From: Cetorhinus maximus
Lineage: Eukaryota
Assembly (NCBI RefSeq): GCF_964194155.1
Contig: NC_135894.1
Location: forward strand, 46,562,001 to 46,626,000
Direction: 5' to 3'
Length of the DNA: 64,000 nucleotides
In this document: piece by piece, positions 1 through 64,000 of the stretch
How positions within the stretch are numbered: position 1 is the first letter of the stretch
How the letters are laid out: every line of letters begins with the position of its first letter
Position numbers and translations under genes: made by a program
The notes under the pieces: model-generated
Database searches by the model: none
Told to the model about the DNA's origin: nothing
Seen by the model: the letters and a program-made list of their open reading frames with translations, nothing else

Positions 1-169
1 AGTGTGGGGATCAGTGTTCATGTGAATCGGTAATCCCAATTTTTACCCAACCACCAGGTTCGGTCCTGATGCTCGTTTTACATCCTATCCCATTTTACTC
101 TCCATTGAAGTTAATGGAAACTAAATTGAGATCGGGTTTTAATTAGAGGCCACCAACATAAGATAGTCA

Positions 170-251
170 GCAAGAAAGAAATCCAATTGGGTATTCAGAA
201 GAAACATCTTTACCGAAAGAGTGGTGAGAACCTGGAACTCAATAATACAGT
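170..251 (+). mobile_element. CR1 LINE 3' fragment, left half (continues at 11114)
   Basis: Encodes a RRNIFTERVVRTWNS-like CR1 ORF2 C-terminal motif, interrupted at 252. Confidence 0.6.
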
Positions 252-1129
252 GGGCGTAATTTAACCCATGGCACACCATTCCTGAGGGTGGGCTGGAATA
301 GGGAGCCACTTCTGCTTTTGTGTCGGGAGTTGGCCGCCGTGCAATTCCTTTCAAAATTTAAAGGGCCAGTGGCGGACATGTGAAACACGTGCAATTATGT
401 GACTGGGGTGAGTTTCCATTGGAGGATCCCACCGTCAGGTAACAGTTCAACAGGGTCTGGGTGGGCTATAAAAGAATCACCTGGACAAGCAAGGAGGGTC
501 TGTATCAAGGCTGCAAATTTCTTATCCACCACCATTTTGTCAGAAGTCTGAGCTACTTTTTCAGTGCACAACTTCATCTCCCTCAGCCCCACACAATCTT
601 CTTCCCTCATCATTCCTCTCCTTATTAATCTTTTTTGTCCAGGGACATCAGCCCTCCCACCTCCCTCCCCCCTACATGTCACCTCAAAGACTTCAGAACC
701 AAGAGAGACACCGGCCCCACGGTTCAGTGATGCCTCTCTGCAGATTCCCCTCCAGGCCATCAGGGAATGAAGGAGGTGCTCTTCCCAAGTGATGGCAACA
801 GGAGACCCTCCTGTCTGACCAAGGTGACCTGGATGCGGATCACAGAGGAGATTAGCAACCATGGGGGTCACCAAAGATCCCAAGTCCAGTGCAGGAAAAG
901 GGTCAATGACCTCCTTTGATCCTCCCGGGTAAGTGTCATGGTAGCATGGGATTGTCTGTCATGGGCATTAGGCTATGTATTTGTGCAAGTGCGCAGCTAG
1001 ACTAGGCAGGTGAGTGTATGATCTGCCTCAGGACTCCATGGCATTTGAGGCCAAAGCCTGATAAAATTTGCCATGAGTGAGCAATTGGGTACAATCTAAC
1101 ACATCAATATGCGAGCATGTGTGATGGGG

Positions 1130-1345
1130 ATTTTATTTATATTCTTTTGCGGGATATGGGTGTTGCTGGCTATGTCAGCATTTATTGCCCATCCATAATT
1201 GCTCTTGAGAAGGTGGTGGTGAGTCTTCTTCTTGAACTGCTGCAGTCCATGTGATGTATGTACACCCATGGTGCTGTTAGGGAGGGACTTCCACGATTTT
1301 GACCCAACAGCAGTGAAGGAACGGTGATATAGTTCCATGTCAGGA
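1130..1345 (-). mobile_element. 3' tail fragment of a CR1/L2-group LINE (family 2)
   Basis: Same tail (…gggcaataaatgctg…) as the longer copies at 29885-30700 and 45696-46335. Confidence 0.6.
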
Positions 1346-1416
1346 GTGTGAATGCATCAAAGCTGTGCTGCCATATGGGTGTTCATGTCCACCCGAGGAA
1401 CTGTGCTATTCTCATA

Positions 1417-4400
1417 GGGCGGAATTGTCCCTGATTTGCACGAAGTGCGGTAGCGGGCAGGGTAACGGATGTTTTACCTGCTGGCCACAATGGCGGGTTT
1501 TTGCACTGTATTGTCCCACTCCTGCCTCATTAATTATGCATTCTTGGGAAACATGCCTCGCGCCGTCACCTCAGGTCTTCAGTAAGGCAGCCGCCATGTT
1601 TAAAGGCTGCCCCTGCAAAGAGCCAGCACTTTTCAAGGGACAGGAAGCTGCTGTGAACTGATGGCTACCAAAGGGAGGAAACGTGCTGCCCCCAGACCCC
1701 AGATTTAGCGATGCCTCTCTCGAGCGCCTACTGGACACAGTGGATGTCCGCTGCGATGTCCTCTACCCTGCTCTGGGCGAAGGCCAGCAAGCAAGGTGAC
1801 CAATCCAGCATGGGAGGTGGTGGCAGCAGTGGTCAGCGCCAATGCTCTCCAAAAGAGGACGGCCACCCAGTACCAAAAGAGGAAGAATGGTCTCATCTGC
1901 TCCGCCAAGGTAAGTCACTCTTCATAATACTCTCAACTCACACACTCACAAACCTATCACACATCCACAGGGACCTAACACCTCAAGAGACAACACCACT
2001 AACTCTCACACACATCCTCACATCTCCACCAGGCTCATATCCTCTCGATATCGCATTCTCATCCCATCCATGGCTCCGCTCACCACACAAATATTCCACG
2101 CAGTGCCATGTGTCCTGCTCACACATTCTCCATCTGTTTTCATGCAGGAGAGGCTGGCTCACATCAGCAAGAAGAGGTCCCAGATTGGGGGTGGAGTGGC
2201 CCACCTTAGACCCCTCACTCACTTAGAGGAGCGTGCCATTGCTCTGACTGGTGAGGACGTGGGCTGTGCCTGCGGCAATGGCAAGGTCGGCTGCGAACGC
2301 CCATGTGAGGATCCTACACCTCATTGCCTCTCTCTCAAGTGCCTCTCTCTCCTGTTTTTGACTCTGCTGCCATGCTAATTATCTCTACTTTGGCTCACAG
2401 GGAGATCTGCCGAGCGACCGATACCCTCAGCCAGCCAGTCCCTCAGCTCCATCCAGGTCCTCACCTCCAGCGAAGAGGACACCTCCTCCATTGAAGAGCT
2501 GGAAATAAACAGCCTGGAAGACCCATCACAGCGCATACCCAGACCCTCCACCAGTGCAGAGACACACACCTCGGTGGGACCTAGATCTGGAGCAGGCTCA
2601 TGTTCACAATCTGGTGGTCACTGCATGGACACGTATCTGCAGCAGGAGGTGGTGATTCAACCGAGCTCCCTGGAACTTGGAGGGCTGTTGGGGAAGAGGC
2701 ATCTGTGAGGTCTGAGTCAGGTGACAAGCCTCTGGATTCCGCCTTCCAACTCCTCCTGGAGAGACAGCAGAAGGCGGGGAAACATCACACAGAGCTGTTG
2801 AAAGCCCTCAACAGAGTGACATGCTGATGCCTTGGAGACCCTGCTCCAACAGGATGCGGAGATGTGCACAGAACTGCACTCCGTTGCGGGAGCCATGGGT
2901 GAGTTCCTGCAGTGGAAATGTGAGTGGGTGACGGGACACCTCGACGGCTCTCCAGGTGCTCCTTCCCCTCAAGGAGTCAGGCCGGGGCCCATGGGCACCC
3001 GAAGGGAGGAGCGATGGCAGCTGGACACCTCTGGGTCATCCACTCAGGAATCTCAGAGGCTGTCCGCTCCCAACAAGTCCTTTTTGCCTGTGACCCCCGC
3101 AACCTCACCTCTGTCATCGCCGAGGGTGCAGCTGGCCCACAGGAGGGCAGCCAAAGCAAGCCGGGGGCCTTAAGGCCTTGTCCCTCCAGAGGACCCACAC
3201 CGAAGTCATCAGAGGCAACAGGGCCAACCATTGCGCAGACTGTCTCCACCCCACTGCAGATGCCAGAAGAAGTGGTAGGGCTAGAAAAGTTAACAAGTTC
3301 TCATCACAAGTGGTTACATGGGTGAACACATTTTGTCACCTTATAATCTGAAAATATATTCACTTTCACGGAATAACGCGTAACAGTGTGTTTGCACTTC
3401 ATTTACAGGCTTCGCAAGTCCTCCCCCTGCATCTCACCCCACCAGCAGTTCAGCTGCACGCAGCTGACACACAAGTGATTCTGGAGTGAGAAGTGTGTGT
3501 GTGGCAGGGTCTTTCAGAGCCTCGTGCAAGCATTCTCCCACGCACGCAGAGCCTTCCTCCATCACACTCACCTCAATGTCCTGAGCATTTTCATGTTGCC
3601 TGCTGGGGTTGACTTTCAGTTGTCCATCTGACCTGCATCTCCACCCACCCACCGATCACTCTCCCGTGCAGCAGCTGTGCCCGTCCAACATGAAGCTCTG
3701 CTCGCTTTTGATTTTGCAAGATGATTGTTGTAAGGTGTGTCTTCAGCTCCCCCATCCTTTCCCCTCCCCCAGTCACCCATGTTCTTTCCCCCATCACTGT
3801 TGAACCCCCCTGGCACCACCTTCCACTTCCCCACTGTCACTTACCAACCGGAACCTTTTCTTTCCAGGATCTCAAGGTGAACGTGCAAATTCCCTATCTT
3901 CCGGAGAATCCCACCCCATCCAAATTGTCCTCCCAAACCCTCCTCCTTCCCACACCCAGGGTCCATGTCTGCCTCTGAGTCCCTACCAACCACCCTTGCT
4001 GTCCCTTCTACCATTACTGTTGCACTCCCACCCTACAGGCTTACTCTGCCCTCCCTCATTCACACCATTCCCTCCTATCACACCCACCCTCAATTTGCTC
4101 CCCAGAAGGCAGTCATCAACTCTAGAGACCCCTATCTTGCATGTTCGCCTGGATACCCCACCCCACCCCGTAACTCTTTCCTCCACCCTTACTCCTTCCT
4201 CCCCACTAACTCCCTCCTCCCCCTGGACTTCTTCCACACCCCCCTGAACTCCTTGTTCCACCCTTAGTCCTTCCCCACCCACCAACTCCCTCCTTCCCCT
4301 GGTCTCCTTTCTCCCCTCCAAACTCCTTTCCCCCTCTGAACTCCTTCCCTTAAACCTTCCTCCCCCCCTTAGACTTACCACCTCAGTTGCCGTATTCTCC

Positions 4401-5114
4401 TCCATTACGCTACCCTCTCCCCGCCATACTCCCTCCCCACCTCCCAACTTCAACCCCCCAACACATTCGTTACCTACCTCCCAACCTCAACCCCCCAATC
4501 GCACCCCCCACCCCCCCCCCCACCCCCCACCCCCCCGCCCTGCCGGTAAACCTTCCTCTCCCAGTCAAACCTACACTTTTCTCTCCACCCCCTCAACGAT
4601 CATCAGTAGCAGTCCATGGCCAAAACACCGATCTCCAGAAGCAGACCCCAGACATCAACAACGGCGTTCCACCTTCCATGAGCTGCTTTGTGGCAGATCC
4701 ACGTCCATCAGAATCCATCCAGGATGCGATACACATGTTCCTCCAGGTCCGATAACTGTAGGGCTCCAGCATCATCTGTTCCTCAGGTGTCCGTGAGAAA
4801 GCCTAACGGTAAGTCCCGACTTCTGCACATCACACTTGTCAAGACGTGTCCTGCACCAGCAATTTTTCCAGCCAATGTGGGTGGTAAATTTGATATTGGG
4901 GGGGACAAGCAGGGCTTATAATTAGATGCAGATGTACTAAAATGGCATTTCTGACATGCAGTGGTGGGAAACGCAGCCCGCCATCGATGGGCAGAATGAA
5001 CGATCGCAAACTGGTTTCACAGTGTCGCAAAATCGATTTTTTGGCCTTCCTGCCATATTATCTGCTCACACCTGCCATGACGCCTGACGCCAACAAAAAC
5101 GGAAAGTTTCGGCC
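1417..5114. mobile_element. PIF/Harbinger element B, internally deleted, nested in element A
   Basis: Left end GGGCGGAATTGTCC resembles the element at 36781; right end GGAAAGTTTCGGCC; flanks ATA/ATG. Three-exon Myb/SANT pseudogene on + (ATG 1661, donor 1910, acceptors before 2148 and 2401). Transposase largely missing; C-rich low-complexity tract ~3900-4600. Confidence 0.75.
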
Positions 5115-5459
5115 ATGGACTCAGTGGAACCTTAATGTGTATCTTTTTGTTCTCTTTTACAGGCCCCTACAATCCAGATCCCAGGACTCAGCCACTCTTC
5201 AATACTGAAGACTGCATCTCTACAGGTGATGTCACCAGTGACCCAGAGGATGTACCATCGCCTGCATCTGCCACACCCTCCACCAGTGCAGTTATTCCCA
5301 CCTGGGTCATCGAGGGATCGCATTTAGAACTGGGGCCACATTCTTGAGAGCAGAGCACAGACACGTCCCAGCAACTAACTGAGGCTGTGACAGCAGAGAT
5401 CTCAGGCACTCAGAAGACTGTTGGTAAGCAGGTCCCACTGAGCCCCATGCTGATTATAA

Positions 5460-6360
5460 AGTCATAGATTCACAGAATTGTTACAACACAAAAGGAGGCT
5501 ATTTGGCCTATTGTGTCTACATTAGCTTTCTCAATGAGTGATTCATCTAGTGCCATTCCCTGCCTTCCCCCCATAACCCTGCACATTCTTCATTTTCAGA
5601 TAACAGTCTAATTTCCTTTTGAATGATTTAATTGAACCTGCCTCCACCACCAATTCATGCAGAGCATTCAAGATCTTAACCACTTGCTGTATGAAGAAGT
5701 TTTCCCTCATGTCTCCATTGCTTCTTTTGCCAATTACCTTAAAGCTAAGCTCTCTTATTCTTGATCCTTCCATCAATGGGAACAATTTTTCCCTATCTAC
5801 TCTGTCTAGACCCCTCATGATTTTGATATTTCTATCAAATCTCCTCTCAACCTTTCTTCTCCAAGGAGAACAGTCTCAGCTTCTCTAATCAATCTACGTA
5901 ACTGAAGTTCTTCCTCAGAAACATTCTCATGAATCTTTGTTGCACTTTTCCTAATGTGTTTACATCTTTCCAAAAGTGTGGCACCTAGAACTGGATGCAG
6001 TACTCCAGTTGAGGTTGAACCAGTGTTTTATACATAACTTCCTTGCTCTTGTATTCTATGTCCCGATTAATAAAGCCTAGGATACTATATGCCTTATTAA
6101 CTGCTCCTACAACCTGCTCTGCCACCTTCAATGGCTTATGCACAAATACACCCAGGTTCCTTTGCTCTGCACCCCCTTTTGAATTATACTCTTCACACAC
6201 TTCTCTGCATTGAACTTCATCTGCCACTTGTCCGCTCATTCCACCAACCTGCCTATGTCCTTTTAAAGTTCTACCCTATCCTCCTCACAGTTCACAATAC
6301 TTCCAGGTTTCATATCATTCACAAATTTTGAAATTGTGCCCTGTACACCAAGATCTAGGT
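5460..6360 (-). mobile_element. CR1 LINE 3' fragment
   Basis: ORFs MRGLDRVDREKLFPL...FFIQQVVKILNAL and YKTLVQPQLEYCIQF match the CR1 RT C-terminus. Confidence 0.85.
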
Positions 6361-7669
6361 AACTAATGGTGACTGGCCTCTGGTTATAGCCACAACAAGC
6401 TTGCTGGAAATGCAGCAGAGATTAGGGGAACAAATGGCGGAGATGCCAGGGGTTATGCACAACTTTGTGTAGACTATGGAGGAGTCCATTCATGCCATGA
6501 GTTCTGCTATAATTCTGCTATAGCCTCCATGGAGAGGTTGGCAACTGCCATGGAGAACCAAGTTGAACAATCGACCCATATGCCCTCTGACCTGCATTCC
6601 ATTGCTCTAGCCGTGGGCTCCATACAGCAGTGACTAGGCAAGAGGGGAAAATGAGGCACCTGGACCTTTCTCCAGGTGTCCCTTCTCCTCAGGGAGACAG
6701 GGAGGTGTCATTGCACACCTCAATGGAGGAGAAGCATACGCCAGCTGCCCCAGGGTCTTCCTGTCAGGGCACTCCCTGAGTGAGCAGCCTCTCCTCATCC
6801 CCCTGTAATTGACCCCCATTGCCTCCAGTAGGTGTGGCTGAGAAGGTTGCCCCTGCACCCATGCAGGACACCCCAGCAGGTCGGAGCACTCAAGGGCTCT
6901 GACCTCCAGAGGATACCCTCCAATGCAAGCAATGAGGCATCACAGTTGGCAGGCTGCCTCCGCCTCAGCTGCTGGTGTCAGGGTCACACAAACAAATAAT
7001 GGTAGGAAAAAAAAACTTAAGAATTTATGAGAGCACAAAGGCGGCACTAGTGTTTTTTTTATGAAATTCACTTCATCACATGTTAATGTTGCATGATACA
7101 TTGGGTCGGAACTTCCAAGAAATGGCAAACACAATCAGATTGCACTACACAATTCTCACTGTCCAACATGGGCTGGCTGAGAATAGTGTAGTGCAGCAGG
7201 TTCCCGAGGCCTTCAGTCAAAAGCAGCAGCTTTGGAGGAAAGGAGGCCATGCCCCCTTTTTACAGCACTAGCTGCCATTAATGAGGTAAGTTTAAATGTC
7301 CCAGCCACTTTGAGAAGCCAGGGACAAGGTAAGTGTGTAAGTATGGAAGGTAAGTGGGTAGCGGGGGGAAGAGAGGTGGTGGTAAGATCGGGAGTTGGTC
7401 GGGTGGGGGTATTTGGTGGACAGTCAGTCGGGGGGATAGTCGAGCGGTCAATCGGGGCTTTCCAGTGGTCAGTCGGGGGCGGGGTGTCATGTGGTCAGTG
7501 GGGGGGATTGGGTGGTCCATTGTGGGTGGGGGTGTACTTGGGGGATTAGAGACTCCCGGGTTTGAACTTTCTGTACAGTCCCTGCATGGGGGATTTCCAG
7601 CGCTTTCCCCAGAGCATCTCCTGGGGTACCTCCTGGCAATAATCCCCGAAGATCGGAACTTATGGGGCA

Positions 7670-8150
7670 GTGAAGGAACAGTGATATATTTCCAAGTCAG
7701 GATAGTGAGTGACTTGGAAGGGAACTTCCAGGTGGTGGTTTTCCCATCTATCTGCTGCCCTTGTCCTCCTAGATGGTAGTGGTCGTGGTTTTGAAGATGC
7801 TGTCTAAGGAGCCTTGGTGAATTCCTGCAGTGCATCTGTTATTGTAGCCACAGTATTCATATGGCTAGCCCAGTTCAGTTTCTGTTCAATGGTAACCCCC
7901 AGGATGTTGATAGTGGGGGACTCAGTGATGGTAATGCCATTGAATGTCAAGGGGCAATGGTTAGATTCTCTCTTGTTAGAGATGGTCAATGTCTGGCACT
8001 TGTGTAACAAATTTTACTTGCCACTTGTCAGCCCAAGCCTGGATATTGTCCAGGTCTTGCTGCATTTGGACATGGACTGTTTCAGTATCTGAGGAGTCAC
8101 AAAAGGTGCTGAACATTGTGCAATCATCAGCGAACATCCCCACTTCTGCA
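7670..8150 (-). mobile_element. CR1/L2-group LINE (family 2) fragment
   Basis: KCQTLTISNKRESNHCPLTFNGITITESPTINILGVTIEQKLNW RT C-terminal motif; homologous to 29885-30700. Confidence 0.75.
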
Positions 8151-8649
8151 TCATTATCTTTTTTGGGACTTGATTAGTCATATAACTAACTATACAGGCA
8201 TGTCTCATAGTAGGCACTTCTTGATGGCTGCATGGAATGTTATGTTAGACATCTCCTTTATTGTGTAGGTGACTATGGTGTTGTATGTTTACAATCAGTC
8301 TTTATTTAATGTTCAAGCATGTGGCCATTTTTATGTTGGTTCATCTGTGGGGCACAGAGGAAGATGCGGGTTCTGCAGACTCTCCATCACATAGTGTCAA
8401 GGAGATTGTCAAATGGACAATTGAACTGCCTTATGCAAAATCAATGATCTGTAACAATGGAGCAGGTTCTGAAATTCCTGTGAAAGGCTATTTGACATAT
8501 GCCCACAAGCACATCAGTTGTCCTGGGTAACAGTCTTCAGTAGCAAATACGTGTGACGGATTTCCATTGTCCTTGCTATTCTAGGTGGTAGAGGACACAC
8601 GGGTTCAGAGGTAGCTCCTAGGTTGGAGGCTGGCAGGATGTGTTCTACA

Positions 8650-9900
8650 TCCCGAGGAGACAAACAGTTGTCATGTAGGTCCCTCAATCTTGGGCGAATC
8701 TCGTGTATATGAGATTGTCACTGGTATCCCTGGCATGTCTCTTCATGGTCCTGGCATCCAGTAGAGTCTCAAGCACATTCATGTCCTCTTCCTCAGACCA
8801 GTGTTGAAAATACACCCCCACTGCCTTGACAGGTCTGGAGGGGCTCTGTAGCACGCATCACTGAGGAATAGTCGTGGTATGTTGTGCACTGCATAACATG
8901 GCCATACAACATGGTGAACCCTTGGATCAAGATGACATTCATGACCTCTTCCTCATTCATCTTCATCTGGGGAGGAATGCTGTTCCTCCCTGTCATCGTG
9001 ATCCAAGGGTTCAGCACGTTGCATGGCCACGTTGTGCAATGCACAACATACGACTACCCTCGGAGATGCGTGCTACAGAATCCCTCCAGACCTGTCGTGG
9101 CAGCGAAGGTGCCTTTTCAACACTGGTCTGTTCATTGACGGCTCTGGTGAAGGTGTGGGCTGTAGTGTCGTGATCCTCCATTGTGGGGTGTGTCTTACTG
9201 GTGTCATCAAGCATGTGCAGAAGGGGTAGCCCTTGTCACCCAAGATCCAGTCGTCAATCTGAGCAGTGGCCTCAAAGTTCAGGAAGCTGTGAGTTTCACA
9301 AGATATACAAGTCATGGGAAATGAGCACAGACCCGAGTAATTCTTTGCCTATAGTCACAGGCCAGTTGCAAGTTTAGAGAGTAGGATCACTTGTGGTTCA
9401 CATATGAAAACTAGCTGTTCCCAGGGAGCTCTGATGACAACATAAGGGCAGTTTATTAACCCATGCACTCAAGGGAAATAAGCAATGGTCGCGAAGCACA
9501 TTGCCCTGGCTGTCATCATCTGTGGTGAATCTGATGAACTCATTGGTATGATGAAAGAGGGCATCAATCACCTCTTTGCACTTGTGTGTGGCAGCCTGTG
9601 AATTGCCACACATGTCACCTGGAAGTAGCTGGTGGTGAGCGCCGCAGTCACTTTGAGAGTCACGAACATGGGGTTGTTGCCAAATCCATGTGGCTGCAGG
9701 TCTTGTTGCATGATCTGACAAATTTTGGTGACCACTTCCCAGGACAACTGTTGGAGTCTCTGGCATAACCTTTCGGACATCTAGAGATAGTTTGTTCACA
9801 TCTTGCTGATGTGCCAGCAATCTTCTTCTCCGATGTGTCCCCTGTATGGCTGCCTCCAGACCAGCCTGCCCCTCCGGTGCTGACTGCTGTTGGCATTGCA
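8650..9900 (-). pseudogene. Degenerate Harbinger (HARBI1-like) DDE transposase of element A
   Basis: Fragments LKVTAAL..YFQ, WILGDKGYP...LMTP, xCALHN; many stops and frameshifts. Confidence 0.75.
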
Positions 9901-11113
9901 GCCTCAATTGTTGACCAACAAGAGCCCTCCTTTGTCAGGTCCTCTCCTGCTCTTGCGATTGTAGAAATATTGGGTGTATGAGATCCAGTGGTATTCTATT
10001 AACGGTGTGAGAAAGGCAGACAGTGATATGGCTACCTGTGTGTCCAGGGGTTTCATCCATACAGCTGCTGAGCAGTGAGATTTTCTACTCCTCTTATTGT
10101 CCACACTCAAAACTCCACTCACTCCACACTGACCTCCTCCCACTTGGATCTGTACCCCTGGCAACTACAAGTACGTTTTTGGACATGGCCAGCAGCACTG
10201 TATGAGTGACTGTGAATTGCAACCTGTGACCCTCCAACCCCCCACCCCCATCACCTTGGGCTTTGTCCCCATCACCCTTGACCCTCCCAACATCACTGTG
10301 CTCCTTCCCTTTGTAACCCTTGAACCTCTCCTCATCACCCTGGACCTGGAGCAACATTCCTTTGAATATCATAACCTCAGAATGGACCTGCCACCACCGA
10401 ATCGAACTCCCCCTGCATCTGTGAACATTCCCTTTGTCAGCCAACACCCTGAGTTTGATCCACAGGACCTAACTTTGGATATTGATCCTGCCCTTTAAGC
10501 AAGTCATTTTGTTTATCTTCACTGGCAGTCCCCAAACCCCAGACCAACCACACCCAAGATGCCAGACCATAATTGCACTCTTCCATGGCCCGAAACCACC
10601 TGCTGTCCTTCTTGAAAGCCCTCTTCCAGTCCTCCATGCCCCTTCGCCGCTGCAAACCCCATCTGCCCCAACCCCTGACTCACTCCTTCAGGTCCTGACC
10701 CTCCATGCAAGCTGCCATCCTCCTGCTCCCCTCCCTTTTGCCGCAGAGTTCAACAAAGACAACTCTCAGACACAACTGCACAAAGCTTACTGGTGCATGC
10801 CACTATCAAACAAACATAAAACAGGACCCATGCACTTCTGTTTCCCATGAGTTTCCCATGCACTGCTGACTTAATCTTGAAGGTAGGACTTAATTGCACA
10901 AAGTTTTAAGATAATGCATATTCATGTATGCAAATGTATTACAAGTAGGAACACACCATGGGACACTGTGAGGCCCGATGCACCACTGCGATGCATTGGT
11001 TGAATTTTTCAGTCTGAATCTGCGGTCGTAATTTTGAAATTTTGGCTCCCGCATAATTAACTCCACCCACCCGCCACGTTTCCCACTCCTGGAATCATCA
11101 TTAAATTCCACCC

Positions 11114-11300
11114 AGGGAGTAGTTGAAGCGAAGATTATAGATGCATTCAAGGGGGACTTAGCCAAGCATATGAAGGAGAAGGGAATAGAGGGTTAAAATA
11201 TAAATTCAGATGAGGAACTTTGGGAGGAGGCTTGAGTGGAGCATAAGCACGGACTGGTTGGGTTGAATGGCCTGTTCCTGTGTGTTTATCCTATGTAAAT
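11114..11300 (+). mobile_element. CR1 LINE 3' end, right half of the fragment at 170-251
   Basis: GVVEAKIIDAFKGDLAKHM motif followed by a CR1-type 3' UTR (…aatggcctgttcctgtg…). Confidence 0.7.
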
Positions 11301-12201
11301 GGGCTACTGACAGATTATGTTAAAATCAGGGCTGATATGTCAACAGTCCAACTCCCACCAACAAATACATAAACATGCACATTTTACCAAAACCAAAAGA
11401 AACAACACTCCAAATTAGAGACGTTCTAGAAAATATATTTGTGATGTAGTAAGGGTAACCTATTGCCCAGGTCTGGAGGGAGTGAGGAAGTTTTGCTCCT
11501 GAAAACTGTCCAAGTATTGTCTGCATTGACAGCGCTGGTCTAACTGACTATAGAATCAAGGGAGCCTTGGGAACCTTTATCCCCACCCACAGTGAGCATT
11601 TCTTAGGAGCATGGTTTCTCAATGGGGATACGATTGTTTACTATCGTGTTGGAAAAGGATGAGGAGGAACAGGAGGTGATGAAAGTATGGCAGCATTTAA
11701 GAAGGATGCTGCTTTCAAGATTTCACCCTCTTTGAAAGGATATAGGAGCAACATAGATTCTAGAGTGGGGTTCTGTTTTAGGTGATTGCACTCCATTAAA
11801 GAGGCAATACAGCAGCTGTACCAGCTCCTGCATGAGGCCCTACACCACACTCTTCAGCTTGCATGAGGAGACTATGTAAGTCATAACCTCAAATAAACCT
11901 TTCTGGCATCTGGTCATTCCAGATAGTCAGGGGTGTCTATGCATTATCAGCTGGGATTTCAGTTGGGCATGTTTCATTCTGAAATTCATCCAGCACCATG
12001 GAGCCAAAAATACATGAAACATGTTCCTGGTTGCCCAAAGCCCAACATCCAGTGTGCCACAGGCTTAAATGTTCTGTAAAGGGATCATTTGCAGTTTCCA
12101 GACCAGCGCAAATCTAACAATGGCTATGCCTAACAATCTAGGTACTGCTGTGCTCAAGCTGTGTTATTGGGCCCATATTCTACTTCAGCATATTACAACA
12201 C

Positions 12202-12680
12202 AGGAGAATTTTCTCCCTGATGGGGGGTTGTGCGGGAGTGGGCACAGACACAGAGCTGCCTCAGGGAGATTAGTTTAAGTTTAAAAAATTTTAATAAAGG
12301 AAAAAAAAAATTTAGGACATGTCCCCTCATGTGAAACTATCATATCAGCTGGGATATGTCTACGAATTTTATTCAAAACTTTTTGAATCCTTTAAAAATC
12401 TTCATGAAACCTCATCCCGCCCATGGATGAGGTTCTATGAAAAATGCAAAGGCTGCCTGGGCTCTTCGCCTGCCCACCAACCTTAATTTTAGATGGGCAG
12501 CTCTGTTTATTGTTTTAATTGATAGTTAACTGGCCTTAATAGGCCTTTGACAGTTTGGTGCGCTGAAAATCTGAATGACGCGCAGTGATGGCGGGACGCA
12601 CGCCCAACATCACCGCGCATCATTTTATGCTTCGTCAAGCGGGCCGAAGATTCTGCCCACATTCTCAAGTCAGAGGGGTA
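12202..12680. mobile_element. Harbinger-type MITE, degenerate copy
   Basis: Shares the catgaaacctcatcc…ggatgaggtt hairpin and internal blocks with the 35067-35801 copy. Confidence 0.65.
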
Positions 12681-12699
12681 CAGCTGCATTAAGTTTCAA

Positions 12700-13285
12700 G
12701 GGAGTAAGTTGTATAGAACCTTGGTGAGGCCACAGCTGGCGTACTGTGTGCAGTTCTGGTCGCCACATTATAGGAAGGATGTGATTGCACTGGAGGGGGT
12801 GCAGAGGAGATTCAGCAGGATGTTGCCTGGGATGAAACATTTAAGTTATGAAGAGAGGTTGGATAGACTTGGGTTGTTTTCATTAGAGCAGAGAAGACTG
12901 AGGGGCGACCTGATCAAGATGTACAAGATTATGAGAGGCATAGACAGGGTGGATAAGGAGCAGATGTTCCCCTTAGTTGAAGGGTCAGTCACGAGGGGAC
13001 ATAAGTTCAAGGTGAAGGGCAGGAGGTTTATGGGGGATGTGAGGAAAAGCTTTTTTACCCAGAGGGTGGTGACGGTCTGGAATGCATTGCCTGGGAGGGT
13101 GGTGGAGGCGGGTTGCCTCACATACTTTAAAAAGTACCTGGATGAGCTCTTGGCATGTCATAACATTCAACGCTATGGGCCAAGAGCTGGTAAATGGGAT
13201 TAGGTAGGTAGGTCAGGTGTTTCTCACGTGTCGGCGCAGACTCAATAGGCCGAAGGGCCTCTTCTGCACTGTGTGATTCTGTGAT
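12700..13285 (+). mobile_element. CR1 LINE 3' fragment, well preserved
   Basis: 164-aa ORF YRTLVRPQLAYCVQFWSPHYRKD...FFTQRVVTVWNALP plus a 3' tail ending (gtgattct) repeats. Confidence 0.9.
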
Positions 13286-14018
13286 CTATCTTCAAATACA
13301 TATGAAAATGAAATGAAACTTGGCTTAAGAAGCTGCCTCATCTCACTCTTGGCAAACACATTCAGCTTTGTGAAGAACAAAAATAACCCAGACACAGTTT
13401 TGCCAGAAGTTTGCCACCAACAGAAATCAAAATCCATTGTTTCACATTTTATTGACAAGAAGGTTTTTTTTGGAGGTGAAATAGCACTAGCTTCCAGATA
13501 TGCTAACGCACTCATATGTTCATATCATGCAGTGCAATTTTATCTCATTTGAATCATACTACCAAAAATAATACATTGTATCCTATATTTAAACAGTGGG
13601 AAAATATCTGCAGGAGAAAACGGAAATGTTTTAGATTCCACGACACATCCAGTGTAGCATATCAAACTTAAAGCAGGATTGGGTGGCATGATGCCACTTT
13701 CTATTAGAAATTCCATCCACTATACTAAAATGGGTTATTCAGCATACCACTACCCCTAGTCCACCCCAAGATGAATTTATACCCGAGAGAAAGGCAGAAG
13801 TGTTTTAAGGAAAATCATGTATTTACAGTCTTTTAAAAAAAAAGTACTCAGGAAATACTGCATGAGATAAATTAGTATGAATTATAATTCAAAATAAACA
13901 GTAATCTCGATTTTGTCATTTCAACCAAAGAAAAAATAAACACAGTTGATTTCAGGCTGGAATGTACTAGTACAAATGTAAAGTTAAGGACATTTTGAAC
14001 AGCCAGCACATGCGAATC

Positions 14019-14049
14019 TGTGGTTTCCTTTTAATCACAGCTTCCTGTT
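14019..14049 (+). promoter_or_regulatory. Candidate proximal promoter: RUNX site (TGTGGTT 14019-14025) overlapping TTTCC (NFAT/ETS core), plus ETS site (GCTTCCTGT 14040-14048)
   Basis: Motif matches 55-85 nt upstream of the exon 1 ATG in non-repetitive DNA; RUNX+ETS pairs are typical of lymphocyte promoters. Confidence 0.45.
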
Positions 14050-14101
14050 ACTGATGCTGTTTTACTTTTCAAGAACCAGGCATTTTGCTGTCAGAATAAT
14101 C

Positions 14102-14165
14102 ATGAGACAATTGTTCAGAAACATCATGATAAAAACAGTTGTCGTGTTCTTGCTGATTGTGACTG
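14102..14165 (+). CDS. Exon 1, signal peptide MRQLFRNIMIKTVVVFLLIVT(G)
   Basis: ATG with A at -3, hydrophobic core VVVFLLIV, consensus donor G|GTAAGT at 14166, phase 1 as is typical for Ig-superfamily leader exons. Alternative in-frame ATGs at 14054 and 14126. Confidence 0.75.
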
Positions 14166-17100
14166 GTAAGTCTGTCATTTTTACTGTTGAGGGATATTAT
14201 TCAAAGTGGCAAAGGACTCATTTAGTCCAAAGTGAAAAATTATTCAGTGAAACTAGTCAGAACAAAACATTTGAATTCAGGAACATCTCTTATACAGAAA
14301 CTAAGAAGATATGGTTTGCATTGCAAAGGCTTTTGTAAACATATGGGGCACCTCCAAAACACTGTCTTTGCAAACTACTTAGAAAGAGTGTTACAGTGTT
14401 GAGAAGCAGGTTTATATGGTTTCTTTAAATGGGGATTATTGTGTGTGGAGCAAGGGGTATGATTAAATGTAAATATCCCATAATAATATTAATATCATAA
14501 TCTGGGCCAAGTGGACCAACGTCTACTTGTCATGAGTACCTAAGCTCTAAGAAAAATTGTTTCAGAATTTGAAGGCTTGATTTATTTTGTAAATTTTGAT
14601 TACCCGGTAGCACAATGTGATCTGTGACTTACGCCGTAAATTACACCATTTTGTGACCCAGTCTTTCTGTTATGAATTCAATCCAAAATTTCCGGGAAAA
14701 GTAATTTGAATAAGCAGATCAATATTGGAATGACTTAAAGTAATGAATTCTGAATTTCAAATCCTTTCACGATACTGAAATTAATTGTTTGAACTATGTT
14801 GTTCTATGAACTATGAGCATTCAGTTGTTATATTCCATTTTCAGGAACATTCGAAATTACATATTTTTAATTATATATTTAGAAGATGGCATTCATCATT
14901 TAAGCTATCGAAGCAACCGGGGGTTAAATTGTACCTTCCTTCACCCATTTCTTGGGCAAGAAACAGAGGCTCAAATTTTGGCAGACTCATGTCCTGCCTC
15001 CACTCCAAGGACAGCAAAATTACATCTGATGCAATAATCAGGTATCCCTGAATGCCATTTAACAGGTATTAGTTTTTTTGAATATGCCAATGAGGGATCT
15101 AATGCCTATTTGAGGACTGCTCTTTGAAATTAGTTAGAAACTGAGTGGAGATTTTTCAGTTCCATCTCCCTCCAAACCAAGACTCATCATAAACACCTAC
15201 AGTACTACAATTCATTCTTTCTCAGAATCTCAAGATTGTGGAACTGCTTACCTTCCTCTATTTTCTCTTTCCAAGTTTACAAGCTTTGAAACCTCAAAAT
15301 TGGAGCTATCTGACTATTAAATAATATATTTTGTCTTCTCCCCAACTCTTTTAAATCTTGCTAGTATCCTGGATTACGATTCTGAGCTCATCAGCTAGAT
15401 TCCTTAATTTTAAAATATACCTAATTATCATGGTTATACATCAAACAAATGTTATGCAGTGTTAAGTGCAAATAAGCACTTGTGCATTCATATGGTCATA
15501 TATATATCTGTTTCATGTATGCATGTAGCATTTCCATTTAATGCATGTTGGGGTGTGTACTACTCTGTTTTATGTATGGTGCGTAGTCCATCACCCCCTA
15601 CTCCTCAACCCCCTCCCACTGCACCTTCCCATGCAACCGCAGAAGATGCAACATCTGCCCCTTTACTTCCCCTCTCCTCACCGTCCAAGGGCCCAAACAT
15701 TCATTTCAAGTGAAGCAGCATTTCACCTATACTTCCCTCAGCTTAGTCTATTGCATTCGTTGCTCCCAATGCGGTTTCCTCTACATTGGAGAGACCAAAC
15801 GCAGACTGGGTGACCGCTTTGCAGAACACCTTCGTTCTGTCCGCAAGCATTACCCAGACCTCCCTGTCGCTTGCCATTTCAACACTCCACCCTGATCTCA
15901 TGCCCACATGTCCGTCCTTGGCTTGCTGCAATGTTCCAGTGAAGCTCAACGCAAACTGGAGGAACGGCACCTCATCTTCCGACTCGGCATTTTACAGCCT
16001 TTCGGACTGAATATTGAGTTCAACAATTTTAGATCATGAACTCTCTCCTCCATCCCCACCCCCTTTCTGATTCTTCCCCCTCCTTTTTGTTTTTTCCAAT
16101 AATTTATTTAGATTTTTCTTTTCCCACCTATTTCCATTATTTTTAAATGTATTTCCAGCCATTGTTTTATCTCTACGTTTTAGCCTTTTTCGATTCCTTC
16201 ACCCCACCCCACCCCCACTAGGGCTATCTGTACCTTGCTTATCCTGCTTTCTACTCTTAATTAGCACATTCGTTTAGATAATATCAACACCTTCAACACC
16301 TCTTCTTTTGTCTGTGACATCTTTTGACTATCTCCACCTATCACTGGCCCTCTATCCAGCTCTCTTGTCCCAACTGCACCCACCCCCACCACCCCCCCCA
16401 CCACCCCCACCCCCTCCACCCCCCCCCCCCCCACCCAAAAAATAGCTTATATTTCACCCCTTTTCTATTTTTCCTTAGTTCTGTTGAAGAGTCATGCGGA
16501 CTCGAAATGTTAACTGTGCTCCCTTCCACAGATGCTGCCAGACCTGCTGAGTTTTTCCAGGTATTTTTGTTTTTGTTAAAGATGATACTAGGTTTGTTTT
16601 ATCCCATAATTCCATATTTTAATTGGTATTTAAACATTGCCAGTTTAAATGTATTTATAGTACAGGCGTATTTATGCCTTTTTCACATATGTATGGCTGT
16701 TTTCTGCATGCATAGATCTGTTTCATTCATACATGTAGGTCTGTACATGTTCATGCCCAAGTAATAGTCAATATTTCGGTGTAGTACTAAGAGAATGCTG
16801 TATTGTCTATATCTTTCAGATGAACTATTGAATGGAGGCCTTGTCTGAATATGCCAATATTTTGGGTGGACATTAAATATAAGAATATAATAACTGAAGG
16901 TATAGCCTCGCCTGCTGTCTATTAGGGGTAATGTGGTATTCTAGGAGGCTCTGACAAATGAGCCCTAAGCGAGGGCAATTCAAGGGGTCGGGCTTCCTCA
17001 CAAGAGTCCTGATTGAGCATGTAGCACCTTAAAAGCTCTTTGTAATAAAGTTTATCTGTTTCTTGTTGAAACCTGTCCGGTCCGCCAAGTCATTACATTT

Positions 17101-20100
17101 GGCAATGAGGATGTGATAGCTCTGATGCTGCACCTAGCCTTGTTAACATGAGTACGTCGAGTCTTAAGAAAAAGAAAAGACTACTCACCAGTTACGCCAG
17201 CCTTCGGCAGAATCGATCCTTACGATGTGACTATTGAAGACTGGAGCCAGTATGTAGAGCGCCTTGGTTTTTATTTCATAGCAAACGAAATTACCAAGAA
17301 GGAAAAGTGGAAAACCATCCTTTTGAGTGTATGTGGCAGTAAGACACACAATCTCATTCACAACCTGACAGCCCCGAGCATGCCCAACTCAAAGTCCTGT
17401 ATTGAATTAGTAGACCTCGTGAAAATGCACTTCCAGCCGAAGCCATCCGTAATAATGCAGCGTTTTAAACTTAATTGCAGAGTTAGGGCTCGGGGAGAGT
17501 CCATTGCAACCTATGTAGCGAATGTTAAGCAGTTGACAGAACACTGCAACTTTGAGGACATATTAAATGTTATGCTGCCAGACCAATTAGCTTGTGTCAT
17601 TCAGAACGATGCCATTCAGCACCGTTTACTCATCGAGGTCAACATCGCCTTTAAGCGCACCTTAGGAATCTCCCTCGCCATGGAAAGTGCTGTGAGAGAC
17701 TCGCAGGCTTTGTAAACATACAATATGGCGCTGTTCCTCATGTGGAGTGGGAACTTACCACCGGGCATGGCGTGAAAACCAGACCCACAACATCGAAGCG
17801 AGAGGCAATGTCCGTTGTTAGAAACGTGAAAGGCCGAGTAGAAACACTTCAGCAGTGACTCTAAAATTAAGTTGTTATAGATGTGGAGGTGACACAGACC
17901 AGACACCTGTAATAAATTACAGGAGGCAGAATGCCATTGCTGCCATAAGAAAGGTCACTTGGTAAGGCAATGCAGAGCAATATCAATACAGCCCATAAAG
18001 CAGCAAACCAACATGACTGAATTAAAGAATACAGCAGAACCTGAAGCTGCCGACACCGACATTTATTCCCTGTATAACGTAGCCGCTGTAAAAACTGCAC
18101 CTCTCACTGTGACAATCCAAGTTAATGAGAAGCCACTAATAATGGAGGTGGATACGGGTGCCTCAACTACAATGGTGAGAGAGCACACCTTCAAATACCT
18201 TAATGAAGGTAGACAGCCAATAAACCTGGAGCGCACAACCACTAAATTAAAGACATACACTGGAGAATCTATTCAGGTAAAGGGCATCGCCACAGTACCA
18301 GTGTCTTACAGGCAACAGACAGCCCAGCTTCCTGGGATAATAGTGAAAGGAGAAGGACCTAGTCTTCTGGCTCAACTGGTCTGAGATATTTCATCTGCAA
18401 ACAGGAGGAGTTCCTGAACTGCTAAGGAAATACAACATGGTATTTCAGGATGAATTAAGAAAGTTAACAGGCCTGCAGGCCAAGATATATGTGGATCTCA
18501 GGCAACACCACATTTCTTTAAGGCCTGACCTGTGCCTTATGCATTGAAGGAGAAGGTGGATGCAGAACTGTGCCAGTTAGAAAAGCTGGGCATCATCCAA
18601 CCTGTTCAAATCTCAGAAAGGGCAGCACCCATAGTTCCAGTGGTTAAACTTGACTAAACTATACGCATTTGTGGGCTATAAATTGACCATAAATTATGCA
18701 GCAAAACTAGATAAGTACCCCATTCCAAGGATAGATGACTTATATGCAAAGCTGGCTAGAGGCAAGTCCTACACAAAATAGGATATGAACCACGCCTACC
18801 AACAATTAGAACTGGATAAAAACAAAAAACTACTGCGGATTCTGCTGAAGGGTCGTGAGGACTCGAAACGTCAACTCTTTTCTTCTCCGCCGATGCTGCC
18901 AGACCTGCTGAGTTTTTCCAGATAATTCTGTTTTTGTATTAGAACTGGATAGCACATCAAGAGAATATGTGACTATCAACACACACGAGGATCTTTATCA
19001 TTACACTTGCCTACCATTTGGACTATCATCTGCATATGCAATCTTCCAGAGAACAATAGAGAGTCTTTTGCAAGGACTTCCCTGAGTGGTAGTATACCTA
19101 GAAGATATCCTGATCACAGGGTCCACTGAGACCGAACAGTTGGTCAACTTGGAGGAGGTGCTAAGAGGTTCATGGAAGCTGGTGTATGGTTAAAGAAGGA
19201 AAAATGCACATTTCAAGCACCAGAAGTTGCTTACCTGGATCTCAGGGTGGACGCCATGGGCTTGCATCCGGGAGATGCCAAAACATACACCAAGTCAACA
19301 CTTTTATTCAGAAATCTAACCAATTCAAAACACATCAGGTTTTTAAAAATATTAATTAGTTCTTACTATTTTAATAGATTTCCTCCCACCGTCCAACGAA
19401 GTGCTGGTTAGGTGGATTGGCTATGGTAAATTGCCCCTCAGTGAGTGTGTGTGGGTGTGTGCGTGCGCGCGTGCGCGTGAGAGTGTGTGCCCTGTGATGG
19501 ACTGGCATCCTGTCCTGGGCATACCCCGCCTAGCGCCCATTGCCCGTCAGGATAGGCTCCAACTCCCTGCCACCCTGAATTGGATAAAGCTGTTCTGGAA
19601 AAGTGAGTGAGTCTTAGAGTTCTTGAAATTTTTGCTTTTAATTTTAAAACATGAGGGCAATGAAGCTACGATACAAAATGATTGCTGTGACACAACCAGT
19701 AGAATTCAAGATTAATTCCATCTACAATCAGAGCAACTTTGCCACAAGCCAATAAGAGTTGCAATAAATTCAAATAGTGGCACACTGGGGTTCATCAGCA
19801 TCAAGTGCCATCTGTAACCATAGCAACTCACATTTGCCAACAGGCAGTGAGCTTTCTGTGGCATCAGTATCACAGACAAAGCAAATTGGTACCACACAGC
19901 TGACACAATGTAATAAGAACATGCTGGCTTTCAGTTTCTATACACATGCTGTCTATCACTAAGACAACCATAGAATCAAACACTGTACTTCTCTCCGTGA
20001 AACACAATGCTGTATACAGGGCCAAACTATAATAGTAAACGATAAGTTTATTTAAGTGTTCTCAGTAAAGCATTGTGAAGCTGAAATACATAATCTGCAG

Positions 20101-23100
20101 GTAAAATATTGCAGTGGAAACTCATCTATTTATCATGTTTATCACATTCATACAGGAGATTTATATCAAGCCTCTATTAGCAGCAAATCACATTTTTTCC
20201 CTTCAGAATTTACTAATCAGCCTTGAAGATTCCACCAGTCACCCACCTTAACTCCAGCAGAACTCAAGCAGAGTGGTCAGGCAAGTGACTGGTTCCAAAG
20301 GCTTTATTGTTCCTTCCAGGACTTCCTAATGCCTTGTAAAGGACACAACTTTGATTGACCCTTACAATGCAAATAATGGAGCAGAGGTACAGCAGTCGCT
20401 TTCTATATTTGGACCTCCCACTCCTGGACCTGGAAACAGCAATGCAGTGACTGCCAATATGCCCAGTGAGGTGAGGCATGCAGTTTCCATAAGGCATATG
20501 TGGGCATCACCAGTGCTGCCAGGCTACCAATGTGGCTTGAACTACTAATGGATTGAAAGAAAAATATTGCTGGTGTTTGAGCTAGATTAACCCCACCTGA
20601 TCAAACCACATCACCCCCACTTTTCCTCACCACCCAACCCCCTAACACCCCATGGCTGAAGTTTCAAGCAACATGGGGAAGCGAGTGCCAGAGATACACC
20701 CAAAGTGGCACTTGTGCTTGCTGCCCTTGCTAGTGAGGTACTCTCCCACTGACCATACAAATTCTAGCAGGATCAGTGCTGGAGGGCACCAGGGGCACCA
20801 CTGGCAGATATGGTTTCATGGATGCTGACCAGGCTACAATATCTAAAAGAAAAAATGCATGCGTAAGTATAGACCCTTTCATAACATTGCAAAGTACTTA
20901 GCCAGTGAAATACTTTTAAAGTGCCGACACTGTTGTAATGTGGGAATCATGACAGACAGACAGCAAGTCCCACAAACACAAATGTAATGATCAGACAATC
21001 TTTATTTATTGTGTGATGTTGATTGAGGGAACAAGATTGACCAGGAAACCAGGGGTAACTCCCCTGACCTTCTTTGAATTAGTGCCAGGGGATCTTTTAT
21101 GTTCACCTGAGAGCACTTTAACATCTATCCAAAAGATGGCACCTCCAATAGTACAACACTTCCTCACTACTTTGTTAGAATATCAGCCTAGAATTTTGTG
21201 TTCAAGTCTTTGGAATGGGACTTGAACCGATAACTTTCTGACTTAAATGTCAGCCTGCTACCAACTGGGGCACAGCTGAAATACTCAAATGACTTTTCTT
21301 TGTACTTGATGATTAGTTCGCACAAGGCACTCAACGCTCAGACGTTAAAGCCTCCACATGGCCTCACCAGATATCCATCCGGATGTGTGCAGTTTGCAGC
21401 AGGAATCACAAGGCAGTGATCAGAAGTGTTGATATTTTTCCTCCCGAACTCACGTGTGTCAAGGCCAATTGCAGTGAAAACCTCTATTGTTCCTTAGCTT
21501 TGATCAACTAATTCAACGCGCAATGGGTATTGAAATTGGGACTTTCTGCCTAAGTGATGACTCATGTTGTCACATTCATTCCTGAAATAAATACTGCATT
21601 CCACAATTTTCAATCCTATATCCTCTATATAGTCACCTACTGGATCAGTATCAGGGCTGGCTCAGTGACAGCCCCCAGCCTCTCTGGGCAGAATTTTCCA
21701 CTGATCAGGCAGGTGTGTGAGATGATGTCGGGCGAGTGTCCTGATGTCATCCCATGCTCACGCAATATTTAGGTTGGCAGGCCCGTGCAGAAGTCAGAAA
21801 CACGCCCACCGACAATTAAGAGGGCAAGTAAGCTCATTAATGGAGCGATTCACTCCGATTTCTTGTGGCCCGTCCAACCTTACGGTTGGCGGATGGGCAA
21901 ATCAGCCAAGCACCTTTACATTTTTCACGAAACCTCATCCAAGGGCGGGATGAGGTTTCTGTTATGAAATAAAATAACAAAAATCTGTGAGCAGCATTTT
22001 TATCATCTGTATTTTCCAGTGCCGGATTCTGATTTTTTCTTCCGGCTTTTTGAAACTTTATTTGGTGGTTTTCGGGTCTGCAGCTCCCTGAGGCAGCTCT
22101 TTGCCTTCAGGGAGCTTTCTCTTAGCGCTCGCCTGTGCCCATGTTGACGTCATCGCCCGCCCTCTTCCCGCCCTCCCACCCCGCAGTGCTAAACCTTTCA
22201 GCACACGTTTCATGCTGGCTGGCCGTTAATTGGCCAGCCAGCGTGAAATCACGGTCAGGGGTCAATCGCACCCGCCCACTGAGCTAAAAACTCAGGCCTC
22301 TGTTACCACTTCAAGTCCCATGACTTGAGAAGACATAATCTAGGCTGAAATTTCAGCGGGCTCTATCTTGAAGGAGGTGTTCATTGGAGCCCCATTTGTC
22401 TCTTCAGATTGATGTGAAAAAATTCAGTTATGGTTCAGACTCAGTGTTTTCAATGGGTTCAATTCCTATTCAGGAGACCTGGCTTTGCAGAACAGGTTTG
22501 ACAGGCTAAATTTTCTGTTCCAGTAGTCATTTTTCAAAGGGCAGTAAATTCTCCTGGTGTCCTAAAGCAGATTTTCATCTCATTACTCTTTGTGGGAAAT
22601 GGAGTGTGGAAATGGCTGCTGCAAATTTACCTAGGCCGGAAATTTCTTTGGAGCTACTCCCAATCCACTGTAATAGTTTATAAAATCATAGAACTATTGT
22701 TGCACATAAGGAGGCCTTAGATCCATCGAGTACATGCCGGCTCTCTGGAAAAGCAGTTTAGCTAGTCCCATTCCCCAATCCTTTCCCCATAACCCTACAT
22801 TTTTGTCCCCTTCAAGTACAATTCTCTTTTGAAAGCCACAATTGAATCTCCCTCCAACACACTCTCAGACAGTGGATTCCAGATCTAGATTACACTTGCT
22901 GTGTAAAAAGAATTCTTGAGTGCTTTTGCCAATCACTTTAAATTACTGTCCTCAGGTTGCCAATCCTTCCACCATTGGAAACAGTTCCACTCTATCGACC
23001 CTGACTTGATCCCTCATGATTTTAAACACCTCTATCAAATATTCCATCATCCTTCTCTAGGAGAATGACCCCAGCTTCTCCAATCTATCCACATGACTGA

Positions 23101-26100
23101 AGTCTCTTGCCACTGGAACCTTCTTATAATTTTATTCTGCATCTTCTCTAAAGCCTTCCAGAATTGGACAGCTACTCCAGTTTGGGCCAAACCAATATTT
23201 TAAGAAGGTTCATCATAATTTCTTTGCTGTTATTCTCTATGCACCTATTTATAAAGCCCAGGACCCCGTAACCATTTTCTCACCCTGGCCTGCCACATTC
23301 AATAATTTGCCTACATATAACCTGAGGTCTCTCTAGCATTGTACCCATTAGTTTTTATTGCCTCTCCTCTCGACTTTACCAGAATTGTATGGTAGAAACC
23401 CCTTTTAGGCAAATATACAAGTTTTCAGCAATGTTGCTACAACGGAGCAGAAGCAACTCTGAGGAAATTCACAGCCCTACCAGACAACAGTGATTATTTT
23501 TCAAGTGTACGTCTCTGGCTATGAAACACTGTATGACACCCTTCAATTCTTTCTGTTACATCAGTATTTACTGTAATTGTATCTGGGGTTATTATGATAA
23601 AGCCAATACAAAGTGAATCGATAATATCTGAATTCTCTTTCTTTTCTACCTAGGTGTCCAACCAAAGCTTACAACTAAAGGGAATGTAACCGTTGCAGAG
23701 GGCAATTCAGTTACCTTACAATGTGGCTTTTCTGATGAAGGTGGCCAGTTGGTATTAGTTGAATGGAATAAATCCAGAAACAGAAGAAAACTTGCTGTGT
23801 ACCATTCAAACAGTACACATCATTACGATCAGCGAATAACAACGGTAGTCAAAAATCAACATTCCACAATCACAATCAGAGAAGCTCTCAAATCTGACAA
23901 AGGCTGGTATTCCTGCATATTTCATACCTTTCCAAATGGAAAACAAGAGGAAAAAATGTACTTGGATGTCAAAGGTAAAGTCAGAATTTTGAAAAATTTC
24001 CTACATTTATAAACTACCTGAAAGATATGAACTATCAAAATAATAAAGCTTATAGGGTTTTTAAATGTGATGAGCAAGAAGTTGTATGACTGGTTATGTT
24101 TTAGATCAGTTAACATACATAAAAGATTTACAAAAACCCAATCTGCATAATTTGAGTTAATATTCAAATGAATTTAGCTTGCAGTCTTCTACTCCTAGCC
24201 TGCATATCCTACAAGATTGCAATTACTAACCATTAAAAGACAAAGGTACCCAGATTCTCAAATCTGTGTTTTCATTGGAGACAAAATGTTTCTCTGTGCA
24301 TATATGTGGTGTAATACTGAAAATAGAAGAGGATTGATTTTTTCTTGTGTGTTGGAGATGGGGGTTTCCAAATATAAAGAAACTCAGTTAGTCAAGTTTG
24401 ATATTCATATTTATATATTCGGGTCATTGCGGGAGTCTAGCAGTCTAGCAAGTAAAAACAAAGCCTGAAGCCATGATGTCTCTCAGAAAGAAGAGGATGC
24501 ATACCACTATGCTGCCTTTTGCCTGGGAGACAAGAATAAGGGGGCAGATTCTAGGAGAAGGTCCTACACAGGAGGCCATTCCCATAGCAGGTCTTCATGA
24601 AGCAATTTTCATACCTCAACTTCACCAAGGAACAATGTGAGAAGTGCATTCACTTCACCCAGGAGGCTGTCACTGAGCTATGTCACCTGCTGCGCAGTCA
24701 CAACTAGAAATCTAACCCAGGGTGTAAGCGGCATTGCTTTTGGCTGTCACCACAGCCCTTAATCTTTGTACCACTGGTCTGTTCCAGGCTCCAGCAGGTA
24801 GCAACCACAACAACTAGTTTTTATATAGCACCTTCAAAATAGGTTCAAAATAACCTAAAAAAGTCCCAAGTCCCTGCACAGGGCCACTATGAAACTAAAT
24901 ACGAAACAAATCTACTAAAGGGACGTTAGGGTAAATAACCAGAAGTTTGTTCAAAGAGGTGGATGTTAAGGAGTTTCTTAAAAGAGGAGAGAGGTGGAGA
25001 GGAGGGAAAGTTAAGGGAGGGAGTTCCAAAGCTTAGGGCCAAGACCGCTGAATGCACAGTGTTTGGTGGAGCAATTAAAATCAAGGATATTCAAGAGGCC
25101 AGGATTAGATGAGTGTATCTCAGAGGGTTGTGGGGCTGGAGATTACAGAGATAGGGAGGGGCAAGACCATGGAGTATTTGGAAAACCAGGATGAGAATCT
25201 TAAAATTGAGTTTGAAAATTGCTTGGCCAGCAGCCAGTTAGTTCACCGAGCACAGGGGTGGTGGGTGAACAGATTTTTGTGTAAGTTAGAACATCGGTAA
25301 CAAAGTTTGGGATGACCTCAGGTTTATGGAGGGTAGTATATGGGAGACCAGCCAGGAGTGCATTAAAATAGCTAAGTCTAGGCATAACAAAGGCATGGAC
25401 GAGGGTTTCAGTAGCAAATGAGCAGAGCAGGGCAATGTTACAGAGATAGAAATAAGCTGTCTTAGTGATGGCATGCATATGTGTTAGGAAGGTCATCTAG
25501 GTGTCAAAATGACAGCAGGGTGTGAGCAATCTGGTTCAGCCACATGCAGTTGCCAAGGAGAGGAATGGTGTTGGTGATGAGGGAGCAGAATTTGTGATGG
25601 GGACCAAAGCCATTGGCTTCAGTTTTCCCAATATTTAATCAGAGGAAAATTCTGTTCATCCAGTTATGGATGCTGAACAAGCAGTGTATTTGGAGTATGC
25701 CAAGGTTGAGAGAGGCAATGGTGAAGTAGAGCTCAGTATCATCCACACACATGTGGAAACAGACATGTTTTTGGATGAGTGAGGTCTCACCCAGCTGAAT
25801 GATGGTGGAGACACGTTGGAGGAGCATGGTGTAATCAACCATGTCATAGGGTACTGACAGGTTGAGAAGGAAGATGAGGGACAGTTTAACTTTTGGTACT
25901 GTGGCAGGGCCAGCAAACTGATTAGAGATATTCTGAGTTGGCTGGACACTGATTTGGGAGGTGACAACACATTCAAGGACTTTAGAGAGAAAGGGATGTT
26001 GGAGCTGAGGCAGGGAGAGAACATGAGGAAAGAAAACAGTTAACAAAATTGGCTAACGTGGGAACCAGGAGGGGAAGTTTGGTTGGCAGTAGTTTAGTGG

Positions 26101-29100
26101 GGATAGGGTCAAGAGAGCAGGAACTGTGTCTCATGGGTAAAATGAGCTCAGAGAGGGCATGAGGAAAGATAGGAGACAAACTAGAGAAATATACAATTTC
26201 AAGATTAAGGCAGGTTAAATAGTAGAGTAAGTTTGACCTAGAGAGGGAAGTGGCAGAGACTGCAAATCAGATGGTCTCTATCTTAGTGAAAAAGAAATCC
26301 ATGAGCATCCCTCCCCCAGTTGTTGGAGGTGAGGCTGGAGGAAACAAGGGAACATAAGAACATAAGAAATAGGAACAAGAGTAGACCACTCAGCCCCTCA
26401 AGCCTGCTCTGCCATTCAATAAGATCATGGCTGATCTTCTTGTGTTTCGACTTTCACGTTCCCATCTAACCCTGATAACCTTTGATTCCCTTGCCTAACA
26501 AGAATCTATCTACCTCTACCTTAAAAATATCCAATGACCCTGCCTCCAACACCTTCTGAGGCAGAGAGCTCCAAAGTCGCACAACCCTCTGAGAGAAAAA
26601 AATTCTCATCTCTGTCCTAAAAAGGTGACCCCTAATTTTTGCGGAGTTGTATGCTTTTTCCTTAACTTTGATGCTTTCCTTAACATCTTTAGTTAACCAC
26701 GGATGGTGGATCCTCCCCTTAGAACTTTTCTTTATAGTAGGAATCTACTTATTCTGAATACTCTGAAATATCCCCTTAAATGTTTGCTTCTCTATTGATC
26801 TATCCTCTAGACTAGTTTCCCAGTTCACTTCAGCTACCTCAGTTTTCATCCCCACGTAGTTGCCCTTATTCAAGTTTAAGATACTAGTCTTAGACCCGCT
26901 CTTCTCCTTTTCAAACTGGATGTAAAATTCAATCACATTGTGGTCACTGCTACCTAGTAGTGCCTTTACTCTGAGATCATTAATTAATCCTGTCACGTTA
27001 CACAATACCAAGTCTAATACAACCTGCTCTCTGGTTGGTTCCAGAACTTGCTGCTCTAAGAAACTATCTCGAGAGCATTCTAAGAACTCCTCATCCAGGC
27101 TACTACTGCCAATCTGATTTTTCCAGTTTATGTGTAGATTAAAATCACCCATAATTATTGCCATCCCTTTATCACAAGCACATTTTGTCTTGAATACTTT
27201 GTCCTATACTGTGGCCACTGTTAAGAGGCCTGTAGACCCACTAATGACTTATTTCCCCTACTATTCCTCATCACCACCCAAACCAATTCTATATCCTGAT
27301 CTCCTGAACCAAGGTCATCTCTAACTATTGCACAAATGTCCTCTTTGATTAACAGTGCTACCCCTCCACCTTTACCTAGCTTCCTATTCTTCTTCATGTA
27401 CCCTTCAATATTAAAGACCCAGTCTTTGTCGCCCTGCAGCCACGTCTCCTTAGTTGCTATCAGATCATATTTATTTACTTCAATGTAGGCCATCAATTCA
27501 TTTATTTTGTTATGAATGCTACGTGCCTTCAGTTTTGCCTTTTTGTTACCTTTGTAACATCTAGTCTTGACTGCTGATGTATTCTTAGGTTTTTTCTCTC
27601 TGTCCCTTCCTTGCAAGGACACTCATCCTAGAACGGTTCAGGTGTAAATCGTCCCAATGGTACAGCCTCCACTTTCCCCACTACTGATGCCAGTGTCCCA
27701 CAAACCAGAACCTACTTCTCACACAACAGTCTTTGAGCCACGCATTTGTCTCTCTAATCTTAATTACCCTATGCCAATTTGTACGCGGCTCAATAATCCA
27801 GAGATTATTACCATTGAAGTTCTGCTTCTTAATTTGGTACCTAGCTCCTCATACTGACTTTGCAGAAGCTCTTTCCTAGTTCTACCTATGTCACCAGTAC
27901 CTACATGGACCATGACAACTGGATCCTCCCCCTCCCGCTGCAAGTTCCTCTCCAACCCTGAGCAGATATCCCAAACCCTGGCACCAGGCAGGCAACATAG
28001 CCGTCTGGACTCTTGTTCTTTGCTGCAGAGAACAGTGTCAAGGGGTTTAATAAGAGGGTTTGCAGTAGAGATAAGAAGCTTGGGGTTTTCTTGGCATTTC
28101 CAAATGATCCTGGAATAGTGGGCAGTTTTGGCAGATGAGAGCAGGGCCCGATAGTGTTTTGTGTGGTCCAAGTAGACCTGGCAGTGGATGGCCAAACCAA
28201 TTGTCCACCATATCCTTTCAAGTATGCGTCCCTTGGACTTAAGGGAGTGGAGAAAAGGTCTGGACCATGAGGAACGGCCAGTGTGAGAGAGTGTGCTGGT
28301 TTGAATGAGGACAAGGGTGTTGAAGGTGGAAGTGAGTGTGCGATTGAGAAGAACGGTGGCTGCAGAAATGCTTGGCAAATGGAGGGCCAAAGTCTGGACA
28401 GTTGGGATCTTGAAAGTGAACCAAAGACATACTGCAGTTTGCTTTGTACTACTATATCAGGGATATCACCAAGGTTCCTTACACCAGGAGATACACATGC
28501 ATCAACTTGCCAATGAAAATAGCGAAGAACAATGAGGGTGCATTAGTCCTCTGCAGCATCCAAGATGCCATAGGCTCCATCCACATTGCCTTGCATGGTC
28601 CCTGTTGGAGCCTGACATGTCTCACAATGGAAAGGGACACCACTCTCTGAATGTGTACTTTGTTTGTGACCACAGGTAGTATATCATGCAAGTTCCTGGC
28701 AACTGTCATGGTTCATTCATCCTGTGTTAGCAATTTGAATGCAAGTCCTATGGGATGGGGAGGTTCTTGTGCAACAGGGGGTACGATTGCAAAGTTTATG
28801 GAAATGGGGAAGCAGATCTACTCTTCCTAGTTCCACTGAAACATTTTTCCTTATTGTGGCAGTCACTGCTTAGGCCACAACAACTGCTTAAGAAGCAGAG
28901 CATGCCCACCTCCTGCAATGCTCACAAGACCCAATTGCTGTAAGGAAGCTGAAAACAAGTGTTAGCCCCAAGTGTAAGGTGTCTGGTGTGTTAGTTGGCC
29001 ATCCGGGGTGCCTAAACGATACCTTCGCCAATATAAGAACATCTATAATGCAGGAGCATATCAGGTGTGGGATATTGCCCCCTGCACAATTTGCTCCTTT

Positions 29101-32100
29101 GCACCCCTCAGAAAACAAATGCAATGAGAGGCAATTTCTAGGGCTTGATGATAAATCAAATCTCAAATCCACAGTGATCTGAATTAAGAAGCAAAAAGTG
29201 TATCATCACATTATTGAAGGTATTCAATAGGCCTCCAAATAGTGAGAGAAATGGAGGAGCAAATCTTTAGGGAAATTATAGAGATGTGCGAGAACTATAG
29301 AGTGCTGATATTGGGGGGCTTTAATTATACAAATATTGATTGGGATGGTGTTAGTTTAAAGTTTAAGAAGAGGAAGGAATTTCTGAAATGTGCTCGGGAG
29401 AACTTCCTTGATCAGTATGTTCTTGGCCCAACTAGAAAGGCATTGCTGGCTGGTGCTGGGCCACATTGACCAAGTGTCTGTGGGAGAACATTTGGGTAAG
29501 AGTGATCATTGGATCAGAAAGTTTAAACTAGTAATGCAGAAAAGTAAGGAATAACCTAAGGTGGAACGCCTAAATTAGAAGAGGGCTAATTTTAATGGAC
29601 TGAGAAGAGATCTAGCCAGGGTAAAATGGAACCTAAGATTGCCAGGAAAAACTGTAATAAAACAATTGGTGATCTTTAAAGAGGAGATATGTCAGATACA
29701 AGCTAACTACATTCCAACAAGGGCCAGAAATATTGACACAGAACCAGGTCTCCTTGGGTAATGAGAGGGAGATAGAGAATATGATGAAACAAAAAAAGGA
29801 GGGTGTATGATGCATTTCAGGTAAATTCTTCAAGCAAGAACCCCAGGTCAAATACAATAGGTTGAGAGGGAAGACAAGGGGGATTTTTTTATTCTTTCAT
29901 GGGGTGTGGGCTTCACTGGCTCGGCCATTTTTTATTGCCCATTCCTAATTGCCCTTAGAAGATGGTTGTGAGTCGACTTCTTGAACCACTGCAGGCCATA
30001 TGGTGTAGGTACACCAACAGTGATGTTAGAAAGGAAGTTTCAGGATTTTGAACCAGCGACAGTGAATGAATGTCAATATAGTTCCAAGTCAGGATGGTGT
30101 GTGGCTTGGAGGGGAACTTGCAGATGGTGGTGTTCCCATGCATCTATTGTCTTTGTCCTTCAAGGTGGTAGAGATTGTGGGTTTGGAAGGTGCTGTTGCA
30201 GGAGTCTTGGTGAGTTGCTGCAGTTCATCTTGTAGACATACAGCTGCCACTGCGCGTCAGTGGTGGAGGGAGTTAATGTTTAGGGTGGTGGATGTGGTGC
30301 CAATCAAGCGGGTTGCTTTGTCCTGGACAGTGTCGATCTTCTTGAGTGTTGTTGGAGCTGCACTCATCCAGGCAAGTGGAGAGTATTCCATCACAATCCT
30401 GACTTGAGACTTGTAGATGGTGGGAAGGCTTTGGGGGATCAGGAGATGAGTTTCTCTCTGCAGAATTCCCAGCCTCTGGCCTGCTCTTGTAGCCACAGTG
30501 TTTATGTGGCTGGTCCAATTCAGTTTTTAGTCAATGGTAATCCCCAGGATGTTGATGGTGGAGGACTCAGCAATGGTAATGCCATTGAATGTCAAGGGGA
30601 AATGGTTAGATTGTCTCTTGTTGGAGATGACCATTGCCTGGCAATTGTGTGGAGCAAATGTTACCACTTATCAGCCCAAGCCTGAATGTTGTCTAGGTCA
30701 GCTATAGGACTGGCAAAGAAAGAATATGAGAATAAGATTGCAGTCAACAGAAAAGGGAACCCAAAAATGCAAGTGGATGGTAAGAGTTGACATGGCTCCT
30801 ATTAGGGACAAAGAAGGTGTCCGTGTTTACTAAGGAAGAAGAATCTGACAATATATCAGTAGAAACAGAGATAGTGGAGGTAGTAGATGGGGTGAAAATT
30901 GAGGGGGCGGGAAAAAGGCTGGGTACACTTACGGTACATAAGTCTGCTGGACCAGAAGGGCTTGCCATACTCTTCCAATCTTACATAGATATGGAAGAAG
31001 TGCCAGAGGATTGGAGAGTGGCAACTGTGACACGCTTATCCAAGAAAAGGTGTAACAACAATATTAACAACCAGAGGCCCGTTAGTTTAACATCAGTGGT
31101 GGGTTTTAGAAACAATAATCAGGGAAAAATATCAACAGAAACTTGGAGAGGTTTGAGGTAATTAAGGAGAGCCAGCACAGATTTGTAAAAGGCAGATCGT
31201 GCTTGACTAATCTAACTTAACTTTTTGATGAAGTAACAGAGAAGGTTCATGAAGGAAATGCAGTGGATGTTGTCTATATGAATATTAAGAAACATTTGAT
31301 AAAGTACCACAGAAAAGGCTGCTTAACAAAACAGAGACTCATAGGGCAGAATTTTACACCCATCGGGCGGGTGCGTGCCTGACCCGATCGGACGTGAAAT
31401 CGCATGAGATAACATGGGGCAAGCATCCCGACGCCATCCCGTTCTCGAGCAATACTTCGGTCAGTGGGCGCGCACAAAAGTCGGAAGCACGCCTGCCGAC
31501 AATTAAGGGGGCAATTAAGTCCATTAACGGAGCAATTGACTCCAATTTTTCGTGGTCCACCGACATTACGGTTGGCAGGTGGGCGAATGGGCCAGGCTGC
31601 CTTTACATTTTTCATGAAGCCTCACCTAAGGTCACCACATTTTAGAAATGATGCAAGGGTTCTTGAGAGGATGGACTGGAGGTTTTACCAGAATGTTTCT
31701 GGAGGGGATTTTAGCTACAAGGTTAGATTGGAAAAGCTGGGGTTGTTCTCCCAGGAGCAAAGGAGATTGAGGGGGGAATCGATAGAGGTGTGCAATGTTA
31801 TTACAGGTTTGGATTATAAGGTAGACAAAGAAAATTTTTTTCCATTAGCAGATGGCACAAGGTTTAGGCGACCCATATGCAAAGTTTTGGGAAAGAGATG
31901 CAGGGGGCATGTGAGGAAAAATGTTTTTACGCAGCAAGTGGTAATGACCTGGAACTCACTACCCATGTGGGTGACGTAAGCAGAGACAATCAATGATTTC
32001 AAACAAAATTGGATGGGCACTTAAATGGAATAAACTTGCAAGGCTACGGAGATAGAGCAGAGAAATGGGACTAACTGGATTGCTCCAGGGAGAGCCAGCC

Positions 32101-35100
32101 TGTTGGGTCAAATTACTTCCTTCTGTGCCATAAAAGATTTTATGATCCTTAAGTGTATTTAAGTTTAATATAAGAATACCATACTTGGCTAATTGTCTCT
32201 CTTCAGATTTAGAAACCCCCCAGCTCACCAGAATTTGCAGTTTGCAGCTATTTTTTGTGTTACACCATCACTACATGTGCACATATTCTATATGGCTTAT
32301 GCAGTTCTCTTCCATATCTCGATGTTGGTTTCCTGTTCTCGTGGTTGGGTGTTATATAATCATAGCAGCAAATTTAGCAACAGAGCTAAAGGCTATTTTT
32401 TCTATTCTCTTTTAAAAGAGACACAGTTGATTTATATTTTGGGCAGTCATTGAAGTCAATAAAGAAATCGGACAGAGTGTAAAATGATCTGTCGCCCCAC
32501 TAACATCATTTTTTTGAAACCACCCAAGAATTGCACCTATGGGCTAGGATGAAATTTCAAAATATTTCCTCTCCAGCGCTTTTTCCCGATTGTAAATGAA
32601 ATTGACACTTGTAGCTCCATGTAAACGGCCACCTGAATGTCACAGGTTAGAGGTGAACTTCTTTGGTCTTACCGCAGTGTGTGTAATGCAGTAAAGGCGT
32701 TTACAGGAGAAATTTGCGTGAAAGTTGTTTCTGCTGCTGGTGTACCTTTAAAACACTTCCCCAAGTTCCCTTGTACTTTTTGAACCTTCACACTGTGTCC
32801 TTACTGGCCTTGTCTGCATGACCCAGTGTGAAAGCCCCTGGTTTAACAGCTGCAAATTTCCAGGTTTTGCACCGCTAATACATTCAGGGTAACATAAATG
32901 AGTCTTAGGAGATCAGCGGATGAAGGCAGAAGGTGAGAAGTTGCTGAGATAGAAGTCTGGAGATATTGTATAGCTGGGAAACACATTTTAAAGCTTTCTC
33001 CCCAGCTTCTTTTTGGAAATGCAACATATCTCACCCATTCTTCATTGCTCCAATTCCTTTGAAACATTGTTGATACATCCTCACTACCACTACAAAATTC
33101 CCCTGGGTTCAAGTCCCTGATCTTGTGTCTGGGAGAGAGGCAGGTGGTTATGTTTGTGGCCTTTGGGGAAAAGGAAGTTGGGACAGGATGAAACAACTGC
33201 CATTGGTGGATGTGCCTTATCTGCTTTCTCATCGTCCCCATGCACAACGAAGCAGAAAAGTACTCCACAGCTCCACCTACCTCTCCTTCTCTTCATCATC
33301 ATTTCCCCTTATGCCAACCTTCACTGTATAGATCTGCCAGCAAAGAGGATAGGATCTAAGAATGGGTGAGCATTACCCTCTTGAAATTGAAGAGACAGAG
33401 AAAGAGGGTAGATGTTCTATCTGTGTGCTGCTTCAGAGGAATCCCAACAGAACAATGTAGATGTACAATTAATAACCTGGCATTGGCAGACTGCTGCTGA
33501 TTTAGCCATCATCCACAGTAAGTGCTAAGCGAGTGCTCAGAAGATGTAGGGGCTGAGGGGTTTAATGGTGGCCTGCCTTTGGCATGAATTATGTTCCAAT
33601 TTGTCTTGTAAGAAGAGAGTGTGAATGAGATTAAGGCTAGCAGTGAAAGTTGAAAGATGTAATGGTATGACACTGTTAAAGGAGAGGAAGGGGCTTTAAA
33701 CTTGTGCATGTAAATAACTGGTGTGAGTGGGGCAGTCATTCTGCAAGGTGTCGAGCTAGACCAGAGACCTAGACCAGAATGTAGTGTGGATGGTTAGTTG
33801 TGGCAGCATTGCTTTAAGAGGTTGAAGGGTATGTTAGTGCCCAGAATGGGTAAGGAATAGAAGTGAGAGTGTGCCCAGTATGTTACCTTGCCAGCTTAAG
33901 TAACGTCCTTAAACTTATTGCAACACTGTTCCACAAGCCTGGTGGTAAGGATATTGACACTTTCAGAGCTACTAATCTCTCTTTCCAGATAACATGAATT
34001 ACTAGGTAGCTTGTTACTCACACTCAGGATTCTGTACCTTTTGCCTTTGATTTCCTGAGGACTTGGGGGTCTCAATTCCTGAAGTTCTGAGCTCTACCTT
34101 GGTTTGGTGTCCTGCCCCATCCAGTTGGTGTTGTCATTCTCTGCAAGTATAATAAAAATGTTGATAATACATGAAATTACTAGAGAGTTTTTTTTTTATT
34201 CATTGGATGTGGGCATCACTGGCTAGGCCAGCATTTATTGCCCATCCCTAGTTGCCCTTGTTCAGAGAGCATTTAAGAGTCTCAACCACATTGGTCTGGA
34301 GTCACATGTAGGCAGGTAAGGACATTAGTGAAACAGATGGGTTTTTACAGCAGTCAGCAATGGTTTTATGTTTTAAATTTACTTTTTTTAATTCCAGATT
34401 TTTATTGAATTTAAATTTCACCATCTACCATGGTGGGACTCGAACCCAGGTCCACAGAACATTACCCTAGGTCTCGGGTTTACCAGTCCAACAACAATAC
34501 CGCCATGTCATCACCTCCCCCAGTGAATTGAAAGGACCAATCAGTGGTCCTCTTTTGTATCTTTGTCTCCCAGTCTATTGCTGCACAGAAGTTGTCAAAT
34601 AGTTCAGTTCGTTCCATCAGTTTTAGCCCATTGACTGCTCCAACAAGAGTGCAATGGACCTGCATGCATCTCCTGCTCTAGACCATTGGGACCATAAACA
34701 TCTTGGCTAGCATTCCAGACTCCGCATGAATTCAAGTAAGCACACAGAACAGAGCTCTTCCCCATTACAGATCAACACAGAGCTGCTAGCTTGCAGTGTT
34801 CTAAAACAGGTCAAGCAACAGCAATACAAACAATACAAAGGCAGATTAGTTTCATTCCTCTGTATAGCTCTTACTTTGCTAGTGTTTGACTAATCAAATA
34901 AAATCAAAATAGGATGGAATTGAATAAGATGGTCTCCTAACCTCTAATTACCTTGTCTATTTTTTACACTCCAGCTGTTGTATAAGTTTGCCACCTTAAC
35001 AGCGGATGATCATTTAGAGTAGAAGACATCTGAAAAAGAGTCAAACGGACTCCAAACGTTAACTCTGGGCAGAATTTTCCGCCTGTTGGGTGGGCGGGGG

Positions 35101-38100
35101 TGGGGGCGGGGGCGGGGGCGGGGGCGGGCCCAACCCAATCTCCGGCGGGCGGGGAGCCGATCCCCGCAGGAGAAGCCGGCCGCGCCGCCATGTTACGTGG
35201 GCGGGCCAATTAAGACCCGCCCAGCGTGACATCCGGCGGGAAGCGCTATGCGCTCCCTGTGCAGGCAGGGGGGGATTCCCTAAAAGCGAGAATGCACTCT
35301 TTCACGCATGCACACAAAAGAGCGCACATCTCCCTGAGGCTAAGTGCTGCCTCAGAGAGATCACTTCCACTTTGAAAAAGATTAAAAATAGAAAGAAAAA
35401 TTCCCTAGCATGTCCTCCTCATGTGACAATGTCACATGAGATGGGACATGTTCATAATTTACATAACAACTTTATTAAAATTTTTAAAACCCTACATGAA
35501 ACCTCATCCCACCAGTGGATGAGGTTTCATGTTTTTCAGAAGCCCACTGGGGCTCCTGGCCGACCTGCCAACCTTAAAGTTGGATGGGCAGGCCCTTTAA
35601 CTGTTTAAATGATCCTGTCAATGGCCTCAATTGGCCATTGACAGGTCGGTGGGTCCGCAGCTGATTTTGCTGCGCACCCCCCACCTGAAAATTTAAATGG
35701 GGCAGGATGATATCGGGGGTTTCACCCGACATCATCCCGCGTCACTTTACGCGTCGGCGAGCAGGCCCCGACCCCTGCTCACCGACGGCAAAATTCTGCC
35801 CTCTGTTCTCTCTCCACAGATGCTGCCAGAGCTGCTGAGTTTTTCCAGCATTTTCAGTTTCCAAATCATTTAGAATAGACTGTCTTCACCTTCTGAAATA
35901 AATAGGACAATGATCTCTTCCCAAAATGGGATTATTTTTCACATATTCATTTTGATATAAACAAAACCTAATATTTTTTAAATGCCTTTGAGTCGATTAA
36001 ATAGTTAACACTGAGGGAATCTGAAAATAATGTCTTTTGACATTGCTAAGTACTAAATATGATTTTGTGATACAGGTCATTTAAGCTATCAATCATATTG
36101 CTTTTACCGCTCTGTTAGCAGTGGCAGGTACCTCATTAGACAATAATATATATTTAGGAAAACAGACACAGGGCATGTAATACAAGGCAGTAACAATGGA
36201 GGTGGTTAGATGATGCTAATGCCTTAAGTGTCTAAAGTAGAACAGTTTAAAAGTGCAAACTTTACCCCTGGATTAAATTAAGCCTTGTTATTTTACATGC
36301 CAAAATTAAAACTTGTATCAGCACATGGTAACATTGTGATCTAATGAAACAGGTAATCTGAAAAAGTTTCATTAGATCTTGCACATTTCTTGCAATGCAA
36401 AGTACCATTACTGTAAATGTTGAAGACCCCCTTTGAAAAAGTAAAATAACTTCAGCAATGACTAAAATATTTTCATTTTAGTACTGCAAAAGATATTTTT
36501 TGAAAGGGCATATGCGCTTTCTAAATTATTGAATGTTCATTTGAACATTTACTGATACACAGAGTGTTTTTGATACAGTGTAATGACTGTAAGCCACTTC
36601 CTGTGTGTTACAGTAAGAGGCACAGTATTCATATCAGAAGTTTGAAAAAGTCAACCGAAGTCAGATAAGTTTCCAGGTAATCTGTATCCATTAAATGGGT
36701 ATAAAATAGCACTTCCACAACCTGCAGCAAAATGATTAATGATATGACAATATCAATGATATGACCAGTGTTGAAGATATGGGCGGAATTTTCCCAGAAT
36801 TGCACTAAGTGCAGTAGCAGATGGGTAAAATGGCATCCTACCCGCTGATGGAAATGGCGGGTTTTTACGCCATACCTTCCTGAGCTCGCCTCATTATATA
36901 TTCACTCCTGCAAAATACGCTGTTTCCATGGCGGATGGGCTCTCATTCACCTGCTTGCCATCACCCTGCTGTTGCATTGCGCCGGCCGCCATCTTTAAAA
37001 GGCAGCCACCAGCAAAGCGCTCATCACCACCAGCTCACCACCACTGCCCGGGAGACATGGCTTGCAAAGGCAAAAAGACTGCAGCTCCCCCCGCTTCAAC
37101 GAGGGGTCCCTCGAGCGACTGCTAGATGCCATGGAGGCCTACCGGGAAGTGCTCTACCCACGCTCTGGCCGCAGGATGGGTAGCAATGTCACCAACCCAG
37201 CTTGGGAGGCAGAAGCAGTGGTGGCCAGCGCGAACATCCTGCAGAAGAGGACAGCCACCCAGTGCCACAAAAGGATGAATGATCTCCTCCGTTCTGCCAG
37301 GGTAAGTCACTCTTTTCATCACACATCCACAGAGCCCTCATTCACTGCCAGTGTAAGGGACATCACCATTCACTCTTTCACGCACACTGTCATTGTCATC
37401 ACTACCCGCACAGGCCAGGCATACTTATCATCTGGCCCGGCAGGCATCCTGCTTACCCTCTCTCCATCTCTATCCATGCTGGACAAACTGGCTCATAACA
37501 GGAGGGAAAGGTGGAGGGATGCCAGAATTCAAAATCCTAACAGAATTCGAAAACAGAGTCATCCAGCTGGTCGACGATGACTGGGGCCGGACCTGTGCTG
37601 ATGGTGATGTCAGCGCTGCTCTACCAAATGAGGATCCAGCATTGCAACATCCATCAGACAACCATGCCGTGAGTGACGTGTCCTCTTTCACAGGCCACTG
37701 CCATGCACTAATTATCTCTCCTTGATTTCCCAGGCACATCTGCCAAACAGCCGACAGAGTCCATGACCCAGGGCCCCCAATCAAGTCCCGAAGAAACCTC
37801 TGAAGAGGAATCTAAAGGCACCCTCCCTGAAGTCCCATCACAGCGCTCACCCACCCCGTCCACCAGCGCAGAGACACACACCTCAGTGGAACCTAGCTTT
37901 AGAGTAGCCTCGGGATCACAATCTGGTGAGCACATCGCACTGTCTGATCCATAGCAGGCGGAGGCAGGGACTTCCCAGGTCCCCGGCACTCGGAGGACTG
38001 CTGGAGGCCAGAACGTTGCCGAGTCCGAGTCTGATGATGAGCCTCTGGACTCGGCCATGTCACAGTTGCTGGAGATGCAAAGGCAAGCTCAGGAACAACA

Positions 38101-41100
38101 GCAAGGGATGGCCGCTGTACTCCTCAGATTGCAAAGTATGATGGAGGAGTCTGTCCATCTTCAGGATGAGGTGATAGTGCCGGCATTGCAATGCACCGAG
38201 GCCAACACTGGCAGGATGGCAGCCGCCATGGAGACCTTGGTCCAGGACATCACTCCTGCACTGCTACGCAGACTTAACTCCATTATTGATGCCATAGTGT
38301 GCCAACAGTGTATATGCGAGAGAGGTGCTGGGCCGCTCAATCTCACTCCAGCTACCCCTTCCGCTCACGGAGTCAGCCAGGGATCCTTGGGCACCCATAG
38401 GGAGGAGGATCAGCAGGTGCATGCTCCGGGGTCATCCACCCAGGCGACTCTGGGTGTGACCAGCTCATGTGACTCCCCTCTTTCTGTGACCTCCACAGAT
38501 CCAGCTCCACAAGCCAAGGTAGGTGTCACTGCCACACAGCAGGACCCCAAAAGCAGGCCAGGGCCCTCCAAGTCTAGGCCCTCCAGAGGACACCCGCCAA
38601 TGTCATCACAGACAGGGCATCACAGTCAGCAGAGTGCCTCCACCTCTGCTGTGGATGTCCGGGGAGCGCCAAGGCTTAGGGGCAGGGTTAGGAAAGTTAG
38701 GTAAAAGTAGTTGCACAGCCTGGGCCCAAGTATTGAGCACTTGTACATAATGTTCCCTATTGTCATAATAAATTCCTAAGAATGTCCTCCTGCCTATGGC
38801 TCCTTGTTCAGATGAGCAGTGTTCTTGTCACTCAGATGGATGTGAAACCTTTCTGCACAAAATAAAAGGCAGGTGTCTCAGTCCAGGGCCTCTTCCCTGT
38901 GCTCTGTGCAGTCTTCAGACCACAGTGATTGTCCAGCCTCACAACTCCCTGAAAACATTATTGATGCCTGCACCTCTGCAGTGCTGGTCATTGCTGCCAG
39001 CATGAAGTGGGCAGGCGTCACAGAGTTCTCTCATACTCTCTGTGTGCTCTCAGCACTTTTAAAGTGGGGCTGGCCCCCATCACACTAACATCTGTGACCA
39101 GTGATGCTGTGTACCAGCTCCTGAAGGACTGAGATGCTGAAAGCGGACACAGCATCAGATGCGTCTAAAGTTTCATGGTTGTGTCTATGAGATGGCTCTG
39201 ATCATGGAGCACAAGCAAGCTGCCCTCAGCCAGACAGGAGTCAGACATTCTCAGAGGCTATGTGAAGATCTATGCAGTGTCCTCACAGTGTGTTGTCATC
39301 ATCCTCCTGCGAGCAAGCGACTATTAGGGCCTCCACTGCATCGCCATGACAGGGGCAATCTCACAGAGGGTGTTGGCGCTGCGATAAGCCAGACTGGAGT
39401 CAAATGTTCACAACTGCGATGTGAGGATTTACGAGGACACCTCACTGCATGTCGTCATCATCCTCCACAAATCTGGCAGCTATGAGGGCCTCCCAAGTGC
39501 GCCTGCCTCATCTAGCCAGTGCGAGAGCCTCATCCCCATCGTCACCACTGAGAACCCCGTCACCCTCATCCCCGTCGGCAACATACTCATCAGAGGAGAT
39601 GTGCAGCTCCTCCAACTCCTCCTCAGCCAGCTCCTCACCTCGTTGCAGCGCCAGGTTGTAAAGGGTGCAGCAGACAACGACGATGTGTGACACCCTCTGC
39701 AGGTGGCCACCAGACCGGTCCAGGCACCGGAACCGCATCTTCAGCATCCCAATGGTCTGCTCCACCAAGGTGCAAGCTGTAGCATGAGCCTCATTATAGC
39801 GTCACACTGCTGCAGTCTGAGGCCGCAGCACCGGTGTCATCAGCCACGGCCTCTGCCCAAGGGGCCAACCCTGAAGCCTCTGTGAACCCTGGAAGACTGC
39901 AGGGGTCTGCAAGTGAATCAGGATGTTGGCATCATGCACACTCCCTGGAAACCGTGTGCACACCTGCAGGATGCGTTTCTGGTGGTCGGATACCAGCTGT
40001 ATGTTCAGTGAGTGGAAGCCCTTGTGGTTGATGAAGTCCACTGAGTGTAGCGACAGAGACCTGAGTGCCTCATGAGTGCAGTCAATCACACCCTGCACCT
40101 GTGGGAATCGCAAGATCAGGGCAAATCCAATGGCCCTTGCATCCTGGCTGTCCCGGTCCCGGGCGAAATGCACAAAGTTGTGTGCCATGGAGAAGATGGC
40201 ATCCGTGACCTCAAGGCTGCATTTGTGGGTGGCGGATTGTGAAATCCCACAGAGGTCACCTGTGAAGCCCTGAAAGTAGCCACTGGCATAGGAATTAAGC
40301 ACCGCGGTCACTTTCACAGCCACTGGCAGTGGATGCCCTCCATGTCCCCTTGGTGCCAAGACCTGCAGTAAGTGGCAGATGTGAGCCACCAGGTCCCTAG
40401 ACATGCGCAGTCATCGGCAACACTGGTACACAGTCACCTGCAGGAATGACAGGCGGCATCCGTAGACCTGGGTGTTGCTAGGCGCCAACCAGCCACGGCT
40501 CACTGTCGCCCCTGGGCAGTGTGTGCGGGAGCCCCAGCAGCGCCTTCTTCATGAGATGGCTGCTCCTGCCTTTGTGCGGCCAGGTGCCTCAGTCACTCTC
40601 TCCTCCATCTTCTACAGTTTCTGTAGGCCATCAGGCATACAGCTAGATCACCAGGATCCATCAGCCTGTCATGGTCCTCCTACAGCATGAAAGAGAGTGA
40701 GAGATGTGATTATCATGGCTGTACTTAGCACCGTTCCTGGCCCTGTGTGACCGCTCCTTAATGCTTCCCGGAGAGTGCTGGTCACCCCTCGGATGACCAG
40801 AGATGAGTGCGCTGCATGGCTGCCCTGTCAACCTGCGACATGGGGGACACTGTTCCAAACCAGGATGCTGACATTGCGCGCCTCTAGCAGTGATTGCTAC
40901 ATGACCAGCATTGGCGAGGAGATTGTACAACATGTGGAGTCCAACTGCTCCACGGTCCAATAAAGTGGTGGCAGACTCAAAATCTGTGCCGGTGGGGTGG
41001 GGGGGTCGGGGTAGGGAGTGGGGGCAGGGCAGGGTGGGGTGGGGGTAAGGTATGGAGCACTTGGTGGCCCTTTGTTGCCTCTGTGATGCTTGTATGGACG

Positions 41101-44100
41101 GACAGGCTAGGAGCCTGACCTCAATCATATCACTGTGGCTGTGCCTAATCTGTCTCAGTTGCAGAGGCCTGGTCAGTTTGCATAGGTGTCCCTAATGTGT
41201 GGCCACTTCCCTCGCTTACCCTGCCCCCACCTCGATTGCCTGTACGTGGGATGTAGCGCCAGAGCAGCACTTGACCCTCCCTGCCCCCACCCCCACCCCC
41301 CTCCCTGCGTGCTGTTGTGAAACACATCGGCATGCTTTCCCACTGATGTGGACTGAAGGTATGACAGGGTTCCAAGAGCCTGGTGGGATGGCCTTTTAAT
41401 TATATGTTATTGTATCACAATTAGCTCCCCGCCAACCGATGGCGAGAAATGTAGCCTGCCGTCAGTGGGCTGAGTGGAAGGTCACGTTCTGCCTTCACGC
41501 CGTCGTGAAGTGGGTCCCGCCATATTTTCCACACACATCACCCATCACGCCTGCCACCAGCAGGCTCAGAAAATTCCGCCCTATATGTTTCCATACATAT
41601 TGTGTACATTTTCTGTAATTGTTGCATTTAGTTTCTGTATCACTTATGTTGTCACACTTTGCTGATGGAACCCAAGGTGTAGCACCCCTGAATCTGAGCC
41701 AGAAGTATGTTGATTAACACCCCATTCCAAAAACTTTAGGCACAATCTCAGCTGATATTTCAGTGCAACACTGAAGGGATGCAGCATTGTCAGTGATGCC
41801 ATCTTCAGGTGAGACAATAAACTGAGGCCCTTTCCGCCATCTCAGGTGAATAAAAATTCCCATGGCACTATTTGAAAGAGAGAACAGGAGCTTTCTCCAG
41901 TTTCTCCCTGATCTCCTGGTCATTATTTATTCCTTATCTAACATCACTAACACAGGTTATCTAGTCACCAGCTGTTTGTGGGATCTTTTATTGGCTACCT
42001 TGTTTCCTACAATGCAATAGTTACAACATTTCAAAACAACTTCATTGACTGTAAACTACTTTGGAATATCCTACAATGATGAAAGATCCAATATAAATAA
42101 ACATTTTTCTTTCTTTAATTCCCATGGTCAAACCAATATATTCTCCAGCTCACCATGAGCAGTACCATGGGAGATCTCCTAATGCCTCTGCATCACCGTA
42201 TATAGTGATCAGCAGAGAGCAGCTGCTATGTTAGGAAAACTACAGATAACTTAATTAATAATATTAAAAACCATTGCATTTTGAAAATAAGTAAAACAAA
42301 TTTTCTGAGGATAATAAACTGCATTGATAAGAGATTTAATGGCTTTTAATTGTATAATACTGCACTTTACAAGAATGATTCTAATTTTAGCTGCACATGC
42401 TAATTATCACATGATATGTTACTAATTTCTTGCTAAGTAGAATCTTTTCCTAATTTATAACTCCAACCAAAAATCAAGTTATCCCTCTGCAGAGGAATGC
42501 ATGATGGTCCACGCTGTTGATGATGCTAAACAACATGTTTAGCATCATCAACAGCGATGTTGGTTAGCCCATTAAGAGATTACAATCTGGGACTGGGAGG
42601 GGATACAGTTGAAGGATCTCACTTCCTCAATTTTCTCATTATATTTTTGCAACCAAGTTGACTCCTGAGAGTAGAAAAAGTTCACCGAAAGGTTTAGCTT
42701 AGGTGAAAAATTGTATATATTTCTTACGTGAAAATTTTGATTTTGGGGTTATTCAGAGGATGGTAACCAAAAGAGATCTATTCTATAAATGTGACTTACC
42801 TAAATCCTTTTTAACTAGAAGTATTTGTTAACATGTTTATCCACAGATGTTTACAAAGAAGCATTTCAGCTCTTTGCCAGGTCTTTGCTTGAGCAATTCC
42901 ATTCGCATCCTACTGCAATTTTCTTTTGCTTTTAATTTGTTGTCAGGATGTGGGTGATTCTGCCAGTGTGAGTTATTGCCCAGAGAAGGTGAGGGTTTGA
43001 CTTGTTTGACCTACTTTCGTGAGATTGAAATCGCATATAGGTCAGACTGGTTTGAAGGGCATTCTTGAAATAGTTTGCTTTTTCCAAAAGCTAGCAAATT
43101 TTTTAACCTCTTCTTCTTCGACTTCTCCCATTTTACTCAGGGTCATCACAATGCTGGGTGATCCCCCTTCTCCATCTCTCGCTATCAGTCACCCATTCCT
43201 CGTCCAATCCCGTAAGGATGAAATATCCTTCCATCTGGCCTTAGGCCTTCCTCTTCTCCTTCTTCCTGACAGTCCCATCTCCATCACTCACCTCACCACA
43301 TTTCCTCTCTCTCTCACTCACTCCGCAGCAGGTGACCATACCCTTTCAAACTCTTCTCGCCTACTTTCCTTGATTCTCCCACAATCTTCACACCCCCGCC
43401 CCAATGTGCTGTCTCCTGATTTTGTCCTTTTTCGTAACTCCACACATACATCTCAACATCTGCATCTCATTACTATCCAGTTGTTGTTTCCCTCTCCTTG
43501 ATATTGCCCAAGTTTCTGCACTACATAATAAGGCTGGTGTCAAAACTGTCTTGTAGTTTCTTCCTTTCAGTTTCAGCAATATTTTTCTATTGTTAGTTTT
43601 CCCCAGGTTTTGGGCACAGTTGTCGCAACGTATGACCTGCCCGTGCCAGTCCTATTGGAGGTGGACAGCGTGAAAACTTGGTCCTCCCACCTCATTTACC
43701 TGATTGCAGCCAGAAGGATTACTTGATGCTGACTGCCTCTTTGCTCTGCTTGCTTCCTGCACTGAGAAAGGGCCAGGAAAGTGTTGTGCTGAGAGCAAGT
43801 GGCTCAGTCGGTCTGCTCCTTTTAAAGATAATGTGCACTGAATAAGATTGCTGCAAATTAAAACATGGAAAATGGAACAACAGGGCAGAGAGAGGGTTCA
43901 AGGGTGATGATTGCAGTCTTGGAGGCATTAGTAGTAAGATGGGAAAGGGGAGAGATGCCATGCTTCTACATGGGGCCGAGGCCCTCAAGGACAACTCTCA
44001 GAAGAGGGTGGGAGCAAGTGGCCAGGAAGGTCTACTCCCACAGTCTGGACCTTCGGACCTGGCAGCAGTGCCACAAGAAGTCTAATAACCTCACACAGGC

Positions 44101-47100
44101 GGTCAAAGTCAGCGAATCCATCTTCACATGACATCTCCTACCCACCACACCACCAGCCTCTCAGGCTGCTCAATGCACCAAATCCCCAACACTTGCCCAG
44201 AAGCATCCCTAGCACTCAGGACTTATGCTTAACATCCAGGATTAGATTCACTTTCACACACCTACTAGCATTGCCAACCTCATACCCACCATTCACAGTC
44301 TCCACATACCATCTAGCTATTCAGCTATGGCAAACACATACCTAAACACAGTGCCACACAATCACTGGCATTTTACCCTCTCTCTTACAGGGCAAAGTGA
44401 CACACTATAGAAGGGAGCATAGCAGGGGGCAAGGACAAATGTATCTCCTGAGCCCTATGGAGGGGATGGCTTAGCATCATGGGGTCAGCTGTGACAGAGC
44501 CTGTGGCATGCATCATCACTGAGAACAAGGAGTATGATAGTATGTTCTTGCCTTATGGCCCTTCAAAACTCCCAGCTCAATCTCATCCTGCCATCTGGAA
44601 TAATACATAAACTGTTGATGGCATGATCATCATGGACTTCTTGTTCCCATCTTCTCTCAGGCCAACCTTCCTCTTTCAGATTCCTGCTTTCAGACATCCA
44701 GCTCCAAGTTGGCACTGGACATTGGGCAGAGTTTGCCCTCAGCAAACCCAAAACACTCCAGAATATCTTGCACAAACATAAGTTCTTAAAAAGGACCTTA
44801 CCCACAATATGGGCACCTGGCTCATTAAGTAGCGCTAGAGCAAGGCCCCATCTTGAAGCTTGTTGTACAAGGAGTGACAAAGAATTAAGTTTCTGGGACT
44901 CACATGGGCCAAATTTGGTACCCTGGCATCACATCAGCTGGTTGATTCACAGGCTTCACTGGATGCCTGCATAGGTACCTTTTTCCTGATGCAGCGCTGT
45001 TTCACAAAGATGAAAGAAGAATTTCTCACCCTACATTTCCTACTTACGTGGCAGAACAAGCAAGTGTATATAACCACAATTTTTAGAAAAGACTAAAATA
45101 TTTGTCATATCAATATAAATGTGTTTTAGAAAATGGTCTCAGCCAGATATAAGGCGAAAAGGAATTCTGTAACATTTGTATCAAAGGATTAAATCTGACC
45201 AGGTTTGTGATATTCGTTGAGTCAACTAAATTTCTTTGTAGATGTCACGACCTACAGTCAGAAATTATTTTACTTTGGTGACTGGGCAGTTTCTCCTTGA
45301 AGTGTTGGTAGTAGTTAGTACTGGTCAAATTCATTGGCCTCGATTTTGCTGCAAAGAAATGGGAAGTTTAATGGGCTCTCCGTTATTAATCTGTGAACTG
45401 TCCAGCAACTTGTGGTGAGAAGGAGATCCCCCATGAATAGTGAGTCACTGGAGGTTGCTGTTGAACTCAGTGAAAACAACAGTTCAGCCCAACCTCCCTG
45501 TTAATTTCATGAAGGCTCTATTTGCAAATTAATTTCCAATTGAATTTGCCACATAGAGTTCAGGCTGCTAATTCATAGTGTCAGTACCTTTGCAATGACA
45601 CAATTTATGTTTTTGCAACGTCACTGAATCTTTTTGGTCCAGAATTTATTTTTATTCTTTCATAGGATGTGTGCTTCGCTGACAAGGTCAGCAGCCAGGG
45701 GGTTACCATTGACCAGAACCTGAACTGCACTAGCCATATGAAGACTCTGGCTACAAGAGCAGGTCAGAGGCTAGGAATCCTGCGACAAGTAACTCATCTC
45801 CTGACTCCCCAAAGCCTGTCCACTATCTAAAAGGCACAAGTCAGGAGTGTGATGGAATACTCCCCACTTGACTGGATGAGTGCAGCTCCCACAACACTCA
45901 AAAAGGTTGACACCATCCAGGACAAAGCAGCCCACTTGATAGGCACCACATCCACAACATTAACTCCCTCCACCACTGACGCACAGTAGCACCAGTGTAT
46001 ACCATCTACAAGATGCACTGGAGGAATTCACCAAGGCTCCTCAGACAGCACATTCCAAACCCACGACCACTACCACCTAGAAGGACAAGGGAGGCAGATA
46101 GATGGAAGTGGAAGTTCCCCTCCAAGTCACTACTATCCTGACTTGGAAATATATCGCCGTTCCTCCACTATCGGTGGGTCAAAATCCTGGAACTCCCTTC
46201 CTAACAGCACTGTGGGTGTACCATCTGGAGTGCAGCAGTTCAAGAAGGCAGCTCAGCACCACCTTCTCAAGGGCAACTAGGGATGGGCAATAAATGCTGG
46301 CCCAGCCAGCAAAGCCGACATCCTGTGAATGAATTAAAAAAAAATAAAAAATTTGCCCATCCCTAAATTCCCTTGAGAAGTTTCTGGTGAGCTGCCTTCT
46401 TGATATGTTCTACTGTGGGGTCGCTTTACTTGTGAACCAGTTGCATGCTTATCTGTCGGCGGGTGCGTTGATAACAATATAATGCAGGCACAGAGACCAA
46501 TATGGGGTGAAGCACATGCCATTTATTTACACAGACTACAGAGTGCTAACATGATGTGTGCTTCTCCAACCAGACCCTACTCTGGACTAACCTTAACATT
46601 GTAACCCGCGCTACACAGCTTTTGGGACATACAGTCACATGGTCAATCTGTTCACATTCTCTTAAAGTTGTAATGTACCTCAGATTACCACATCCCTTCC
46701 CCTTTACTTGAAGGCACAATTTACAATATATTAACTATTTACATAAATAAACTATTTACAAATTCAGTCTCTCCTGAGGCTTTTTCAAATGTGTCGACCG
46801 TCGTAGTTCTACCACTTCAGATGGTTTATCTGAGGCCTCCCTCTCAGGAGTTACCTGTCCACTAGGCTCCCCAGTAGGAACTGTAAATTTGCCTCTTCGA
46901 CTCTCTCAGGGTCATCAGATCCTAAAGATACTTCCAAAGCAAGGGGAGTTCCTCCTGCCGGTGGTGTAGACTCCAACTGGAATGTCTTCACTCTCATTCG
47001 ACCCCCATCGCATGCACTCCGTCTGCCCCTCCCCTCCAAGTTCAAGAATATGAAGGGCAATTGTAAGGTAGGTTCTGAAAATCAGGATGTTGGCAAGGCT

Positions 47101-50100
47101 AAATTCAACATGGAATGATCATCTGCCTGCCATGTGTAATAAAATTCTAGGCCTTGTTAGTAATTCCGCTTTTTCTTTCTTTTGATGGGTTTTCTCTTGG
47201 CAGCACTGACTTTCATCTCGGCTTTCTTTTCAATTTCCCTATTGGCCAGACTAGGCTCAAATATGAGCTCAACTTGAGTGAACTCAGTGGTTGAGTCTTC
47301 CAGTATTTCCTCACCTATCAGCTCCTTTGAAAACTCAGGGGTGTCTATTTTTAAAACTTCTTGGCTTCCACATAGCTGATTCTTCAGCTCTTCCAGTTTT
47401 TAAAAATATTTGTTAGTTGTTTCCTGGCTGCTACATAGCAAGCAACTGTCTCTCCAGCAACGTGACACCTCGAATTGAATTTAAAATGTTGCGTTGTTAC
47501 CGAGGGTTTTAGCTGAAAGTGGGTTTTAGCTGAAAGTGGCTTTTCATAAGATTCTCCAACTCACCATAGCCCTGGGAATCTGGACATTGGGTGCAGTTAG
47601 ACTACGAATTAGGGCGTATGTTTTACTGCCACATGTCAATAAGAGGACCGCCCGCCTTTTCTCCTCCCCTGATATGTCATTGGCCAAAAAGAAAAGCGTG
47701 AGGCATTCAATATAATGTGACCAGTCATCGGTGGTCTGATCAAACGGTTCGATGCGGCCCAATTGTGGCACACTGGAGGGCGATAACTTCGACGACTATG
47801 GTGAGGGTTTTACTTACAATCGGCCTGCAAGGCACAGCTGACCCACTTCAGTTGAGTTTTCGTGGCTTTCCTTGGTGTCGTTGACTGATCGTGTTTTTCC
47901 TCATCGCCACTTGTTATGTTCTACTGTGGGGTTGCTTTGCTTGTGTACCGGTTGCACACTTATCTGTCGGTGGGCATGTTGATAACAACATATTGCAGAT
48001 GCAGAGACCAATATGGGGTGAAGCACGTGCTATTTATTTACACAGGCAACAGGGCACCTTCATGATGTGTGCTTCTCCAACCAGACACTACACTAGACTA
48101 ACATTAACATTGTAGCCCACGCTATACAGCTATTGGGTGATAGAGTCACGTGGTCAATCTGCTCACATTCTCTTCAAGGTGTATTGCACCTCAGAACCAC
48201 ACTTCTTAAACCCTGCAGTCCATCTGCTGTAGGTACACCCACAGGGCTGTTAGGAAGGGAGTTCCAAGTTTTTGACCATGCATCAGTGAAAGAACGGCAA
48301 TGTGATTCCAAGTCAGGATGGTGTATGACCTGGAGGGGAACTTGCAGGCGGTGACACCTGTTGTTCTTATCCTTCTTGAGGTAGAGGGCACAGATTTAGA
48401 AGATGCCTTTGAAGGAGGCTAGGCAAGATCCTACAGTGCATCTTGTAGATATACACACTGCTGCCACTGTATGCCGAGGGATGGGCAGAATATGTGGCAG
48501 TGGATGCAGCGCCAATAAAGCAGGTTGGATGGTATTGAATTTCGAGTACTGTTGAACTGTGCTCATCCAGGCAAGTGGAGAGTATTCCATCACAGTTTTG
48601 ATTTGTGCCTTGTAGATGATGGACAGGCCTTGGAAGGTCAAAAGGTGAGTTAGTTGCCGCAGAATTCCCAGCCTCTGACCTGCTCGTGTAACCACAGTAT
48701 TTATATGGCTGATCCAGTTAAGTTTGGTAACTCCCAGGATGTCGATAGTGAGGGATTCAGTAATGACAATACTGTTAAATGTCAAAAGGAGATGATTAGA
48801 TTCTCTCTTGTTGGAGATGGTCACCACCTGGCAGCTGTGTGGCATGAATTTTCCTTGTCACTTATTAGCCTAAGCCTGAATGTTGTCCAGGACTTGCTGC
48901 ATATGGACAAAGACTGCTTCAGTATCTGAGGAATCACGAATGGTGCTGAACATTGTGCAATCATCAATGAACATCCCCACTTCTGGCCTCATGATGGAAG
49001 GAAGGTCATTGATGAAGCAGCTGAAGATAGTAAGACACTATCCTGAGGAACTCCTGCAGTGATGTCCTGGGACTGAGATGATTGACCTCCAACAACCACA
49101 ACCATCTTCTTCTGTGCTAGGCATGACTCCAATCTGTGGAAAGTTTTCCCCATGATTCCTATTGACTTCAATTTTGTCAGGTCTCCTTGATGTCATACTC
49201 AGTCAAATGCTGCCTTTCTGTCAAGGACAGTTGCTCTCAACTCACCTCTTGAATTCAACCCATTTTCCCTTGTTGGGCCAAAGCTAGAATGAAGTCTGGA
49301 GCTGAGTGGTTCTGGCAGAACCCCAACTAAGCACTCATGTACAGGTTATTGCTAAGTGCCACTTGATAGCACTATCAACAAAACCTTCCAGCACTTTGAT
49401 GATGATTGAGAGGAGACTGATGGGGTGGTAATTAGCCATATTGGATTCATTCTGCTTTTTGTGGCCAATTTTCCACATTGTTGGGTAGATACCAGTGTTG
49501 TAGCTGTAAAGAAACAGCTTGGTTAAGGGTGCAACTAATTTTGGAGCACAAGTCTTTACAGCACTACAGCCGGGATGTTATCAGGGTCCATAGCCTTTGC
49601 AGTTTCCAGTGCCTTCAGCCACTTCTTGATATCACGTGGAGTGAATCAAATTGGCTGAAGACTGGCATCTGTGCTGGTGGTGACCTCAGAAGGATGCCGG
49701 GATGGATCATTCACTCGGCCCTCTTGCTGTAGATGGTTGCAAATGCTTCAGCCCGGTCTTTCGCACAGATATGCTGGAGTCCCCCACCATTGAGGACAGG
49801 GATATTTGTAGAACCTTCACCTATTATTATTTGTTTAATTGTCCACCATCATTCACAATTGGATGTAGCAGGACTGCAGAGCTTTGATCTGATTAGCTGG
49901 TTGTGGGATTGTTTAGCTCTGTCTATGCTGCTTCCACATTTTAACATGCAAGTAGTTCTGTGTTCTGGCTTCATCAAGTTGATACCTCACTTTTAGGTAT
50001 GCCTGGTGCCACTCCAGGCACGCTCTCCTTCACACTTCATTGAACCAGGATTGATCGCCTGGCTTGATGGGAATGGTAGCGTAAGGGATATGGCTAGGCC

Positions 50101-53100
50101 ATGAGGTTATAGATTCTAGTTGAACACAATTCTGTTGATGATGATGACCCACAGTGGCTCTTGGATGCCCAGTTTTGAGTTGCTAGGTTTGTTCTGATTC
50201 TATCCTATTTAGCACAGTGATAGTGCCACAACCGCAGTGGCGAGTTTTCACGTCGCATCGTCCCAAACCCGCCACATTAGTTATGCATTCCCGGGAAATA
50301 CACCATTTTGATGGCAGGCTGGCTCTCATTCGCCCGCCATGCCATCACCTCACCGCTTCATCACACTGGGGGCCATATTTAAAGCCCAGACACGCACACT
50401 CATTTCAGTGCTTCCAGCCCACGACTACTGCAGAGAAGATGTCCATGAAAGGCAAAAAGACTGCAGCCCCCATGTCTAGTGACGCATAATTGGAACGGCT
50501 TTTGGACGCCGTGGAGGCCTGATGCGATGTCTTCTACCCTTGCTCTGGTCGCAGGATGGGCAGCTGGGTGACCACCCAGGCTTGGGAGGCAATGGCAGTG
50601 GTGATCAGTGCCAATGCTGCACAGAAGAGGTTGGCCATCCAATGCAAAGAGGATAAATGATCTCGTCCATGCAGTCAGGGTATGGCGACCATCTCATCAC
50701 TCTAAACTCACATGCTCAAGCTAATCACACATTCACTGGCATCTCACTCACTGCCAGCTCAATGGACATCACCACCCATTCTCACACACACATCCTTACA
50801 TCTCCATCTGGCCTCATCTCCTCTGGAGACTGCCTCCTCAGCCATCGTCATCTTGGCGCCACTTGCACAGATCAACATGTGTCTCCACACACACCCTGGG
50901 ATACCCTCCTTCCCCAGTACAGCCCTCGTCCTGCAGAATCTGCCCTTGCCTGAGGCCACTTCTCGCCCTTCTCCACGCAAGCCCTAGACCTGCAGCTATT
51001 GAAAAGCCAGCCACATATGACTGATCTGGTAGGCAGAGACCTGCCGTGAGCCCCCCCAAAAATGATGTGGTGCTGTCTGTGAAGCCTGGCACTGATGGCT
51101 ACAAGTGCTGACCAAAGAAAGGTAGGCAAAGAAACATTGAAGTCCCGAGCGAAGTGCAGCCCGCCAGGTGTACGTTACTTATGTTGTGAAACACATTGGC
51201 GTGTTTTCCTACCGATGTGGGCGGACGAACCAGAGGTGGAAGTGGGGTGTGGTGAACGATCCTAGCGTGCTGGCCTAATAATCATATGCAGATGTATTAC
51301 AATGAGGTTCCCTATATCCGATGGCAGGAAACACGGCCCACAATTGGAGGCTGAGGGGACGATCGCAACCTGGTTACACGCCGCCCTGAAACCAATTGCG
51401 CCATATTGTCCGCTCATGCCTCCGAACACGCCCAATGCTGCCGGACATGGAAAACCTCGGCCAAAGAAACAATGCATAAAATAAATTGGAGGCATTTAGG
51501 GTGGATGATGAACATAGAGGAAGGGCAGCACCCAGATTCAATAATGCATCACTGAAATTACTGCTGTTTACGGTCAGAAGGAGAAGGGACTTTTCTCCAA
51601 CACTGGAAGAAAGAAACCTATGACTATCACTAAGAAGGCTTGGTTTGAGGTAACTGAGTTGAGCAGCAGGAACCATAAGACCTTAAGACATAGGAGCAGA
51701 AGTAGGCCATTCGGTCGAAGGAGTCTTCTCCACCTTTCAATGAGAACATAGCCGATCTGATAATCTTCAACTCCACTTTCCTGCCTTTTCCCCATAGCCC
51801 TTTTTCCCTTACTGATTAAAAGTCTGTCTGTCTCAGCCTCGAATATACTTAATGACCCAGCGTCCACAGCCCTCTGCGGTAAAGAATTCCACAGATTGAC
51901 TACCCTCTGAGAGAAGAAATTCCTCCTCATCTCAGTTTTAAATGGGTGCCCCCTTACTCTGAGATATTGCCCTCTGGTCCTAGACTCTTCCACAAGGGGA
52001 AACAACCTCTCAGCATCTACCCTATCGAGCCCCCTAAGAATCTTATATGTTTCAATAAGTTCACCTCTCATTCTTCTAAACTCCAATGAGTACAGACCCA
52101 ATGCACTCAACCTCTCCTCGTAAGAAAATCCCTCCATCCCCGGGATCAATCAAGTGAACCTTCTCTGCACTACCTCCAATGCCAGTATATCTTTCCGTAG
52201 ATAAGGGGGCCAAGACTGTTCACAATATTGGAGGTGTGGTCTATAGTATAGTAACTATAGTTTTCCTTATTTTTAGGGAAGCGCGGGGAGGGTTCTGGAG
52301 AGAGGATAAGTAGGCTTACAAAGCAAAAGGATATGGCGGCATTGCAGGGCAGCTACTTAGGTAATGATTCCCAGAGTGTGACAGGAAGGGACAGAGGGTA
52401 CAAACATTAAAAAAACAGCAAATAGGATCAAAGGGGGGAAAAAAATGGTAAAAAGACAAAATTAATGGCTCTTTACTTAAATGTATGTAGTATTCGGAAC
52501 AAAATAAATGAATTAATGGCACAAATAGACATTAATGGGTATGATCTTATAGCCAATACAGAGACATGGTTACAAGGAGATCATAGCTGAGAACTAAATA
52601 TTCAGGGGCATGGGACTTTTCGAAAGGACAGGCAGGAAAGAAAGGGTGGTGGGGTAGCTTTGTTAGTACGAGATGGAATAAGTACGATAGCAAGGAATGA
52701 TCTTGGATCAGAAGATGTGGAATCCATATGGGTAGAGATAAGAAATAACAAGGGGAAAAAGATACTGGTAGGAGCATTCTATGGGCCCCCTAACAGTAGC
52801 TATGCTGTAGGACAGAGAATAAATCAGGAGATAATGAGGGCGTGTAAAAAAGGCAGTACATTAATCAGGGGTGACTTTAATCTTCATGTAGATTGGGAAA
52901 ATCAAATTGGCAGAGGTAGCCTTGAGCAAGAATTCATAGAGTGTAATCAAGACTGTTTCCTAGAACAATATGTTGTAGATCCAACCAGGGATCAGGCTAT
53001 TTTGGGAATGTGTAATGAAGCATGTTTAATAAATGATCTCAGAGTAAAAGATCCCCTAGGAAACAGCAATCATAACATAGTGGAATTTAGCATTCAGTTT

Positions 53101-56100
53101 GAGGGTGAGAAACTTAGTTTGGAAACAACTGTGCTAAACTTAAATAAGCGTAATTATAAAGGAATGAGGACAGAGTTGGCTGGAGTGGACTGGGAAATGA
53201 GTTTAGTAGAAAAGACGGTTGATAAACATTGGCAGACATTTAAGAAAATAGTTCATGACTCAAACAAAGATATACCCCAGTGAGGAAGAAGGATTGTAGG
53301 AAGGGGATAAACCAACCATGGTTAACCAAGGAAGTTAAGGTTAGTATCAAAGTGAAAGAAAAAACATACAGCATGGCAAAGATTAGTGGTAAGCCAGAGG
53401 ATTGGGAAAGTTTTAAAAACCAACAAAAGATGACCAAAAATATATAAAGAGGAAGAAAATAAACTTTGAGGGTAAATTAGCAAGTAATATAAAAATGGAA
53501 AGTAAGAGCTTCTTTAAGTATATAAAAAGGAAGATAGAGGCCAAAGTCATTACAGGCCCCTTAGAGAATGAAGCTAGGGAAATAATAATGGGGAATCAGG
53601 AAATGGCAGAGGAGTTGAATAAACACTTTGCATCCGTCTTCATGGTAGAAGACACTAATAGCATACCAAAAAGCATTGCAGGACATCCACGAGGGTGATT
53701 CCACAAAGGACATATTCTTCTGAGGGTGCATAGTTTCAGGATTTAGAGCCATGCACCAGTACAGACAGTGATGGGAGGGAGACTTACGGAGAGTCTGCTT
53801 CAGGGGTGGGAGCCTGGGGAGCCCAATCCTCTCCAATCTCTGCTCAGTGGGGCACAGATTCTGAATCTTGGAGCTATCATTGTGAAAGAGAATGCTAGAG
53901 GTGCATCACCAACTTAGATATGACACACACACACTTCACATTAGGAGGAGTTCAACTTGATCACTAGTACATTGGTGGCATGGAGAATTACGAACATTGT
54001 AACAATATCTGCCATGGAAAGAGTGGCCATCTCCACAGAGAATCAAGTAAGGCTCTCAACTGAGTTCATGAAGATCATGACTTCAGCCTGCAGGCGGTAT
54101 CTAACTCCTTAAATAAGGTGACATGACAACTTCAGCCTGTAGAAGCATTGCTGTTCTGAGAGATCAAGATAAGCTGAGTCCCTGTGACTTAGATAGCGTC
54201 TCCTGCGACCTAAACCCCTGTTCTTTGCAAATCACACCTCTGCACCTCCCTCTCATACACCTAGTGCTAATCCCACTACAGCATGTTGTCACTGCATATT
54301 ATCACACCCACATTATTCAATATGTTTGAATGACACCAATTGTGAAATCGAAATAAAATTTGTGTTGACTGAATATAAAATTTTAATTTTGTTAAGTATT
54401 TTGATTGGGCAAATAGAGAAATTCTATTTCTACTGCTTTGGGAGTCAGTATTGAGGGGCTCATCAATTGAAAATTGTCTCTGAAAGAGTGAAAAGGGAAG
54501 TTAGAAGAAATATCTTTGCATATAAAATGTTTTGTTACTGGGAGTAATTGAGGCAGATACTTTTGTATCATTTTTAGGGTGGAATGGTTAAACATTTGAA
54601 GCAAAGGGTGGTTCAGGTTATGGAAGGAGAGCAGGGCAATGGAATTAATTTGAAGTTGCACCATCAAAGAAGCAACGCAGACATGATGGGCAAAATAACT
54701 TGCTTCTGTGCTGTAAACTTCCATGGTTCTATGGTTTGAAGTTGCATTGACCTTATGCACAATACATTCAATAAAGCTAAAAAATATACGGGATGAATTT
54801 GACAGCAACTCCCCCACTAGTCTGTTGTAATTTCACCAAAAGAGCTGTGGGAACTCCAAAAAACAGCAGAAACAGGAAAAATTTACCCCCCTCCCCACCC
54901 CGCCCGCCCCTGTAATCTAACAAAAAGCTCAGCTTTTGGAAGATATTTTTAAATGAATATTAGTTAACTCAATATAAGTAATTCCAAAATACATTGATTT
55001 TGACAGCAAGGTCAAATCATTTTTGAAGACATTTTTATTTTAGTAGCCATTATTTTTACTGCTACGAAAGTTTCTAAGATAACTACCTACTTGCGCAAAT
55101 GAAAGGCTCCAATTCATCCTCAGGGTGACTAGCTTATCCACTCCCTAGTACCTGCTCAGATACTTTCACTTGACGGCAATTAGACAGTGTTAGTCAAGAT
55201 GCGACGCTTTCCCATCAGAGACTAAGGACAGAGCTGCCATCGGCCAGGAGTTTTCCCTCGTCGGGCGGGAGCAGTCGGGAAGTGGTCCACGATCAGGGCT
55301 GGTCCGTGGTTTCCCACTGGCGGGCCAATTAAGGCCTGTCACATGAGCAAGGACATGTTCTTAATGAAGTGTTAAATTTATAGTTTATTTTTAATTGCTG
55401 TTGGAAACCTCATCCCACCCATGGATGAGGTTTCCTAAAAAGTATAAAGGCCACTTGGCCTTTTCACCTGCCTACCAACCGTAAGGAAGATATCATTTAA
55501 TTGGGACTTTAATGGCTTTAATAGGCCTTTTAATTCCGGAGGGTGCGCTGCTGACCCCCGCGCGCGCCTGGCAACCAAAATACCGCACACAATTTTATGC
55601 TCGAATGGATCATGCGTGCGCCTGCCCGCTCAGCGAAAAATCCTGCCCATGGAGTCCAGAAGTCATGAAAATATGTTTGAAGATAACATAACTATGTGTA
55701 GGCTCTGAGGTCAATCTGTTAGTATGTATAACAACTAACAAGTGCAACTGTTGAGTCTGTAGCTGTCCTTTGTGGCAACATCACAGAAGCTTGATAATAA
55801 TGGGAAGATAGGAAAGGTGCAGGGGGTTTTGGTAGTGGGTGATGAACCCAATGAACAGATCTTTCTTTTTAAAGGCCACACCAAGATTTCTATTAAATGA
55901 CAGCATGTTACACAGGATTTACACCAATGTCTGCTCCAATAGATGTATCAATAAGCTGACCAAGGAAACCCTCACATACGGAACACTCCTGACGATTTGT
56001 GCACAATTTTCTTCTGAATGACATAACAGCAGCACAATTCAACCCCATGTGCAAATTCTGGTTTTGGCTTGTTTTGTTAGAATAATGCCAAACAGCCACC

Positions 56101-59100
56101 TTACTGAAGACCTTTAATTAGAAATATGTTGATATGTTTGGATTTGCTAAATCAGATGCTGCTTCTTGACGTTGGCACCACACCTTCAGTAGTGAATTGC
56201 AAGAAAACAGCAATAAGTTTATTACTATTAATAAATCTTACTCTCCTTTGTTAATTTTGTTAAATCCCGATCTTCACTTTGAAATTTACTACATTATTAA
56301 CCTCCATTTAAAATTTTGATTTAATATCACTCAACAATCTGACACAATCACAAAGAAGCTACTCAAATGTCAGGTGTTTTTATACTGCATTACTATTTAA
56401 TGAAAATAACTGCTTAAAGCAAAGTATAAATAAGATACTTTACATACTTCCTTGTTCCATGTTGTTTCACAATCTTCTGTTTTCATTGTTAATTTTCCAT
56501 TAACTTTTATTGTAGCTGACAAAACCTAGGTTCACCACACCATTACTTACCACCTTTGAAAGAAGTTACCAACTATTACTTCTTACCATTGCTGACCTTC
56601 TGGTGTCTGTCATCCACTTTGCAGATATGATGCATGTTAAAAAATCTAATTGCTTCATCAGGTCAATGTTTGTCTCAATTTTATCCATAAAAACTAACAT
56701 TCATATTGTAGGACAAGCTGTTATGTACTTGCCACTAGTAATCTTATCAGATCTCCATTAAGGTAGCTTGGTAATTAGCAATAAGTCAGAGTAAAAATTA
56801 CTCTGCTTACAACTAGGGACAGCTTGAACACTTTGGATGCATTGAATGAACTGCCATTGATAGGTTGCCATCTACATAATGAAGCCTCATGTCAGTGTCA
56901 TGAGAAGTTGTGAAAGAGAGGATAAGCACTGGTTTGATTCTATGAAACAAACAGTGGCTGGAAGATTAGAGGATAGATGAAATTTGTAGACCCTCTAGGG
57001 GAGGGTTGTGTGGCACCAGGCACCGGGAGCTCTCAACCATGGCAATTGTAGAACTAAATAAACAAGAAATGATGATGATTGCCAATGACAGACACATAAT
57101 ACAGTCACCAGCAATAAAAGATTCATTGGCCAAACAGGTTAAATAAGCTGTCAACCTGCAGCATAGAACCTACATATACAATGTAAACAGTCTAACCAGA
57201 GCAGTTTGGGTAAAACATACATACCCTCAATGATGGTTCAGCTCAGACCCTGGTAAAAAAAAAGAGTAATATATAAGTGCAAAATTATATTTTGAGCAGC
57301 TCTATCTGATTATACTCTGAGATTTGTGCTTTCTCCTCATCCCCTGACGTTCACTCTTACCCATGACCCAGCTTCAGTCCTTGATTGATTCTGTGGTCTC
57401 CTTCCTCCATCAACTTTATGCCATTCAGGGGCTCTTGACAAGATATACAGGAAGGGAATGAGAAGTAAGAATCCTTTCTCATAGTTTTTTTGGTATGTGT
57501 GTGAGAAATGCAATCTGATCGTATGGTAAATGGTGAGGTCTGTAGCGCTGGGTGGCACTGATCTTTTCAAGCCAATGTCATACTAACTTTGGTCATAGCA
57601 CCCACTTTATTAAGCATGCAGTCATGCATATTTCCAAAACAAAAACTCAGCAGGTCTGGCAGCATCGGTGGAGAAGAAACTTCCAAACTTTTCCTGTTTC
57701 CTATATGATTTACTTCTGAGGAAGATCCTAAATGATACGAAGTGTCATGAAGTATTCACACTTCAGAAGCAACAAGCAGAAGAAATTGCACAGGGCCCCA
57801 AGAGTAGGAGCTTACTTGAAGTGCTACTGAACAGGAAAGGTATGCTATTCTGTGATTCTATCAAAGAGGTACTCTTCACAAACACTAGATGCTCAAAGCA
57901 CTTTACAGCCAATGAAGTACTTTTCTCTTGAAGTGCTGTAAATATAGGAAACACACCAATCAATTTGCGCACATGGTGGGATTGGCAGGAATGCAGCATG
58001 CACCAGTGAGGTGGTAGCCTTCACAGGACATGCTGATGTGCCCAGACATGAGGAGCTGAACAGCCACCTTCAATGGTGTGCTATCCTGTGATTCTGTCAA
58101 AGAGTAGGTTGGCACCAGGGCGAGTTTGACTTCAGTGACGAGCTGGTGGCAAGAACAAAGGGTTTGGATTTTTGGCCATAAGTCGGGAATCAACTTATAC
58201 TCAAGAATAATGAAAAATTAACGGTTAGTTTTGGCCTAAAGTCAGAGGTCGACTTTTACACAAGATCAACCATTGCTTGAGTATATAGGGTAGTACTAAA
58301 GGTGATAGATTTGTCCTAAGTGACACTTTCAATTCAATGCATATGTTACATGCAAGATTTGTATAGCTGTAAATAGATGAATATATGTAACATAATTTGA
58401 TTTAACTTTGACAATTTGCTTTTGCATGTTCCAGCACAGAATTAGAATGTCACATCATAGTGATACAAATGAATACAGCATTGTCTTGATTTTCAGAAGT
58501 TATATCAGAAAATAACTATTTATATCTAAACTTAAGCTTCATTAATTGCATGAATTAACAATGGTGTATTATACTGTTATGTAAACTTGGAATTGCTTAA
58601 TTTGATAGCTATTTTCAATGTAAAGAACCATGATTTATCTCTTTCTAGATGCAGTAAGCAACTCCTTCAATCTAACTGCATATGTTAGCATTGGTGTGGT
58701 TCTAGCAGTGCTAGCTATTGGAATCATTCTTATATTGCTACGTTATGTTCATGTAAGTAACAAGAATTTACTATATTTAAACATAAATATACACTTGATT
58801 ATTAAGGCTACACTAAGTAATTTAATAAACATAATATAATAAATATACACTTCCTTTAACTTGTTGCCCTCAAATAATTTTCACACTTGTCCAATTAATT
58901 TGTAGTTGTTGAATTGAATTATGGTTATTCACACATGTTTACTTGTACACTCAATTCTTCTCATGCTGGTCTAATAGTAAGTTAATTATTTAAAAAGAAC
59001 AAACCCTTAAAATTAGACTACCATTTGGAGATTGAAAAGCCTAGAATAGGCATGCACCCCTTTCAATGTAATGAACTGTAATAAACAACAACAGCCATTT

Positions 59101-60841
59101 ATGTAGCACATTTAGCATAATGAAATGTTTGAAGGAGCATTATAAAACAATGCCAAGCCACATAAGGAGATATTGGGTCAGTTGGCCAAAAGCTTGATCA
59201 AATAGATAGGTTTTAAGGAAGCAAGTTAGAGAGGTGGTTAGGGAGAGAATTCCAGAGCTTGTGGCCTAGGCCTCTGAAGGCACAGCTACCAATGGTGGAG
59301 TACTTTATAATCAGGAATGCACAGGAGGCCAGAATTAGAGGAGCAGAGGGTTATGGGGCTGGAGGAGATTACAGAGATAGGGATGGACAAGGCCATGGAG
59401 GGATTTGAAAACAAGGCTGTGAATTTTAAAGTCAAGATATCGCTTGATCGGGAACGAATGTAGGTCGGCAAGCAAGGGATGATAGAGGAATTGTAGTAGC
59501 TGCAAGTTAAAACACAAATAGCAGGGTTTTGGAGGACCTCGAGTTTATGGAGGGTAGAATGTTGCAGACCAGCCTGGAGTGCTTTGGAATAATTGAGCCT
59601 AGGGGTTATAAAGGCAGGAATGAGGGTTGCAGCAGCAGATGAGCTGAGACAGGGGCGAAGTTTAGAGGCATTACCGAGGTGGAAATAAGCAGTCATATTG
59701 TTAGCACGAATATGAAGTTGAAAGCTCATCTTGAGATCAAATGTGACACCGAAGTTGTGAACAGACTGGCTTACTCTTAGACTATTGCCAAGGAGAGGGT
59801 TGGAGTCAATAGTCGGGGATCGAAGTTTTGAGCGGAGATTGAAAAAAATGGCTTCGATCTTCCCAATATTTAATTGGAGGAAATTTCTGCTCATCCAATA
59901 CTGAATGTTGGATATGCAGTCTGATAATTTAGCAACAGTGGAGGAGTTGAAAGAAGTGGTGGTGAGGTAGGGCTAGGTGTCAGGAGCATGCACGTGAAAA
60001 CTAACAGTGCCTTTAGATGATTTCACCGAAGATCAGAACATAGATGAAAATTGGAGGGGACCAAGGATTAATCTTTGGGAATACCAGAGATAACAGTGCG
60101 GGAACAAGAAGAGGCTTTGCGACTGATTCTGTGGCTGCGATTAAATAAGAATGGAACCATGTGAGGGCAATCCCACCCAGCTAAATAACAGTGGCAAAGC
60201 ATTGGAGGAGAATGGGGTGGTCAACTGTGTCAAAGGCTGCAGGCAGATTGAGAAGGAAGGAAAGTTTACCTTTGTCACGGTCACATAGGATGTCATTTTT
60301 GACATTGATGAGAGTCATTTCAGTACTGCAGCAGGGGCTACTTTTCAATGCAAGTTACACTATCACATTACACTTTACTGGAGGTGGGATGACATAGGAA
60401 CGTAGAATAAAAGAGTAGGCTATTCAGCTCCTTGAGCCTTTTCAGATATTCAATTAGATCATGAGAAAAGCATATAGATCTCATTTTTTGAACTCTTCAA
60501 TTGATCCAGCATCCACAGCCTTTTGAGGGAAGAGAGTTCTAGATTTCTACCACCCTTTGTGTGTTCCTAATGTTCCTTTGTAGAAAGGTGACTTCTTATA
60601 TCAGAAAACCTTGATCAACGTATCAGTTCATGTGTTCCTTGTCTGAACTTCCTTTCATGTTTAAATTGCTTTGCAGCAGAGGAAGTCTAGAGTCAACATA
60701 CCAAACCAAATCAATATAATCCTGAAAAACACATCTGACAGAGATAATGAGGACAATGAACAGAAGCTGGACAGGCCAATGGTAACCAACAGTGATTGCG
60801 AAGACATAGGTGATAATTATATGAACATCTCATTCGAGTGA
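14102..60841 (+). CDS. Spliced gene join(14102..14165,23654..23974,58649..58752,60677..60841): TIGIT-like single-IgV nectin/PVR-family immunoreceptor, 217 aa
   Basis: All three introns are GT..AG with matching phases (1,1,0); 64+321+104+165=654 nt open to TGA. Domain order is signal peptide-IgV-TM-tail with a tyrosine motif. Orthology to TIGIT (vs CD226/CD96/PVRIG/CD200-like) is inferred from architecture and motifs, not from a search. Confidence 0.8.
15585..16577 (+). mobile_element. Penelope-like retroelement 3' portion (GIY-YIG endonuclease + terminal repeat region)
   Basis: LVYCIRCSQCGFLYIGETKRRLGDRFAEHL...PVACHFN is the Penelope GIY-YIG signature. Tail gactcgaaa…cagatgctgccagacctgctgag. 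Confidence 0.9.
16895..19270 (+). mobile_element. Ty3/Gypsy LTR retrotransposon, 3'-truncated (5' LTR, PBS, gag, protease, partial RT)
   Basis: LTR with AATAAA ending ..CA at 17097; PBS-like TGGCAATGAGG at 17100; gag EDWSQYVERLGFYFIAN..ILLSVCG; Cys/His knuckles ~17870-17975; protease MEVDTGAS; RT YLED motif ~19094. LTR start approximate. Confidence 0.9.
18819..18937 (+). mobile_element. 119-bp Penelope terminal fragment inserted into the Gypsy RT
   Basis: Flanked by a perfect 14-bp duplication ATTAGAACTGGATA (18805-18818, 18938-18951); homologous to 16480-16577. Confidence 0.85.
19380..19612 (+). mobile_element. V-SINE-type SINE, 5'-truncated
   Basis: ttcctcccac…gttaggtggattggctatggtaaattgcccc V-domain, central (TG/CG)n tract, gccctgtgatggactggc…ggataggctcc tail, (gtga)n end. 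Confidence 0.7.
20865..21280 (-). mobile_element. DeuSINE/SacSINE1-like SINE
   Basis: Reverse-complement similarity to the copy at 41665-42110 (gctgt…gtgggac/tcttgctgt, ttcccacattacaacagtg). Confidence 0.6.
21686..22298. mobile_element. Harbinger-type MITE, complete
   Basis: Ends GGGCAGAATTTT / AAAACTCAGGCC, 3-bp TSD TCT (21683-21685, 22299-22301). Confidence 0.8.
22680..23370 (-). mobile_element. CR1 LINE 3' fragment, degenerate
   Basis: Colinear with the CR1 copy at 5460-6360. Confidence 0.7.
23654..23974 (+). CDS. Exon 2, IgV domain (GVQPKLTTKGNVTVAEGNSVTLQC...VEWNK...TITIREALKSDKGWYSCIFHTFPNGKQEEKMYLDVK)
   Basis: Polypyrimidine tract + TAG acceptor (23651-23653), 321-nt open phase 1-1 exon, B-strand Cys (VTLQC), C-strand Trp, D-x-G-x-Y-x-C, TFPxG motif, donor AG|GTAAAG at 23975. 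Confidence 0.93.
24810..26350 (-). mobile_element. L2 LINE fragment (continues ~28040-28420)
   Basis: KTAYFYLCNIA…ETLVHAFVMPRLSYFNALLAGLP and SCSLDPIPTKLL are L2 ORF2 motifs. Confidence 0.85.
26350..28040 (-). mobile_element. CR1 LINE with internal deletions (ORF1 esterase piece, endonuclease, 3' tail) nested in L2
   Basis: (aacataag)n tail at 26351; IIMGDFNLHINW…LDLVL…LGSSDHN endonuclease; RLCCLPGARV…VVMVHVGTGDIG ORF1 esterase motif. Confidence 0.85.
29885..30700 (-). mobile_element. CR1/L2-group LINE (family 2) 3' end
   Basis: IYKSQVRIVMEYSPLAWMSAAPTTLKKIDTVQDKATRLIG with an A-rich tail at 29885. Confidence 0.85.
31344..31628. mobile_element. Harbinger-type MITE, truncated
   Basis: Starts GGGCAGAATTTT, colinear with the 21686 copy; right half lost. 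Confidence 0.7.
34188..34521 (-). mobile_element. tRNA-derived SINE with family-2 LINE tail
   Basis: Minus-strand head GGGGAGGTGATG…, B-box GGTTCGAGTCC (~34435-34447), 3' tail matching the LINE tail at 46270-46335. Confidence 0.75.
35029..35860 (+). mobile_element. Penelope terminal fragment split by a MITE (35029-35066 and 35802-35860)
   Basis: Rejoined sequence …ggactccaaacgttaactct|gttctctctccacagatgctgccagagctgctgag matches 16480-16577. Confidence 0.75.
35067..35801. mobile_element. Harbinger-type MITE, complete, 735 bp
   Basis: Perfect 12-bp TIR GGGCAGAATTTT / AAAATTCTGCCC, TSD TCT (35064-35066, 35802-35804), CpG-rich (young). Confidence 0.92.
37057..38704 (+). pseudogene. Harbinger Myb/SANT-like DNA-binding protein gene (3 exons, disrupted)
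   Basis: PRFNEGSLERLLDAMEAYREVLYP…AWEAEAVVASAN…KRTATQCHKRMNDL; donor at 37302, exon 3 acceptor before 37734; +1 frameshift in a C-run, mutated exon 2 splice sites, in-frame stop ~37952. Confidence 0.8.
39480..40675 (-). pseudogene. Harbinger DDE transposase (HARBI1-like), disrupted
   Basis: LPVAVKVTAVL…GISQS, FPQVQGVIDCTH, KGFHSLNIQLV, FPGSVHDA, VEQTIGMLKMRFRCLD, IVVVCCTLYNL; the GDxGY motif is deleted and frameshifts are present. Confidence 0.9.
41665..42110 (+). mobile_element. DeuSINE/SacSINE1-like SINE, near full length
   Basis: Deu-domain-like gcagcattgtc…tgaggccc…tcccatggcactatttgaa…gctgtttgtgggatct, and an L2-type tail (…atataaataaac). Confidence 0.7.
42512..42556. repeat. Perfect 21-bp inverted repeat with a 3-nt loop
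   Basis: CGCTGTTGATGATGCTAAACA-aca-TGTTTAGCATCATCAACAGCG. Confidence 0.95.
43108..43610 (-). mobile_element. RTE-clade LINE 3' fragment
   Basis: LKGRNYKTVLTPALLCSAETWA…EMQMLRCMCGVTKKDKIR is the RTE RT C-terminal motif; (GAA)n tail. Confidence 0.8.
43865..44550 (+). pseudogene. Degenerate Harbinger Myb/SANT gene remnant
   Basis: LEALV…WEQVARKV…RTWQQCHKKSNNL motif and a downstream acceptor ctcttacag. Confidence 0.6.
45696..46345 (+). mobile_element. CR1/L2-group LINE (family 2) 3' end
   Basis: Reverse complement of 29885-30550; ends in gaatgaatt+A tail. Confidence 0.85.
46350..50230 (-). mobile_element. Long family-2 LINE copy (tail 46350-46400, body 48202-50230) interrupted by the Gypsy element
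   Basis: Rejoined …ggtgagctgccttct|taaaccctgcagtcc matches the other copies; RT motifs (GVPQDSVL, IYKAQIKTVMEYSPLAW). Confidence 0.85.
46401..48201 (-). mobile_element. Compact, internally deleted Gypsy element with both LTRs (1801 bp)
   Basis: LTRs 46401-46692 and 47912-48201 (TG…CA); PBS TGGCGATGAGG (47899-47909, -); PPT at 46693-46704; 5-bp TSD CTTCT (46396-46400, 48202-48206); gag start PQLGRIEPFDQTTDDWSHYIE…LLLTCGSKTYALIRSL. Confidence 0.92.
50232..51462. mobile_element. Harbinger deletion derivative (Myb exon 1 + right end)
   Basis: MSMKGKKTAAP…LERLLDAVEA homologous to 37057-37301; right end GGAAAACCTCGGCC; left TIR missing. Confidence 0.7.
51674..52275 (-). mobile_element. CR1 LINE 3' fragment
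   Basis: MIPGMEGFSYEERLSALGLYSLEFRRMRGELIETYKILRGLDRVD…FFSQRVVNLWNSLP. Confidence 0.9.
52280..53670 (+). mobile_element. CR1 LINE endonuclease/linker fragment
   Basis: VESIWVEIRN…YGPPNS…GDFNLHVDW…PLGNSNHNIVEF and MAEELNKHFASVF. Confidence 0.9.
55242..55648. mobile_element. Harbinger-type MITE, internally deleted
   Basis: Ends GGCCAGGAGTTTT / AAAATCCTGCCC, internal aaacctcatcc…ggatgaggttt hairpin, flanks ATC/ATG. Confidence 0.7.
58180..58293. mobile_element. Tc1/mariner-pogo-type terminal remnant
   Basis: Repeated (g)tcgact-ta-tac-c motifs ending GAGTATATAGGGTA, resembling …GAGTATATACGG|TA ends. Confidence 0.4.
58649..58752 (+). CDS. Exon 3, short stalk + transmembrane helix (DAVSNSFNLTAYVSIGVVLAVLAIGIILILLRYVH)
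   Basis: ctctttctAG acceptor, ~21-residue uncharged hydrophobic stretch followed by Arg, donor GTAAGT at 58753; phase 1 in, phase 0 out. Confidence 0.85.
59085..60335 (-). mobile_element. L2 LINE 3' portion in intron 3
   Basis: MSRNFLQLNIGKIEAIFF…HNFGVTFD…AYFHLGN…LIPAFITPRLNYSKALQAGL; AAFDTVDH motif at ~60215-60240. Confidence 0.88.
60390..60565 (-). mobile_element. Degenerate CR1 3' tail, ~110 bp upstream of exon 4
   Basis: cataggaac…gagtaggctattcagc…gcatccacagcc…gagttctagatt, similar to 26351-26600. Confidence 0.55.
60677..60841 (+). CDS. Exon 4, cytoplasmic tail QRKSRVNIPNQ...EDIGDNYMNISFE*
   Basis: tgctttgCAG acceptor; phase 0 gives a basic stop-transfer segment (QRKSR) and 54 open codons ending in an acidic stretch plus YMNI and TGA (60839-60841). 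Below the ORF-track threshold; read directly from sequence. Confidence 0.8.
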   Translation, partial: QRKSRVNIPNQINIILKNTSDRDNEDNEQKLDRPMVTNSDCEDIGDNYMNISFE

Positions 60842-60939
60842 TAGTTTTGAGATTAACCAAGAAACTATAAATTCATGGTTTTTGCACAGCTTTTTCATTG
60901 GTAAGGATGTACACTGAATATTGGTGAAGAATAATACTC

Positions 60940-60945
60940 AATAAA
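60940..60945 (+). terminator. Candidate polyadenylation signal AATAAA
   Basis: First AATAAA ~100 nt after the stop; another lies at 61237-61242. Usage unverified. Confidence 0.4.
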
Positions 60946-61496
60946 GAAAAAAAAACATGAAAGCTCAACACTTGTTATTGCAAATTATACTTAGGTTTCC
61001 AAAGATGCCATTGTGCAAAAAATGGGTCAGCTGACATTGCATTGTAATTAAGCTTTCAAAATATTTTGTGGTTCAGCAACATCAGTTGTGATGTTTTTAT
61101 GTGCAAAAACATTGAAGCCATGTTAAAAATCTGTTGTGAAAATAGTCCACCACCGTGGAGGTATTTCTGGGTAACTTCCAGAATTATGTACGTCATACAC
61201 TGATGCAAATGCTTAAATGGCAGGGAAACTATTTGCAATAAATTAACCATGAAAATGAAGAATATTCAAAAATATTAAAGATTAAACTTTTATTGTCTTG
61301 CTTCAGGGAATAGACTAATGTAGAAGAAATTAAGATTTGCAATCATTATACTGTGATTTGTTTTACAGACTTATTTTTAAAGAGATGTTTGCAATTTCAT
61401 AGTTTTCAGTTTTTCATCCCCTCTTGAAAGTGCTATGACAAGATTTCCTGACCATCTCTGGTCTAGAACTGGGCTTGTTCAGCCTAGATATACCAT

Positions 61497-61955
61497 GGCC
61501 AGAATTTTATGCACCCCCACCACGGCAGGTTCTGAGACATGCGGGGAGCATGAAATTGCACAGAAGGGATTCCCTCCAGGTTCCCACTCGCCCCAACCTC
61601 GCAGAGATTTTAGGCTGGGGCAGGCAGGACCTCGAACAGGAAGCCCATCATTGCTCCAATTGAAGCCCATAAGTGGTCAATTAATGGCCGTTTCCCACTC
61701 AGCCTCAATTTTTAGACTGGCGGGCAGATGACAGCTCAGGGGTGGAAAGCCTGAAATGAAGAACGGTCGATCTCAGGTGGGAAGGAAGGGGGGTGGGGAC
61801 ACCTCCATTAGAGGCCCCCTTCTGACAGGGAGCACCCCCCCCTTAAGGCCTAGAGGCCTCCGGACCTCCCCCCGCCCCGGCCTATCCCTCCGAGACCCCA
61901 ATCGCCCACATCGCAACCACCCCTAGGTCTCCCCTACCCTCCCCGTCCTGGGAAT
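61497..61955. mobile_element. Harbinger-type MITE remnant
   Basis: Starts GGCCAGAATTTT, GC-rich body with caattgaagccc…ggtcaattaatggcc block; right end not found. Confidence 0.5.
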
Positions 61956-64000
61956 CCTGACACTTTCTGTCTTAATGCATTGAGGGGGATGGTTGGGAAC
62001 AGAGGTTCAAGGCCCCATGAATTCTTAATCTGACTCAGATTTGATTATTATATCTAATTTCATAGTTAGTGGCAAAAAGGCCAATAGAGAGACATGGACA
62101 GTTATTGCTAAACAGCTACACATCTAGTTTCTTATGAGACCATGACACCTCTGTTTTGTATACACTTCAGCATTCTTACTGTGTAGAAGATATAGCATAA
62201 TTTTTGAAAACGTTTTCACTGGTGCTAACAAAGTACATTATGAGGACTTGTTAAGATCCAAAGACTGCCAAGATATAAGATTTTCTTAAGATTTCCCTGT
62301 AAACTTTTACTGTATTGTCTTTTGCCTTAATTGCCATATGTTCGGGTAAGCCTGGTAAAGACTGACAAGGAATCCGTCTACACCTTTCGGCACAGTTAGC
62401 CTTCCCAGAAATGTTTGGATTGTTGTTGAAATTTTTGTGTGTTTTTTAACTTAGTTTCCAAGTGATCAATTTAATCAATGTTAGATGGCATGCCTGGATG
62501 TAAAGTATGAAATGATTGCTGTGTAGTACTTGTTGCTTTTCATAAATAAACAAGATTAGCATTGTATTCAGCTAATATTCTGTGTATATTAAAACATTCT
62601 AATACAATTTCAGATTAAAAAGGTTGCTGGTCTAATTTACTTTATGTAGATGAATTAACTGTTTAAATTGCCCTGATACACACATTCTGTTCCTGAGAAT
62701 GTTACTTCAAAATGCAGACACAATAGAAAGTGAAAACAATGCACAGCTCTCTCTTGAAAACAAATCATCAAAACAAAAGGCAAATCATTCCATAATGGCA
62801 TACAAAACATGTTTGTAGATAGAAAGACAGCTTTGCAGGGATTCAACTGAAATAAATATTACAAAATCCGTAATTTATAGTGACATACAATAAAATAGCA
62901 ATGATTACATAATCTGTGCCATATCTAGCAACTGAAATCCTGTAAAATATGACAGCTTGTCCTGTTCCACTTTCCTGAACCAATATTGAAATTAGCTTCT
63001 ACCAGCTCTGGAGCTCTGTAAATAATCCCTAGATTGGGACTGGAGTCATTTCTTAAATAAGAATGGCACTCTCCGAGATAGAGAATGTGTTGTTTGATGA
63101 TCCGGTTTTCTGTTTGACTTAATCAGCATCTGAATTTGCTAAAGGAGTTTCTTAGGAGTTACATCACAGTTCAATTTATTAATACTATGGCTCCCATACA
63201 TTTTCCAAGATATTTTCTAATCTGTCAGCATTCATCATGCCACAATCAAAAACCAACAGTGGAGACTTTCAGCCATCAGTTAAATGCAGGCCTTATACTA
63301 ATTTAGTGTTGGCTTATGAATCAGACCTCGGATTCTGTTGACTTGTAAATAGTCACTGTATAGTTTGATCTTGTGCTGTCTGCTTTCTACAGGCAGTAAA
63401 AGGTAACAAAAACAAATTTAAAAAGCCTCGAGGAGGACATCTCAAGTCCCTCCCAAGTGGGACAAAGACAGAAGTGGCCTCCGTGCTTTCAGCCATAAAG
63501 GTTCAATATTACGTAACCCGGGAAAGTCTATATAATTAGTTGTGTAAAAATCATAGTTAGGTTTTGTATATGTATGTCAAGACAATCAGAATTTCCCCAG
63601 TATACGGGGAGCACTACAGCAACAGGAGGGTAGGAAATGGTGAGTGCAGAGTCTCTTAAAGAGCGGCTGACATTTTGCTTCGTGCCTGCACAAAAATGAA
63701 GTCTGGAACAAGTGATAAAACTGACAACTAAAATTCTGGATCTGCTGTCTGAAGCGAGGTAGGTGCGAGAGGTTACTGTTTCGGTGCTGAAGCCTCCCAC
63801 TCAAACACCTGAAGAAAGCGTGGAAAGAGACGGCAAGCCCTGTTAATGCTGTCTCTTATGTACACAGGTCAGGGGAGCAAATTAGAAAGACATTCTTTGA
63901 TCTGAAGATGGCCCTCAAGGTTGGGCTGACTGATGGAAAGCCTGTACAACACATAAGCAATGCAGTCTGAAAAATACTGTTCCACCTGTTGTAACTTGGT

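Follow-up and report, generated by a model that had tools for sequence, protein, structure and literature searches.

The window analysed here, a stretch of 64,000 nucleotides on a 106.6-Mb contig (C16) of the 3.99-Gb genome of Cetorhinus maximus, holds a four-exon gene (gene B) that is in all probability the shark orthologue of TIGIT, and a paralogue upstream of the window (gene A) carries a nearly identical ligand-binding IgV exon together with an unrelated tail. The assignment to TIGIT follows from the tree of the IgV domain, the ZBTB20-GAP43 synteny, the homology of the cytoplasmic tail and the presence of a separate CD226 gene. In the full explanation, to which we assign a probability of roughly 0.7, gene B encodes a nectin-binding, likely inhibitory lymphocyte receptor with a ligand-identical, differently signalling twin. 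Since the gene is already named in databases its existence is by itself modest news, and the interest lies mainly in the history of the tail and in the gene-converted pair.

All introns of gene B begin with GT and end with AG (9,488, 34,674 and 1,924 bp; phases 1, 1 and 0), and the four plus-strand exons join in one open frame encoding a signal peptide, an IgV domain, a transmembrane (TM) helix and a cytoplasmic tail, 217 aa in all (Table 1). This is the protein that a sequence-only reading of the window had assembled, and its further observations also hold: the IgV domain contains the motif YSCIFHTFPNG (beginning at 23908) and the gene is spread over repeats, at least 53% of the window aligning elsewhere within the 664 kb examined. 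Exon 2 is recognized as a Pfam V-set domain (43.6 bits) and a white-shark RefSeq model (P0001) has the same layout and the same length of 217 aa, which together argue that the arrangement did not arise by chance. The introns additionally hold decayed transposon pieces (e.g. 15587-15892, 17152-18381, 36999-40410 and 52591-53280) with GIY-YIG, gag/protease-like, Myb/SANT and LINE endonuclease fragments, of which we take the Myb/SANT fragment to be Harbinger-like.

Table 1. Gene B, its paralogue and related loci (positions without a contig name count from the first letter of the window)
Feature	Position	Strand	Remarks
Gene B exon 1, coding part (signal peptide, phase-1 donor)	14102-14165	+	22 aa identical with white-shark model P0001; contig depth in 4/4 runs
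Gene B exon 2 (single IgV, Cys45-Cys109)	23654-23974	+	X1, X2 and X10 contigs begin/end at exon borders
Gene B Thr-to-Arg codon AGA, abolishing N-x-T sequon	23785-23787	+	sequon in 17/17 database chondrichthyan proteins and in the paralogue
Gene B T-F-P key of PVR/nectin family, F-G loop	23926-23934	+	aligns with human TIGIT T-Y-P in PDB match
Gene B exon 3 (short stalk, uncharged TM helix, phase-0 donor)	58649-58752	+	X1, X2 and X3 contigs span border to border
Gene B exon 4, coding part (cytoplasmic tail, stop)	60677-60841	+	NAGNAG acceptor, 60677 used
Gene B DNYMNI, ITT-like tyrosine motif	60812-60829	+	homologous to bony-vertebrate TIGIT DYFNV; no ITIM tyrosine after it
Gene B candidate poly(A) signal, first AATAAA past stop	60940-60945	+	related-species contigs continue beyond AATAAA
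Gene A (paralogue outside the window; 7 exons, 228 aa, intact)	C16:46,447,987-46,499,726	+	ends 76 kb before gene B start
CD200-like V exon	C16:45,750,255-45,750,581	-	0.83 Mb upstream of gene B; F-G loop T-F-R, not T-F-P
Likely shark CD226 (two V exons 6.4 kb apart)	C4:23,129,320-23,136,141	-	

Splicing was followed in contigs of presumed RNA runs, which come from two related shark species and two studies and whose labels give no tissue. The exon 3-exon 4 joint (58752 to 60677, GT..AG) is present in contigs of three of the four runs (two studies) and sets the product at 217 aa: at the NAGNAG site (60677-60679) acceptor 60680 would yield 216 aa and acceptor 60677 yields 217 aa, a difference of one Gln, and the upstream site is the one used in the related-species contigs and in the white-shark model. 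Exons 2, 3 and 4 occupy 64-385, 384-489 and 490-637 of a 638-nt contig (X1), and in a contig of 544 nt (X2) exon 2 lies directly ahead of exon 3; both were matched between alignments of different exons by length and depth, the exon 2-exon 3 joint spanning 34.7 kb. In these two contigs the IgV runs straight into the TM, a V-domain HMM finds exon 2 alone within the 64-kb window, and no Ig-family match was obtained in introns 1 and 2 (Pfam; all 68 plus-strand ORFs of at least 75 aa), so that the single-IgV layout stands without any extra Ig exon. Linkage of exon 1 is read from a fit of letters and depth rather than from a row of the joint itself (86 letters before exon 2 in the X2 contig, at depth 9.97, predict 2.49, and 2.49 was observed). 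Contigs of run X10, which contains every sampled word and is labelled as the likely species of the window, show no differences across exon 2 and give depth at exon 1, and aligned on exons 1-2, not on exons 3-4. The 367 unplaced letters of X10 equal the summed length of exon 3 and of exon 4 as far as the first AATAAA (104+165+98), and the gap proves nothing about an alternative end.

The IgV domain of gene B finds TIGIT as its best PDB match (42.6 bits vs 40.4 for CD226), as does a shark-only IgV profile (56.7 bits vs 52.4). In a tree of 55 IgV rows, 13 shark and 17 bony-vertebrate TIGIT rows fall on one side of a branch supported at 98/99, apart from the CD226, nectin and CD200-like rows, and the shark-TIGIT branch is recovered at 97/98 in a tree of 25 rows. 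The predicted grouping with TIGIT is thus obtained, on an alignment of 107 columns that includes no named CD96 or PVRIG row. The AU test does not reject a forced grouping of the shark rows with CD226 D1 (p 0.159), hence the IgV tree alone is not decisive for orthology; a grouping with the CD200-like rows is barely rejected (p 0.048). An AlphaFold model of the white-shark orthologue ranks TIGIT first (E 5.5e-10, with nectin-1 at 2.2e-9), a result that does not discriminate and that is biased by a wolverine TIGIT in the input alignment. In layout gene B agrees with TIGIT, having one extracellular IgV, a single TM and a short tail, and its single V exon departs from the two IgV domains of CD226. 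Four exons are found in human TIGIT and also in receptors of the CD28/CTLA4 type; the latter identity was rejected, there being no such PDB match, as was PVRIG, for which the Pfam Ig_PVRIG score (16.6 bits) lies below the cut-off of 31.5. Of the TIGIT/PVRIG type initially proposed, tree, synteny and tail support a TIGIT-type single-IgV receptor in the shark rather than one of the PVRIG, CD226 or CD200 type.

ZBTB20 lies on the minus strand of C16 outside the window (46,708,396-46,719,705), tail-to-tail with gene B and with its stop 85.6 kb past that of gene B, and GAP43 follows at 47.82 Mb, 1.2 Mb beyond ZBTB20. Gene B thus adjoins ZBTB20 as TIGIT does; the accessible text of PMC3261728 places human TIGIT and ZBTB20 in one 580-kb segment. 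The expected synteny holds on this side; a motif scan did not find DRD3, the other human neighbour of TIGIT, within 400 kb upstream. From the 363 non-repeat candidate ORFs upstream, a selection of 66 was covered by the Pfam scan, no Rfam match to MIR568 was obtained in the 90 kb downstream, and the TGT-family gene of C16 is 17 Mb from gene B. Elsewhere in the genome, apart from the likely CD226 on contig C4, V exons of nectin-3 (C7), nectin-1-like (C2) and nectin-2/PVR-like (C34) type with an intact lock are present on other contigs. The CD200-like V exon on C16 has OX-2 as its best match, by a hair over nectin-3. About 0.24 Mb upstream of gene B, on the plus strand, a V-set exon (C16:46,322,589-46,323,071) and a C2-set exon (46,349,046-46,349,381) form a gene with a weak PDB match, to nectin-3 alone, that could be CD200R- or CD96-like. 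A weak V-domain HMM match at about C16:46,173,571-46,173,957 on the plus strand (E 0.0014; no Pfam match at 1e-4) is possibly a further Ig exon of this cluster.

The cytoplasmic tail provides the second line of homology to TIGIT. An ITT-like tyrosine is present in all 14 shark and ray B-type tails, in each of which an acidic residue or Asn is followed by Y-aromatic/hydrophobic-x-(V/I/T), and it aligns with the DYFNV of bony vertebrates (devil ray DYFNVVIRSSL vs wolverine DYFNVLSYRSL). When scored with an HMM built from 16 bony TIGIT tails, 12 of the 14 B-type tails beat all 20 of their own shuffles, against none of six A-type tails. The window copy reads YMNI and so has the Y-x-N of the TIGIT ITT-like motif; Asn at +2 (Grb2-type) is found in 5/14 shark and ray B tails, the window copy included, and in 20/21 bony-vertebrate rows, while Y-x-x-hydrophobic is found in 13/14 B tails, with Thr in the remaining one. 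In humans this motif recruits Grb2/SHIP1, according to the accessible text of PMC12402281 and bioRxiv 10.1101/2025.05.08.652881. The ITIM tyrosine, at +6 from the ITT tyrosine, is absent from all 14 shark and ray tails and from all five named ray-finned fish TIGIT-type rows, and the ITIM therefore does not define the TIGIT orthologue group. A +6 tyrosine occurs in axolotl, two frogs, a turtle and one unnamed row, and it completes Y-x-x-L in eight rows alone (four named mammals and four unnamed mammal-like rows). On these alignments the simplest reading would be that the ITT-like motif came first and the ITIM later. The distribution bears on which tail motif of TIGIT matters, the ITT-like tyrosine running from sharks to mammals and the full ITIM appearing in mammal-type rows alone, and shark tails offer natural ITT-only variants for testing. 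A second conserved motif, juxtamembrane, reads R-(V/I)-x-(I/L)-P-N-Q-I-N-(I/V) in shark B-type tails and (R/Q)-N-P-V-H-(V/I) in fish TIGIT.

Gene B and the chondrichthyan rows retain the T(F/Y)P key on the ligand face, with S-F-P in one chimaera model. The key and the AX6G lock are motifs of the PVR/nectin family (PMC10486284, accessible part). The Ala of the lock is present and the Gly absent in the window copy, and Gly is found in 0/20 chondrichthyan IgV rows. The human V-T-Q, an instance of the (V/I)(S/T)Q motif of the PVR/nectin-binding family, aligns with L-V-L in gene B, and the Gln is absent in 19/19 elasmobranch rows. With both the lock Gly and the V-T-Q Gln missing, the ligand face is unlike that of all solved TIGIT complexes. 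The N-x-T sequon after the C strand, constant in the chondrichthyan database rows, is lost in the window copy (Table 1). The labels "checkpoint" and "nectin-binding" of the sequence-only reading are thus predictions, the ITIM tyrosine and the lock Gly both being absent. The IgV of gene B would likely bind a nectin-family ligand, and for the combination of a nectin ligand with a net inhibitory role, which leans on analogy with human TIGIT, we consider the odds slightly favorable.

The IgV exon of gene A lies 121 kb upstream of the IgV exon of gene B on the same strand, outside the stretch open to the sequence-only reading, which therefore missed this most unusual feature of the locus. Gene A has its own leader, a stalk exon, an uncharged TM and two YENV motifs, and its leader, TM and tail are unrelated to those of gene B. 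In contrast the two IgV exons are 95.6% identical in DNA (14 differences in 318 coding bases, nine amino-acid changes). Outside the exon identity is 85% over the 40 intron bp that directly precede it, 57-69% in the 100-400 bp flanks and 53-56% in the leader and TM exons, where random pairs give 52%; a gene-conversion tract probably covers about 23614-23974. Within each of the three species in which both types occur IgV identity between A and B is 92, 97 and 94%, and lamniform vs horn shark gives 69-74%. The post-IgV regions and tails part A from B at 100/99, but the IgV does not. It clusters by lineage, lamniform A with B at 98/98, carpet-shark A with B at 99/99 (taken from different species) and horn-shark A with B at 93/88, and the white-shark pair groups at 97/88 apart from the species of the window. 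A single A clade for the IgV is rejected (p-AU 5e-6; 9e-52 without the chimaera row). The sorting of the IgV by lineage and of the tails by gene indicates that conversion took place more than once, and recurrent gene conversion of recent date, restricted to the exon that binds the ligand, is very likely.

A-type models are available from white shark, horn shark, two bamboo sharks and a chimaera, five species against 13 for the B-type. A region search for A-type tails returned two white-shark models alone and is too insensitive to infer absence elsewhere. The second YENV of the A-type is preceded by Ser at -2 in three of the four rows that carry it, and S-x-Y-x-x-V fits the ITIM consensus. Among A-type isoforms, P0002 of white shark lacks the TM exon, P0020 of horn shark most of the IgV and P0025 of chimaera the stalk, and a soluble IgV form of the A-type may exist, as judged from these models. 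CD300A/C and CEACAM are reported as paired receptors whose members gene conversion keeps similar. The shark genes resemble such pairs in that the ligand-binding exon is homogenized between neighboring paralogues, and lack the charged TM residue usual in an activating member, none being present in the TM of gene A or gene B. Siglec-11 forms with Siglec-16 a pair of paralogues made alike by gene conversion repeatedly in separate lineages (PMC5701461, accessible part), and as in the sharks a near-identical ligand-binding exon is joined to different signalling parts. The shark pair differs in its uncharged TMs and looks far older, the A-type tail being present in a chimaera.

Each functional step for gene B is inferred by analogy with human TIGIT, for which the steps are described in PMC12402281 and bioRxiv 10.1101/2025.05.08.652881. 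The protein would be displayed on the lymphocyte surface, where its IgV would engage the D1 domain of a nectin-type ligand through the key. The single tail tyrosine, once phosphorylated, would recruit an SH2 adaptor, which in copies with Y-x-N, the window copy among them, would be Grb2 followed by SHIP1. Through this tyrosine and through competition with CD226 for ligand the receptor would likely dampen activation. Gene A, probably held ligand-identical by conversion, would send a different signal through its two Y-E-N-V sites.

Two alternatives concern what the genes are. Gene B might not be TIGIT but a paralogue of CD226-, CD200- or nectin-like kind with a single domain, as suggested by RefSeq, which names the white-shark orthologue "CD226 antigen-like" and one skate orthologue "nectin-1-like", by the small PDB score gap to CD226 and the unrejected grouping with CD226 D1, and by the CD200-like V exon and the V+C2 gene upstream on the same contig. 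The separate CD226 on C4, the 98/99 branch with TIGIT, the ZBTB20-GAP43 synteny and the homologous tail largely refute this reading, and we give it very little weight. That the two IgV exons are so alike could also stem from recent duplication, or from an artefact of assembly, instead of conversion between old paralogues. This is contradicted, and made highly improbable, by near-random identity in the distant flanks, leader, TM and tail, by the conservation of A-type and B-type tails each across shark orders, with the A-type in chimaera as well, and by the single-copy status of the one gene-specific exon examined per gene; independent recent exon duplications in each lineage are a slight residual possibility.

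With gene B taken as TIGIT, the further alternatives concern what it does. A changed ligand in cartilaginous fishes, either an IgSF protein outside the nectins or a protein on the surface of microbes, would account for the loss of the lock Gly and the V-T-Q Gln and for the constant sequon after the C strand (17/17 database rows), yet the T(F/Y)P key is retained and the nectin-1-like, nectin-3 and nectin-2/PVR-like V domains of the genome, with their intact lock, could take it; we regard this possibility as rather improbable. Somewhat more plausible, though still unlikely, is that gene B is a weakly signalling decoy, an endocytic receptor or a co-stimulator, with inhibition exerted by gene A. 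Its tail has no ITIM tyrosine and conserves Y-x-x-hydrophobic (13/14) where Y-x-N is kept in only 5/14, gene A has two YENV motifs with the Ser-preceded, ITIM-like second one, the accessible text of PMC12402281 assigns an ITT-like motif to CD226 too, and homogenization of the IgV is typical of opposing paired receptors (PMC5701461, accessible part). Against such a role, neither TM has the charged residue for coupling to DAP12 or FcR-gamma, ray-finned fish TIGITs are likewise ITT-only without an A-type partner among their matches, and in mice either TIGIT motif alone is reported to be inhibitory (PMC12402281, accessible part). With a chance short of even, the two genes may be an ancient TIGIT pair predating the shark-chimaera split, held to one IgV by conversion and sending opposite signals from two tails without adaptor-coupled TMs, in which the ITT-only tail is ancestral and the ITIM a late mammalian addition. 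The converted twin suggests lasting pressure that holds both receptors to a shared ligand, a pattern known from cases in which inhibitory receptors are exploited by pathogens.

Compared with bony-vertebrate TIGIT, gene B shares the single IgV, the T(F/Y)P key, the uncharged TM, the ZBTB20 neighbor, the position in the tree and the C-terminal acidic-Y-(F/M)-N-(V/I) ITT-like motif. It differs from human TIGIT in lacking the ITIM tyrosine, the AX6G Gly and the V-T-Q Gln, and from bony-vertebrate TIGIT generally in the only partial conservation of Y-x-N among sharks and in having a tandem IgV-sharing paralogue, no such paralogue being seen among the bony-vertebrate matches. With CD226 (DNAM-1) it has in common a PVR-family IgV with the key and an ITT-like tail tyrosine without an ITIM, but CD226 has two Ig domains and its own orthologue on C4.

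Of the 22 proteins found by a profile search, 21 belong to 16 chondrichthyan species and the remaining one, from wolverine, has a TIGIT tail. The 21 chondrichthyan homologues are named TIGIT-like (13), CD226-like (2), nectin-1-like (1) or uncharacterized (5), and the receptor is consequently not hidden, as had been supposed, NCBI/RefSeq already naming 13 of the 21 TIGIT-like. The "TIGIT-like" shark and ray models of RefSeq/UniRef are the same gene (P0001 is 92% identical in the IgV and 93% after it), under mixed automatic names that do not separate A from B. A wider search, in which 30 of 150 listed proteins were looked up by name, brought TIGIT-type proteins from bichir, sturgeon, bowfin, tarpon, a mormyrid, axolotl, frogs, a turtle and mammals, and genes carrying the name TIGIT are on record for bowfin, sturgeon, frogs, axolotl and turtle. 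Tree, synteny and tail support the suggestion that this receptor type is present in both branches of jawed vertebrates. TIGIT, accompanied in this genome by CD226 and nectins, is thereby moved to the jawed-vertebrate ancestor. A 2026 survey, in its section 8 and Table S2, instead lists CD96/CD226/TIGIT under Amniota (PMC13262535, accessible part). The accessible part of PMC7286890 does not treat the origin of TIGIT and the accessible supplements of PMC11372145 contain no TIGIT; in a search of openly accessible papers, no analysis of shark TIGIT, of its ITIM-less tail or of the converted pair was found.

On a further contig (C34), a cluster of nectin-like V exons lies at 8.73-8.80 Mb and at about 10.06 Mb, two of them 95% identical and on opposite strands. 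Several tyrosine motifs are present in the tails of relatives from cow shark and horn shark (P0036, P0140), and for this reason some genes of the cluster may encode inhibitory receptors of PVRIG-like type and not adhesion nectins.
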